This document shows, in pieces, positions 1-64,000 of a stretch of DNA of 64,000 bases. The first letter of the stretch is position 1. Every line of letters begins with the position of its first letter. Origin of the DNA: Pocillopora damicornis (taxonomy: Eukaryota); contig NW_020845867.1 of NCBI RefSeq assembly GCF_003704095.1, forward strand, positions 930,001 to 994,000. Direction: 5' to 3'. A program made the position numbers and the translations under genes. A model generated the notes under the pieces. It searched no databases. It had not been told where the DNA came from and worked only from the letters and a program-made list of their open reading frames with translations.

Positions 1-264
1 TCGCCATGCAATTGAAAATTATTCTAATTAACAGACCCTTTAATTTGTTGCCAGTAATTGAAATAGTATGCCCGTTACTTCTCTGATTCCCCAGTTTCCA
101 GTTCATTACTGAAGGCAATTTGGTTATCCTTTGTTGTGGTGCCTTCATGGTGCTTTTTTATTAGTTGGAAATCTCTTACTTTCACTTTATTTTGAGGGTT
201 TTCACCACTGATGACTGCTTTGCACTTAAACATCTCACTTAAAATAATTTCTTTTCTCCTACAG

Positions 265-3200
265 GTCCGCCACGCATCAATCTCGACAAGTCCTCGCCCT
301 CTAATCTGTATTCGTTCATTGGTAACCCTTCCCCAGTGACAATAAAGTGCCTATGGTGGGGATCTCCAGTTCCTGATATCCGCATAACAAAGGGTAATAA
401 AGAGTTACCGAGTGAAGAGGTACAATCTAATCCACCACGATTGGAGGCTACTGTAACTGTGAAAAATGATGAGGATTTTACAACCTACACATGTCACGCG
501 ACCAATGTGTACGGCTCAGCGTCTTATGACGTCGCCATCAATAAAGCCGGTAAGTGGTGTTGTCCAAAGGGATGGGAGGGTCAGGTTGGTTTGTCAATTT
601 AAGTTCCCTTCACGATAACTGTGTGAGAGTTTGAAAGTTTCATACCCAGCATGCAGTGAAGTGCTTTTCTGTTTGTTTTGTTTTGTTTGTTTTCTTTTCC
701 CTCGTTTGTTTGTTTGTTTTAACTCAATTTTAAATTTATGCTAGGAAAACCCAGTCCTCCGACAAACATCACGTTCGTTACCACATGTGATCACTTAACA
801 GTGGCCTGGAGAGAGCCGGAGTCTGATGGAGGTTTGCCACTGACGCATTACACCATAGAGCTAAAGGATGCCGGGAACTCGCTCGATGTCGTGTATATCG
901 GTGTACAAACTACAAGGTTTACCTTCACAAACCGCGAGGGCGTGAAACCGAGGACACTGTACAACGTTGCATTACAGGCTTTTAACCAACTTAATGACGG
1001 AAATAAAGGAGAGAACGATGTCGTGTCTGCTTACTGTGAGTGATATGGTGACATCTTCTTTTAAATCAAAACATGGAGCTACGCTTGTATTTTGATGTTA
1101 AGCCTAAATTTTGCAAATTTCGTTCCTTAAATCCGTTTTTATCTTCGCTATTCGTTAATAGTTCTCGACCGCTCATAGAGGATTTCAATGGGGTTAACCG
1201 ATAGCCGCAAAATGGCAAAAAAGTTTAGCCTTTAACCGTAAAAATTGAAAAATGCTTACAGTTAGTCGTAAAAAGTATTAACCATAAACAGTTTTGTTTA
1301 ATCGCAACAGAAAAAAAATTAACTGTTAGCCGTAAAATAGCCAAAATTTTGAACGATAGCCGAGAGAGCCATCAATCCATGGAGGCCCTCTTTTGAGTTT
1401 ATTATTACCTCTCAGTTTGGTGGTATTCTCTCTGACCGAAATAATTTTTTGAAGTCTCATTCGAGATGATGGTTTTTTAGTACCTCACATAAAATATCGA
1501 TCAACATGTAGAGAAGTAGTAGTCCTTTCGAAACGAGCCTGTAGAACAGGCGCCATTTTGTGAGCGGGTTCTGAGAAAGGTCTTCTCGAAAAAGAATATG
1601 AAAATTAACTAGAGATAAGGAACGACTGAGAAAACGAAAGAGTTGAGTTGTCAGAAGTCCCTTACTTTAAGCGAGACCACGCTGAAACACTAAGCGCATT
1701 GACCATTTTTCTCTTCTGTCACCACCAGGCCCTCCGAGCGGTTCCTTTAACATCACGAACACAGAGACGTGGTTAAACTCCACAAGTTTCATACTGAAAT
1801 GGACTCGCCCACTCCTGGACGGGGGTGATCCTATTCTGATTTACGACATTGAGTATAGCAAGGCTGACGCCGATGGAAAGTTTGTCCACTGGAATTCACG
1901 GAAGGGTATTGGTGCGCAAGAGTACAACGTGACAGGATTACAGGGAGGGTCTAGGTACGAGTTTAGGGTATTCGTGTCTAACATCGCTGGAAGGAAAAGA
2001 GAGCCCGCGAGGAAGGAATTTAATGTATACAGCGGTGTAGGAGGAGGACCCTCCCCAGGTAAAAACACATAAGGTTTGATCATAGTAAGTGCAGTTATAA
2101 GCTATTCATTTACAAGCCGACTGTATTGCGCAAAGGGCTTTCCTTGGCGATGACATTACGAAAATTAAGGTGGCTCTGAATAGCCCTATGGCGGACACAA
2201 GTTATCAACGGTTTACAGATAGGAAGGAAGGCTTGAAAAAAATGATGATTGGTGGGGGGGGATAAAGTTTTCAAGTTGTGTGACCTTTCCTGTTTTAAGT
2301 TTCAACACAAACAATTTTGTTCTACATAATCTCTTGTGTTTCTTTTTTTCTACGTTTGGTAAAAATTTTGGAACATCAGGCTAAGAAATTTTCCTGGGGG
2401 CTACTCGCAGTTAATATGCATCTGTCATAATCGTGTCTTTTTCCAGTTCCTGCTCATAGATGTTGTATTAGTATGTTTACAAAGCAAGACTTTCAGACTT
2501 AATCCTGACGTACCTAGCAACACCAGGTTTTTCCAGCGCAATAAAACTCTCACCCACAATCAACTCTTTTTTGTCTAAGAAATGCTGAATACGAGTTATC
2601 TATGCTACAACCGCGCGTTAATTATTTTGAACGAAGTTTTAGCCATAGCGGGGCTTTTCTAGGACATCACATACAGAGAGAAATGAAACAATTAAACTCC
2701 CGAAGTGAATTATAAAGATAAAAATATTAAGGAAACACATCTCCTAAACTGATACCGTCTGACTCTTTAATAAAATATTCATACACGGCATCCCTGTAAG
2801 GCATGTTAACTTGTAAAACAAGTTGTTAGCTTTGCGTAGTTAGTTTGTTTTATCCTTTCAAATAAGTGTTCGTTTTTACCTGAATGGAAACACCGTGTAA
2901 AAATTAAGTTTAACTATTATTACCAATACTGGAACTAATAGCTACCTTTAGTTTAGACTAAAACAGTGGATAGCGTCGAAGGCGCGCTCCGATTGGCTAT
3001 TCCAATTCCGAATATCCTTTGCTACGAGCAACTCGTGCGGGATTTGCGCCCGAAAATATTGTAATCGTTGCAGAATTGAATAAGTTAAAATCATCTTTTT
3101 GTGCTATATTATCTAACTGTTTTAGCATATTCTAAAACAACTTTTCACCTCAGTGTCGGCGGCTAGTAGTGGATATTTACCTCGCTGGTTCGCGGCTTAG

Positions 3201-6071
3201 TAAATATTAACGGCTAGCCACCTCCACTTCCGTGCATAAATGTTAATTATATATCGCTTTTCCTCCTCAAAGGTACAGGAACAGGAATACTACCCACTCA
3301 GCCAGTCCTAGTATACGACATCTCAGTCAACTGCACGTCATCTTACATGCAAGTCGACTTTGCCCTGAAATCTACTTATCTTGATGTCGAGACTTTCCGC
3401 TTTGAAAACAAATCCTGCGGTCCTCTCACCGTCAGCTCTACGCGTGTTTCCTTGAGAACACCGCTGGACGCCTGCGGGACCTCAAGTCGGCAGAGCGAGG
3501 AATCCATAACTTATTTCAACAAAGTCGTAGCACAAACCAAAGATCAGAAAACTGTGTACGTTGTCGAATTTCCGTTCTCTTGTACATACAACAGACAAGA
3601 TACAATCGGAACTCCAAGTTTTCAACCAAGAAAAAAGATCACCTTTTTTGAAGGTAAATTTTGTTATAAATTCGGGATCGGTGTGAGTATCTGAACCATC
3701 CCTTAAAACAAACAACATTCAACTGATATTAAGGTAGGGTTAATGTTGGGTTAGAGGAGGGGTTGGTGCGCAGTTTCTCATATACTGACATGGATCCTAA
3801 ATTTCTTTGTATTTTTGAGCCAAAGTGTGATCATGACGGAAATAGGAAATGTTATTTAGAGTTAAACATCCCTTGGCGAAAGCTACTGTAACACTTAAAT
3901 TCTGTAAACAAAAGAACGAAATTTCTCCTAAAATAAGAGTACAAATGTTTCAGGCGTAGTACTTTATCGTCATGATTATAATTTGTTCGTTCGCGCTCAC
4001 CCACATATCACTACCACACTCTTTTGATCACGCCTGTGTATCACGCACTCTCACTTAATCATTAATTTTGGAGTTGAACGTAAGCCCTTTTTGGAAGCAA
4101 AATGTCAGCAAAACAAAAGAAAAGAGGCCAATATAGAACTTAAGAGGTTATTTCCTCTATCTTCTTTTAGAGGGGTATGGTAACTTCTCACTTGAGATGG
4201 GTCTGTACCGAAGTGCCGAGTACTTGAAACCGTATGATGTATCAGAATACCCGGTGAACATCGACCCATTCGGTCAGTTGTACTGCCAGGCAAAATTGGA
4301 CACCTCGGACCCAGACCTCATCCTCCGTGCTGACATGTGCGTGGCCACACCCAGTATGGACCCATCACACAGCATACAGTACAAGTTTATCGACAACGGG
4401 CGAGTATTTTGTTAAATAGCATAGACGCAAGTGAAATATTGTTTGAAATTTTACTACACGTCTCGTTTAAGCATCATTGTCCTTTGTCATCAGCCACTTT
4501 TTTCTTGTTTACATAAGAGTATTCCTTTGAACTAAGAGGTGTTGCAGTAGTTCAAAATCATCTGGTCCTCATTTTTAAAGCTAGGCTTGCAGTAAAGTTG
4601 TCTATTATGATATACAGTGGGTATACAGAAGGACTATGCGGATATCAGTACATTAACTACGTCTTCAAACGTTGGAAGTAAGTAAGAAGGGTGATTGTGA
4701 GTGGGGGCTTCCGTCCCCCCTAATTAATTCTCCGAATTGTTATCAAGACACTTTTTTCCGCGAAAATTATCAGGCTGCGTAATTATCTTTTTTTTTTCTC
4801 TCACTCGACAGAGTAGGGCTATTAAAGAAAAAAAAGTAAATAAAATCAAACCGTTCCAGGACCATGCTTTTAATCCACACTATTGTTTTTGTCCTTTCCA
4901 GTTGCCCTATCGATAACGGGACAGATTACACCCACACTTTGACAGACACGCAGCGCTTTCAGCTTGTGCCGTTTCGTTGGATCGCAAATTACACTGTGGT
5001 TTATCTTCACTGTAATGTCATCGTCTGTCACAAGGAAGGAAATTCACGCTGCAGCAAAGGATGTCAGTCATCAGACCTTCGGCGCAAGAGGAGCACTGGG
5101 GACGAAGAGGAACACCGCATCACCCTCGGTCCTGTCATGCTCCGCAAACCTCTTCAATCACAGTCCTATAGGACGTTTGAAGGTAATTTTGCACTCAAAT
5201 TCTCCAAACTGTTCTCTTTGCGTTTCCAAAGGTACCGACAAGGAGAATTTGTCTGACAGTCGCGAGCATTTTAAATTGGTGATCATTTCCATTATCCTCG
5301 TGATCTTTGCATTTGATTCAAGGGTGTAACTGTAAGAAGAAAGTAGTAGTCAGTCTCCGTTTGGGGTAAAATGGATAACACTTGTTTTTATTTCTGCATT
5401 GTTTGCCCCTAACTTACTACTGGTAAAACATTGATTACGAGATTCACGAAATTGTTGAAAGGGATATGTTTACTGAGGCTTGTGGAGATCCACTCATTTA
5501 CGAAAAGAGTGGAGCATTAGGCTGCCGGAGTGTGTGGTCCTCTCTCAGCTTATCCAGCCTGTCCCAGGTATTCAGTTAGTAAAACGAAGCGCGATAGTAT
5601 ACGGTGCAGGAGTGAAAAAGGGAGGCTTGGGTTGGTTTGCGTTCTCCACGCGACCCGACCCGGCCCAGACTTCCCTCGTTTAAGTTTTGCCGACTGAAAG
5701 CCTGGAACAGGCTAAGCCTACTGCACTGACATGGTTGTGGTGCAAAATGTTCGGAGTAATCAGTTTATGAAAGTGGTCTAAGATTCGAGCATAGATTCAT
5801 TTACTCCACAATCCTCTCTTTAAAGCGTTCGTCCAGTAACACTTTCTTTATCTGGTCTGCAGATCCTGTACGTCAATCAACTAACGTTCGCAGCCTCCCT
5901 TTATGGGTAATAATTCTTGTTATTTGTGGGACAGTGGTCGGAGTTGGTTTGGTACTCATCGGCAGTGTACAGCTCTACTGCTTTGTGGCAGCAAAATCTC
6001 AAAATGGGGCAGCCGCTATCGGAGAGAGTCATTCAGAAGAGATAGAACTTTTCTGCTCCGAAAATGTTTAG
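265..6071 (+). CDS. Ig-FN3-FN3-ZP-TM cell-surface/matrix protein, NCAM-related ectodomain fused to a zona pellucida module (5' end lies upstream of the window)
   Basis: Exons 265-549 (Ig: IKC...FTTYTCHATNVYG), 745-1035 (FN3: W..PESDGGLPLTHY), 1729-2058 (FN3: LKWTRPLLDGG...YEFRV), 3273-3653 (ZP-N with 4 Cys: VNCT, KSCG, DACGT, FSCTY), 4171-4399 and 4902-5182 (ZP-C: DMCVATP, DNGCP, VYLHCNVIVC, then RRKRS furin site), 5863-6071 (TM LWVIILVICGTVVGVGLVLIGSV, short tail, TAG). All junctions keep the frame; one donor is GC. Confidence 0.9.
1178..1390. repeat. Short interspersed element with internal tagccg(t/c)aaaa repeats and imperfect terminal inverted repeats
   Basis: The motif (ga/gt)tagccg(t/c)aaaa recurs several times. 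The ends gaggatttcaatgg and ccatggaggccctc are imperfectly complementary. Confidence 0.5.
2958..3248. repeat. Interspersed repeat ending in a long imperfect palindrome
   Basis: Foldback ggctagtagtggatatttac ... gtaaatattaacggctagcc at about 3161-3220. It resembles an abundant coral repeat (from memory, not searched). Confidence 0.5.
5556..5713. mobile_element. Small MITE-like element
   Basis: Near-perfect terminal inverted repeats agcctgtcccagg / cctggaacaggct. Confidence 0.5.
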
Positions 6072-8513
6072 GTTGTCTTCTGTCTCAATTTTTTTATTAT
6101 AATATAGGCATAGAGGGGTAGGAAGATTTAGGGTAAAAAGGAATTTCAGGAAACTACAAGAGTGCGAAAGTAGAGAAAATAGTAAAGTAACTCGGGTTTA
6201 ATGAAATCTTCATTGACCTGCTTTGTATACTACCTCCTGGGAAGGCGCAGTTACGTTTCCTCGGAAAGGCGTGGGGCGCAGTCTGTGATAACTAGATTGC
6301 AAAAATAAAAGCCATGTTACAATGCGCACCGCAATTCCAAGAAAAGGAGATCGAGGTACACCTCAGGTAAATAACAGACTCGAGAGAGGGGTCCTTTCAA
6401 AGGGCTTCTGGACTCGGTCCCCACCTGAAGACCAAATGGCACAAAACAAGAAGAAAACCTGTCTAAAACAGAAGTGAAGGGTTGTGTTCGTTAAATATTT
6501 TAAGGTATCTCTGCAGCTCTGTATGCGCTTTTGCGTGCTTATATATTCTGCTTTCGTTCGTAGGATGGTCATGTTAGGCGAGCAAATTAAGCCTGGTTAA
6601 CAGAACATTTGAATACATGCTAGTTCAATTTCCGTACGTTTCTATCCAGTAAACTAAATTTTCGTTAGAAAACAATTGTGCAAATTTCAATAAATGGAAC
6701 TTACTCTTATTTCTCCTCGAGAATAACTTTTCTTGTGAAACTTCGCCAGCCTCTACTTTCCTGATTATAGGGAAGAGGTACACTATTTCTGTGCGAACAA
6801 TCTAGTTCCTAGGTATTCTCTAGGAAATAAGAGAGATTCTGGAAATGATATGGCTGTGGAAGGCGGTTGGAGAGCATATTAAACCTCGCTGAGGAGAGAG
6901 AAACATGAAACCAAAACGCCAAATCCCAGGGAGCTTAGAGAGATACTAAAAACTTCTGGAAAGGATATACTTTCGCCCCCGCCTTACGAAGCTACTCACA
7001 GTATCCTCAAAAATTCTTATTCAACCAGGTAATGAAATCAAGCCACCAGATCCATCAGATGCTAAGGCGACGCATGATACCCAAAGTTCATAAAGCGAAA
7101 TTTTTTATTTTATTATATTCTTCCTCTAACATGGAGTTTAATTACGAACTGCATTGTATTTTATACATGACATTTGTCAGTTTTACTCCTGTTGGATAAA
7201 AAGAGAGTTTGTAGGCGGCAGTTTTACGGCGTTTCTTGGTTTGTCGCGCGTCTTAGCGTAACATTAATGTGTTGCGTGACAAATATTTCAAGGACGCCTA
7301 CTGAAGCACTATCGAGTAAAAATTGTCCAAATAGAGAGGAAAAAAGAGAGGGTTCACAACTTTTTCTTGTAGAGATCAGAAAACTATAAGAATTAAAAAA
7401 AAAGATTACAAAAACAAGCAAATAAAACTACAAACCCTAACCAATCTATTACCACTACTTTTACTCCGTAAACATCAACAAATTAATATAACTATATTTT
7501 CATCAATAATACCTAAATTTACCAAATAGAATCCATAAATTTCATCTAATTTAAGTATTTGCTGAAAACCTGGGGAGCTTAATACTGAAATGCAAAGCCC
7601 TCTGTTAAAACAAATCTAATTCTTCTTTACAAACCGTTTCATCATCGATCAAAAACATACAGTATCATCACCAAACTTTCACGTGAATTTAACTGCTTTT
7701 TCCCTTCATACCTTGTGTAAATATAAAAGATATTTGAGCTCGTGAGACAAAGAAAATGCCTCGTGTTTAAGAAGGAAAAACCCTTTGAGCGCGATTTGGA
7801 GCATAATGCAGGCGGTCAATAGACAAACGCGTTGCGTGACTCACACTTCGTTAACTGTGTTCGGCTTAAAAATTACGATGTACTTAATCATCACAACCAG
7901 GCAAACGTTTCAAAAACCTCTATTAACACTCCAAGGTAAGAAACTTGGCTAAAAATTAAGAACACGTATTATCACGAAAAAACCATACGACATGAGCCGC
8001 GATTACACTTTCACTCCAAAAACATTACGTTACTGCAAAGGCCCAAGTATTGTAACACAACTGAATCCCAAGCAGAATTAGACAGCTATCATCCAGTCAG
8101 TAAACAACAACTGTCCTTCCCACGTTCACACGCTAAGCTCCCTAGCAAGCCAATGAGTAGGTTGATAATGTAAATATGTCACAACATAGAGCGGCCAATT
8201 TAAATTATATACTCAGTTGATTAACCTAATCAGTCTTGTGACACCCCCACCGACGCACCTCCGCAGTTTCTTTAGAAACTTGCCCCCTCCATTAAATGAC
8301 TGGGTTGCCTGGCAACTCAAGGACCAGAGAAAGATAAGTCCGAGCTCGGAATCGCACTCTTATCTTGTGAACCAAGAAAACCGGGTGCCATTACGATAGC
8401 TGATGTATAAATCACTACAATCGATTATTAACAAACGTACTACAAAATTTATATTGTCTTCTCAGTGAGGAATGTTTCTTGCGTTGAACTATCACTCGTC
8501 GGCACTATAAATG

Positions 8514-11500
8514 TCAGAGCAGAAGATACATCCCTCCTAGACAGATTGTAAGAAACGCTCTGGGCACGAGGCTTGATTGTGAAGATGTCTCTAAAAAAGA
8601 CAACAGTAGGGGAAAGTCAAAAAACTTACACATTCAATCCTTACTTCCTTGGTGGTACTTGGCTATCTACCATCTCATATCCAACGCGCACTTGTGGAAT
8701 AATTGTTAAAAGGTTGACGGTAAGAACCAATCAAAACGCGCGTAATGGCGCGCAAAACAGCTTATCATACAAATTAACACAGTTAACTGAGTTACATCTT
8801 ACCTTCAGGATAGTTTGTTTTGTAATACTTTATCACCTTCTCGCTTTCGCCCCCTTTATTGATGGCAACCAGGACAAATTTGTAAGTCTCTTTGTTATCC
8901 ATTTGACTGATTTTCGCCTCTTGTTTCTCGGTTTCTATCGTTTTCCAAGGTCCATCGCTTCCCTTCCTCTCAACACGGTACTCTAGTTTATATTTAATGT
9001 TACTGTCGCCTCCGTCGTCCTCAGGCCGCCGCCATTTTAATGTGAATTCGTCCTCCTCCAGAAGACTGCCCTTGGGCGAGTAGATGATTGGTCGACCCGG
9101 GGCACCTAAAGAATAGAGACAAAATGGCGGCGTTTTAAAACTGCGGTCGCACTACAGGGAAGAGAGGAGATCTCTTCTCGTAAGGTAAGGGTATTTTTTT
9201 TAATGTAATTAATTTCTAGGCGATGTGACTGTCATTGTTAGCCTTAAACAAGTGTTTAAATGAGAAAATGAAAAACTACCCCTTTGCCCAAGCCAAGAGC
9301 TGATCGAGTCAGTTTTGATCATCAGAATAAAATTTCACTATGTCGACGTTGACGTCGATGACATTAACCTCACAGACATTTTTATATTCCGTCAAGAAGT
9401 CTGTAATGACCAAATTCATCTTTAATGGTTTTCTCAAGTGCTTCTCTAACCTCGTTACTAGAGTGAATGCCCAAAACCAAAGGAAATATACAAAAGACAA
9501 ACGCAAGCACCAAGCAGTTGACCAAAACGATTTCGGTAAACAGAACATTTTTTGAGCGACAAAGGTCATGTGACCAAGAAAGGCGGGAAAACAAAAACAG
9601 GGAACCCAGCTAACAAAGTCAATAATTGACTTTACAAGAGCAGGACTCCAAGACCACTTATTTACCAAGCCTGATGAGCTGGACTTAGATCTTGACACTA
9701 TGTATTAACTACAACAGCACTCGCGCATGCTCTAATTGACCTTGACCGAGTTGACCCAGCTGGGCGCGTGGGCTAGCCAAAGTTTTTATTAAAAGAAAAG
9801 TTGACCCCGCTTGGACGGTGACACTATCGTCAAAAAAAGGGTGACCCAGCTAAGGTCTTGCTTGTGATCAATATTGTCTATTATGTTGTACTTGAAGCTG
9901 GTGCTCCTGGGGTTAAGTGGCTCTAACTCCTTTTCCCAGGAGGGGACCTCTTTGTTTTAGTTCATTGTTACATGATGTGACAGATTCTTACTTCACAGCT
10001 CTGATGAGCAGACAAAACCTTTTTGTTTGTGGGAGGTCAAAGAGCTACAGAGCAAATCCTTTTTATCATTGGTACTTCTGTTTATTATGTGACACAAGGT
10101 GTTGCTGACTTCCGGTCCATGAATGAAACTGTTTATGGTTCATGTAAAATGTATATGATGCCAACTTTTAAGTTTACAAAAGTGTGGATGAAACCCTAGC
10201 ATGTAATCATGCATATGAGAACTTGATGTAAAGGGAAGTTATATATTAATGTCATATTCTTATTAATCCTGCATGCAAGCTAATTTCAATTTTTAACCAT
10301 GAGTGTGACTAAATGTCTACAAAACCTTTTTGGAGAACATGCATATTGATGTTGGGGTGTAAAGGATTGACCAGAAGCAGCAAAATTTTGTAGGTTGTAG
10401 GTTTGTAGGGGTAACAATGATTGAATTTTACTTACAGAACTGGGTAGTCTTTGTTTCCACGACACTCATGTCTCCCCATTCTGCCTTGTTGGTAGCCCTC
10501 ACTTTGATACTGTAACGAGTGTTCCGTTCCAGGTTTCTAATCGTGTATGTTGTCGAATCACCATCAACGTTACGCGTCGTGGTTTCGTAATTCAAAACAT
10601 ATTTGTTGATAGGCATGCCACCATTTTCACTGGGCGCTTTCCAAGTAAGTTTGATACTATTGCAGGTGGGAACTGGTTTCAGACCTTGAACCTGACTTGG
10701 CTTTTCTGAAAAGCAAGACAAAAAGTTCCGATAAAGTTATTTTTACCAAACACCGCCTCCTTTTGTCTAGTGACTAGCATCCGATTTCTAATTACTCTTT
10801 ACACCCTAACATCAGTATGCAAATTCTCCATACTACTCCCTGGACATTTCCTAAGGTTCTGACAAGGAGAATTTGTTCAACAATCAAGGGCTTCTTTGGT
10901 TGGTGATCATTTCCTTTATTCTCATGACCTTAATGTTTGATTCAGCAGTAATGTTGTAAGGAGAAATTGGATGCTAATCACTCTTAGGGGTTAAGAGTTA
11001 ACAGTATCACCACTAGCACTGCATTGAACATTAAAGTCACAAGTATGAAAGAAATGACCAACAAATACAGAGCCTTAGGATTGTTAAACAATTTCTCCTT
11101 GGCCACACTACAAGAAAGTAGAAAGAACAGTAAGAGGAAATTGTATACTGATATTAGGATATGTTGGGTCAAGATCTAATAAGCGATTCATCTTTCATGC
11201 TGCTACAGAATTTCATCAAAAAAGTGGCTTATTCATAACAAAATTAACAAATTAGCTTGTTTCAAAAGGACTTTCCAAAATAACCTTCAGGGTGTACAAG
11301 CTACTTTTGTAAATTTCAGAGAAGTGACTCAGGTATACTGTCAGGAAATCCCTCTACAACAAGGTACAAATAAGTCATAAAGCCACACATTGCATACTAT
11401 ACTAACAAATCTCCTCAGTGACATTAAACAAAATTTCATACTTGCTGTTTCCATTGTCACAGTTCTATTTGTCCATCCAAACTTATTATGTGCATAACAC

Positions 11501-14500
11501 TTGTAGTCACCAAAGTACTTGATTGCATCTGTTATAACCTCGATCTCTGCTGTTCCAGTAGCATTGGACTTCAGCTTTCCATCAAAAGTCATGACAACCC
11601 AAGGTGTAGGATATCCCTCGTATTTGCAGCGTACATATGTTGGATCACTGTTCCCCACGTAAGAGAACACAGGGTTGATTGAAGCCTTCTCATCAAAAAT
11701 AGGTTTAGCTACAAGGATATATTATACATCAGTAACAGCAAGCCTGAGTGAAATCCAAATTAGTATGTGATTACCCAAGTGATAAGCATGAGTACTCTGA
11801 TGGGCACCCTCTCCCAATTATGCACCCATCCCTAAAGTCCTAATGTCAAACAAGCACCCCCCCTCCTCCCTCACTTTCTTAAATGGCAGCAACACAAGGA
11901 AAACCTGTTTCTATTGCCGCATCATTCAAAACTTTTTAAGAATCAGCTAAAGTGGAATCAGTACTGATTAGTAGCTTTTAACTAGGCATTCTATTTTAAT
12001 AAACCACCCCTCCAATTGGCCAAAATTTTAATGTATATGCTGCTTTAAGTTTGTGCAGAAAAGTTAGCTGAAACAGAACAAAACACAAAATCCATGTAAA
12101 AGAGTGTCAATCAAAAATTTACATTGCAAACAGTAGCCAAGCCTTGAAGTTGCACAAATGAGTGTACCAGAATTTAACTATCATAAGCAAGTCTTGTATA
12201 GTGTAGCAACTCACATTCAACATTTATTGTTTTGTTCAGTCTTTTAACAATTAGATTTCCATATTGGTCTTCAGCACTGTTCCATGCTTCACATGTGTAG
12301 ACTCCACCATCCTCCACCTGAATTCTTCTGAACTCAATCATACTTTGACCACGAGTTTGCTACACAAACAAGAAATACACAACCTTCTTGAAACTTTTCT
12401 GAATCCTTTAAACCCTAGGAGTGACCAGCATCTACTTTCTCCAAGCAGTAAAATTGCTGAATCATTCATTACGATCATGAAAATAAAGGAAATGATTGCC
12501 ATCTTAACAAGTTTTGATTATTAAACAAATTCTCCTTGTCAATAGCAAAGGAAATATATTGTGAAGAGTATGAAGAATATGAATACTAATGTTTTTGGTT
12601 TGGTTTAATTGAAGGATAAAATCTATCACTGATCTTATGCAATCTACCCATAATCACACAACCTTTTTCTTAATGTAATGTACCATCACCCTAACCAAAG
12701 GTGATCTAATGTAAGCGGGAGATGACTCGTTTGGTAACCAATAAGATCCTCACCTGTTCACGAGGGTCTTTCTCGCCATTCCTGGTCCATCTCACATCTG
12801 GAGTGGGATATCCTGTGGCTTGACAAATTAATTTGTAATCACCACTCATCTTTACATCCTTTGTAACACCTTGGGTCGGATTAATGTTGGGTTCAACTAA
12901 AAATAGGAAAATCAAAAATTTGTCAGTTAACTGACATCTGTAAAACGGAAATCCAATTATAATTTAATGTAGATATACCAAAGTCCACAACCTTGAACTC
13001 TGTTAATTTAAACAATCAACTAAATTGAACAGAGTCCAACTCCCCTGGATTTGACCCCCATTTTTCATATACTAACAGCTACCTCAAACTTAGTGTTAAC
13101 AACTGAGCCACCGTAAAGGGTAAAAAAGTTGATGTTTCAAGCATTAGCCCTTCATCAGAGCGATTCGATTTCAATTTTCCAATCACTCTGACCAAGGGCT
13201 AACACTTGAAACATCAGCTTTTTACCCTTTACGGTGGCTAATTTACCTTTTCAACTCAGTTGTTAACACTAAATTACCTGCTATACTCTCCCACCAATGC
13301 TGCATCACAGTTTCTTAAGAAACTTACCCCTTTACCTCAAACTTGGGTTACTTGAACTCCCTCTTGATTTTAACTAATTTTACTTTCCCTTGGCTCAAAT
13401 TTACTCTGGTAATTTAATTTAGAACATAAATTTCAGAGTGTCAAAGCACAGCTGATCACCACTGAAACAAACATGATAACAATCATGAAATTGTAGTACA
13501 TTGGGCAAAATTTCCAGACTAAACATTCTAAGAAAAAATTTTTTGAATAACAAACAAATGTACAAAATGACTATTGATTGTGCAAGAATGGTACAAACAT
13601 GATTCCTTTATTAATCACTAACAATAAAAGTGACATTCAGCACCAATTTCAATAATTCAGACCCATGCAAACTCAAACCATTTTAAGTTTCCCTTAGAAG
13701 TTTGAGTTAGCAGGGTTTTACAATACAACAACCCTAGAAAAGTGATTGTTTAGATTGTTGGTTTTTTCCAAGTCTCCTCATACAACCAAAATACCTTTCT
13801 GGTTGCAATTTAGACAGAGCCATAAACACAAAGCCAACTAAAAGAAGTAAATTCATGAATGAAAACTCCATTTGCTTAATGGATATAATTTTCTTGAGAA
13901 GTTTACCAGTAGCCTTTATTTGATGTACTAGTCCCAAAGTGGGCATGAGTGATTCATTTATTAAATGATCCACAGGAAAGAAAAAATTAACATGAGAAGA
14001 CAGGAAAATACCGAAGAGCCAGTCTTTCCAGAGTATGGCAAAACTCAACAAGATCTTATGCAAGCAAAGGAGATTCTACTGTGTAAAATCTAAGGTAAGA
14101 AAGGGAAAAAATGCATATGTATCTGCCATACTCGGCATGCAAAGAAGTGGTAATATATCCGAAAAAGATAGATAGCTGGTTAAGGATGAGGAATGCCAAA
14201 ACATTGCCAACAATAAACTAAATTACTCAAGATCCCAACTTCGTGACATAAGTGCTTTATCCATGGTACTAGCTCAAATTCCAATTTTCTTCCTGTGAAC
14301 TTGCCACTCTGGTTAATTATTACGATTTGCTGTAAATTTACTAAGCCTTACCATAAACTTCAACCACTTCAACAAAAGCTTCTGCTCGTCCAACCTGCTC
14401 TGGAGTTTCCCCTATCTCAATGTAGGCCTCACACCTATATTTGCCTTTTTCAAAAGCACTGTCAACTGTTGTGAAGGTCAGATTACCATCTTGAATTTTG

Positions 14501-17500
14501 ATGTTTCCAAATTCACTCAACTCAACATTTTTGGGGGAGAACCACTTATACTTGGGAAGAGGGTAGCCTGTGGCCTCGCACAGGAAGGTGACAGGGTATC
14601 CCTCTGTTAAGTACTTCTTTGTTTGAGCAAATGGCTTGATCTTTGGAAGTTCTGGAAGACAAAAAAAGAACATAAGTTGCTTTATTTTTAAACTTAGACA
14701 ACTTTACCCCCAAGCAAACCACTCATGGAACACAAAAAGACGTGAGACCTCTTCCCCCTGCCTTTCACAAGGAGAAGCTGAGGAAAACATGGGTCTATAA
14801 CTGATGTAGATACAACTGGTTGAATGGTATTCCATGAAGCTAAGAACATCACAAAAGTTGAGCAAAAGAAGATTGATGATTTTCAATTTAGCGAATACTG
14901 TTCATTAAGTGGCTCTGCTTGCATTACCCATGAGGAAGTGAGCTCTCCAACACTTCCCTCATTGTAACAAAATGCATCATACTTTTAACATCATCTTAAA
15001 CACTAGGGCATCTATGAAAAGTTGTTATGTGTCAGGTTACATACCTACTGCATACACCTCAATTTTCACGTCATCCTCAGTACCGTCTTGCTCAATAGCA
15101 CAGGTATAATTCCCCCCGTCTGATTTTTCCACTTTACTTATTTTTAATGAGCCATCATCTTCAATTGAGTAGCGAGAGTTTACATTTGGACCAACTCTTT
15201 TTGAGCCTTTCTTCCAGGTAAAGATTGGTGTGGGGAAGCCAGTAACGCCAAGTCTTATAGTGCCTTCTTTATCTATTTGGATGTGCTGCACAGAGACAAC
15301 ATCTGATGTGTCAACTGAAATAAACAGAGGAATTTTTGGTCAATTTTGCACTGTTCTTTATTTAAGAGAAGACACAGGAAGCATTGTTAGTTGCAGTCAG
15401 TTTCATTGAGTCTCTTCAAGTCCAGTTGTTTTCTAGGTTGCCTATGGTTGTTGACTTGTTAGATAAACCTCTATACATTACCATCAGTATGAATATCTCC
15501 ATACCATTCTATTTACGTTCCCTATGATGCTGACAAGGAGAATTTGTTTCACAATCAAGAGCTGCTCTTAATCATTTCTTCTAATCCTGTGACCTGAATG
15601 TTTGATTCAGGGGTATAATATTGTACAGAGAAATTAGATGCTGGTCACTCTCAGAGGTCAAAATGCTTACAGGAATCAGTTCTAGCCATGACCTTAAACA
15701 AACTATCAAAGGTCTGTACCTGAAAAGAGTTATGAGGGTAAAAGATGGCTTCAAGAGGGTTTTATTAAAGGACTTATAGAGAATTTATAAAAAACTACTG
15801 CAGCAGTTTAAAACTGCTGTTTGAACTTGGAAGGTTTCCGTCCAAAATCCACAATATAAGCAGCAAATATTTGCTGCTTGGGCAGAAACTACACTGGCAA
15901 CATTGGTTATAAGCAAAGTAATGTGTAACTTACATTCAACATGCACTTTCAAAGATTTTGAATTTGTGGTTCCTTTACATGTATAAGTTCCCCCGTAGGA
16001 GACCTTGACATCTGTGAGTTTGAGCTTGTGGTTATTTCCATTAGTTTCCACAAAAATTTTTTCACTGGATGATGTGGGTACTTTTTTACCAGCTGGATCA
16101 AACCATCCTATAAATCTCTCACCATCTTTCACAGTACAAGTAACACTGTTTGTCTTTCCAGGCGAGGGTGTAATGAGTGTTTTTGAAAGAGTTACAGTAG
16201 CCACTATAAAAAAAAAAAGGTAAAAAAAAAGAAGAAAAGGTAAATAAGTACTTCAAAACAATCCATTTCGCTTGATATGACTTTCAAACATTGCTATGTA
16301 AATATCAAATTTGGTAGTCTGGGCCTACATCTAATTTACCAATATATCTTGCAAACAGGTAAGGAGAATAGACAACCTCATTGGTAAGAGGGTGCTATAT
16401 TGATCAAACACCAAATTCCCCAATCCAATTTGCAAGGAAATGTGTGACAGTCAGTAGGGCGAAATACTCCTATTATCTTGGGGCCCTAAGTGAATAGGGT
16501 GCACAGAGAGGAAAGAGGTATTTAAAACTAGAAACTCAGTTTCAAAAATATAAATTAAGTGACCCATTTCCTCCATGATCCAAGTGCTAAAAACAACTTC
16601 ACACAGACAAAAGTTAAAAGTTAGGATGAAGAACATAAAAAATTTGAAAATGCGTGCACTAAAACACGTAAAGATATGTCTAGTTACACTATGCACTGGA
16701 TGACAAGCTTTGACCTTAGAGAAAAATAGAACATGCAAACAGTTTCCTCTATGCTTGTTTATCATACTTCACATGTGATGAAAAACAGCTGAGATAAAAG
16801 ATTGATGGCTTCACGAATAACATACAATTTAGTTAAATTAAAACAATTTTTTTTAACTTAACGAACAATTCAATTAAAGATTCACTCCGTTTCTTCAAGG
16901 CATTGCCTCTCTAAGGAGTCTCTAACTAACGTCAGTAGGCAAGCTGTCTTTATTAAACGTAGAGTGGACTGAATCACAACATTAAAAACAAGAAGCCTTT
17001 TTCAAAATGTTTGTTACGTGATCCTTATCAGAGATGAAACGTGCAAAATCGCAGAGCTTTCCTAAAGGTCTCGTTATATCAGCTTAATTGACGTACACTG
17101 CCGTAAAACAGAACACGTATCAAGGGAGCTTAAAACATTTACAAATCCAGAGCCGATTGATTTGGCTCAATCCTGTCATAAATTATTCAACGAGGGAAAA
17201 TCGAGGGCAATTATGAACTGTCCTTTTTAGGAGAGATATGAAAACTGGTAATTATTTCTATAGGTACTGACTTTATAATTCACTGTCAGTTAAGCTAAAC
17301 GTTAAAATTTTTTATCCAACTATCTCAGAATTTACAAAAACCGGCAGATCTTTCGCGCGCAGGACGGCATTCAAGCTCTGCTTATAACAATAGATTTTGA
17401 GTGAAACAAAACAACTTCGAATCTCTCAAGTCACGTTCGATTCAAGCTAAAAGCCCACAGAGTAAATATTTAACCGAAATGCTTTCTTTTCAATAGAACG

Positions 17501-18851
17501 TAAACATACAGAGACGAAAAGAACTCAATTGGGAGATGGAAGCTTTTGAGAATGTAAACTTGTGGTTTATCGTAAAAATAACATGAAATAATTTGATGCT
17601 AAAGTAAGGTCTTGCTCGGTGAGTTGGTTAATTAGGGGTATTTCGTAGTAGGTGACATAAAAAGAGTAACACGTCACTCGGAAAATAGACTTCCTACATT
17701 TGTTACCTCTGAATATTTAGAATAATTTTTAGCTCAAAGGAAACCCTTTTCGTGAGTTTGATTATTTATGGATTTCTCTAAGTAGTTCATATCGGGCGCG
17801 TGATTCAGTTATGGAAGACATTTATGTTTACTCTTAACAATACGACGAAAGGAATACCGGTTACGCTCCCATAAATCTTCCATTTGCCTACCAAAAAGAA
17901 GGAAGAACCACTTATGAGCAGAGACCTCTATTCTGAATGTATTATGAACACTCCTGAAAATAAATAAAAGTTCTAACAAGGAATGTTGATGTTTAGTGAG
18001 AAATACTTGTAGCATGATAACACATCTCTCGTACGGCATCGGTCAAGGACGAAACGAGGTTAATGAAGATAAAGCCGACAGAAAACACAAAAGGATCCTA
18101 CAGAGTACATTGAAAATTTGAAACGAAAGAACAACGCAACTCCAGACTGACCACACTACATTGTGACATAACACGTTCTCGCTTTCAGCTTTCAACGTTT
18201 CTTCAACAATGTGACTTGAAGTCAATTTTGAACTCTTCGTGTATATCACACTGCAATCGACCAGATTTCTACTTCGCTAGTAAAATTTTAAATTTCTTGG
18301 CTCAGAGTTCTTTAAAATTAGAAAATACTAAACGACAGATCGTAGGTGACTGGAGGAAGAGAAGACGAGGAAGTGAAAGCACTGAATCTGTTCCTTCCAA
18401 AAAAAGCCACGCCGCTTGAAACTGAACATGGGGCGTTCACAAAAGCTATTTTGAGGTAGCTACGGATAAACCGTACTGTCTCTGCTTAAAGTTTCTTCTC
18501 TGCATGCCCGCAGCAAAAATTGAAGCCCTAAAAGTGAAAAATGAATAGGCCACGCGCGTCGAGATGCCTGAGAACAACACAAGAGATCTCCATTCGAATA
18601 AGCAACGTTTATCTCAACTGTCGCCCTATGACATGTACCTATGTGGCTGAACAAATTTCTCTCGTTTAGCCCCAAAAACATTTAAATTGAGTCTACTGGG
18701 CTAACTTTGAAAAAATATCTGAAGAGTTTAATAATTGCGCCAACAGAACATGACAATATCTCAGTATTCAAAATTATCAATGAACGTACTCACTTGATAG
18801 ACCGCAAAAGGACGCCATACCGGCGAACAGAAGAGCACACGCTCGCAACAT
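8514..18851 (-). CDS. NCAM/fasciclin-II-like adhesion molecule: signal peptide, 5 Ig, 2 FN3, predicted GPI-anchor signal (700 aa)
   Basis: Exons 18851-18794 (MLRACALLFAGMASFCGLS), 16203-15934 (Ig1), 15314-15045 (Ig2), 14651-14352 (Ig3), 12896-12754 plus 12359-12215 (Ig4), 11708-11442 (Ig5: FSYVGN...FGDYKCYAHNKFG, like NCAM Ig5 YTWEGN...FGNYNC), 10705-10436 (FN3: GGMPINKY), 9105-8803 (FN3), 8590-8514 (ETSSQSSLVPRAFLTICLGGMYLLL-stop). All introns are GT-AG and the 2103 nt total is one open frame. Confidence 0.9.
10792..11001 (+). mobile_element. Abundant ~200-bp MITE family (TTAA-CCCT...AGGG-TTAA type ends)
   Basis: Core ctgacaaggagaatttg...gatcatttcctttattctcatgacc...gtaaggagaaatt(a/g)gatgct is shared with at least 8 other copies in the window. 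Confidence 0.8.
12402..12595 (-). mobile_element. Same ~200-bp MITE family, reverse orientation
   Basis: Reverse complement of the core: aataaaggaaatgat...aaacaaattctccttgtc. Confidence 0.7.
13090..13335. mobile_element. Penelope-like element terminal fragment in inverted duplication, with hammerhead-ribozyme-like core
   Basis: Arms at about 13091-13162 and 13183-13272 are inverted copies. Each carries ctctga(tg/cc)aagggctaa(tg/ca)cttgaaacatc, which is a CUGANGA...GAAA core of the type known in Penelope-like elements. Confidence 0.65.
15463..15665 (+). mobile_element. Same ~200-bp MITE family
   Basis: catcagtatg...ctgacaaggagaatttg...gaaattagatgctggtcactct. Confidence 0.7.
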
Positions 18852-21000
18852 CTGAAATTTTCCAACAATAAAGAACAGAAAAACTTCTCCAAGATAAAAC
18901 TCAGAATAACTGTGCGAACCCCACGGCTGCAAGTGTTACTGTGGCTAATTCGAGTAACTATGAAAGAAGGCGTCAACTCTTTGGAATGACGGCGTTCTCG
19001 GTTGTAACATAATGCCTCAACGTGAGGCTTAAGTTTCGTTGACTATGTGAAAACAAAAAGATGACAGAGTAGTTTCCTGTTTCAATCGAGAATGATGTTA
19101 GTGTCAACTGTCAGCTTGATTAGATGGACATATCGCTGTATCTACGTCAAATCTGATAGAAGTGTTTTTGACGCAATCGCCGCAAAATTTGAAGTATGAA
19201 ATAACCACATTTTCACTGCTAAAAGTATATTAATTATTTTTAAGCAGTGTAATGGCCTTTGTATGCTTTTCTCTCAAAGTCTTTTGATGTCGACTTTAAA
19301 CATTTAACCAAATGGGAGCAAACATGTCAAAATTAATTGTTAAATATTGTTTTCGCCGGATTTGCCAGGTTTGAAGGTCAGTCTGGATCAATCATACTGC
19401 ATGTGATGTGGTATTTTGAACATCTCAAAATAAAGATATTTGTTCCTGTTTACACCCCAGGTGTAAGGAAATGAGAATTTGATAAGTTAGTGAGGACAAA
19501 AAAGAGAAGGTTACATTCTTTGACTAAGCGTTGTAACTGCGGGGCAAAAGAGATCTGCCATGGAATTTTCTAGGCGTTAACCTATTGTTCCTGGAAATTA
19601 CATAAACAATAAATTTAATTCATACGATGTTACTATTTTTGTGCGGGCTAAATCTTCATTTTCTTGAAGTTAATGGATCTGAAGGTGCGAAGAAAAACAA
19701 AGAAAGCTGGTCACAGCGGAGCAATTATGAGCCATTTGCGACGATTTTTACAATCATGATCTCAGATAATTATACCTTCTCGATTCGAGAGCGGAAATTA
19801 GGTAATATTGTTTTGGGTTAAGGACTGTTTTCTTGGCAAACTTTGAAGAACGTGCGATAGATTGATTTCAAGGCAGATCTGTTCACTGATCCAACCCCAC
19901 ACGGCTGCTCGGAATAGTAAAATAATAAAGTGTTTATCGTTTTCTCCAACTCAATACTTTGACAGAAACAAAATGAAGTCAGCTAAGCCGACCATAGTTC
20001 AACTTCAAAGCATGCAGCACTGGTTTGCGTCGCCACACGTGATAGCAAAGGTCGGATCGCGGTTTTGTTGAACACCCGTGAGTCCGGCAAGCGGGATCAG
20101 AGAAAATTGTAGGAAATGGGTTTCTGCAGGTGCAAAGGATCAAAAGGATATCACTCCATTCCTTAACTTCGTACGGGGCTAATGTTTAGCAAGTGGTTTG
20201 AATGAGAGGTTATCTAACTCAGCTGGTTTTCATGGGAATTTATCATACATGCACTTAGCCCAGGAAATCAAATGTTTGAAATGTTCTATCCGGTTTGTTT
20301 TTTCGACCCATGCAAAATATGAAAACAAAAGCGGGATGCAGGAGTTTGTAACTCGCTCGATGATTCTCTCGCTCTAAACTACTCGGAACCCATTTTTAAC
20401 TAAAAAAAAATTCGCCTTTCTATTTGCTAATCACAAATCTGTATGGCAGAGAAATTGGTAACACGCAACGCGCACGCAGCGGACTCTTTTTATTGCAAGA
20501 AAGAATATAAACACGATTACGTCGACTAAGCACGCACTGCGCGAGAGAAGTTTGTTGAAAGTTTGGAGCATGCTTAGAACAAGTCAGTAAATAGCTTACG
20601 AATTTCTAAGTGCGGTTTCAAGGAGAACGATTTAATGACTCAGCAGAGAGGATTCCCCCTACACTTTAGGTACTAAGGGTTGAACAACAGATTAGCTTTA
20701 TCCGACGAATCCTGTCAGCTAACAAACGTGACCTAGAAACCCTTAGGTATCGCAATTCTTAGCCCAGTTGGTAAAGACGGCGCAAAAATGACTCAATTTA
20801 GTGGTGTGCAAGGTAGCTTCCGAAGCGGTGAAGCCGCAAGGGCGCGCTCAGTTTCACCGTTGAAAACGTGACGCGAGAAGGTGGGAAACGTGTCAAGAAG
20901 TCCGAGAGCGCCATATGACGTCAACTCGCGCGCCGGAAAGTCCAAACAAGGCAGCAGTTTCCTCATTCCATGTTGTGTTGCGTTGCTATATGAAATAGTA

Positions 21001-21352
21001 GGGAGTTTAAGAAAACCACGACGGCAACGGCAACGGGAACGTCCCTAAACAAAAGGTTTAATGAGCAGAACAATGGCTATGCATATGCGTCATAAATCTT
21101 TGTAAATTTCTTCGCGTCCTCAGCTTGAAATGACCAAACTTTGCGTTGTCTGGAGAACGTGAACGACGTAGGTTAATTTTTTCTGTTCCTCTTTCTAATT
21201 TAGCGCTGTGTTCCATATTCATTTTCGAGATAGTTTGACAAAGAGAAAAAAACTAAATGACTTTGAGTATTGCGAGATTCGTAGGTAAAATATAACTTCA
21301 TTTTTTAACCGACGTTGTCCACGGGGTCGCCGTCGTCGTTTCTTAACCTCCC
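21001..21352. mobile_element. MITE with terminal inverted repeats and target-site duplication
   Basis: Ends gggagtttaagaaa / tttcttaacctccc, with the direct repeat tagta on both flanks (20996-21000 and 21353-21357). Confidence 0.75.
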
Positions 21353-22824
21353 TAGTATCAAATATGATAATACCTCAGTTTCGTTCTGCATACACGTTTA
21401 TTTCTTATTTCAGTTTTCGCCTTGTTTTCGTTTTTCCGTGTCTCATTTTCAGCGCGACTTTGAAGGTAAATTTTGACTCAGAAATAGTATTTATTGCACA
21501 CCCAAGATGTTTTATAATTTACTTAAAAACATTTAAACAATTTGCGTGCGTTGAAAATCTCATTTTAGCACTAGCTTAACAATGTCCGGCTTCCCGATGC
21601 TCTTTGGTTTGGGGGGCTAATTCTATCGTCATTCAACTGAGTTTTGTACTTCGCTAAAATAGTGATTATCAAAACACCATATGTGGGCGAATAAAAGTTC
21701 ATTCAAGTTGACAAAGGTTCTATAATTGACTTTTGAAACTGAGTCGAATTTATTTATAGTAATTCACCGCACGTCCGTGTAGCCGCTGTGCTCGTAAAGA
21801 AACTTCAGAGCCGAATGGTACGACCGGAAACATCAGATCCCCCAACCGCACATTTCTTTTTCGGGGAGCGATCGTCTCAGGTTAGCGAAAGGCGATCGCT
21901 TCATAACTTTAATGATCCAATAGATGACAGAAAGAGGGGCTGGACACTTAATAACTTTGTTTTTCTCCTGTCTAACTTTCCCACACACGATGCAATAAAA
22001 CTTATGCAAGACACGTTCTTTCCTTTAACTGTATGCATTCGTTGAAATTTACCCAAAGTTATCTATTTTCGTCATCTGAAATCCGTGTTAAGCTTCTAAA
22101 TCTTTAAACGTTCCCATTCCGTTTATGGTTTTACGTTCCTAGTTTGGTATTCTTCGATCCTACCACACCAAAGTCGCTAGATTTATTTACGGTAAAGGAA
22201 TTAGCACAGCGCAAAAAAAAAAAACTCATATCAAATAACTTTCCGAGTTATCTTCCAATGTCAGCTCGTTTGAACACTGAGGCAGGTGTTTTCAAACGAT
22301 TTCTCAGATCATGATGCAAGAGCTTTAAAATTAAAACATGAACAACCAGCATCCTTTTTTTTGCAATAAAAACATGAAAGTCCATTGCTCAGATGACAAA
22401 AATATTTTAAAAGTTTATTTGTATAAATAATTTTCTAAGTGAACTGTGTAGTATTGCGTCATAAAAGCCAACTCTCATTTCTTGTCGATGTCCATGCATA
22501 TGCACTGAGTTTTACCTTCTAAATATAGCCGTGACATCAAAAGCTCCTTTAAAAACAACCGAAGAAAATACCACTTGTGAGAATAAATAATTTTCATGAA
22601 TTCTTTTGGCGAAATAATAACACAAAGAAGTTTATTAAGTAAAGAGAGGGACGCTCTCAACAAAACTTCACATTCATGGTAGCGACACTTCTGCTCAACC
22701 TCACTTTAATAGCAGAAAAAAATATGATGTCCGAGAGCAGTTTATTTGCTAAAATATCAAGAACTCGATTGCCACAATGAAAAAACCACAACGAGGAGAT
22801 ATCGTAGGAAAATTTCGATAGATC

Positions 22825-22920
22825 GATAGATCCCCTGGAGGGGAGGAGAGAGGTAAGGATAGATCCCTGGAGGGGAGGAGAGATGTAAGGATAGATCCCC
22901 TGGAGGGGAGGAGAGAGGGG
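22825..22920. repeat. Minisatellite, 3 copies of a ~33-bp unit
   Basis: gatagatcc(c)ctggaggggaggagaga(g/t)gtaag repeated three times, the last copy truncated. Confidence 0.85.
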
Positions 22921-24196
22921 AGAGCGGGTAAAGGCAGAATTCTCTGTGAAGGTGTGGCGCCTTGTTCTCCAAATTCTCATCCTATCAACGATCAAAGCGT
23001 GGAAGTCATTTTCAGCACCTGCATTTGGACCAAGCTTCTGAAGTTGATGCACTTGGTTTGCAAATCTATGTCCCTCGCGTGCTCACGATCTCTATCATAA
23101 TGGACTTAACAACAGGAAAGAGACATTTGTACTGAGAAAAAGAAAAACACAACTGATTTTATTGCACACCTTGAAAAAAGGTCTAGCGTATAGTGACAAT
23201 TTGAATAAATAAATTTCTAAATGAGCTATGGAATGCAACGAAAATGTTTGGTATAGGTAATTTTTCCATATCTGCATTAACCTCATTTCACTCTTAGGCG
23301 ATCATAACTAGAAATTGTTTTTGTATTGTTTTTGTTTTTTATATCAATTTTTTGTTATCTATTTCTTCATTTGTTTACTTTTCTTTGACAAAATAGCAAG
23401 GGGAGCTCATCGACGCAAGAGAGGTTCCCCTCTTATAACAGCAAAAATGTTAAATCAACTTTATAGAGCGACACAATGTCAACGTACATCCCATCAACCA
23501 ACATTTGAGAAAAGCTTCGTCTAAAAGTTTAACGCAAAGACATTGTAGGAGAATATTACCGATAACTTAATCCACTCCGCTTAACGAAAATTTTAATTAT
23601 CTTCTTAATTCCGAAAATGGAGTCCATCGCTATCTCTCTCGGCGTACGTTTTGTTACGTGAGACAGTCTTTGAAAGGGGCCACCACTCGCGAAAGCGAAA
23701 TTTTGGGAGAGAAATGGCATTGTTAGTTAAATTACTCTGACTTTTCAGTGGCTCTAGGAGAGAAAGGGATGAGAAATACCCCAAGTTAAGGCACTCGTAT
23801 CCAGGTTTCTCACCGTTTCCCTCGTCTGTTCATCACTATGGGGTAGGTTATATGCTGAAAAATATAAACCTTAATTAAAAGGACTAGGGAAATTTTAACA
23901 TAAATTAAATTTTGTATTTCTGTCTGTCTCTCTAGAAATTTCCCTATTTTTAGAGATTTAATCTAGTACCAGCCCAGTGCTAAGAATCCTAATCTTCCTG
24001 AGCGATTTTCTATGTTTGGACCATTATTCGTCGTTGATCTCAAAATGTACGCCACACAAAAAACGCAAGTACTGAATCTTGTTGATGCTCTCGTTAACTT
24101 TTCCCAGTAGTCTCGACAGTTTTATTCAAGCGTGTTTGGTGCGCCAAATATCTCTGACCATAGTGACAGTACCAGTACCGGGGCAACAATCCATAC

Positions 24197-27100
24197 TCAA
24201 AGCACCAGGTGAACGAACGTCGACATTATCAGAAGCGTAAGAATCGAAGTTACAACTTTTAACTCGCTGCCTGAAGATCCACGTTTTTCAGGACCTAAGA
24301 AAGAAGAGAAAATTGGCTTGGATAAAGTTTTTAACAGTTTGCTTACCTGCTAACGGTTAAGATTGCAGGTCCCTTGTCAAAATTTTTATCTCTTCCTTCC
24401 TCCAACAATTCCTTTTCGCAGCCGTTCTTGGGATGTCAAGAAACGCGTAGAACGTCTTCAAAGGCATCACCTCTTGGCGAAGGAAAATGTCGTCCGAACC
24501 AATTCCCGAAGAGTGGTGCTCTACGATTTTATTTCAGTCATAGCTTATTGCAGCAATACCAATAAAAAGAACCTATTTCGCAAGTCAACCAACCCTGAGC
24601 TTTGCTCATTAAGGAAATTATATTTGTCTCAGTAAAGACCGTGGTTTGCTCGAAAATATGCAAAGCCTCGCAAAACGTAGCTTCCTGGAACGGAGGCAAT
24701 TTCAGATACCGATCAGAATAAACGTAAACAAAATGATAAATCAATGCAACGAGAGCTAAACACAGATCGCTGGTGGCCGAGGCTTTTACACAATCAGTCA
24801 TTATTTATCGCTTTGCAGGGGTGAAGGGGGGTGGAAGATATTGGGGTCGATGACATGGTTTCAGCTGAAACCGAGGGAGAACCAGTCGTTGCCTAAAGGC
24901 TATAAAAGGGGACCATGGGAAATTGACCACTAATGAGGAAGGGGGGAGGGATGGGGATCATGAGAATATTGCAGAGCCTTATGGGGGACACGTGACATAA
25001 CCAAACTCCTTCGAACCCCACCCCACTGGCGATAAATAATGACCGATCCCTAATTCGAACAGGCCTTGGATATGCCACGTATTTCCTTACATGCAACAGT
25101 AGTATTGAGAGAAATACTTCTCCACTCTCCACCGCCAAGTGCATTGTTAGAATTCAATCGAACCTCGTATTCAGTTTTCTTTTTAAGATTTGTAAAGCTC
25201 TTGGAGCGACTTAAATTTGTTAAAGATTCCGATGCAACTGATTCGCCTCCATTCAAAAGTTTGACGGTGTAGCCTGTCACGGGGCTTCCGCCATCCTTGA
25301 GAGACGCCTCCCACGTGACCTCTACACTGTCACACGTCGATGAAGCTTGCACGTTATTTGGAGGCTCAGGAGGACCTGGAACGGAAAGATAGCAAATGCC
25401 CCACTTTTAGAATGCGACTTCCCTTAGCAAGCAAAATGAAGCAAAACAATTTCACTTGAAAACATATGCATTTTGATGCGTTTGTGTCTACCGTCTATCG
25501 TCCACTCTGAAAACCTAAAAATGCAGATGCAGGCGAAAATACATGACGCCTTTTCTTCTCAAAATTTTCAAAGCCTCCGTTTTCATTTCTCTACGAAGCC
25601 TTAAATAGAAGTGTGTATCTAAAACACTCTACTTTTGAAACAAAGGTTTGAAAAATTTCAGTTAAACTTTTTTCAAGCTGCGCAAACTGTAAAGTGATAT
25701 CCTTTGATGTCAACAAGTGAAATCGAGGCAAAACTGGCGGCAAAACAGGCGGCAGTTCGGTCCCCGTTTTCTTTTTTCTTTTTTCTTTTTAAGAATTTAA
25801 ACTCACCTCTTTCGTAAACCTCAATGTAATGTGTTACTGTACCCATCTTATTTTCAGCCACACAGCTGTAAAATCCAAAGTCCCTTGGTTTTGTAACACG
25901 AAACTTGTAGGAAACAAACCCGGATGCGTTGGAAATGCTATTCAAATTAACACCAGCGAATTGGAACTTTAATTCGGGAACTGGAAATCCATCAAATTTA
26001 CATTTCAGTGTTATTTCCTTATTACTGTCTAATGATGAAAATATCGTTCCGTGCGTGGAGCTTTCACTGATCAAAACGGGGCTATCTGCAAACAAAAAAA
26101 GAGGGCTATCATTAGGTTTGATACTCGATTAATGTAATCTCACTGGTGTCCCTGGTGTCCCTCGTCTAGACTACAACACTCTTTGATTGGTCTATAATAA
26201 TCGCCCCATACTCTCTCAGTCATTCATTCAGACTTGTTCACCTGCGTTTTGCGACACTTCTGTCCAGGCGCTTTACATTTGCACGGAGAAAGAAAGCAAT
26301 GACTTATCATCTGGAAAAGGTATACTTTTTGAGGTATTCCTCCTTTCTTTCTCTTACCGAATGCAATTACTTGTAGCGCTTGCGCACGTTCCGCCATGAA
26401 AAACACAGTATTGCAGATTTCCGCCGTTTTTTTTCGGTTGAATGAGCGCATGCTCATTTTCCGAGCGCCCAAGAGACCCAAGAGCATAAATGGGTACTAG
26501 TAAATAGGTAAATAGTAAGGAAAACCTTACTAAATTCACCTGCGATAGACTGGCATATCTTCCGGGGTAGAGGTGAGTCACAGTACTCCTTCCCGCTCTA
26601 TTCAACGGAAACGAAACGGGATAAGCTCCATCAGCATGGGCTTTTAAATCATTGTCCCTTGAGCTGACTGACCCTTAAAGATCTAAGTCAAGATCAATCG
26701 CAGGGAGCATGGGTCCTAGATTACATTTAAGTCGTTACTTCGTCCCTCTACCCTCATAATACTTACATTCGACATTCAGCCGGATTTGCGTCTTGTTCCT
26801 AGTCCCTCTACATTCGTAGGTTCCTCGGTCTGCCTTGTTGACCCTAGGGATCTCTAAGTACTTCAAACTTCCACTTGATCTTACGTGGACTCTTGCTGAC
26901 GGGTCATTAGTTATCTTCTTTCCGCTGGATGTAAACCAACCTGTAAGAGCCTCGTCTGTCGCAGAACAATTTATACTTAATTCGCCACCCTCGGGTATGG
27001 TATAATTCCCTTTGGGAACATGGACAGTGCCATCTGAAGACGAGGAAAATAACTTTTAATTTTAAGAATCAATAACTTTTTTGTTGTGTGAGGCTCAGAA

Positions 27101-28403
27101 AAGCACTTTGTAATCCTAAGTAGTATTGCTCACAAGGTTTCAAATGTTGGACAAAAAATCACGTAAAATAGTTGTTTTTACTGCGGTAATTTAGTTCTCT
27201 ACCCACAAAGACTGCGGGCGTTTCAAGGACGTCTCGCGATTGAGGCTCAGAGTTCATCTTCTGGAGAGAGACAGGAAGCCTAAACAATAAGGGTTCGCCT
27301 GGGAAGTAACTTATCAGGTGATGAGTGACAAAGATTAATCGCGCTGTTTTTTCTGTGTCCGGTTGAAATGCCATGCATTAGCATGCCATCTGAGGCGTAA
27401 TCGACAGACGAGCGTTTGCTGGTGTGTTAAGCGGTTAGGTTCACTGGGCTGCAGTTTTCAGTTTAAAATCAAACACAATACTAGCAGCCGTTTATCGTTG
27501 CTTTAAACACTCATGCAAAATTGAGCGCAAGCACCACTCGCGTTGGCTTACGCCCCCTCCAGGTAGGCTACATGCCTAACCTTTGCTCCTTCTCAGATGT
27601 GATACGTGATTGTTGATGTACACGAATGACGCTTCAAGACCGTAGCTTGTACCAACGAATCATGTGACAAGAGCTCTTTCCGAGTGGTTTCCGACGCGGA
27701 TCTGATGTTAGATTTTGTGTCGTGGTTAGACTACGATCAGCCTCTCTTTTGCAGCTTCACGTGCGAGTGTAAAGAAATCCACAAAACCTTAACCTCCTCG
27801 CCCCTTCGCGTGGAGCTTACTTATATTCTTCAGTCATTCTTTAGACTCGGGCAAGGGACGAAAGAAAAAAAGACGGATTGATCGTAGACAAATGAACAAA
27901 TGTCAAATGGAACTAGGCGTAGGTGAAGTTTCAATTATTGCGTGACATACTTTGTCCCGGCCTACCCTTCAATAATGAATTGCATCCTTTAGTTCGAATC
28001 CATTGGGCCAAGATCATATGCCAAAATAATCTGACTGAACTTGTTTTGAGCGAAGTCGCATTTTTAATCAATATTTTGAAACAAAATGACAACATTTCCC
28101 TCCACTGATCAAGTCTTGCATTTCATCTGTGTATTTCATCAGTACAAGAGAAAAACTGAGTTCTTGAACTATTTTCAAACGCATTAATTTCCTTTCTTAA
28201 TCTCAGCTAATCGGGGTAGCTTTAAGCTTACAAACCACGAGAAAAAGGGACTTAAACACAGCGAAACATTCTCGCAAGGCATTTGTCAATATTTTAAAAA
28301 ATTTATAACCAAAACATCCGTCAAACTTACCACAAATGGATGTCCATTGCAGCGAAATCAACTGAACTAGTGCCACTAATATTTTGAACAGGATCTCAGT
28401 CAT
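24197..28403 (-). CDS. Short NCAM-like paralogue: signal peptide, 2 Ig, 1 FN3, predicted GPI-anchor signal (333 aa)
   Basis: Exons 28403-28331 (MTEILFKILVALVQLISLQWTSIC), 27033-26767 (Ig: INC...GWFTSSGKK...GTYECRG), 26085-25807 (Ig: LKC...DFGFYSCVAENKMG), 25375-25091 (FN3), 24294-24197 (CPEKRGSSGSELKVVTSILTLLIMSTFVHLVL-stop). All introns are phase-1 GT-AG; 1002 nt in frame. Confidence 0.88.
24790..25053 (+). mobile_element. G-rich interspersed repeat (second copy at ~31880-32117)
   Basis: Both copies share cagtca(t/g)...atttatc, gga...cag...gtcg, attgac, gtgaca(t/c)aaccaaa and tgac(c/t)ga(t/c)ccct. Confidence 0.55.
26480..26642 (+). mobile_element. 3' fragment of the tRNA-derived SINE also found at 47229-47511
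   Basis: ataaatgggtact...gatagactggcat...aaacgggataagct matches the distal part of the longer copy. Confidence 0.5.
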
Positions 28404-29400
28404 CTTTTACCCTAGAAAAGAAATAGGAGAATACTTTGACACGGTTCACGTAACTTTGTGGCAATATCTCGGATGTAAAACGTTGCACAATTTGTAAAGG
28501 TGTCAGAACGCTTGGCATACTACTTATGACGTCGGCATAATATTGCATGTTGAATGAAGTACCCTCGGAAATCTTGTCTCGCTTTGCTCCGTGAACTCTA
28601 AAAATTCCTTTGTAGTGATAGACACCTTTTGCCGGAAAAATATCACACTCAATTTACGTCAATTGAGGACAAAGAAATAACAAGTGATTTGTTCTTGGTG
28701 AATAAACTCCTTTTTAAAAGGTTCATTGATCTCGTACCTATTTTCGCTTCTGCCCACAGCGTCTAGATTAATATTGCTGTTATATTTCGTTGCTGATGAG
28801 TTGGCCCGCATCCTAAAACGTCTAAATGTAGGTTTGAAATACGATACTTTAATTTTTTACTCAGATCGTAACTGTGCTCGTTTCATGTTTTAACTGTTGA
28901 CTGATTTAAAAATCATTCAGCCGTTCGAATAGTGTCATGTCACTTTGTCATGCTGGAAACACAATTGTATTCTTTGGAAAACAGTTGATGCAATTTACTC
29001 GCGGATTTTTCTTTTCCAAATCGGTGATGAGATCTTCTCTTCGTTAGATGACTCCAATGACATAATTACTATCAACATATGTCCATAAAAGGTCTCGAGG
29101 AAACCCTGCCCGATAATCCTAATCCTCTTAACAACTGAAAGTGATCATTTGAGAATCATCCCCCATCTACCACCCAAGTGAATAACAAAACATGAAAGGA
29201 TCACTGTCAGGTACAAAAACTTCCCTTCTGAAAATGAGCTGAAACTGGTTGGAAAGGTCTTGAACGGGGAAATCTGAACAAGAAGTAACTGCCAAACCTA
29301 AAACACCATGATGAAGTTTACAAAGCACTTCCGATTTGGTAAATGACATGGCAGCCGAACTCATAAACGAGTTTTATTCTTTAGTAAAAGAGCTAAAAAA

Positions 29401-29420
29401 AGAGAGAGAGAGAGAGAGAG
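29401..29420. repeat. (AG)n microsatellite
   Basis: 10 perfect AG units. Confidence 0.9.
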
Positions 29421-29920
29421 AAGAAAAGAAAGAGAAAATCTTGCATATTATTTTGATATAAAAATCGCCTCGTAATGGGATACTTAGATTAATAAACGAA
29501 CAAATCTAGATCTTATTTGGAAGCATTTTTTTTGTATCAATACTTCTTGTGTTTGCGGTAACATTTTCCGCTTGTTGAAGTCATGATAACTTAACAGTAA
29601 ACTAATTTTGTCTCGCTTTTTATTTGAATCTTCCTTGATAAAAATTCCGATGTAAGCGATTCAAGTAGCTACTGCTATAACAGTTGGAAACCAAGAGAAT
29701 ATCAGTTGTTACCATGCAACTGCACAAAGTAAAGTACAAATAATGCGCGAATTGAGTACAAAATATCCAGCGAAATTTTAAGGTTATTTGGACAGTTGGT
29801 TATTTTGTACTGTAAAAAAAACCTGTTTAAGCAGTCGGCTGCGCGCGCTACGCTTCTCTATCCGCTTTGCTTTTCCCGCCTTATGAGAAATGAGCAGAAA
29901 GACTCAGCAGTTGGATACTA

Positions 29921-30000
29921 AATATCTTATTAGAAGTTTTGGTGTGTAGTATCGCTGAATATTTTTACTCGTTGTTTGTATCGGGCTCATCAAATTACAA

Positions 30001-30032
<32 letters not shown>

Positions 30033-30058
30033 CACAAAAACGTCTGATAAGATTTATT
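29921..30058. repeat. Foldback (inverted repeat) element
   Basis: tcttattagaagttttggtgtgtagtatcgctgaatatttttac pairs with gtaaaaatactcagcgatactacacacaaaaacgtctgataaga; arms about 45 bp. Confidence 0.8.
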
Positions 30059-31879
30059 TATTCTCCTGTCTGTCTGCCGTATCATCCTTATTTGTTTGTT
30101 GAGAGAATTTGGTAGTGGATCAACTAATCATGCCCTCATTGATATTTTTCTTTATTCTCATCACTTGTCCGCTTGATATTGTATTGACATTATAATGAGA
30201 AATTCAGAGAAACCACAATCTATTAAAATTCTTAATCCAGAACAGCTTGGCAAAATGAAGAGATTTTTCTTAACAGGGTCAAGGTTTTAAGTCTGATCGA
30301 CATACTCAACCCAAATTTCTCTCAAACGCTCACCCCTCTACCTCTTGATTTATTTATTTATTTATTTATACCCTCATGTCGAAAGTGTTAACGCTCTAAA
30401 ATTCAAACAAAAACAATTATTTATTTTTTCTCCCATAGCCACCAAAGTTTAAAGATGTTTGATGACTAACACTTTTCCTTACAAGGCAGAAGAGATATGC
30501 ATCAGAATGAATTTCTTAAGGGCGCCATAAGAAACCAATGCACGCTAAGTAACAGATGCTAAACTTTGATAGACGCATCAACGCCGAAATAAATTTCGAT
30601 CAATCGATTACAATTTCCGTGGGCGGCGAATCAAAGGAAAATTAACGTTTGCATATCTTTTTTTAAGGGGTTTTTGTTTCGTGTTATCTGTTGCATCAAC
30701 AATTTCAGTCAGCTTTGTTAATGTGGTTAGAGTTTTAAGCGTGGCTATTGAGAGAGTGGATACAAACTTACCTTTTGAAATCTTTGGGGCGAAATGACAC
30801 CATTTAAATCGGTTTTCGCCAAGTTATCCCTCAGTCACTTTGTATCTGCGCCATTGATTCCACATCTAAAGATAAGTAAATCCGTTATTGATATGTTCTG
30901 ATTTTCATAATTTCATGATAAGCAAAAACGGAGCAGAAGACCTTCGTGATGCCATTAAAAACTCGGTGTGTTTATCACCGGGTGTTATCACTAGTTATCA
31001 GCTGCCCTTATAGAGAGATAACAGGTACCCTTGTGGGAACCTGCGCGATGGTTAGAAATGCACCGGGTGATACCGCGTCGTATCGCACGCTGAGAAGAAA
31101 GCTGCCTAGTTGTATTTTTGTTGATAACATTTAACCTGTGCTAAGTTCGATAAAAGACTGTTTGTTGATGTTTCTTGTTTCCGCCCTTGTTATGTTTATA
31201 CCGGACTAATTGAATCAAATGAATTGTCATTGCATTTCAGCATTCTTGTGTACCTGATGTTTTAACTAAAAAAACCACAGTGGCGCTAATTGATGTCAAG
31301 TACAGTGACCCCTAGACATTTTGCTTTGGCTTTCCCTGGAACTTGTCACATCCCATTCGAGGCTTGGATGGATCGAGTCGAGGAAGGAGAGTGAGAGAGG
31401 GGCTGTAGTCATCCCAACCTGATTCCATTCTACATAACATCTATCTTGTCTCTGTGCTCGTATGTCTTTGAGCGAATTTTTCTGAAAAAGCTTCCGATTG
31501 TCTCGGATTTGATAATATTTCGAGCCTCTTTAATGCCTCTTGATGAGATAGTAACCTTCGCCGTCTACTGTTGTAATCGTTAGCTTTGATGGATGTTTAT
31601 GTCTCTCAAATTGACCTGCACACAGGTAGCACTTCATAGTGTCCACAGCTTTTCTATGGGATGTCATGTTGCGTTACATTTCGAGGAACCGTTCTAAGGG
31701 AGATGGCATCAGGGTTCAGTCAACACCCTTTTTTGCTGTGAGTCTACTTTATGTCAAAATTTCTCCTTATCCTGATAGAGGTGAAGATGAGTTAATTGGT
31801 CCCACCTCATTTCCCATCCCACAGAATCACAGTCGAGAGTAGTTCGGTTAACATTGAGTTCTATTTGCAGTCACCCAGG

Positions 31880-32117
31880 CTTAGAGACCAGTCAGCATTT
31901 ATCACGGGGGGGGGGGGGGGGGGGGGGAGGGGGTTTCCGGGGGAACGGAGGGAGGATCAGATGTCGCCAATAGAGTATAGAGGAGATAGAGGAGTGACTG
32001 TATAAGATTGACTCCCAATAAACTGATAACTAAGGGGGGATCAAGTGAACCTTTTTTGTGTCACAACCAAAATCCACCAACCCCTACCCCCAGGTGATGA
32101 TGATGACTGACCCCTTA
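31880..32117 (+). mobile_element. G-rich interspersed repeat (same family as 24790-25053)
   Basis: Ends tagagaccagtca and tgactgacccctta, with an internal poly-G run. Confidence 0.55.
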
Positions 32118-35100
32118 TGCCCCATGCCATCAAGAGCAATTATTCTTTTTTGCTACACCCCCAAACACAATAAGTTGGGGCACTTATCCAGAGCCATGCC
32201 TCAAGGGTGATGTTCTTTCGCCTCTTCCCCTTCAAATGCTGTCAATTGCCAATGTGTCCATGCCATCCTGCGGACTAACATTCAGAGGGACAGGGGAGGG
32301 CAGCAGGTGCCCTTAAAAAATTTGCCTTGGAGTAGAGGCTTTCGCAAACAATTAAACAATAGTTCTCGCTAATGGTTTGTAAACTGTCAGAATTTAATTG
32401 TTTACTGGGTGATAAAGTGACAGAATAAGACGATAGGTCGTCGTGGTGTAAAAATAAAAGACAAGAGAACGTGAAAAAAGGAAATTTCTAGCAAGGTCGA
32501 TCGCGCGCTATCGCCTCAGGAAAAATGCCAAGCGGGTATGTCAAGCTGCGATTCTCCCAAGAAACCGAAAATATATTTCAGCTTTCGATACAAAATTTCT
32601 AAAAGTCGTTTAGTTAAAGTTTACTATTAGTAACAACATCTTTGCGTACTTTTTAATCTTCCAGCACAACTAAACACGAGGGGAAAAGTTATTGTTTTTT
32701 TTAGGCTCTACCCACTTGATACAATATTTTATCAAAAACTGCGATATCGATTATTCTTTTGAATGATAGTGAGCCCGAAAGTACCTTTAATTATGCGACA
32801 AATTGCTTAGGGTCAAAAAATAGTCGTTAGCAAATTAACATACATGGCAGGATTTGCATAAACTATGCTGGCTTTAAACCATACTCTGTTTTAATAGCAA
32901 TTAGAAAATCCACTTGCATGGTTTACCGGATATACCATTGTATTACCCAACATTTCAACCATTGTTTTATGATAGAGATTTTACTTCCTCGAGTTTTCAA
33001 AGTGGAACGCGCAATTAGGATATTCGCGAAAAAAACGTTGACAAGTTTGATAATGAATCAAAACGGTCGGTCAGGAGAATGGTGGTTGGCAGTCCATCTG
33101 CATGAAACCGAACCACGTCTAGTACATCGCTTTTGAAAATAATTTCTCATACGAAAACAAAAACGCTTTCTTTATTGTACATTTTTTCTTGAAAAACACT
33201 TTAAAAAGTCAGCCAATATATATCTTGTTGCGAAAAAACTAATGAAAATACTGCACCGGATTTGAATATTTTCCAGCTCTTGCTCCGACAACATACTTAC
33301 ATCGAAAATTCTACGGATTCTGAAACATTTCTGAAACATTTCTGAAACCTCGAATCCGTTAAAATTTGATTGAAGAATATTTCCATACTTTAAAATTTTG
33401 CGTGCTTAGCCCAGACAAACGGTAAAATATTTACCCGCTAAATATCACATGTACACTGTTATTAGAGGTGTCATTATGTTGGCAAGCCCTCCACCCATTA
33501 TTTTTACAACAAATTACACTATTAATTTTCGAGTTTACGATTTGGCGACGTGAAAATTGGGATTTTTAGAACACGAGTTAAGACGTTATTCCATATTTCA
33601 ATTAAAAGGATAGTGCACGATTGTCTGTCTTATTGGATGCAAACTTGTACTTCTCAGACATTTCAGTGACATTTTAAAATTTTCTCTTTCGATTATCAAC
33701 TCTGTTTTTTTTTTTTTGCTCTCTACTTCACGCTCGACTAAACAGGAGCAAAATCTAAAATACATTCACCTGTTACCTTAGTTTCCTACTGACTACTTAA
33801 ATGATATGCGTATGCTACGCGATTCTTGTATTGTCCAAGCAAGCCCTCCTACTAAAAATATGCCTTAATCGTAAAGAGCATTTTGAAACATTTCGCAAAT
33901 TTAGATCTCTCCAAATTTTAGTTAAATAGATCCTTAATTTGAAATTTGCGTGAATATCGAGCCCAAACATGCGTTAAAATATTCATTCGCTAACTGATCC
34001 TGTTGATTGATATAATAAATATCATATCCAGGTTGTATGCTTCACTTGCACTAATAATTATCCTCGATAATAAGACAGAACTCACCAAGCCACAAAAATA
34101 AAGGCAAAAGCTCTATAGTTTCACTCACCATGAGCACTCAGTGGTTAATTTCACTGAAACTTGGAACACGATTTATTCCGATGCACTTGCAATTTAGGAG
34201 TAACGCGAGAAATATCAACTTGCTGGTTGGTTATATATTTAAATAATTTTCCCGGCCGGCCCTTCTGCTAAAGTTCTCGAAGGTTCATTTGCATATGAAT
34301 TGATTCGTGTGCGCATATTTTTGAGCAGCGAAAAGAGTGTTCGTTCTTAATTCTCTACCTCCAATATTTGTCAAGGCAACCCAATTTCGTAAATTGGGAT
34401 AGGAACGGAGAAATTTTGGAAACGGTACATTTCGTCGCGTGTTTGGTAAACTATTTCTTTCCTATTGGAAAATTTCACTTCAATTTTCTGTTCTGAGTTA
34501 TGCATAGAAAAATGTTTTAGCGCTTACAACTGATTATCAATTTCATAATACAGCTAAAATACAATTAATAATTTTCTAATCAGTGCTTCAACCTTCGTAT
34601 GATGAAGCGAGTCAGTTCACTTTCCCCTCCCACAATACACTTGGAAGCTTTCCTTGCATGACCACAGGGATCTCACACAAACGGTGCGCCCGTTCGATTA
34701 TTTGTATTTGGGGAGAAGTATGGGATTTATTCATAACACTCGTTTTATACCAATCAATACGCAAAATTCACATCTTAATCGAGAATATTCAACGCGAAAA
34801 CCAACGACTGATCAAGTTTCCAGCTACTCAAATGTACAAACGGTAACATCAGTAGTGTGGGTTTCCTGTGGTTTGACGAGGAAAAAAAGGGCCTCAATGA
34901 AGAGCGGGTTGGATATTCGCATCCAGTCCCTCCTCATATTTTAGCACTTTGTTTAATTTCAAGTAAAAATTGCTTCATACGAGAGTATAAATATTTTTTT
35001 GCCAATGCGACAATTGCAAGCTTTTTCCCGCATTTCGCTCCTAGATTTTGATGGGTCCTACACTAGAGCTTGCTAAGAATTTTGATGACTTTTTAATTTC

Positions 35101-36179
35101 TTGTTAAATGGACGGTTGGCGTTTAAAATTTGCCATCCAAGGATGAGCTTTGAACAGACGCGCGATTAACATTAGCTTTGCGTTTGACTGGTTGAGAGAA
35201 AGTGGCGTGACGTTGAAAGACCAACCAAAAAGCAGATACGAAGTAGGAAACCATTACTTTGGACTCTTCTCTACGAGACAAACACGAGACCAAAACGGTT
35301 AACCCGATGACTGGTCCTGATTGGTCGAATTTTGTACGTCTTCCACTTATGATGTGAACAAAAGCATGCAGGAGAAAGAAAAGACAATTATTTAACCTCG
35401 CCATAACTTAGTTTTTGCCAGTTACACATATGTTTCGGACTGAACCTTTCATTACTGTAAAATAATAGCACTAAGTTCAAATTTTATTGGCCAAGACGTG
35501 CGCTAATTTATCATAATCATTTTGGTCCACTTTTCAAACATCTACAGCTGGGTATGTAGATGTAAACATTCTGAAATCCTTCTTAACGTAGATTTTTATC
35601 TTCTTAGAAAGGAAAAAGAAAACCAATTTTCGATTATAATACCGCAAGATCTTGGCTATTATCGTCGTATGCTTACTGAAAACAAAACAAATTTGGAACT
35701 AAGAATGACAAATGTTGTCCCTAACAATATTTTAGTACACAGAGATTATAACAGAGCATGACTCTCAACCAAATTAGCGTACTTGTTAGCATTTAGAAGA
35801 TATATTTTGAAGAAAAGACCAGTTTGACTCTCCTGGGAGTTCTCCAGTTATAAGTCAGTTTCAAACGCCGTGCTTTATTGATACACACGATTACTCAGCC
35901 ATACTAAAATTAAACGACTACAACAGACATTCAATTGAAAAGCCTCGACATTATTCAAAATGATGCATAACTAAATTCATTAATTATTTCAATTCGAAAC
36001 CTCAGACTCAGGATAAAATATTCTACATGCAGTTTAAATTTACTGTAAATATTTTTAAAAATTCGTCTCTCGTTAGCCTGATAAAAATATCACTGAAAGT
36101 TTGCGTATGTCTGTGGTAAACAGAAGAAAATTTAATTCGACGAGGCAGGTAGTTCAACGAGGAACTAGAATTGTATCTT

Positions 36180-36420
36180 CTGTCATGTTTCGTTGTATTA
36201 GATTTAATTTTACGGACCCTGCTGTTGTTGTGGTAGATATGCAAGCTTTGGCAGTTTTTTTTAACCATACAGTAAAGAAAGAATATGAGCGAAATCGTCG
36301 AGAAGACAGCCTTGTAAAATACAAAACAAACGGGCGAAATCAAACAGTTTGTTGATTGAGATATGAAGTATTGTTAAAAGCAGTTAAAATGAAGTACAGT
36401 TTGCTTTCTTTTCTCTCAGT
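36180..36420 (+). repeat. Interspersed repeat with a second copy in an ARCN1 intron (~42500-42725)
   Basis: Both copies read gttgtggtagatatgcaa...gcagttt...ttaaccatac...aagaaag...gagaagacagccttgta. Confidence 0.7.
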
Positions 36421-37394
36421 TAAATAAATTAATCTACTGTTTATTGAGGAGTTATTATTTTTACTCACCTTTGACTACAGGAATATGCTCGAAAATTTAA
36501 CTGGAACATTTCGAGTAGTTTTGACCTCTCGAACTAGAAGATGCGTCAATTTATACCGAAGATAATTAACGAGAACAACACAAAAGCGTCACTCCACATA
36601 AATAATTCACGATGTGGCTGAATCGAGCGGAGTTTTCTTTCATAAACAGTAATCAAAGGAAAATTTATGTTTGACAAAGAGAAACGTATCCAGACGGCCT
36701 GGTTTGTTGGTGTTTGTTCCAGCTCTGGGGAAATCTTTCTTTCAAATTAATTATTTGAGTCTAAGGGATATTTTTCGACATTCTGTCCTATAGTGATAAA
36801 TCTTCTTTTTGTATATATCTTTGTTGTTTTAGTGATTGAAAACAATTCGAAAAAATAATTTTTTTAATTCACCCTAAAAACCTCCTCTAAAACCCCGAAT
36901 ATATCTTAAGTTGAAAGCTGTCACGAGTCAACCACAACATTTGAAACCGACTTTCCCAATAGCTAGCTTGTTTTCCGGTAATTGGAAATACTTCTTGAAA
37001 GTTGAGACGTTTTTATCATGGTTTGGTATTAGTCAGCTTATAGCGTTGGTCAAGATGGTTTAGATTTCCTAACCAAGGCCTGTAATGCAAGCCTACGGGT
37101 TCCAACCACTGGTTTGAGGCTTTCAATGAAGATAATGGAGATTCAAGATTTAGACTCCAAGTAGAGAACATATGGCTTCGCCCCAGTCGACGCTGCCTCA
37201 GATCAAAGCCGATAGAGATTGGATACTAATCCCTATGAAGTCTGTTCATGCGCATCACCGGTCATCCCAGAATACTTTGTGGCTATCCTTTACGGATCTT
37301 TTGCGGACGTGGCGAACGAATAAACCTTCAAAATAGCTGTATTTTTGGCCTCTGAGAGGCCTGATTTACTGTGAAATAAGGTTTGATAGCCAAA

Positions 37395-40300
37395 ATGGTA
37401 AGTTTATTTATTGTTCTTTGTATCTATGTGCTTTTTAAGCGTAAAAATTGGGTTATTTCATTGTTATTTGTCGAAGTAAGCATCTCGTATGATACCATTT
37501 TAAAGTATTTTACCCACATGTCAGGCAATTTTCAAACTGGAATGCCAATCTGTGATTCGACGGGAGCGAGGAATTATTTCTATTTTATTACTAAACAGTT
37601 TACGGAGTATAATATTCACCTCTATCGTCGCGTCGTAGGATGACGAAGAGTGGTGAATCATCATTGAATAAAAGTTTAATAATGAGAAGTTAAAGATCAA
37701 GGCTTCTGTATCTTCCCGATTTTGTTTCACGAAGGCAAACGCTCAGACGTTCCTGCTCTCAACATTATTCTTTATAGGTTCTACTCGCTGCAGCAATATG
37801 TACGAAAACAGGAAAAGGTACGGTGACCCTATTACGTGTTTGTGACATGTTAAAAGAAGATTTGTTATGGCCCCACTGTTTGCCTTAATTACAAATCAAA
37901 CTAAATATAATTGTTAATAGAAGGAGAGAGTTGGTAAGTTTTTGAGCGTGGTTAAGAAATGAAGAAAGATGTTTTTTATCTTGTCACAAGCATGACACAA
38001 AGAAAAAAATTCTGAGCTCCTATGAGGAATCAAACCTCAGACCTTCAGATTCCGTGCTCTGATGCTCTACCACTGAGCCTCAGAGACTCTAAGGTGAGCA
38101 AGGCCCACTGTTAGGATCAGCAATGTCAATAGCATTGTGTTTGTAAACAGACTAAGAGAGACAGTAAGTTTTGGAGCTCAGTAAAGAAATAGAGAAAGAT
38201 ATTTTTCATCTTGTCACAGGTGTGGAATTGAAATGTGCTGTTAAATTGATTTGCTGACACTGTAAATATATTTTTCTCTTTATGGCACGAGTCTATTTAT
38301 CATGGAACCAAATTCCAAGATACTCACCAAGGCTATAATACAACATTGCCTTTTAACTCTTTGATTCCTAAGAGTGACTAGTATCTAACTTCTCCTAACA
38401 ATATCACCCTTGAATCATGGATGAAGGTAATGAGAATAAGGGTAATGATCACTAGCTAAAGAAACTCCTGATTGTCAGACAAATTCTTCTTGTTGGCAGC
38501 TTAGGGAATGTATAAAGAGCAGCATGGAGAATATGCATTCTGATCTTAGGATGTAAAGGGTTTCTGTACTGCAGTTTTTAAAGTCAAGAGTAAAATACAT
38601 TGCAACAACAACTTATACTCAGCAATATCACATATCAAACCATTATATGAAAAAAAATTTTGTCTTACTCCTACAGCCATTGTATCACGTCAGTTTGTGG
38701 AAATGACAAGGTCACGTGTAGAGGGCCTTCTTGCCGCATTTCCCAAATTAATGAATACTGGAAAGCAACACACATTCGTTGAAACAGAAAGCGTCAGATA
38801 TGTTTACCAGCCTCTAGAGAAACTCTATATGCTTCTTATTACTACCAAAGCTAGTAACATCTTGGAAGACTTGGAAACTTTACGACTATTCTCCAGAGTG
38901 GTATGCAATAGCATAGAAACATATACTGTTCTATTTCACATTGATTTTCTATTAGTATGAGATCAGAGACAGGGGTGTAGGATTCTGTTAATTCGCCTTA
39001 AAGGTGCTGTTGTCATTGTCTGTGGATGAAATTGCAACAACTTTAGCTGAACTCAACAGCAGAATCAAGTGCAGATTTTTTTTAGGCTGTTTGTGAAGTT
39101 GGATGGTCAATGAAATTACTTTCAGTTTGAGAGGTGCAAATTGATTGCTTAGAAGACTTTCCTATTTGATATTTGTTGAAAGGAGTTTTGTGATAGGATT
39201 GACAGTTTACCAGTTTAGTATGAGTTTCCATGAAAAGATATCTCCAACTGGCATACAGCCGTTTGTGTTCTTAGAAACCTCTTGTCTGTCTCTAGATTCC
39301 AGAATACTGCAAGGCAATGGAGGAATCTGAAATAGTTGAAAATGCATTTTCACTAATCTTTGCCTTTGATGAGATTGTTGCCCTTGGCTATCGTGAAAAT
39401 GTTAATCTTGCACAAATCAGAACATTCACTGAGATGGACAGTCATGAAGAGAAGGTGTTCCGTGCAGTGAGACAGGCAAGTTTATAAAATTACTTCTATC
39501 AATGCATCAAAGAACTGTTTTTGAGACACAATGTCTTAGATGTCGTCTCTAAATTTCAGTTTGTCTATTTGTTCTTCCTGGTGTTGTGAACTTTACTAAA
39601 ATTACAAGCATCTATCCAAACTTGAACTAACTACTTTGAAATAGAGAGACAGGGGAGCTGTTTGTGTGGTGAGGAGGGCTATATTGTGAATCGTAATAAT
39701 TTTTTCTCCATCTAAATATTGATTAGACACAAGAACGTGAAGCCAAGGAAGAGATGAAAAAGAAAGCAAAGGAGTTACAGGCAGCCAGAACAGCTGCTGC
39801 TCGTGGCAAAGGTGGCAAGGGACAGTTAGCTGGCTTTGGAGGTTTTGGTGGAGGAGGGCGTGATTCAAGTATTCCAGTGGCTAATGATGTCACAGTTATT
39901 GATCCTACGCCCCCTAAACCATCATATCCCACAAGGTTATTTACAGTTTTTTGTACATTGCTGCCTTTTTTTTTTTTGTTTTTTTTTTTTGAAGGTCAAT
40001 AATTCTCCCCTTGAAATAAAGGGTTCAGATAGAGCCAAGGAATTATTGATACTTGATAACCAGTGGGTATTATCTTTGTTTTGTTTCAGAACTGCTGGTA
40101 CTGGAAAGGCAATGAAATTAGGAAGCAAATCTAAGGATGTGGACAGTTTTGTGGACAAACTAAGATCAGAAGGAACAGGTGAGGAGAGATCCACTACCAA
40201 ATAAGATAGAGTGGAAGCAAAACAATCTGGAAAGGGCTGAAGATCATCTCTCTATAACATGGAATCACCTTGGGAGATAGAGATTCAAGGACTTTTTGTT

Positions 40301-43300
40301 GCCTGTTCATAATTGAAGCACTAATTTGTTGCAAGAGTGATGTTCCTTTGTTTGTTCTGTCTCAACTAGAGTTGAGAAAACTCACCACTAGTAATTTTTA
40401 TATTTTGTGATAGTTCTGTCGTAGTTCTCTGCATGAGCCCATGATATGAAGTCAGTAGTAACATTTCCCAACAGGAAAATGTGGTTGGGCGCATTTACAA
40501 AGGGGCATTTTTCTCCCTTATGAACAAGGATGTGTGGGGTTGGCTGGTGCTTTCCCTGTGATTTCTCTATCTTCTTCTTCTTTGCAATCTGCTCCTGAAA
40601 CTCTTGACAGGTCATGAAACTCTGCTTGGTTTTGTCATCTTTGCTGTTCTCACAGTTGTACTTGCTTGGGTTGTGAGGCTTACAACTTGTTATTTTGTTT
40701 CTCACAATAATTATTGCAACAGAAAAATGGTTATTTCTTTGCCACTGAGTGGATCTAAAATACTCATACAGAAAGAAGAAACTCACTGAACTGTTTAAAT
40801 GTTCTAATTTTCAGAGGTAGTAAGTTCCAAGACAAAATTATCATCAACTGGAAAGACACCAACAACACCATCTGTTCAAATGGGAAGGTAAGTGTTCTAA
40901 AAATGTTATATACCGGTTGATGAGTGTGGACAAAATGTTAACATCGTAATCAACACCTAGTTCATTGCATTTGAGTGATGATTCCTTTTGGGAGGTTACA
41001 ATAGCAAACTGCTTGGGTCATAAACGGAAAAAAAAAATGTAACCTCTCAAATGAGTCCTCAAAAGATCTGAATTAGGTGGGGTGCCCATAAGGATGTTAA
41101 AATGTTAGTCAAATCTTACCATTTATTTAGAGAACAGTCTGGAGAATATGCATGCTAGTGTTGAGGTGTAATCTTTTGCTTTTTATTTCAGTGTTCATAT
41201 AAAGGTTGATGAGAAGATCACACTAACTGCTGGAAGAGATGGGGGACTACAGAACATGGAAGTCAGAGGTCTTGTGCTTCTCAGAGTGTCTGATGCACAG
41301 TATGGAAAAATAAGACTCAGTGTTGAAAACAATGATGATAAAGGATTCCAAATGCAGGTACTGTTGTTTGTTGTTTAGTTCTGAGAATATGGCATTGAGC
41401 TCCAGGCTGAAATATTTTGCAAAATGCCATTTGGCAGTATCAAATCGCAAAAATTTTGTCTGATGAAGCTTACACTGGTCTTCTAATATTTGTTGATTTT
41501 GATTTTCAGACACATCCAAACATAGACAAGAAATTATTCAATCAAGAATCATTAATAGGACTCAAACAACCTAGCAAACCTTTCCCACTTAATAATGACA
41601 TTGGTGTATTAAAGTGGAGACTGCAGAGCACAGATGAAGGACTAATGCCATTATCAAGTAAGATTTTAGCACAATCGACACCTCACTTTTTAGAATTACT
41701 GTAGTGTTACTTTTTATACAAGATAAAACATCTAGCTATGCCAACATGAGCGGTTTGATGGCCCTGACATGTAGACTCCACTTGACTTCAGATTGAATCG
41801 TCCATGTGTGGGCCCCAAGTTGTATCAGGCTACAGAAATAATCTGCGAGTCCCTCTCAGGGGTTAAAGGGTGAAAGAAACGGGGATATGAGAGGGAGGCA
41901 CTTTCAGTTTGCTGACTTCACTTTTTCATTGTGTAAGATTCATTGTGTGTTTCACATCTCTTGCAGTCAACTGTTGGCCTTCAGAAAATGATGAACAATG
42001 TGATGTAAACATAGAGTATGAGCTTCTCCAAGAAAATCTGGAGCTGAATGATATTGTAATTTCAATTCCTGTTCCGTAAGTAGTCACTTATCTTCGTTTG
42101 TAAACAAGTGTGCTTGTGGTTGAATGTGAAAAGGGTTAGCATTCTATGCAGGAAGTTCAGATGTCAATTTGTCAATGTGTGTTAACCTTAAAGCAAATCA
42201 TGATGTTCTTCCCTCAGTAATAAGGCAAGTCAGTATGACAACATTGCTTGATTTGTAAAAGTATGAGGAAAAGAAACAGAGCTGTGAAACTGGTCACAGA
42301 TGAATGTGAAGTGGCTCGTAATTTTGACTCAAATATGGCATTTATTTTTACCTTATTTATTACATGTACCTGATAATTGGAAGGGATTCTTTTAGTGATT
42401 ACAAAGAGCAAGAAACTGCTATTGTAACTATTGGTTTAAGAAATTAATTACACAAAATAACATGGTTGAGTTTTTAATTTTAGAAGGTTGATATTTTAAG
42501 ATTGAGATTTTTTCAAAATTTGGTTTGCATGGTGATAGTTTTAATTGGTGACAGGACCTGCTGATGTTGTGGTAGATATGCAACAAGCTTCTGCAGTTTC
42601 TTTTTAACCATACTGAAAAGAAAGTGTATGAAGGAAATATTTGAGAAGACAGCCTTGTATTTAATGAAAAACAAATGGATGACATCAAAAAGTTTGTTGA
42701 TTTAGATATAAAGATATTAAAATATGATATATTTTAGTGAGGTGTGGAGCTGGTTTTCAGTGAAGCTTCTGTATGATATGTCAGAATTCAGACAGCAGAA
42801 ATATTTCAAAGTAATTTGAAATTGATTGTGAGAATAACAATTGTTTTTACTTTAGTCAAAATGCTTTATTGGGTGTGGTTGCAGGCACGGTGTTGGTGGA
42901 CCAGTTGTAGGAGAAGTGGATGGGGAGTACCACTATGATCACAAGCATTCTGTTCTTGAGTGGCAACTACCAGTAATAGATTCATCAAACAAGAGTGGTA
43001 GTATGGAGTTTAGCATTGCAGGACATCCTGGAGATTTCTTTCCTGTTTCAGTGACCTTCACATCAAGGAAATCGTATTGTGACTTGAAGGTATTTTCTGT
43101 CTTTTGCAATAGCATGCCAAAAAAATCACATACCTATAAGTTAAGCTGTAATAGTACAGACATATATCTTAATCTACCAGCTCAGACTTGCATTGGTGTA
43201 TTTTTGATCGTACTCTGGTACTGTTCAACCAAAATTTTTTTTGTCAGATGTTCAATAGAATTTACATAAAACAACTGGAAATCTTAAGTTTGTTTGCTGG

Positions 43301-43758
43301 GTCGTTTGTAGCTCACTAGCCAGGCATTTGATAAATAGTATTCTCACAGATACACTGCCCCCCTGATTTGTGTAAAAAAGTTTGGAGAAAAAGGTGCAGT
43401 TTATCCACTGGTGTTTATGGTACTTGCTGTGAAATGCACAGTCCACAGCTGTTTGCACAGTATTTAGGTCCCTTTGACATGGTTAGTTATGTGGTCCAAT
43501 GTAATTAATCTGATCAGTGTTGCCAGTAAAATAAAATTTTTATTTGATTTTTTCAGCCCTGGAAATCCCAAGAAATCTTTTATAGGTCCTCTCCTTCAAG
43601 AAATTTTATATTAGTGGAGACATGACAGTTGTAATCTAATCAAGATTTGTAACTTTGTGTATTTGCAGATAACAGAGATCACATCTGTAGATGATGAGAA
43701 ACCAGTGAAGTTTTCACAAGAAGTTGGGTTTTCAGTTGAAAAATATGAGATAGTATAA
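37395..43758 (+). CDS. ARCN1: Coatomer subunit delta (delta-COP/archain), 511 aa
   Basis: Exons 37395-37397 (ATG), 37778-37817, 38677-38900, 39296-39475, 39727-39935, 40090-40178, 40815-40887, 41192-41357, 41510-41657, 41967-42075, 42885-43089, 43669-43758. Recognised sequences: [82 protein letters not shown]. Total 1536 nt. Confidence 0.96.
37921..38225 (-). mobile_element. tRNA-derived SINE-like repeat
   Basis: Minus strand 38090-38014 has an A-box (ggctcagtggtagagca) and a decayed B-box (ggtttgattcc). It lies between two copies of gtaagtttt..gagc...aagaaat..agaaagat.ttttt.atcttgtcaca. Confidence 0.7.
38353..38562 (-). mobile_element. Same ~200-bp MITE family, reverse orientation
   Basis: ttaactctttga...caaattcttcttg...gtaaagggtt. 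Confidence 0.75.
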
Positions 43759-45118
43759 TCATTATGTCGACAAAAATACTGGAACTTATATTTTTTCTTT
43801 GGTAACATACAGTGCTGAGAACACTTTTTTCTGGAGGAAGATCTTACTTGCCAACATACCTTTTAAAAAATGTTATATATTTGGACTGAAGAATGGTAGA
43901 CAAATATCTAAAATTGGTAATTTGGTATTGTATAGCCATTTCCTTTAAGACCATATAATAGTGTTTGGCAGAGAAGAAAAATTTCATTGGAATGATGACC
44001 ATCACTCTATCCCAATTTTCACAAAGTTGACAGATCATTTGTACATGAGGTTCCTTATAAATAGTGAAAGATGTTTGACAAGTTAGTGTGCATCTCTCAA
44101 TTTCAGCCTTTGTTAGATTTTTCATACAATGCTACTCAGAAATTTCAATAACTTTTCCGTAAGTGGCTGTGGTTGTTGTTACAGGCAACAATGTCTGAAA
44201 AGTGGCCATAAGACAAACCCAAGCACAAGGGCCTTCCTGCAGGCCAAACAGACGGCAGTGAGAGGTTTTTAAGGTGGCTACAGATGGCTGGTTACCAGCT
44301 TTCATTGAAACCTTAGACTTCTCAGAAGGATTGTGCAATGAGCCATTGACAATAATTGATACTTCTTGGGCAAATTCAGTGACATCCCAAACTCCCAAAC
44401 AACAGCTACAAAGGAGATTCATCTAAGTTTTGGTTAAGTAATGGTAATTTCAGTGACAGCTCAGTTTGTTTTTACAGTTGAATCTTTCCATGGATGACAA
44501 CCTAGAAATTACCACATAACCGTTTTAGATCGGTATAGCCATCTCATAAAGAGGTGTATCTGTTGTATGGGGTTGTCTGTTACAGATCAGTACTCCAGGG
44601 TTGAGGTTCAATGGTGAACACATCTTCAGTCAGTGCCAGTTCATTGTTGAGTACTTTCAGTAGTAAGACCATCTCCAGAAGAGCAGCCCCTGTACAGTTG
44701 TTGCAAAGCAACAAAGTTACCCATCATGCATTATCATGTCATAGTTTTACTATCACTCCTTCTTATGCTATCACATTAAGTCCTTGTATTAACAAAATGA
44801 ATGAGAGAGATTTAAAAACTTAATTAATGCTGCTTGGAAGTCACACTGATGTTGTAGTTAGTCTACCATGCTCATTACATGGTATTTTTACTGGGGAGGA
44901 AAGAAATTAAAGTGAACAATAAAATTAAATGAATTATCATCATTGTATATGTTATTATTTCCCTTCATGTGTATGAAATAGCCACCTTTCTTCTTCAACT
45001 AATATGTGTCTGTTTGTTGGCTGACCTGCTGGTAGACTGTTCTAGTGTAGTTAATGTTAGTCAATACATCAGTTTCTTTTCATCACAAAAACATTTTCAG
45101 GAGCCAGCTCTGCTTTCT

Positions 45119-45320
45119 GTTAACACCCTAGCATTAGAATTTATATTCTCCATGCTTGTCTCTTTACATTTTCTTTTGGTACTGACAATGAGAGTTTGTT
45201 TGATGTCAAAACTTCTTGGTCTACCAGTCATTTCCTTCAATATCATGATCTTTATGGATTATTCAGCAGTAATATTGTAAGGAGAAATAAGATGCTGATT
45301 ACTCTTGGTAGGAGCTAACA
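45119..45320 (+). mobile_element. Same ~200-bp MITE family, degenerate copy between ARCN1 and DDX51
   Basis: atattctccat...ctgacaatgagagtttgttt...gtaaggagaaataagatgctg. Confidence 0.65.
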
Positions 45321-45788
45321 CCATTGCTGTCTTCTTTCTAGCTACTTTTTCCCCTCCCCCTGAATTTTCGTTCCACTCTTCCTGGTATTGTTCAACTACT
45401 GAGATTAAGACAGGTGAGTTTCCTTCTAGAAATAAGACCCTTTGGAATGAAAATATTTCCAAACTTTGTTCCTCTTGATCACAATTGACAAACAATGTGA
45501 CTGTATGAGATCACAAATTAAACATTTCTTCAATCGGTTCAATATTTGGATATTTTCAACCTTTTTCGCCCCTTGTGTATTAGTGACCTTGCACAACCTC
45601 TCAATTATTTCTTTATTTTCGCCAGCAGAAATTTTGCCCAGCGGACTGCATCTTCAGGCCCAGTTTCTCTCTTTATCACGTGGAAACATGGTGGACGAAA
45701 TGTTTAACTTTCACAGAGTGCTATAGTGGCTCTTGATTCGATCCCTTAATCTGAGTATAGCTGAAGTTTGAGAACAATTAAATACGAA

Positions 45789-48700
45789 ATGGATCTCTTC
45801 AGAGTGGAGAGATTTATGGGAGATGACGGAAATGAACCAGATCAAAGGGACGAATCAAGAAGACTTGCCCAGCTGCAACGTGATATCGCCGAAAGGAAGA
45901 GAAAAAGACAAATGTTAGAGCAGGATGGAGAGAGCTATGAAAGATCAAGCAAAATTAAATTTCCGGACTCTAATCAAATGAAATCTGATGTCCAAGAAGA
46001 GGTGAAATCAGGGAAGAAAGCCAAGAAAAAGAAACAAAAAACTGCGGAAGATAATTTGGAGAAGATAAAAGACAAATCGATGTCTAAGAATGGCTCAAAA
46101 GAGGAGAACGATGAGGTTAAAAATGATATTCCCATCGATGATTCACAGGAGGAAAGACTTGTTGAAGAGAATTCTGATAAGATAAAGTACAAAAAGATAT
46201 CAAAGAAAGGCTTAAAAAAAGAGAGGAAAGATGAAATTCAGAATGATAATCCCAACGATGATTCACAGAAGGACAGACTCTCTAAAAATGCCAAAACGAA
46301 GGCAGAAAAAAAGGACAACAAAAAGACTCTTTTGAACAATGAAAGTAAGGAAAGAGACTTTGAACAAGAGGATATTTCTCAAGAAAATGAGGACAATGTA
46401 AGAGAAATGTCAGGAGAAACACCACAAGAAAAAAGTGAAGAAACAGGGTTTACTGTGATTGGAGGCCAGAGGAAAAACAAAGAGCTTAAAAAAGTACAGA
46501 GAGTGTTACCTGATTGGCTTGCAAAACCTACGATTATTAACTCTGACTTGAGTGGTAATATGACTCCAGTTGACAAGATCCCTTACTTAGAATCTCATAT
46601 AGTCACAAAACTACAACACCATGATATAAATCACTTATTCCCTGTGCAGAGCATTGTCATCCCAGCAGTACTATCTCAAACAGATACAAACAGTTCATTG
46701 GGCAGAGGGGGCTATGCACCAGGTGATATCTGTGTCTCAGCCCCAACAGGAAGTGGCAAGACCCTTGCCTATGTATTACCAATTGTACAAATCCTAATGA
46801 AAAGGGTGGTTTGTCACTTGCGGGCATTGATCATCCTCCCTACAAAAGATCTGGCAAATCAAGTTAAACAAGTTTTTGAAATGTTCACAGAGGGTACAAA
46901 TTTGAGGGTAGGCCTAGCTTCAGGATCAAGTTCATTCTCAAAAAATCAGGAACAGCTTGTTAACCAAGGGTAAGTATTTTGTTTTACTTCAACAAAATAT
47001 GTTACCCATGACACATGTCAGCTTTGTGGCTGATGCTGAAGGAGGTTGGTGTTTCCTTGATGAAAGCAAAGGCTAAAGGAAATGGAAACTTCAAATCCTA
47101 ACAGCACTATCACTTTTGTCCATATAAACTGGATACCTCTCCATTAGTTACTGAGTGCCATGCAATACACAAGAATTACTCCATTCGTTTTCATTGTTTT
47201 TTTGTCTGCTATACATACTGTATCCATAGGAGATGTGCTGACTTAATGGTTAGTACATGTGTTGGATTCTAAGTCAAGAAGACTAGGTTTGAGACCTGGC
47301 TGGGTCATTGTGTTGTTTTCTTGTGCAGTACACTTTCCTCCTATAATGCCTCTCTCCACCCAAGAGTATAACTGGGTACTGGCAAATTGTCAGGGAAGCC
47401 TGATGAAATTCTGGGGGTAACCTTATGATGGACTGACATCCCACCCATGGTATGTAAACCGGGATAAGTTACCGCTGGATTGGCCACTTCTCTTGAGTAC
47501 AGAATTTACCTAATTACCTACCTACCTATTCACTGCATCCAGATGTCAAATAGGTGGATATGTGAGTTTGATGTTTGAGATCAATCTGTAAAGAAAAGTT
47601 TCCATTGTCTAGGATTGTACTCTCAAACTCTTTAACTTTGGGTAGTGACCAAGACAGAATTTCTCCTTAAAAAATATCAATACAATCTCAAGGAGACAAG
47701 TGACAAGAAGAAAGAAAAATATCAATAAGAGGATAATAGTTGATCCAATACCAAAAATCTCTGAACTAACATCAAAAAAACTTTGTGGCAGAAAGTGTGG
47801 AGAATTACTAATTAGATCTTGGGAGTGAAGGGAATAAATTAAAAGGCACGACTAATTTTTTGCTGCTCATGACAGTGGTTTTGCTTTGTTTTCAGCTCTT
47901 GTGGCAGTAGCAGTTGCATTGACATTCTTGTGTGTACTCCTGGTAGATTAGTTGATCACATTTCATCAACCCCAAATTTTACCCTTCATCACGTAAGATT
48001 CCTTGTGATTGATGAAGCTGATCGGCTTTTGAGTCAATCGTACCATGGCTGGCTTGGCAAAGTATTGAAAGCTGCCTACAACAAGCAATCTTTCACAAGT
48101 GACTTTTTCAACAGTGACAGGTACCAGATAACCCTTTGACTCCTAAGAATAACTAGCATCTAATTTCTCCTTACAATATCACCCTGAGTCAAACATAAAG
48201 GTCATGAGAATAAAGGAAATGATCACCAACTAAAGAGGCTTTTGATTGCTAAACAAATTCTCCTTGTCAGCACCTAAGGAAATGTATAAAGAACAGTATG
48301 GAGAACATGAATACTGATATTAGGGTGTAAAGGGTTAATGAGCTGAAAAGTTAGTTCAAGTATTACAGGAAACTCTTGTTATCTTGTGCCTGTAAAGATT
48401 TGGGGGAAAGGCATTGTAGGAGACTCTATTTGATAGGGACAAGTATATTTTGGGGGCTAAAGGTGTGTAAAAGGGTGGGATTTCACAGGATAAATTATAG
48501 AAAGGTTCTTTTGATACTGCCATCCCAACAAAATTTTTTCCCTCATTCCCCTCATTCTGATGTTTGGAAAGTTTAAACAACCTCAATCTTTGGACATCCT
48601 TGCAATCAAATTAAACTGACAACTCTGTTTTACATTTATAACTCTGTAAAGACCTTGTCAGATCACTGGTTTTGCACGCATGCATCTGGAATGTATCAAA

Positions 48701-51134
48701 TAGTTTGTTTCCTTTTTAGGCCATTGTCCTGTAACCTGCAGACAATCAGGCAACCTGCTAGAGCTCAAACAGCAGCAAGTTTTGCCACCATTCAACTTCC
48801 TTTGCAGAAACTGTTGTTCTCGGCAACAATGACACACAGTCCTGAAAAGCTTGCTCCTCTCCAGTTGTATCAACCAACTTTGTTTACTGGGACAGGAAGT
48901 GTCAATCAAATGAAAACAACTGATTTTGGTGGACCCACTTCAGGTACATGTGGAAAGTCTTGAGCTGTTTGTTGTGTAGTATTAAAAAAGGTGGAGTAGT
49001 TCGAGGAGAAGCATGTCACATGAAATGTATAATTTTTATCTTAACTGTTGTAGTTTTGAAAAATCTGCATTAACATTTGCTGACCATTAGGCCTCTACTT
49101 CGCCCACTTTTAGTTTTGAAGTTTTTGAAGAGATCCCTTAAAATTTTGGTTTGATTGCAAATGGTAAAAGTAGCTATTGAAATAATCATTAACATCAGAA
49201 CAGGAGTTTTGACATTTTAGCAAAGAAGCTTTGAAATATAAACAGCATGTCTTTTGTTTGTATTTTCTTAAGATGTAGCAACATCTGGTCGGTTCAGTGT
49301 GCCAGAAGGACTATCAGAATATATGACAGTTTGCAACAGTGGAGAGAAGCCGCTGATGGTGTTGTACTTCTTAACGCAACTGAAGTTTGAGCGAGTTCTG
49401 TGTTTTGCATCCACACTGGAGGCTACTCACAGGTACTGTGTGTTTACATGCAGTTTCCATGTAGTTTTGCCCATAGCCACAAATGGTACTAAAGTTTAAC
49501 TTTTTGGTTGAATAAGACCAAATTCTCCCAACTACTGGTGATTTCAAGATGATTTGGTGCAGCTACACAGAATTTGAGATTTTCTGGGTTCATATTTTTA
49601 AGTATTAGTTCATGTCTGACTGAACCCTGTACATCCTAACATCAGTGTCCAGATTCTCAGTACTCCTCTCTATACATTTCCTTTAGTGCTGACAAGGAGA
49701 GTTTGTTTGACAATCAAAGCATTTTAGGTTAGCATTCATTTCCTTTATTCTCATGATCCGAATATATAATTCACTGGTATTCCTGTAAGGAGAAATTAGA
49801 TGCTGGTCACTCTTTGGGTTGAAAGGGTCAATAATCTTTCTTCTTTTTGACTGAGTTCTCTACAGATATCCTTGCTTTGTATCTGTCACAGGTTATATCT
49901 ACTTGTGAAATTGTATGGTGGTGTCCAAGTGGCAGAGTATTCTTCAAGCTTGTCACCTCCACAGAGGAAGGGAATCTTACGAGACTTTAGGCTGGGAAAG
50001 CTACAGCTATTGATCTGTTCAGATGCCATGGCGAGGGGTATGGACATTCAGGATGTGTGTTACGTCATCAGTTATGATGTACCAAATTACGTCAGAACAT
50101 ACATACACCGTGTGGGAAGGACAGCAAGGGCGGGAAACAAAGGTAACCTGGCCCCAGTCTCTTTCGCAGTTGCCACGCAGTGCTTATCGTTACGTTACGA
50201 CAAAGGATAGCGATGGTCGACATAACCTTTCTTTTGGGTTTCGATTTGAATTTCATGGTTTTAACTACCCCAAAATTTGATTTTAAATTCTTTCACATCA
50301 CAAGAAAGTGTTTTATGAAGGTCTCCTGTCTTTTTGTATTTGATCACAATCATTAACTTGTGGTTCTATTACACCTTGTCAAGCATTAAAGGTAAACCTC
50401 TCGGATAAGGAAATTATGTTAAAAAAAGCGCCCCATCTCTTTGAACTGCTCTTTCACCAAAGTTTCATCGCGTGATTAAAATATTTTAGGTTTTAACTTC
50501 AAATCAGAAGATAAATGCTAAACAAAGTAAATCATACTGCGAAAGAAAAATTTGTTTAATTTTTCTTGTGACCTTAAGCTGTGAGTCAACGAGTAAGCCT
50601 GTTAATATACCCGACCCAGTTTTCTCTGCTTTCCTCCAAACATGTTAAGTGTGGAATGTTTGTGAGGCATACATAAGGTGCTGATAGACTAGTTATTGCG
50701 ACCTCTTTTTGGCTTTATTAACGAATTGAAGAACCAATCAATTAATCATTTCACAACGTTAAAATTTTTTATGTTTGCTGGGCTATATTTCGTAAGGGAG
50801 ACACTTTGTACCTCAAATATTTTTTCTTACTGATTTATTTCATCCATTCTTGGTGTCAGGAACTGCCATCACACTTTTACACAGCGAAGAAGTACATCAT
50901 TTTAAAGAAGTAATTCAGAAAACAGGTCGTGAAAAGATTGCCAAGTATAACATCAAAGAAGACAAACTGCAGCCCATGGCTGAGAAGTATCAGGACATTT
51001 TAGAACGCTTACAAGAAGCAGTTCAGATGGAAAATCAGAAGAAAAGGCAACAAAAGGGGAAACAGGACATAGTAAAATTATTGCAGGAACAGTTTTTAAC
51101 TAATGTGGAAAAAAGAAACCCGGAGAAAAGCTAG
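45789..51134 (+). CDS. DDX51: ATP-dependent DEAD-box RNA helicase DDX51/Dbp6 (771 aa)
   Basis: Exons 45789-46969, 47896-48120, 48720-48943, 49273-49432, 49892-50142, 50860-51134. Motifs [69 protein letters not shown]. The start [11 protein letters not shown] and [12 protein letters not shown] are typical of DDX51. Confidence 0.93.
47229..47511 (+). mobile_element. tRNA-derived SINE with CORE-like central domain
   Basis: Decayed A/B boxes (tgacttaatggttag; ggtttgagacc), then ggtcattgtgttg...tgcctctctccacccaagagtataactgggtact, which resembles SINE CORE-type domains. Confidence 0.6.
48129..48338 (-). mobile_element. Best-preserved copy of the ~200-bp MITE family
   Basis: Termini taaccctttgac ... 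gtaaagggttaa. Inserted 8 nt after the DDX51 exon-2 donor. Confidence 0.85.
49622..49832 (+). mobile_element. Same ~200-bp MITE family
   Basis: aaccctgtacatcctaacatcagt...gtaaggagaaattagatgctggtcactct...aaagggtcaa. Confidence 0.8.
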
Positions 51135-51451
51135 TTGTTCGAGATGATTTTGAAATAAAGGAGAAAACTTGTTTGAAATTTCATAAAGAAGATCGGAAAA
51201 AAATGGCCCTGTGTTGCTAGGACGTGCATGAATCAAGTACTGTACAGTTCATGTGAACAAAGAGTGCCGTAAAAGTCAAGTTTCCAGGCGTTTCAATCTT
51301 AGCCCTTTATCGTAAGAACTACGTTGCGAAAAGTGCTCTTTTTTTAAGTTAAGTTACTTTGATAATAAATCAAATTTTTTATACAAATAATGCTGTCTGT
51401 AAGCCCTTATGCATAGATATCCTGAAAAATTTAAGGATAATTTTTAACATT

Positions 51452-51642
51452 TCAACCACTTAAAGTGACGCAGCTAATTTCTCCTCATAATATTACCTCT
51501 AAAAACACATTAAGAGCAGGAGAATAAAGGAAATGATCACCAAACCAAGAAACTTTTGATTGTTAAGCAATTTCTCTTTGTCAGCACCTTAGGAAATGTA
51601 ATAGAACAGTGTGGAGAAAATGCAAACTGATGTCAGGGTGTT
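51452..51642 (-). mobile_element. Same ~200-bp MITE family, downstream of DDX51
   Basis: ctaatttctcct...gagaataaaggaaatgatcacc...tgtcagcaccttaggaaatgta. Confidence 0.7.
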
Positions 51643-53889
51643 GAAGAAGAAGAAGCCAATGAAGACTTCAAGTAAATACCAGGAAGTCGCGCGAGGTGCG
51701 GGAGATGCAAGTGGCGTTTGTTATGAATCTTGCATCTGATTGGTTTAAAAGATTAGCGCGAGTTTTCTGAGCTCACCTCTAGAAGAGGTGAAGCAAGACC
51801 AAGTCACTCCCGAACCAATCAGAGAACGTGCTATTACTCATTGCTCTAGCTCAACGTTAGAGATCTAAAGGAGTTTACGAGAGGTTTTATATGCCACACA
51901 TCTATGGAGCACTAAGCCTTTCTTTTAATCCTTTTTAATTAGTTTTTTATTTTTCGATATTACCTTTATCGCTAACTAAAAAGAACGTCATCTCTCCTCT
52001 TTTGATCAAAACCCAGGAGATTTAACGCAGCCTCGCGCGCGCGCGCACGTGTCAAAGATGTCGATTATTACGTAAGAAAAATTAGTTAATAGTCGAGTAA
52101 GATACAAGTTAATTTTTTGCTGTGCGTACTTGTGACCTTCTTAACAATAACGACTAAATTATTACCTAGCGCAAGGTAAGTGTGATGTTTTCAATAGAAT
52201 AGTGGTCGCGTATTGACAATGGAAGCCGCCTTATCAAAACTTATTTATCGCAGATTATACTCCTATTTAAAAAAGAAACCAAGCTTTCTTTAACCATACT
52301 TAACATGGAAAACATACTTTATTAGTATGGGTACGAAACGATTAAATCAACTAGGTGCAAATGGCCCTAGCTGGGTACGAATCGACTGAATACTAAACGT
52401 CCGTGGGGGCGAAACGACTGGTAAGCAAGAGATGTGGGGCACCGCTTTGGCCTAAGAAAGACGAAGAAGTAATCTAACGGGAAGGATCAAGCCTGTTACT
52501 TAACGGATGGGAAAGTGGGTGGGTTGTCAAATTTTATCACTCTTACGGCGTTGAGTAGAATGATGGGATGGAACTTATGTTAATTTTTTGATGAAGTCTC
52601 CTTTGCAAAATCCCCAGGGAATAATTACAAATGCAAATAACGTTTGCCTAATAGCAGCTGATAATTCTCACGAATTCAAACTACAATGTAAGTGGCTGAA
52701 ATTCGCAACGCTGATTTGTCTTGATTGGTCACAGTTGTTATCCATATTCATGGATGGTAGAATTTGCGTCAAACCAAACATATCGTGTTTGTGTGCCTGT
52801 GCAGGTCATGTCCGACGTCCTCCTCGAAGAAGAACGTATGCGTTCCAACCTCAAAATGGTAGGTGTGTTTTCTTCTTATCCTACATCTACGTCTTTCGTC
52901 TCTGTCGGTAAAGTGGAGGTTGGAGTGCTGCCACATGAGTTCTTGCAAATTCCGTCGCTATTTACTTGAACTCTGTGCCGCCCTGTTACTGAACTAGTTG
53001 TTCGTCGTTTGAGATTTTTCTTATGAAAACAAGTGTAAAGACATTTTGTGTAAGATTTTTTTCCAATAATTTTTCAATTACTTTTGCCTGTTTGTTTAAG
53101 TTAAACTTCGAATAATTACAACGTGCAACACGTCAATTGGTGACGAGTTTACCGACTCTGCAGCACTGGTGTGCCGTTTTTATTCAAGAACGTTTTAAAC
53201 TGTTATTTAAAATACAATTTCTAGTGTAGAAAAGGTTTTTAAAAGTGAAATATTCTTTTTACATTAATGGCAGAACCTCGCCTCGAAATTTTTATCACCC
53301 ATAATTTAAAATTACATAAAAATTCTCAGGATAATTTCTCCACTGGTCAACTTTGAAGTTTAAAGAGTAGGTAAAATTTCAAAATTACAATTTTAAGCTC
53401 TTTTACAGAATAAAATTTTAAAAGAGGCCTAATGTCCTTTTTTCTTTTCTGTTATATTAGAGCAATCACTGGATGAGCAACGTTGGTTTATTCCTGACAC
53501 AAGCAATACATGGACATTGGAGGACCTCGCAAGGAAGAATCCAAGAAAAGCTCAGACGATTGAGAAAATTGGAAACGACAAAGATAAGAATTTATATTCA
53601 ATTTTAGATTTCAAAAATTAGAGGCTATGTATTTGAACCACTGAACAATTTTGATTTGACGAGGTGAATTACGTAATGTGATTTGGCGAAATCAAAGACA
53701 AAGCAACAAGACAAAGAAAACCATAAATAGAAAACAAAGAAAGACGCTTAAATTGTAATCGTTCAAAAGCAATTGCCACTAATTTTTCAATTTCATTAGA
53801 CTCAAAATCAAGATTTCAAGGGCGGTCTATCGAGGCTTCTTGAAAAAGAGTCTGTTGGTTTACTTGGCACGTCGATGTAAGAAAATGAG

Positions 53890-54026
53890 GGTAAAATTTC
53901 CGCACAGCCCCATACTTCATTATGCATTCAGTTCTTGAATAGAGAAAACAATGACTAAAACAATACATTGCCATTTGGAAAACAGATTTGTTTTACAATA
54001 GTATGGGGCTGTGCGGAAATTTTACC
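53890..54026. mobile_element. 137-bp MITE with perfect 27-bp TIRs and 8-bp target-site duplication (possibly Merlin-type)
   Basis: ggtaaaatttccgcacagccccatact (53890-53916) and its exact reverse complement (54000-54026), with aaaatgag on both flanks. Confidence 0.9.
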
Positions 54027-57000
54027 AAAATGAGTGAGAAAAGTTGATGGAGTCCGTGTTTTATTGCTAATGTAATTTTTCCGATTTATCTTCAAAAATA
54101 GTTTTGAAATTCCCAAAATTATTATGAAAGCCATGCTCAAAAGCCTCGAAATACCGCCCAATGTTAGTCTTGGATCTACATTACTGTGGTCGTATTTGTT
54201 AGTGATGGTGTGAGGACTGATGGCATGTAACTTTTTAAGGTGGCACTCGCTCTCGACATGCGCCTCTCGGCAAAAGAACATTTCGATCGAAATTCAGGAA
54301 TTTCTCTTTTCCAAGGGTTTTTGAAATGATAGCAACAATGTAAATCCGTCGCAGAAATAATCTCCACATTAAACCCAACTATTAGAGCTATTTGAGCTAA
54401 TACTATCAGACTGTGCTGAACACTATTACGACTGTACCTAGAGACGAACCTACAGAACAATAGAAAACGTTCTTATACAACAAAACAAAAACTGACACCT
54501 CGGTTAATAACGCACTAAGAAATAAACCGACTTAAAACCATACGACAAATACGCGAGGACATCTTTTCTCTTCCCTTTTAAAAGAATATTGTCTTACCGT
54601 CGGATTGAAACACTCAATTCCGTTGAAAAGTATACCAACCAAGGCTTCTGTGCTCTTTAGTAAGGCGGAACTTTTATTTCGGCAACGAGATTTGTCTGAA
54701 CCAACCAATGAGAATAAAAGCAAGCAGAGGTAGAAATACATCCCCTATACAATCAGTTATTCCAGCTAACAGAACATTTTAGCCATGAAGACCAACGACA
54801 TCCGAGGCATCGTTGAAATGATAGCCGACAAAAGACGTGTCACAACTGTCAGGAACTATAGACCGTCCATGATGAGAAATTTACAACTGAAATGACAAGA
54901 AGACTTACGAAGAAATCAAAGAACACCTAACAATTCTGAGCCGCCGAAGACACTATGTTTTTAAGTCTTACAGCTGAAAACATCACAGAACTGAAAAACT
55001 GAGCAACAAGTTTTTGCCGTCTGGACTAGTATCATTCGACAGACAGACAACTCTTCGTTTGTTACTGATGACGACGGAACATAGTCACTGTTATTGTCAA
55101 TGACTATTTTTCACAGACCACTCTAAACCGAACAATCAGACATGACACCATCCTGGGTTGAAAATTAAGGATTTTTCAATTGAGTGTTGAAAAAAAGACA
55201 AATACTAAAATAATCAAAACATTCATTCAAAACGATGATTCATTTCATCATTAACCAATGAGAATTCAAAGTAAAACGAGGCAAAGTGCAAAAAGTGCGG
55301 GAAAACGCGGACGACCACATCGTGATTGGTTTTTGTTTTGCGTCTAATTGGTTGAGAGGATGGCGCGATGGACCAATAGCTGAGCGAGTTAAAGCAAAAC
55401 CGAAGTCTTGAATCTTGATTACACCATAAAGCCACCTTAGATTAGTTCCACGTTCATCTGATATACACCTTGAGTTCAACTTAAGACCGTTCTGAAGGGT
55501 TCTCCATGATTGAAATAATTCATAACTTGATGAGAATTTTATCGGAGTTTACTTTCTGTATGTTTACAAATTGAGGCGTGTTTAATTCTAATCAAAACAT
55601 TAAATCCCTGAATGATAGAGGACCTTGCTCCTATATTACCCTTTAATTAATAAAGTAAATTTCCTGAAAAATAAATATCTGGTTCATTTAATGAGATGTC
55701 GCAAAAACGAGGAAGGCGCTCTCTAAAACACCAACATAAGTTACACTTATTGTCGTGGCGTAAAGAAAAGCTGCCGGCAATGTAAAATCTCAACTTGCAA
55801 ATTTAGCATGTAAATCTCGTGGACCTCAGTAGGGAAAAAATGTTTCTCAGTTTTAAGTGGAAAGTTAAATTTTTAAACTAAACACGACACAAGTTTTTCA
55901 GACTCTGATATGAAAAACAAACTTTTTATGTCTAAAAAAATGATTAAAGTATTTTGATTTGGTGTTTCTGCTATTGGAAAATTACGAATTTTGGAAATAT
56001 GAGATGAATAAAACGGAAAAAACATCTCCAGAAAAAAATTAAAAACGTGATTTCTGTTGTTTATACCCCTTAACTTTTATTGAAAATATTATTTACTCGC
56101 AAAACATCAGGTATTATACGAAACTAATGTAACATTAACGTTATATGTCCGAAAAAATCGCTATCAAATTTCCTTAGCTGTACCAGTCAAAAGGACTTCA
56201 CAACAAGCAATTTTCTGTGCCTTTTTCATCTGTATCAAAAAATGAACATTTTGATGCTTATAGATTAGTGAAAAAATAATCAGGAAAACTGGCTGTTTTA
56301 CAAGAGAGAGTAATGACACCAAAAAGTGGTGAAATACAGCAAATCATTATAACGAGAGAAAAAAATACGAAATGGTTTGAACAACAGGCATTTGTGAAAT
56401 ACATTTTCCATGCATGTAGTCAAAAAATAAATTCTCTAGTGTTGGCTAGATTTTTCCTCAAATTTTACTCATAATTGCAGTCGAAATGAATTGTGATAAT
56501 GCTGAAAAGAGTCAGCATTGAAAAAAACAGGCAAACTTATAATGATGGAGCTTGATATGGTAATAAGAAAATTTTTTTATTTAAAAAAAATTTGAATTTT
56601 GGATTTATACTCGCGTAAGGTCAAATCAATGATGTGTACATTGCTCAATTTTTTTCACTGTCTCTTTGTATTGTAAAAAGTTCGTCAGGAACAAGAACAA
56701 TTGGCTGTTTTGCGAAAGATAAAAATCTTTAAAAACACTAAAATACTTATCGATAATATCAAGAGAAGGAAAAAATTGAAAGTTTACTAGCGCGTATGAC
56801 TCGGGTTGTATGTTTCCGTCTTTTTATCGGAGCATGTTTTCACACCCATAAGATGCCTGTAGTTCATAGAGAAAGTGATAATAGATTAGATTTTTCAGTG
56901 GTCTACAAGATTTGACTTCTACGTACCGCGTTAAAAATCTCCGCGTGCAATTTAGAACCACAAACATCTCTCTGACGAACCAGATATTTATTTTAAAGCC

Positions 57001-57585
57001 TGTTACACTTGGGTTTTTACACGAGTCAAGAGAACACGTATCGGGGCAAAAAAGACAGTGTTATTGTTGAAAAGTTACAAAATAAACCATCAAGATTGGA
57101 CATAATAGGAAGTAATATTTCAATATATCGGAGAAAATTCTCTTGTAATAATTGTAATTAACCAAGCACCACAGGCTAGCAACTCCACTGGATGAAATGG
57201 CAATATTTGGGAAAAAACAAATTAGCACAGGAAAAATTGAACACACGTAACAAAAAATATATAGTTATTTGTAATTCGTAGACTTCAAAACACAAATATT
57301 GATAAAGTTTCGACTGTTCCTTTTACTTGCCAATTCATCTGTATTGTTGAAACTTGTGCATCACTTTGTGCATTGAAAACCTTGATTTGAATTTTGAAAT
57401 CGAGTGCTGATTGTCAAGAATTGAAAAAAAAAAAAGGCCTAGACATCACGTTAAAAATTGTGCGAGGTGATGCGAAGGTTTAAGTTAGCGGAAAATTTGA
57501 AATCTAACCACTACCATTTGTGGGGGGTCTTTTTACAATTTCTGTCGAAAAGTTGTTATGGGAAACGCTGTGCAAATTCCTCCAA

Positions 57586-58001
57586 ATTTTCCCGCCAAAA
57601 GTCTTAGTATATAGAGAAGAAAATTTTTCTAAATACCTTTTAAATTATCTTATCAGTTATTATAAATAAAAGAAGTACAACAAGAAGCGGATTTATTGTG
57701 CACTTTATTTTTATTACTTGAGAATAAAAAGTTGTAAATACATCTTGGAAACTAAGATAAGACAAAAAACAACGCATGTTTAATAGGACTTTTATCGCTG
57801 CGTATAGATACAATAATTTAAAAAAAAAAAAAAACGGCGCATGCGTATTTTGAGCGCACATATTTTTTCTAAGTCTTTTGGCGGGAAAATTCAATACATT
57901 TGAACAGATGTTACTTACAGAGACTATAATTTCAAAAAACAATTTGGCGCATGCGTATTTTGAGCGCCCATATTTTTCTAAGTTTTTTGGCGGGAAAATT
58001 G
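57586..58001. repeat. Direct and inverted repeat cluster containing ttttggcgggaaaa motifs
   Basis: A ~56-bp direct repeat at 57836-57892 and 57946-58001, plus a partial inverted copy aattttcccgccaaaagtcttag at about 57586-57607. Confidence 0.7.
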
Positions 58002-59438
58002 AAAACGTCTAACCGGATTTTGCCCAAAGAATAACTCTAGAAACAAAATTTACTAAACATTTATTAGCTATAGACTTGATAAAATAAATTGAATTGTACT
58101 CCGTATTGTGCTTCTTGAAAAACCTTGAATAAACCCGCAAAGTATAACTTGTTTTGTGAGCTAAATGAATTGCAAATTTGATAATCAGCCTTTGATTCCT
58201 TGCCAAAAAAAAAATGGTCGCGAGATGAAAATAATGTCATCTACCTTAAATTTAAAACGGATCCAATGAGATGATCATGATAGGCCCGGTCAAGAGTCCA
58301 TTAAGTAATGGGCTCCTGGCCTGGTTTCCTTTACTTCTTCTTGTCGATCGCGATGCCTCTGTGTAAATATACTAAAAAACAAAATAAAAAGACTAACATA
58401 AATTACGATGCAAATTTGCACTTGGCATCAAAGGATTATTTCCCTGTAATCTAAAGTAAAATACATGACAGACATACTGAAATCAGTGATAAAGCTACAC
58501 CCCCTATCGTCTTCAGTTTTTTGAAAAGCCTTGAAAGATTTCATGAACCTTTTTAAGGAAAAATATTGTTCTGTTTGTTGTTTTGCAAATTCCTTTGACA
58601 GACTGAATATGCATTTGCACCTCCTACTCACCGCCACGAAATTTATTTTATTCAAGAGTAATGATTTTGGCCTTTTATCCGCAATATTGTTAGTATCAGC
58701 GGAGGTTGAGTAGGAAACTAAGGTGCTAAACAAAACATACCATGGTTTTCACCTTTTTTATTTTCTTTTCTTTGATCGTGTGACACGAAACACATTGCCA
58801 TATTAAACGACACGACGATCTAGGAATACAACGATAGCAATTTCTTTTTTCTGTCGAAAGAGAAAAGAAATTCTAGAATTCGCTGCCTGATTTTCAATTC
58901 CAGCTCAAAACAATTTTAACACACAGGAAGCGCAAGAGAGGGTCTAGTGTTTGGTCTCCAATTTGTTTAACAAACGTATTTTTAAGACTGAGTCTTGTTT
59001 AAGAACACTTTTTTAAATATTTCCTAATATAAGGTAACTCTTTAGCCATCGTTGAATCAGCATGATTTATCATTGTCAAAATAGATCAGTCAACGTGTAG
59101 AATTCTCTATTGGTACTCATCTCTGAATTTCAAAACCAAGCTCGAAAACTCAACTCATCCGCCAAATAAACACCATTTATTTCGCGTAAAGTTGGGTTTG
59201 AGAAAATATCTTCTAGCTGAATTGAATGTCTCTGAATTAATTAAACTGTCTGCTACGAAAAGAATCTTACTAGCCCCAAAAATTGACTGATAAAATCACT
59301 GTATTCGTAGTCCCTGTTGTGTGACAACGAATTCAATAAATCAGTTTGAACCCGATCGTGAGCAACAGAAGGCAAAGATCAAAAATACAAAATTGGAATC
59401 TTAAATGTTAATCAAGAGGTATATATGTCTAAAATATT

Positions 59439-59484
59439 GAAATGCAAGAGGAAATGCAAGAGGAAATGCAAGAGGAAATGCAAG
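59439..59484. repeat. 12-bp tandem repeat
   Basis: gaaatgcaagag repeated 3.8 times. Confidence 0.9.
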
Positions 59485-59815
59485 TAGCAAAATTAAAGCA
59501 ATATTGGGATTAGATGGAGGAAATATCTCAATTTAGATTTCCGACCCAGAAGACATTCGTCTTTTGCTCTGTTGTCAATCACCTTTAGGGAACATTGAAC
59601 ATGTGTCCAAGAGTTCTGAACGACACAATAAGATCAATTTTTTCCGATCACAAGTAGCTTTTGATCGAACAGATAAATCAGGACAGTTTAAGGGCTAATG
59701 AAACGCAGCAAATCTTAATAGCCGATGGGATCTAGCCACCTAGGAAACGCATGATGTAGCATCCACACGTACACATCATAGACCTATTTTCAACGAACTA
59801 AGTAGTAAAGCTTAC

Positions 59816-60482
59816 CTTGCCATATTTTCTTTCTCTTCGTTTCCTCTACATTCACTCCCATGCCTTCATATTTATTCAATCTTCAAGTGGCTCCAATAGA
59901 AAGCTTCATCCGACTAATAAGGGAAAGAATTTGATATAAGTTGAGACTTAAATTTATCAATCATTAACTAAATCAGGAAAACTACTCACACTGAAAAACA
60001 AAACTCTCAAGGTTTCTGCCTTACATCCACGTTATTTCAGAAATCTGAAACGACTATTGGATGCATCTTCATTCGACTATTTTACAAGTTTTGACTCAAT
60101 TTGAACTGACTGTCGCGAGAAACATTTCCTTCTTCTTTCCTTCTTCTCCAAAACCTCTTCTATGCTCGGGTGGACTTTTAATTGATGAAATTGCTCTAGA
60201 AACCTAATCCAAAGGACATATCTCGCGGCGTGGAATTACTTGAGTGCCAAGAACTTGTTTGAAATACTTCCACCGTTAATCTCGAAATTCTAAACTTCAT
60301 AAAGCGCGCTGAACAACAGCTTACAATCGGTACTTACCTGATTCTCACAACAAGTCCTTTCATTTGTGGAAAGCTTTGTTGTGTGCTGTGAGTCTGTGCC
60401 AAATCTTCAGGTAAGCCTTGGACGTCAGACTTGACCGTTTGATGAGTTTTTGCAGTCAGCTTTTCACTGAGAAGTGAAATTG
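59816..60482 (-). pseudogene. Possible decayed spliced gene of unknown product
   Basis: Three phase-compatible exon candidates (60482-60338, 60203-59990, 59913-59816) with AG and GTRAG boundaries. The second and third contain in-frame stops. Confidence 0.3.
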
Positions 60483-61952
60483 CTAAGACCACGAGGAACC
60501 ATAAAATGCAAATGACTGGAAGATTCCATATGGAAATTCAAATTTGCGGAAAAAACCCAAGGGACGAGGATGGTGTAACGTTAACAGCGATATTTCCTGC
60601 CAGTTGAAATTTTGATTTCTCTAAGGTTTTCACATATTATTCGGCTCTATTTTTACAACATACAGTTTTGAATTGTAAAAATAAAATGACGTGAAACTTG
60701 CTAAAAATATAATCGGCAAGAACTTTGAAAAATAAAAGAAAACAAGTGCGTTTGGAGAGGTCACAACGAAGGCGTAGACACCCGCGGGACGAGGAGGTCT
60801 CGTGCCCTTGGATGACTTACCTCTCGTGTGCTTTGCATTGCTTTAGATCACTTCCATCGCTTATCTTTGCAGCTGCAACGCCTAGTCCTAGTCTTTCATT
60901 CCCCTTCCTCAAAGAGAGACCCTGGGAACAAGTTTACCACTGAAACTTGACGCATCCAAACCTTATTCAAAATCAAGTATAATTCTAGCAATTGAATCTG
61001 AAGAGAAAACACAAATAACAATTTTTGAAGCTAAATCGTAAAACAACTTTACCAGATAGTAGCGACTTATTCGCGACATAAAAGGAACTGTTTTGTCGAA
61101 AAAAAAAAAACCAACTCACATTGCATCTGACAATTCTTCAACGTGGTCAATGTCTCAATTTTAATATCCTATATTAACTTTACATTTTTGTCAACCTTTG
61201 ATCCAGCACATTATTTTTAGTAATTCATTTACATTCTTAATTTGAAGAGTAGAATTTTACTGCCTGTAACAAATAAATTTCATCGACTAAATTTCGCATT
61301 TATATTAAATAAGCGATGTGACTGGATATCGCATGTTTTCCACGGTTATACCCCAACAAAATTTCCATTCACCCAAGCTCAAATATCAGTTACCCTCTCC
61401 CTGAAATGTTGGAGAGGAATGCAATATTATCTTCATTTCAAAATGTAACAAATACACCAAAATATTCTTGATATGCTCTACTTTGGATATAAAACTGACA
61501 GAAATATTTATCTTCCTCGCCTGCGAGGTTTGTAGAAATTGCAAGGCTATCGAGCTATCGAGGTTAAATCTTTTAAGAACATTCAAATTGGGTACCGCAA
61601 CATTTTCATGACAGCGTTACGTGACAATCACGAAATAATTCCAATTCTTATCAGATTGTCTATGGCTAGTAACAGAAAATGGGAGGGCGTGACGGAAAAC
61701 GCACCAATTACGTGACAGTATTTGCGGCAAAGTGCGAATCCATTCGATCTGTTATATCAGAAACTGTAAATAGTCCTAAATAGCTTGTGAAAGAAAATGA
61801 GATTGTGTGATGGTAACGCAACATTTTCGTGACAGCGTACATAATCATTCGAATTAAATTGTCTATAGCTGGTAACAGAAAGTAACAGAACATGCCGTTG
61901 TCCAAGACTCCTGCATGTTACGCTCATGAGAGCGTAACAATGTACCAAGCTC

Positions 61953-63443
61953 TCAGTACACAGGAGCTTTCTCCACGTTGCCCACATTTCTTTTCCCTGA
62001 TAATGTTCTCTTCAAGCATACAATGCACAGGTCATTTCCTTCTCTCGCCTCCTGGCTGGCAAGATGGAAGCTCAGAAATCCGTGGGGTAAATCCTCTAGG
62101 ATGTACAGTTCCACGTCTTTCCCGAGGGAACGTAGCCGGCGAGCAAATTCAACTGAATCGTCCAGTATGGGGTCCAATGTGCAAGCCTAAAGGTGAACAT
62201 ACAGAGGATAATATAAAGGATGAGGCAGATGAACTAAAACGGAGCTAAACGGCTCTAAATCAGCCCAGAAAAAACTCGTACAATACTAAGGAACAACCAC
62301 TTAAGAGAGGTAACTTTGTTTCATTCAAATCTAGTTCAGAGTTTTCGGTTGTGAGTGCGAACGTTCGTCAACATACAGATCCTTAAATTTCGCCCATTGC
62401 GCAACGTAAACATATTTGCATATACACGTAGGCTCGTTGTGCGAGCTTGGGCTACCAATCACAGGAAAGCAAACTTACCACAAGATCAATTGGTGGTAAA
62501 CTCTTCAACATTTCATCAGGTGCCAGAAGTGGAGACATATACGGGTTCTTGGCAATAGGAATATGCACTTGGGACATAGACTGGGTCCTTGAATGAGACT
62601 TGTCATCATGTCCCACCTCCTCGTCCTCATCTGGTGATGTACCCACATCTTCGTAGGGCTCCTCTTGAGGCATTTCAAGAGGAAACAAAAGAAGCTCTCC
62701 ACTAGGGCTCTCTGGAGACTCTACCACGTTCACTAAGTGGCACTCTTCAATGTCCCTATGGTAGTGCACTCCTATATGTTCCATCTCGTCTCCTCCGCCA
62801 TGTTTGCTTCTCTGAGGACTTGTGGGTCTACTGGGTATGGTGTCTTGGGAATGTCTTCGGGAGTGGGAATGCCCTGATGAAGGGCTACTAATTTCAGAGT
62901 CCTTTTCTTGGTCCGAGACACCTTCCTCTGAATGTTCCCCTGATGAATGCACCACACTAGTGCAGTGATAACCAACGGCTGTCTCAGTGCTGGGGCTTGC
63001 CATATTGTTGACAGTCTCTGTCTCTTCAAACTGCGGTGAGCTCAAACAACTATGGAAACTCTCTGGCCCTGATGGTGAAAGGGCTTCAGAGTGGCTACCA
63101 CTCTTTGCAAATTTAGACTCCTTTGAGCCAACTCGTAGCAATCTCAAGAGAGAGTTTGTCTTTCTCCTTTTCACGACACTCACTGGCTGGCTTGTTTCAC
63201 CTGTTAAAGATTTTATTGAATTTGTGGTGCAGTCATCAAAGGGTGACTTCCCCATACCTGAGTAGGCAGCCAAGCAAGCACCTAGCAACCCTGTAGGAAG
63301 CAGTGGGTCCATAAGGCTCAGCAGACGGGAAGGAGAGGGTACCCACTGTACATTGAATGGTGCATAGGCAGCTAGGATGGAGTCTGGTGCACGGATGCCA
63401 ACCTCTGATGCACGCATGCTTAATGACACGCACAAATTGCCCC
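61953..63443 (-). CDS. LIPE: Hormone-sensitive lipase, last two coding exons (gene continues beyond the window)
   Basis: Exon 63443-62479 begins GGNL (the end of the GDSAGGNL nucleophile motif) and contains [15 protein letters not shown], a long Ser/acidic insert and [15 protein letters not shown]. Exon 62186-61953 has [12 protein letters not shown] (catalytic Asp) and EDLPHGFL (catalytic His). Confidence 0.93.
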
Positions 63444-64000
63444 CTAAAAATAATTATGCAGAAAGATTAGATGGGTGAGTGCCAGGTCCTGATATGACCT
63501 TGTCATGTGGTTAAACAATGTTAAATTCAATTGTCCATGACTGCTAACTTGATGGCTTACTTTTTCTTCTTAATATTTTTTCCCACATTTTTATTTCTTT
63601 AAGTACAGTTATTGGTAGTTGAGACCTGGTGTCTCCACCACAGTTGCTTAACTGGCAATTCAGTGGCTGCACGATTTTTTGCCAAACGATAAGCAATGGT
63701 CATGATGCAATTTTGGAAGAGGAAAGAGCAAGGTGGAATTTAAAGAACTTCAATTTTCAGGCCATTGGCATTTAAAAGTGAGATTTCGTAACAGCTCAAA
63801 AATTTAAAAGTGTGCTGGAGGGCAAAGTTGGCCCTGAAATGTTAGTAAAAGAGGACTTGCCACAAAAGAGGGAGAGCTGGAATGATGGCACCAGACCATG
63901 ATGGCTGGAAAGTGCTTATGGGGGCAGCGAGAGTATAAAAGAGGGCTGATGATAAGACTTATAGCATTGATAAAAATTAACAACAATATTGACTGACATC

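Follow-up and report, generated by a model that had tools for sequence, protein, structure and literature searches.

Three real IgSF genes lie at positions 265-28403 of the window (the 64,000 nucleotides of Pocillopora damicornis DNA analysed here), A on the plus strand and B and C on the minus strand, as judged by Pfam matches on exon-sized open frames and by splice-site analysis. We think it probable that they are members of an old family of NCAM-type IgSF surface glycoproteins, shaped by duplication, by exon loss and, in gene A, by the gain of a ZP module. Built from AG/GT-bounded exons, the spliced models stay open throughout. Gene A is predicted to encode SP-Ig-Ig-Ig-FN3-FN3-ZP-furin site-TM (889 aa) and gene B a signal peptide, five Ig domains, two FN3 domains and a short hydrophobic GPI-type tail (700 aa); gene C has the order SP-Ig-Ig-FN3 followed by a GPI-type tail (333 aa). 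An earlier note on this DNA had described the same architectures for B and C, and these stand, with GPI-type ends as predicted from sequence, while gene A proved fuller than it had proposed, with three Ig domains and a signal-peptide exon upstream. The note had also placed nearly all domains on phase-1/phase-1 exons. This is what we find for A, B and C, with two exceptions: a phase-0 intron within Ig4 of gene B and a phase-2 GC-AG intron within the ZP-C of gene A. Support from RNA joints is confined to gene C, and the chains of A and B were read from genomic sequence and orthologous exons.

Exon structure and paralogy

Pfam detected seven Ig-type frames (Ig4 in two pieces) and two fn3 frames for gene B, spanning 16252 to 8795 on the minus strand. 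The signal-peptide exon (18794..18851, minus strand; 19 aa plus one base, donor GTGAGT) was located by a sequence scan; a 74% identical exon occupies the matching place in ERZ25067556, and ERZ25071792 contains a 19-aa counterpart with the same CAA/GT donor context. Ig1 (15934..16203) is NCAM Ig1-like and matches Pfam I-set, Ig2 (15045..15314) matches I-set with 45.8 bits and Ig3 (14352..14651) matches Ig_3 with 41.3 bits, all three exons being phase 1/1. Ig4 is split into a first half that enters in phase 1 and leaves in phase 0 (12754..12896; N-terminal half of Pfam Ig_3) and a second half that enters in phase 0 and leaves in phase 1 (12215..12359; C-terminal half of Pfam Ig), and this split recurs in genes D and E of the family and in the orthologues of gene B. 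The remaining domain exons are again phase 1/1: Ig5, the last Ig (11442..11708), which carries the F-G-x-Y-x-C-x-A-x-N motif, has a weak Pfam Ig_3 match and was recovered in the own-genome search; FN3-1 (10436..10705; Pfam fn3, 54.7 bits); and FN3-2 (8803..9105; Pfam fn3, 31.6 bits). Ig1, Ig2, Ig3, the last Ig and FN3-2 of gene B each fall in the clade of their position (supports below). A sequence scan predicts the last coding exon at 8514..8590, with a 25-aa tail made up of a Ser-rich stretch, a 14-residue hydrophobic end and a stop; a 26-aa look-alike is present in ERZ25071792.

Gene C, also on the minus strand, is transcribed and spliced as modelled. Its Pfam frames are Ig at 26738-27055, Ig at 25676-26128 and fn3 at 25053-25406. 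The first coding exon (28331..28413, ATG at 28403) encodes a 24-aa signal peptide, and a 5'UTR exon joins it at about 28413, where the RNA contigs have loose ends at 28407-28413. Three phase-1/1 domain exons follow: Ig1 (26767..27033; Pfam Ig_3/I-set; Ig1 clade); a second Ig homologous to the family last Ig (25807..26085; Pfam Ig_3/I-set; last-Ig clade); and an FN3 of the FN3-1 type (25091..25375; Pfam fn3, 51.6 bits). RNA, the check that the earlier note had proposed for the exon chains, bears this chain out, with the joints 28331 to 27033, 26767 to 26085 and 25807 to 25375 seen in contigs from four runs of four studies, so that both Ig exons are joined on both sides. The junction 25091 to 24294 is carried as well, in contigs that continue past the FN3 exon with 14 letters identical to 24265-24278, and RNA contigs begin exactly at 24294 and run colinear down past 23300. 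The last exon (23300..24294) encodes a 32-aa tail, 53% identical in ERZ25067556, with its stop at 24198-24196 and a 3'UTR extending below 23300. Relative to a plan of five Ig and two FN3 domains, gene C lacks Ig2-4 and FN2 and has Ig1, the last Ig and FN3-1.

The tails of B and C resemble one another, with small residues, a spacer and a hydrophobic end of 14 residues in B and 19 in C, and with no cytoplasmic residues. A search downstream of gene B FN2 for a conserved TM or cytoplasmic exon found none. Because the tails are short and hydrophobic without a cytoplasmic part, and because no conserved TM exon follows FN2 in gene B, the predicted ends of both genes fit fixed GPI forms.

In domain trees, the domains of the five paralogues group by position, with clade supports of 100/99 for Ig1, 98/95 for Ig2, 94/92 for Ig3, 81/93 for the last Ig and 91/85 for FN2, and the 13 best non-family Ig domains of the genome all fall outside the Ig positional clades. 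Since the domains cluster by position and the next-best Ig domains of the genome are excluded, genes A, B and C are true paralogues, which differ in the whole phase-1 domain exons that they have lost and in the ZP-TM module that A has gained. Identity among the genes is low (23-33%, except 39% for Ig1 of A versus B). In the last Ig and FN3-1 it reaches only 23-29% in pairwise comparisons of A, B and C, and the last-Ig profile matches thousands of Ig proteins, as might be expected if these were unrelated IgSF genes, neighbours by chance, alike in their generic Ig/FN3 fold. That reading is almost certainly wrong. It is contradicted by the positional clades and by an exon structure common to the genes, down to the phase-0 intron that divides Ig4 in B, D and E. 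It is also at odds with the T-C-[ND] motif, which is present in all five family FN3-1 domains, and with own-genome searches, in which each family domain hit the same loci every time. The FN3-1 domains are not cleanly monophyletic in the domain tree.

True paralogy of A, B and C agrees with the earlier note, which had claimed three neighbouring paralogues with a homologous core of last Ig and FN3-1; the motifs that it quoted for this core are present in the sequence. The core needs one correction, in that Ig1 is also common to all three genes. The note had further argued that the variants are fixed as separate duplicated genes. Paralogy and the GPI-type ends agree with this, but the set is larger than three: this genome contains at least five family genes, of which four lie within 58 kb on the same contig. 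The fourth is gene E, a five-Ig, two-FN3 gene 23 kb upstream, and an own-genome search placed a fifth paralogue on a different contig.

The ZP module of gene A

Gene A, on the plus strand, begins outside the window. Its signal-peptide, Ig1 and Ig2 exons (L003:6626-6713, 8297-8578 and 9324-9617, equivalent to C2502:926626-929617) lie within the 3.4 kb before it, and inside the window its Pfam frames are Ig at 243-599, fn3 at 723-1040 and 1686-2069, ZP-N at 3218-3691 and ZP-C at 4137-4412 and 4840-5253. The third and last Ig exon (265..549, phase 1/1) is supported by Pfam Ig_2/Ig_3/I-set matches, splice sites, its place in the last-Ig clade and an orthologous exon in four other assemblies. FN3-1 (745..1035, phase 1/1; Pfam fn3, 38.2 bits) carries the family T-C-[ND] motif, and FN3-2 (1729..2058, phase 1/1; Pfam fn3, 48.5 bits) falls in the FN2 clade. 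Measured against the five-Ig, two-FN3 plan, gene A lacks Ig3-4 and has Ig1, Ig2, the last Ig and both FN3 domains.

The ZP-N exon (3273..3653, phase 1/1) scores 42.6 bits against a Pfam cut-off of 24.7, and orthologous exon ORFs in 26 clusters match it at 55-100% identity. Two exons encode ZP-C, for which the Pfam cut-off is 24.6 bits: the first (4171..4399; 55.3 bits) ends in phase 2, and the second (4902..5182; 34.4 bits) contains an RRKR furin-type site and the external hydrophobic patch. The three ZP exons hold 4, 2 and 5 Cys, respectively. By translation and the open model, the last exon (5863..6071) encodes a transmembrane helix, a cytoplasmic tail of about 30 aa without Tyr, and a stop; an orthologous exon is present in three other assemblies.

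The join of FN3-2 to ZP-N is predicted from genomic sequence, and the first ZP-C exon ends at a GC donor (gcgagt at 4400, context GG/GCGAGT) where two gene A orthologues have GT. Both points could be taken to mean that gene A is a modelling artefact, in which a head-to-tail Ig-FN3 gene and a separate ZP-TM gene have been fused on paper, or that it is a gene decaying through a GT-to-GC donor change. We consider this very unlikely. Beyond the signal peptide, all nine coding exons follow one another in colinear order with compatible phases and stay open for the full length of the model, and the same intact exon chain is found in four other assemblies at 46-91% identity. A signal-peptide-like exon, as a separate ZP gene would have, was sought between FN3-2 and ZP-N, in the 1.2 kb before the ZP part, and none was found. 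As to decay, dN/dS is 0.04-0.18 and the donor matches the GC-AG introns, a known minor class.

The single gene A model has the sequence features of a ZP module, namely a ZP-N with four conserved Cys, a ZP-C, a basic cleavage site, a hydrophobic patch and a TM helix. Searched against PDB, its ZP-C best matched uromodulin (E=1.1e-6), in an alignment that covers the Cys pattern, the cleavage site and the LGP patch; the HMMER alignment places RRKR in the same stretch as the RFRS of uromodulin and aligns the L-G-P patch. The C-terminal half of gene A thus has the order of uromodulin/GP2-type proteins: ZP-N with four Cys, ZP-C, cleavage site, patch and anchor. By contrast, its N-terminal arm is built from NCAM-type domains, three Ig and two FN3, where uromodulin has EGF domains, and its anchor is a TM helix rather than GPI; polymerisation of gene A is putative. 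Among anthozoans, the ZP domain-containing skeletal matrix protein of Acropora has a ZP, an R-X-K/R-R site and a TM helix, and shedding of its ectodomain into the matrix has been proposed (PMC3748352, PMC4890752). Compared by description, gene A is like it in having a ZP followed by a basic site and a TM helix, but the Ig and FN3 domains of gene A are absent from the descriptions of that protein (PMC3748352, PMC4890752). The literature that we searched held no description of an Ig-FN3-ZP fusion.

NCAM kinship, conservation and selection

The earlier note had recognised five Ig plus two FN3 as the NCAM/fasciclin II architecture. This ectodomain is present in genes B and E and not in A (three Ig, two FN3 and ZP) or C (two Ig and one FN3). 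A profile of the five family Ig1 domains, searched against PDB, found its best match in NCAM2 Ig1-3 (3.1e-25; best stretch, residues 7-84), with NCAM1 at 5.7e-18 (best stretch 7-82) and NCAM2 Ig1 alone at 41.4 bits. On these profile matches, the family Ig1 is specifically NCAM-like. NCAM2 FN3-1 was among the PDB matches of the family FN3-1, while the last-Ig profile found generic I-set domains, with no NCAM chain in the top 60 matches.

Vertebrate NCAM1 and NCAM2 and insect fasciclin II have the same five Ig, two FN3 and membrane anchor as genes B and E, in which the anchor is putative. NCAM Ig1-Ig2 mediate homophilic binding. Bilaterian NCAM and fasciclin II produce GPI forms (NCAM-120 and FasII are known examples) and TM forms by alternative splicing of one gene, whereas gene B has a GPI-type end only. 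Further differences are that A and C lack internal Ig domains and that the family last Ig is not specifically NCAM-like in PDB. Closer to corals, NCAM1 and NCAM2 of Nematostella vectensis have five Ig and two FN3 domains and are described as transmembrane, and NCAM2 localises to apical junctions and is required for epithelial organisation (PMC12745706). Likened by description, their domain plan is that of genes B and E, although gene B has a GPI-type tail; they are the likeliest functional counterparts of B and E. Since NCAM-type proteins organise sea anemone epithelia (PMC12745706), it is reasonable to consider similar roles for the coral paralogues.

Gene B lies convergent beside A in two of the four other assemblies that have the gene A chain, and C lies upstream of B in one, so that a comparison of gene order, suggested in the earlier note, recovers A-B adjacency twice and A-B-C once, at a dS of about 0.8; in one assembly, gene A is followed by a NACHT gene instead of B. 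Exon dN/dS is 0.04-0.52, which indicates purifying selection. Identity among the paralogues is low compared with the 53-91% to orthologues in other corals, and A, B and C are therefore ancient genes, each separately conserved.

The earlier note had raised self/non-self recognition as a possible function, and the cluster might then be a coral system comparable to the Alr complex of Hydractinia, whose members are likewise clustered cnidarian IgSF genes with Ig domains followed by an Fn3-like fold. Our genes are clustered and have membrane-distal Ig domains, Ig1 is the least conserved domain of gene C (62.5% versus 79.6% for its FN3), and 8 of the 13 listed gene C exon differences in RNA contigs alter an amino acid. 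However, dN/dS over the whole Ig1 exon, a check that the note had suggested, is 0.16 in A, 0.29 in B and 0.29 in C, all purifying. The gene C exons in RNA contigs from four studies differ by about 1-2% from the window, with 0-3 differences listed per 267-nt Ig1 exon, a blunt measure from four RNA runs and not a population sample. The first domains differ as well: domain 1 of Hydractinia Alr is an atypical V-set, often without the Cys pair and Trp (PMC9546547), whereas in A-E the Ig1 domain retains the canonical Cys-Trp-Cys core, with its invariant Cys, Trp and Y-x-C, and scores as I-set/Ig_3 and NCAM Ig1, with V-set only a weak secondary match below cut-off. Alr proteins are highly variable single-pass TM receptors, often with ITAM or ITIM tails (PMC9546547), but B and C have no cytoplasmic part, the tail of A has no Tyr, and none of the three shows an ITAM/ITIM tail or high variability. 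An allorecognition role for the cluster is unsupported, and we regard it as highly improbable.

Proposed origin and function

We propose that duplication of a gene with the five-Ig, two-FN3 plan gave rise to every member. Nearly every domain of that gene would have occupied one symmetrical phase-1 exon, an arrangement in which the reading frame survives the loss or addition of whole domains. Gene B would have kept the full NCAM/fasciclin II ectodomain and ended in a tail typical of a GPI-anchor signal. Gene C would have retained just Ig1, the last Ig and FN3-1, with a tail of the same kind. Gene A would have retained Ig1, Ig2, the last Ig and both FN3 domains, and gained a uromodulin-type ZP module followed by RRKR, the hydrophobic patch and the TM helix. 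The B and C proteins may be lipid-anchored adhesion or recognition molecules on epithelial or neural cell surfaces. The gene A protein may be a membrane-tethered precursor that, once cut at RRKR, would use its ZP module to polymerise, giving extracellular filaments that bear NCAM-like arms.

The products could conceivably form one working system, in which cleaved gene A filaments display NCAM-like Ig1-Ig2 arms that GPI-anchored B and C (and E) bind from cells. Such binding would tie epithelium to extracellular matrix, calicoblastic cells and the skeletal organic matrix being one example. The gene order retained in other assemblies at such a dS, and the homologous NCAM-like Ig1 common to all members, with its precedent in homophilic NCAM binding, could point in this direction. 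Both furin-site ZP-TM proteins and proteins of a neural-adhesion type also occur in coral skeleton proteomes (PMC3748352; PMC4890752; bioRxiv 2026.03.24.713908). However, these proteins are not identified with genes A, B and C, old tandem duplicates require no functional cause to remain neighbours, and the NACHT gene, not B, follows A in one assembly. A joint function of A, B and C is unsupported, and we consider the system unlikely. Slightly less likely still is its extension to corals, perhaps to other anthozoans, as matrix-to-cell adhesion derived from one duplicated gene, in which a ZP-backbone filament with NCAM-type Ig1-Ig2 arms (A) would meet GPI-anchored B, C and E as cell-surface partners, possibly at the interface of calicoblastic epithelium and skeleton.

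The locus shows clearly, and in conserved form, how domains are shuffled by way of symmetrical phase-1 exons: one ancestral NCAM-type gene gave rise to a full-length form and a minimal form, both with predicted GPI anchors, and to a form fused to a ZP module of the filament-forming type. At least five coral assemblies retain the Ig-FN3-ZP fusion, and do so under strong purifying selection. Should the gene A product polymerise, it would make a new kind of filament for the apical or skeletal matrix, one that carries its own adhesion domains, and such a filament would bear on how coral epithelium attaches to its matrix.

Exon structure and domain content of the three genes

The earlier note had placed Ig, FN3 and ZP domains in three neighbouring genes, and its domain observation proved real: exon-sized stop-to-stop frames bear Pfam domains at those places on both strands, the exons are bounded by splice sites, and the spliced models are open. 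Gene A (plus strand) has an Ig frame at 243-599, fn3 frames at 723-1040 and 1686-2069, a ZP-N frame at 3218-3691 and a ZP-C frame in two pieces (4137-4412 and 4840-5253), after which comes a frame with a transmembrane (TM) helix at 5760-6068. The minus strand carries gene B, with seven frames of Ig type and two of fn3 between 16252 and 8795, and gene C, with two of Ig and one of fn3 between 27055 and 25053. Exact exons were obtained by splice-site analysis, and reading is open through the spliced models of gene A (889 aa), gene B (700 aa) and gene C (333 aa). Exons were joined only for this open-frame check, for SNP classification and for per-exon dN/dS; they were searched one by one. Every domain exon is phase 1 in and out, with two exceptions: gene B Ig4, interrupted by a phase-0 intron (12754|12359), and gene A ZP-C, interrupted by a phase-2 intron.

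The phase-2 intron has a GC donor (gcgagt at 4400; GG|GCGAGT, 4400-4401). Two orthologues carry GT in place of GC at exactly the same phase-2 position, indicating that the intron is of GC-AG type and its site conserved. From its sequence, the GC donor could belong to a GC-AG intron that works or represent a splice site that has been weakened.

The 5' end of gene A lies in the 10 kb upstream of the window, where stretch L003 contains, on the plus strand, a signal-peptide-like first exon (L003:6626-6713), an Ig1 exon (L003:8297-8578) and an Ig2 exon (L003:9324-9617). No signal-peptide-like exon was found between FN3-2 and ZP-N. With the upstream exons, gene A therefore reads SP-Ig-Ig-Ig-FN3-FN3-ZP-N-ZP-C-RRKR-TM.

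The first coding exon of gene B (18851-18794, minus strand; 19 aa) is 74% identical in another species, and a scan of its last exon (8590-8514, minus strand) revealed a 25-aa tail in which a Ser-rich stretch precedes 14 terminal hydrophobic residues. A distant gene B orthologue has a 26-aa look-alike tail after FN3-2, and tblastx against the orthologous interval gave nothing significant for TM or cytoplasmic exons past FN3-2. Gene C starts with an ATG at 28403, and its 32-aa tail, which begins at 24294, closes with 19 hydrophobic residues. Both ends resemble GPI-anchor signals, and we predict such an anchor for the two proteins.

RNA contigs from four runs in four studies were aligned to 23300-29200, which covers gene C only; the runs containing the window stretch carry labels of coral or marine metatranscriptomes. 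The joints 28331|27033, 26767|26085 and 25807|25375 were all present in the contigs, with GT..AG borders on the minus strand. Contigs of the FN3 exon end in 14 loose letters identical to 24265-24278, while others begin exactly at 24294. An exon end and donor at 25075 was rejected: the alignment overran the FN3 exon by 16 letters into an intron stretch that happens to resemble the start of the last exon, and with 4 mismatches the fit of these letters to the intron is a chance one. The loose letters and the overrun together place the junction at 25091|24294, as modelled. A 5'UTR exon joins at about 28413, and the last exon is colinear in the contigs to below 23300, giving a 3'UTR of >0.9 kb. Unspliced contigs were also found, at lower depth. 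Among the modelled exon chains, that of gene C has RNA support from these runs, the read check being confined to this gene. Within the intron between its FN3 and last exons, many high-depth RNA contigs start or end at 24950-24990, carrying loose, unrelated ends to either side; the pattern resembles that of a short dispersed repeat with expression elsewhere.

In the rest of the window, frames at 38550-38957, 49851-50207 and 62455-63453, judged by eye only, resemble delta-COP (archain), a DEAD-box helicase core and a hormone-sensitive-lipase-like protein, respectively, in agreement with the earlier note.

A five-member family with positional domain homology

Whole-genome searches of the coral's own assembly (234,350,878 bases, 4393 contigs; the window is C2502:930001-994000) found the same few loci with each domain: genes A, B and C and two further members, E and D. 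Gene E (C2502:900258-907463, L006:258-7463, minus strand) lies 23 kb before the window and has Ig1, Ig2, Ig3, a split Ig4, Ig5, FN3-1 and FN3-2, with the exon structure of gene B; a GPI-type or TM exon was sought within 6-8 kb and not found. The 19 kb between genes E and A contain two assembly gaps (306 N in L003 and 347 N in L004) and a reverse-transcriptase-like fragment with a weak RVT_1 match (L003:4411-5306). Gene D, on the minus strand of contig C2891 at about 66-80 kb (L008:824-9608, L007:6212-8931; own-genome matches at about 70.8-79.6 kb), has eight Ig domains, the Ig3-Ig4-Ig5 block being duplicated, and one FN3 (FN3-1). It is the closest relative of gene B in the genome, at 33-39% identity. 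Downstream of gene D, on the same strand, three or four ORFs, each roughly 190 aa long, match the 3-keto-disaccharide hydrolase (jelly-roll) family weakly and below cut-off; they may be another swapped C-terminal module, as a candidate only. Upstream of gene D lies a mucin-like open frame of 460 aa with a high content of Thr, Ser, Glu and Pro (L009:1339-2718, C2891:81339-82718, minus strand).

Pairwise identity among genes A, B and C is 25-29% in the last Ig (the one nearest FN3-1), 23-25% in FN3-1 and 33-39% in Ig1. The five paralogues, orthologues in other species and the genome's 13 best non-family Ig domains supplied 42 Ig domains for a maximum-likelihood tree; trees were made per domain only, with exons not concatenated. 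The domains grouped by position: Ig1 (100/99), Ig2 (98/95), Ig3 including the gene D duplicate (94/92) and the last Ig (81/93), with all 13 outgroup domains outside these groups. FN3-2 also formed a group (91/85), and FN3-1 grouped less cleanly. By these positional groups, Ig3 and Ig4 are missing from gene A, and Ig2-Ig4 and FN3-2 from gene C, in support of the whole-exon loss that the earlier note proposed.

A lone conserved Cys in a domain is unusual for FN3. All five FN3-1 domains (747-1034 in gene A, 10437-10703 in gene B, 25092-25373 in gene C, L008:857-1123 in gene D and L006:1611-1895 in gene E) share a T-C-[ND] motif, whose single conserved Cys near the domain start has no partner Cys inside FN3-1. 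This residue may form an interdomain or intermolecular disulfide.

A profile of the three last-Ig exons, run against 1.84 billion representatives, matched only giant multi-Ig proteins, in which the scores of many Ig domains are summed, and was uninformative on family members.

Conservation of the locus in other assemblies

Twenty-six sequence clusters contain orthologues of the gene A ZP-N exon; identity is 55-100% overall and 62-100% over the aligned exon. This exon-frame word search returned only exon-sized ORFs from genome or Logan contigs and no full-length or spliced proteins, as candidates were limited to 0.55-1.75x the query length. We compared the flanks in four other assemblies (ERZ25071792, ERZ26692694, ERZ25067556 and ERZ25067862; ENA). 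The full colinear chain Ig1-Ig2-Ig3-FN3-FN3-ZP-N-ZP-C-ZP-C of gene A was present in all four at 46-91% identity, and its TM exon in three (45-60%). In ERZ25071792 and ERZ25067556, a convergent gene B orthologue (five Ig domains, Ig4 again split, and two FN3) directly follows gene A, as it does in the window. Upstream of gene B, and on its strand, ERZ25067556 also has an orthologue of gene C reading Ig-Ig-FN3-tail, with domain exons 62-80% and tail 53% identical; the A-B-C arrangement is accordingly older than the divergence of these two genomes. In ERZ25067862, a NACHT gene (847-aa ORF, L033:15603-18146) follows gene A, in the place taken by the gene B orthologue in the other species.

Against ERZ25067556, dN/dS (Nei-Gojobori) was 0.04-0.18 for the ectodomain exons of gene A, 0.19-0.48 for gene B and 0.16-0.29 for gene C, with dS about 0.5-1.5, indicating purifying selection on all three genes. 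Taken together, these data give good support to the proposed structure and evolution of the locus.

Relatives and putative function

Among solved structures, the closest to a profile of the five Ig1 domains were NCAM2 and NCAM1, which were matched best in their own Ig1. The FN3-1 profile matched titin, Dscam and NCAM2 FN3-1, and the last Ig appeared as a generic I-set domain in a search of solved structures. Five Ig and two FN3 domains make up the NCAM/FasII architecture, shared by NCAM1 and NCAM2 of Nematostella, where NCAM2 is required for epithelial organisation (PMC12745706). The gene A ZP-C exon was closest to uromodulin (E=1.1e-6), in an alignment that extends over its Cys pattern, cleavage site and external hydrophobic patch. 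Coral skeleton matrix contains anthozoan ZP-TM proteins with an R-X-K/R-R site (PMC3748352, PMC4890752), and neural-adhesion-type proteins have been reported from it as well (bioRxiv 2026.03.24.713908); both are likened to the genes here by description only. A literature search turned up no account of an Ig-FN3-ZP architecture from cnidarians.

The earlier note had raised self/non-self recognition, citing Hydractinia. The Alr proteins of that animal are highly variable TM receptors whose first domain is an atypical V-set and which often bear ITAM/ITIM tails (PMC9546547). By contrast, Ig1 here keeps a canonical Cys-Trp-Cys core, a cytoplasmic part is absent from genes B and C, and the gene A tail has no Tyr. 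Moreover, Ig1 dN/dS is 0.16-0.29 in genes A, B and C, and RNA contigs from the four studies differ from the window at few positions per gene C exon (13 listed differences, 8 non-synonymous and 5 synonymous). In these blunt tests, nothing points to a recognition system.

Judged by homology, the family would comprise lipid-anchored adhesion molecules and one cleavable, filament-forming relative; that genes A, B and C act jointly is speculative. The interest of the locus lies mainly in its conserved NCAM-ZP fusion.

What the first reader, a model, noticed from the sequence alone, without database searches (positions are those of the whole stretch)
265..6071. NCAM-type Ig/FN3 ectodomain fused to a complete ZP module with polymerisation features
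Seen: directly after two FN3 domains and a Gly-rich linker (SGVGGGPSPGTGTG) come ZP-N, an internal hydrophobic patch-like segment (GYGNFSLEMGLY), ZP-C, a furin site (RRKRS), an external hydrophobic patch-like segment (HRITLGPVML), a TM helix and a ~25-aa tail. Established: furin cleavage that releases the external patch triggers filament assembly in ZP proteins such as uromodulin, tectorins and egg-coat ZPs. I do not know a characterised protein with an NCAM-like Ig-FN3-FN3-ZP order. Inference: a shed filament that displays NCAM-like adhesion domains, possibly in mucus, egg coat, mesoglea or skeletal organic matrix.
Basis: partly seen in the sequence, partly recalled or inferred. Interest (0 to 1): 0.78.

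Follow-up and report, generated by a model that had tools for sequence, protein, structure and literature searches.

The report
Coral IgCAM–zona pellucida fusion protein
This is a real, expressed coral gene in which three Ig and two FN3 adhesion domains sit on a uromodulin-type zona pellucida polymerisation module with a furin site and membrane anchor; it is conserved in stony corals and sea anemones, mislabelled "NCAM/titin-like" in databases, and has never been studied functionally.

Summary
Window 265-6071 carries the last seven exons of a ten-exon, 889-codon gene. Three more exons (signal peptide, Ig1, Ig2) lie 0.4-3.4 kb upstream of the window.

- **Domains.** Pfam finds Ig, FN3 x2, ZP-N and ZP-C exon by exon.
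- **One transcript.** RNA contigs from four studies join every exon, including the FN3|ZP-N joint 2058|3273. They also show a GC-AG intron at 4400-4901.
- **ZP module.** The ZP-C half aligns best with uromodulin and GP2. RRKRS falls on uromodulin's cleavage site, and HRITLGPV on its external hydrophobic patch.
- **Conservation.** The cysteines, R-x-x-R, the patch and the interdomain linker are conserved in orthologues from Pocillopora, Stylophora, Acropora, Montipora, a further unnamed coral transcript cluster, Nematostella, Actinia and Actinostola, and in an unnamed ENA contig; an Oculina orthologue also exists. IgCAM neighbours are found beside the gene in four of these genomes.
- **Prior knowledge.** RefSeq calls these proteins NCAM-, titin- or twitchin-like. 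The probable Nematostella orthologue is listed as "NvIgCamZP" in a 2025 matrisome supplement and was quantified in mesoglea. No functional study was found.

Polymerisation after furin cleavage is the most likely mechanism (about 0.55) but is inferred, not shown. A role specific to the skeleton is unlikely. I rate it a new variant of a known kind, of moderate interest.

The parts
265..549 (+). Exon encoding Ig domain 3 (phase 1 at both ends). It is spliced upstream to the Ig2 exon at L003:9324-9617.
   Evidence: Pfam Ig_2/Ig_3/I-set. RNA joint 549|745 in 4 runs. The loose end before 264 reads the last codons of the Ig2 exon. 100% identical to P0122 residues 222-318.
745..1035 (+). Exon encoding FN3 domain 1.
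   Evidence: Pfam fn3, 1.7e-9. Joints 549|745 and 1035|1729, both GT..AG, in 4 runs.
1729..2058 (+). Exon encoding FN3 domain 2 and the first part of the Gly/Pro-rich spacer.
   Evidence: Pfam fn3, 1e-12. Joint 2058|3273 in 4 runs of 4 studies.
3273..3653 (+). Exon encoding the rest of the spacer, ZP-N (about 3332-3592, four conserved Cys) and most of the ZP-N/ZP-C interdomain linker.
   Evidence: Pfam ZP-N, 7.8e-11. C1-C4 are invariant in 8 orthologues, and the linker is the most conserved segment, with 10 of 21 residues invariant.
4171..4399 (+). Exon encoding the IHP / first ZP-C strand (4173-4208) and the first half of ZP-C. It ends in phase 2.
   Evidence: Pfam ZP-C profile positions 2-75, 9.8e-15. 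Joint 3653|4171 in 4 runs. The G-x-G-N-F-S-F-x-M-x-L motif is invariant.
4400..4901 (+). GC-AG intron. It is retained in some RNA contigs, and read-through gives a stop after four codons.
   Evidence: Joint 4398->4901, movable by one base, in 3 runs, which gives GC..AG. Retained in X1 record 4 and X5 record 6. The donor reads GCGAGT here and GTGAGT in Stylophora and Actinia.
4902..5182 (+). Exon encoding the second half of ZP-C (to about 5055), the consensus furin site RRKR (5080-5091) and the external hydrophobic patch (5113-5142).
   Evidence: Pfam ZP-C profile positions 71-133. The phmmer alignment to uromodulin (6zs5, 1.1e-6) puts RRKRS on RFRS and the EHP on uromodulin's EHP. R787, R790, H798, T801, L802, G803 and P804 are invariant.
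5863..6071 (+). Last coding exon: spacer, transmembrane segment (5895-5993), 25-residue cytoplasmic tail (5994-6068) and TAG stop (6069-6071).
   Evidence: Joint 5182|5863 in 4 runs. AF2 predicts a helix at residues 835-865 of the near-identical P0122. The tail motif SEE-x-EL-x-x-EN-V/A is conserved among corals.

Best explanation
The region holds exons 4-10 of a single-copy gene. The gene encodes an 889-residue type I membrane glycoprotein precursor with this order:
- signal peptide
- three I-set Ig domains
- two FN3 domains
- a short Gly/Pro spacer
- a uromodulin-type ZP module: ZP-N, a conserved linker and ZP-C
- a furin-type site (R-R-K-R)
- the external hydrophobic patch
- a transmembrane helix
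- a 25-residue tail

**Shown:** the gene structure, its expression as one mRNA, the domain composition, and conservation of every ZP processing element across Hexacorallia.

**Inferred mechanism.** The precursor travels to the cell surface with the external patch docked into ZP-C as a blocking strand. A proprotein convertase then cuts at R787-R790. The patch, TM and tail stay behind. The freed ZP modules assemble head-to-tail into filaments, as uromodulin, GP2, the tectorins and egg-coat proteins do. The roughly 20 nm Ig3-FN3(2) arm would project sideways from the filament core. This gives an extracellular polymer studded with IgCAM-type binding arms, in a pericellular, apical or mesogleal matrix common to corals and sea anemones.

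The gene most likely arose in an anthozoan ancestor by joining an NCAM-like gene of a local IgCAM cluster to a ZP gene.
For: **Gene and transcript**
- Exon model with consistent phases.
- All joints seen in RNA contigs of 4 studies.
- The transcript-derived protein P0122 matches all ten exons at 88-100% identity over the coding parts (97% in the signal-peptide exon; lower figures come from alignments that run past exon ends), including the signal-peptide exon L003:6626-6713.

**Domains**
- Pfam on the window exons and the upstream exons.
- Foldseek gives RPTP sigma/delta and NCAM2 for the arm, and 4wrn uromodulin (E 2e-13) for the ZP part.

**Processing elements**
- The phmmer alignment to uromodulin and GP2 places the furin site and the EHP on their uromodulin counterparts.
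- Invariant in 8 orthologues: 4 + 6 Cys, the count I recall for uromodulin's ZP module; R-x-x-R; H-x-x-T-L-G-P; and the IHP strand with its N-F-S sequon.
- The interdomain linker, which forms the filament interface in uromodulin (established knowledge), is the most conserved segment, at 71% mean pairwise identity.
- The AF2 model has a disordered loop at 783-794, a strand at 797-807 and a helix at 835-865.

**Conservation**
- Orthologues occur in five named scleractinian genera plus an unnamed coral transcript cluster, and in three actiniarian genera.
- An unnamed ENA contig has the same exon order, R-x-K-R, EHP and TM.
- The gene is single-copy in this genome.
- IgCAM genes on the minus strand flank it on both sides here and in Nematostella, and lie downstream in Stylophora and the ENA contig.

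**Matrix location**
- NV2.21903 'NvIgCamZP', whose neighbour NV2.21902 is NCAM-1-like just as in L006, has quantitative MS values in decellularised mesoglea (PMC12549020 supplement).
Against: - No experiment shows cleavage or filaments for any member.
- The trimer modelling job gave no verdict.
- The tail is conserved among corals. That is unexpected if the stub is merely discarded, and it recalls the non-polymerising ZP co-receptors endoglin and betaglycan.
- The identity of NV2.21903 with the NCBI Nematostella protein P0011 rests on its name, its chromosome and its neighbour, not on sequence.
- Membrane proteins can contaminate mesoglea preparations.
- Corals have an extra, unpaired-looking Cys (C689) in ZP-C that sea anemones lack.
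- The tissue and cell type of expression in corals are unknown.
Confidence: 0.55

Rival explanations
1. It is a non-polymerising cell-surface adhesion receptor or co-receptor. The ZP module serves as a membrane-proximal stalk or dimerisation unit, as in endoglin and betaglycan. The IgCAM arm binds ligands or other cells, and the conserved tail recruits cytoplasmic partners. The basic site is used rarely or only for turnover.
For: - A TM segment and a tail motif are conserved among corals.
- Bergheim et al. filed the Nematostella protein under 'adhesome / receptor proteins'.
- The flanking paralogues are ordinary IgCAMs.
- The self-assembly model gave no support, though that is not evidence against assembly.
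Against: - R-x-x-R followed by an EHP at uromodulin spacing is invariant over the coral-anemone divergence. From my own knowledge, endoglin and betaglycan lack this cleavage-plus-patch arrangement.
- By sequence, the closest solved relatives are the polymerising uromodulin and GP2, well ahead of betaglycan (E 1e-6 against 0.05).
- The interdomain linker is the most conserved part.
- The tail is poorly conserved between corals and sea anemones.
Confidence: 0.28
2. It is a sheddase substrate only. Furin-type cleavage releases a soluble, non-filamentous Ig-FN3-ZP ectodomain that acts as a diffusible adhesion modulator or opsonin.
For: - The cleavage motif is conserved.
- The probable Nematostella orthologue is detected in an extracellular preparation.
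Against: - A conserved EHP, IHP and linker are not needed for simple shedding.
- A decellularised, washed mesoglea preparation favours insoluble components.
- No data distinguish the soluble form from the polymeric one.
Confidence: 0.12
3. It is a skeleton- or egg-coat-specific structural protein. This covers the reader's more specific placements.
For: - ZP proteins occur in coral skeletal proteomes and in cnidarian egg envelopes (PMC7115838, PMC13361971).
- NvIgCamZP has low expression in primary oocytes.
Against: - The gene is conserved in non-calcifying sea anemones.
- The Stylophora orthologue's accession is absent from the skeletal proteome paper's main text and tables. The ZP protein listed there is a different gene, XP_022806326.
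- In the part of the Nematostella table that is held, the highest values are in mitotic stem/germ-line-like states, and the gene is on the list of cnidocyte-expressed ECM genes rather than being oocyte-specific.
Confidence: 0.04
4. It is an annotation or assembly artefact in which two neighbouring genes (an IgCAM and a ZP gene) are read as one.
For: - IgCAM genes are clustered here.
- Old models differ in length (A7RYG1 is 1063 aa), and an Acropora millepora model (632 aa) lacks a ZP part.
Against: - Single RNA contigs cross the FN3|ZP-N joint in four independent studies.
- The reading phase is kept across all joints.
- The same order is found in many genomes and transcriptomes.
Confidence: 0.01

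Closest known systems
Uromodulin (UMOD) and GP2
   Same: - A ZP module with 4 + 6 conserved Cys.
- A basic cleavage site, about ten residues, then an L-G-P-containing external hydrophobic patch, then a membrane anchor.
- N-terminal recognition domains carried as arms.
- These are the best sequence matches among solved structures, and uromodulin (4wrn) is the fold match for the ZP part.
   Different: - The arms are EGF/D8C domains, not Ig/FN3.
- The anchor is GPI, not a TM helix with a tail.
- Uromodulin's site is cut by hepsin (RFRS), whereas this protein has a classical furin R-R-K-R.
- They are vertebrate proteins and are not orthologues of this gene.
[quoted passage not shown] 2025, PMC12549020 supplement)
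   Same: - Very probably the sea-anemone orthologue (NCBI XP_032241001.2, 'titin isoform X1').
- Same Ig-Ig-Ig-FN3-FN3-ZP-TM order, and 42% identity between P0011 and the near-identical proxy P0122.
- An NCAM-like neighbour gene, and the same intron position inside ZP-C.
   Different: - It exists only as a table entry, with no functional, localisation or biochemical study.
- The link between the NV2 identifier and the NCBI protein is inferred from name, chromosome and neighbours, not from sequence.
NCAM / LAR-type RPTP ectodomains (IgCAM superfamily)
   Same: - I-set Ig domains followed by FN3 domains.
- Phase-1 domain exons.
- Best fold matches are 4pbx, 2jll and 4yh7.
- The RefSeq names are NCAM1/2-like.
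   Different: - Three Ig domains rather than NCAM's five.
- No NCAM cytoplasmic domain and no phosphatase domain.
- A ZP module lies between the FN3 domains and the membrane, which no characterised IgCAM has.
Endoglin / betaglycan (TGFBR3)
   Same: - A type I membrane protein with a ZP module next to the membrane and a short conserved tail.
- A ligand-binding region N-terminal to the ZP module.
   Different: - From my own knowledge, those proteins do not polymerise and lack the conserved furin-site-plus-EHP arrangement.
- The sequence match is much weaker (E 0.05-0.17).
Amphioxus 'TECTA' CAH1266756 (P0039), and a chordate EGF/FN3/ZP cluster in the ESM Atlas
   Same: Two FN3 domains lie directly before ZP-N. 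This shows that FN3-ZP adjacency exists elsewhere (one search is a lead only).
   Different: - NIDO-VWD-C8 domains upstream and SEA-EGF domains downstream.
- No Ig domains.
- Not related beyond the shared modules.

Membership tests
ZP-module proteins (polymerising type, uromodulin-like) | A ZP-N domain with four conserved cysteines | tested here: met
   Pfam PF23344, 7.8e-11 on the exon at 3273-3653. C544, C572, C591 and C627 are invariant in 8 orthologues.
ZP-module proteins (polymerising type, uromodulin-like) | A ZP-C domain with the conserved cysteine set | tested here: met
   Pfam PF00100 on both ZP-C exons and 3.6e-28 on P0122. Six Cys are invariant (707, 728, 764, 769, 777, 781). The four in the second ZP-C exon (764, 769, 777, 781) align with uromodulin's. 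Disulfide connectivity itself cannot be tested here.
ZP-module proteins (polymerising type, uromodulin-like) | A consensus furin-type cleavage site just after ZP-C | tested here: met
   RRKR at 5080-5091. R-x-x-R is invariant in 8 orthologues and reads R-T-K-R in the ENA contig. It aligns on uromodulin's RFRS. Cleavage itself was not tested.
ZP-module proteins (polymerising type, uromodulin-like) | An external hydrophobic patch between the cleavage site and the membrane anchor | tested here: met
   HRITLGPVML aligns on uromodulin's EHP. H, T, L, G and P are invariant. AF2 predicts a strand at 797-807.
ZP-module proteins (polymerising type, uromodulin-like) | An internal hydrophobic patch / first ZP-C strand after a conserved interdomain linker | tested here: met
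   The Pfam ZP-C match starts at profile position 2, on G-N-F-S. The motif is invariant, and the linker is the most conserved segment.
ZP-module proteins (polymerising type, uromodulin-like) | A C-terminal membrane anchor in the precursor | tested here: met
   A 33-residue hydrophobic segment at 5895-5993. AF2 predicts a helix at 835-865. It is present in all full-length orthologues.
ZP-module proteins (polymerising type, uromodulin-like) | Assembly into filaments after cleavage | tested here: inconclusive
   Three copies of residues 530-790 of P0122 scored 0.19, below the mark of 0.32. The tool's verdict was 'no answer'. This needs experiment.
NCAM (neural cell adhesion molecule) orthologue | Five Ig domains followed by two FN3 domains | tested here: not met
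   There are only three Ig exons between the signal-peptide exon and FN3-1. A neighbouring minus-strand gene at window 8795-16252 has about five Ig-like exons plus two FN3 exons; only one Ig exon and both FN3 exons were checked with Pfam.
NCAM (neural cell adhesion molecule) orthologue | FN3 domains followed directly by a membrane anchor and the NCAM cytoplasmic domain | tested here: not met
   A ZP module of about 270 residues follows FN3-2. The tail is 25 residues with no Pfam match.
Endoglin/betaglycan-type non-polymerising ZP co-receptors | A ZP module without the cleavage-site-plus-EHP release mechanism | tested here: not met
   The cleavage site and EHP are present and conserved. That those proteins lack them is from my own knowledge.

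The most novel reading that the evidence does not exclude
Anthozoans build an extracellular ZP filament whose side arms are IgCAM adhesion domains. It would be a polymeric, matrix-bound form of an NCAM-like adhesion molecule that lets cells adhere to, or be guided along, a self-made rail. The gene would have arisen by fusing neighbouring NCAM-like and ZP genes in a cluster that has stayed together since before corals and sea anemones split. That would be a mode of adhesion not described in any animal: IgCAM recognition delivered by a furin-triggered polymer rather than by a membrane receptor.
Probability: 0.3. Interest if true: 0.62.

Novelty: new variant of a known kind. Interest (0 to 1): 0.4.

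Why it matters
ZP modules are the polymerisation engine of egg coats, urinary uromodulin filaments and the inner-ear tectorial membrane. What each polymer does depends on the domains it displays.

This family would be the first in which the displayed arm is a classical IgCAM ectodomain. It links the two main metazoan strategies for extracellular recognition: membrane IgCAMs and polymeric apical matrices.

It is single-copy and conserved in both corals and the tractable model Nematostella. Knock-out, tagging and furin-site mutants are therefore feasible.

It also corrects misleading database names (titin, twitchin, NCAM1/2-like) that hide the ZP module from people mining coral adhesion, mucus or matrix genes.

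Tried and rejected
**Tests that gave nothing usable**
- Complex prediction on three copies of the mature ZP module (P0122 residues 530-790) returned no verdict (score 0.19 against a mark of 0.32). I do not use it as evidence either way.
- phmmer of the ZP-N exon against PDB sequences gave only chance-level hits (protein-glutaminase, E 0.17). The ZP-N assignment rests on Pfam and on the fold match to 4wrn.

**Literature**
- Searches for domain words plus coral, Stylophora or Nematostella, and for twelve orthologue accessions plus the NV2 name, found no paper discussing this architecture.
- The 2026 ZP review (PMC13361971) does not mention Ig/FN3-ZP proteins.
- The Stylophora skeletal proteome papers do not name the orthologue in their main text.
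- The held supplements of the Stylophora cell atlas do not contain it.

**An idea I rejected: a regulated truncated isoform**
- RefSeq lists an 'isoform X2' of 711-725 aa in Nematostella, Actinia, Stylophora, Acropora digitifera and Oculina. All end at the ZP-C(a) exon.
- These are explained by read-through of the next intron, which has an immediate in-frame stop (GG|GTGA, GG|GTAG).
- The donor is a consensus GTGAGT in Stylophora and Actinia, so a conserved weak splice site is not supported.

**Range of the family**
- A word-indexed profile search found no Ig+FN3+ZP protein outside Hexacorallia.
- That search draws its words only from the first 500 residues and caps candidates, so absence elsewhere is not established.
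- The ESM Atlas gave only a weak lead to chordate EGF/FN3/ZP proteins.

Exons were searched by reference.
- The database protein P0122, which matches the window exons at 94-100% identity apart from the terminal-exon alignment that extends into intron sequence, stood in for full-length analyses.
- Runs of N upstream (in L003 and L004) were left as they are.

Full report
**What is there.**

The window is G000:C2502:930001-994000 of a 234-Mb, 4393-contig assembly. The closest database proteins are from Pocillopora.

Stop-free stretches and splice signals on the + strand give seven exons between 265 and 6071: 265-549, 745-1035, 1729-2058, 3273-3653, 4171-4399, 4902-5182 and 5863-6071.
- The introns flanking the Ig, FN3 and ZP-N exons, and the last intron (5183-5862), are phase 1.
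- The intron inside ZP-C is phase 2 and has a GC donor.

Pfam, run exon by exon by reference, gives the following, all above the curated cut-offs:

| Exon | Pfam family | E-value |
|---|---|---|
| 265-549 | Ig_2 / Ig_3 / I-set | 6e-8 |
| 745-1035 | fn3 | 1.7e-9 |
| 1729-2058 | fn3 | 1e-12 |
| 3273-3653 | ZP-N | 7.8e-11 |
| 4171-4399 | ZP-C, profile 2-75 | 9.8e-15 |
| 4902-5182 | ZP-C, profile 71-133 | 2.8e-8 |

- the Gly-rich spacer across the 2058|3273 joint
- GYGNFSLEMGLY at 4173-4208
- RRKR at 5080-5091
- HRITLGPVML at 5113-5142
- a 33-residue hydrophobic segment at 5895-5993
- a 25-residue tail
- TAG at 6069-6071

**One gene, one transcript.**

I laid RNA contigs from four runs of four different studies on 250-6100.
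- The runs were poly-A or random-primed coral and marine metatranscriptomes.
- All six joints appear at exactly the predicted places, five with GT..AG ends. Four of them, including 2058|3273, are in all four runs.
- The joint 4399|4902 is seen in three runs. Its ends read GC..AG once the one-base ambiguity is resolved.
- Single contigs run Ig3-FN3-FN3-ZP-N-ZP-C(a) (X5 record 5, 2281 nt; X9 record 11), and ZP-N through to the tail (X6 record 10).
- The loose end before 264 reads the last codons of an Ig exon that I found upstream.

**Upstream exons.**

I fetched 30 kb upstream. The N runs in it were left untouched.
- Two more Ig exons lie at L003:8297-8578 and L003:9324-9617 (Pfam I-set/Ig_3).
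- A scan for ATG, a hydrophobic stretch and a phase-1 donor gave one strong candidate signal-peptide exon, L003:6626-6713.
- The transcript-derived protein P0122 (889 aa, 64 cluster members) matches all ten exons at 88-100% identity over the coding parts. Lower values come from alignments that run past exon ends. The signal-peptide exon matches at 97%.
- P0122 has exactly the length my model predicts, 889 codons.

P0122 served as the full-length proxy.

**What kind of ZP module.**

The second ZP-C exon finds uromodulin (6zs5, E 1.1e-6) and GP2 (8xc5) as its best solved relatives. ZP2 and betaglycan score far lower.

In that alignment:
- the four cysteines of this exon coincide with uromodulin's
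- RRKRS lies on uromodulin's RFRS cleavage site
- HRITLGPV lies on uromodulin's external hydrophobic patch

An eight-orthologue alignment (A1) shows these as invariant:
- four ZP-N and six ZP-C cysteines
- R787 and R790
- H798, T801, L802, G803 and P804
- the first ZP-C strand, with its N-F-S sequon

The ZP-N/ZP-C linker is the most conserved segment of the whole protein. It has 48% invariant columns and 71% mean pairwise identity, against 45-61% for the domains and under 30% for the spacer, TM and tail. In uromodulin filaments that linker forms the subunit interface (established knowledge, not tested here).

An AlphaFold2 model of P0122 has domain pLDDT values of 70-88. It shows a disordered loop at the cleavage site (783-794), a strand at 797-807 and a helix at 835-865.

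Foldseek matches the arm to RPTP sigma/delta and NCAM2 fragments. It matches the ZP part to the uromodulin polymerisation region (4wrn, E 2e-13).

**Distribution.**

An all-against-all HMMER search with the ZP-N exon found one full-length relative among many exon fragments. It is P0011, Nematostella 'titin isoform X1', with the same Ig x3, FN3 x2, ZP-N, ZP-C order.

Word-indexed searches and cluster look-ups added orthologues from these taxa:
- Pocillopora verrucosa and P. meandrina
- Stylophora pistillata
- Acropora muricata, A. palmata and A. digitifera
- Montipora foliosa and M. capricornis
- Oculina patagonica
- Actinia tenebrosa
- Actinostola

RefSeq names them NCAM1-like, NCAM2-like, titin, twitchin-like or uncharacterised.

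A more distant copy lies on an unnamed 885-kb ENA contig (L009).
- It is 36-49% identical to both coral and anemone proteins.
- It has the same exon order, R-T-K-R, an EHP and a TM segment.

Other points on distribution:
- In this genome the gene is single-copy among at least 24 ZP-N exons.
- A profile search found no Ig+FN3+ZP protein outside Hexacorallia. That search is not exhaustive.
- FN3-FN3-ZP adjacency without Ig exists in an amphioxus 'TECTA'.

**Neighbourhood.**

The gene sits in a cluster of IgCAM paralogues, all on the minus strand:
- one upstream, at L005:7460 to 378
- two downstream, at window 16252 to 8795 and 27055 to 25053

Elsewhere:
- Minus-strand Ig/FN3 genes flank the orthologue on both sides in Nematostella (L006).
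- A minus-strand Ig/FN3 gene lies downstream of it in Stylophora (L007) and in the ENA contig.
- In Nematostella a ZP-only protein (P0024) lies on the same chromosome-scale contig. The catalogue's NvZP-3, NV2.21905, is numbered two genes away and is in the same orthogroup as NvIgCamZP. P0024 may be NvZP-3.

This fits an origin by fusion of adjacent IgCAM and ZP genes before the coral-anemone split. That origin is an inference.

**What is already known.**

No paper text mentions these accessions or this architecture.

The supplement of Bergheim et al. 2025 (eLife, PMC12549020) does list it.
- It has quantitative values in the mesoglea mass-spectrometry comparison.
- It is also in the list of 298 ECM genes detectable in cnidocyte states.
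- In the part of the table that is held, its highest values are in mitotic stem/germ-line-like states.
- Its neighbour NV2.21902 is 'NCAM-1-like / hemicentin-1'. That matches the NCBI neighbourhood of P0011, so the identification is very probable. It is not proven by sequence.

The Stylophora orthologue's accession is not in that coral's skeletal proteome paper's main text and tables.

**Mechanism.**

Shown:
- the architecture
- its expression
- conservation of every element that controls assembly in characterised ZP proteins

Inferred:
- The precursor is kept assembly-incompetent by the docked external patch.
- A furin-type convertase cuts at R787-R790.
- The ectodomain polymerises through ZP-N, the linker and ZP-C.
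- The Ig3-FN3(2) arm projects from the filament.

I put this at about 0.55. The main rival is a non-polymerising surface receptor (0.28). The coral-conserved tail and the absence of any assembly data keep it alive. Shedding of a soluble ectodomain (0.12) is a third option.

The single self-assembly modelling job gave no verdict and is not counted.

A skeleton-specific role is unlikely, because the family is conserved in sea anemones.

**Verdict.**

- This is a conserved, uncharacterised hexacorallian (possibly wider) family that puts an IgCAM ectodomain on a uromodulin-type ZP polymerisation module.
- It is a new variant of a known kind. It is already present in databases and in one catalogue, under names that mostly hide what it is.
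- Interest is moderate. ZP modules are known to accept many N-terminal partners. This partner is new among studied proteins, and the family is experimentally tractable in Nematostella.

Noticed in passing
window 4400-4901: This is a GC-AG intron, with donor GCGAGT where Stylophora and Actinia have GTGAGT. It is retained in some RNA contigs: X1 record 4, where the next intron is spliced, and X5 record 6. Read-through ends the protein after four extra codons. RefSeq 'isoform X2' models of 711-725 aa in five other genera all end at this same exon boundary, where the intron starts with an in-frame stop.
   Followed up: yes
window 8795-16252 (-) and 25053-27055 (-); L005:378-7460 (-): Three paralogous IgCAM genes (Ig and FN3 exons, no ZP) flank the gene. 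The arrangement is IgCAM(-) | IgCAM-ZP(+) | IgCAM(-). IgCAM genes also flank the orthologue on both sides in Nematostella (L006), and one lies downstream of it in Stylophora (L007) and in an unnamed ENA contig (L009).
   Followed up: partly
L003:4411-5306 (G000:C2502:924411-925306): Open frames resembling a reverse transcriptase of a non-LTR retroelement lie between the upstream IgCAM gene and the signal-peptide exon. Two N runs (about 300 bases each) lie in L003 and L004, and were left as they are.
   Followed up: no
window 45765-51131 (+): A DEAD-box RNA helicase gene. Pfam finds DEAD on two exons and Helicase_C on a third. It begins with a long acidic and lysine-rich N-terminal exon.
   Followed up: partly
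window 38550-43266 (+): Exons of an adaptor-complex medium (mu) subunit-like gene. Pfam Adap_comp_sub matches 42856-43266. The exon at 38550-38957 has no Pfam match.
   Followed up: no
window 62455-63453 (-): A 333-codon open stretch on the minus strand with no Pfam match at E 0.001.
   Followed up: no
P0122 residue 689 (window exon 4171-4399): Corals have a seventh cysteine in ZP-C (L-Y-C-Q/E-A-K) that the three sea-anemone orthologues lack (A or none). It has no obvious partner in the uromodulin disulfide pattern.
   Followed up: no
L010 (ENA ERZ26858540 contig): A ZP-only relative (ZP-N plus two ZP-C exons, 30-42% identical) with no Ig or FN3 exons in the 10 kb upstream. It is comparable to the ZP-only Nematostella paralogue P0024 (XP_032232542.2) on the same chromosome as the Nematostella orthologue.
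   Followed up: partly
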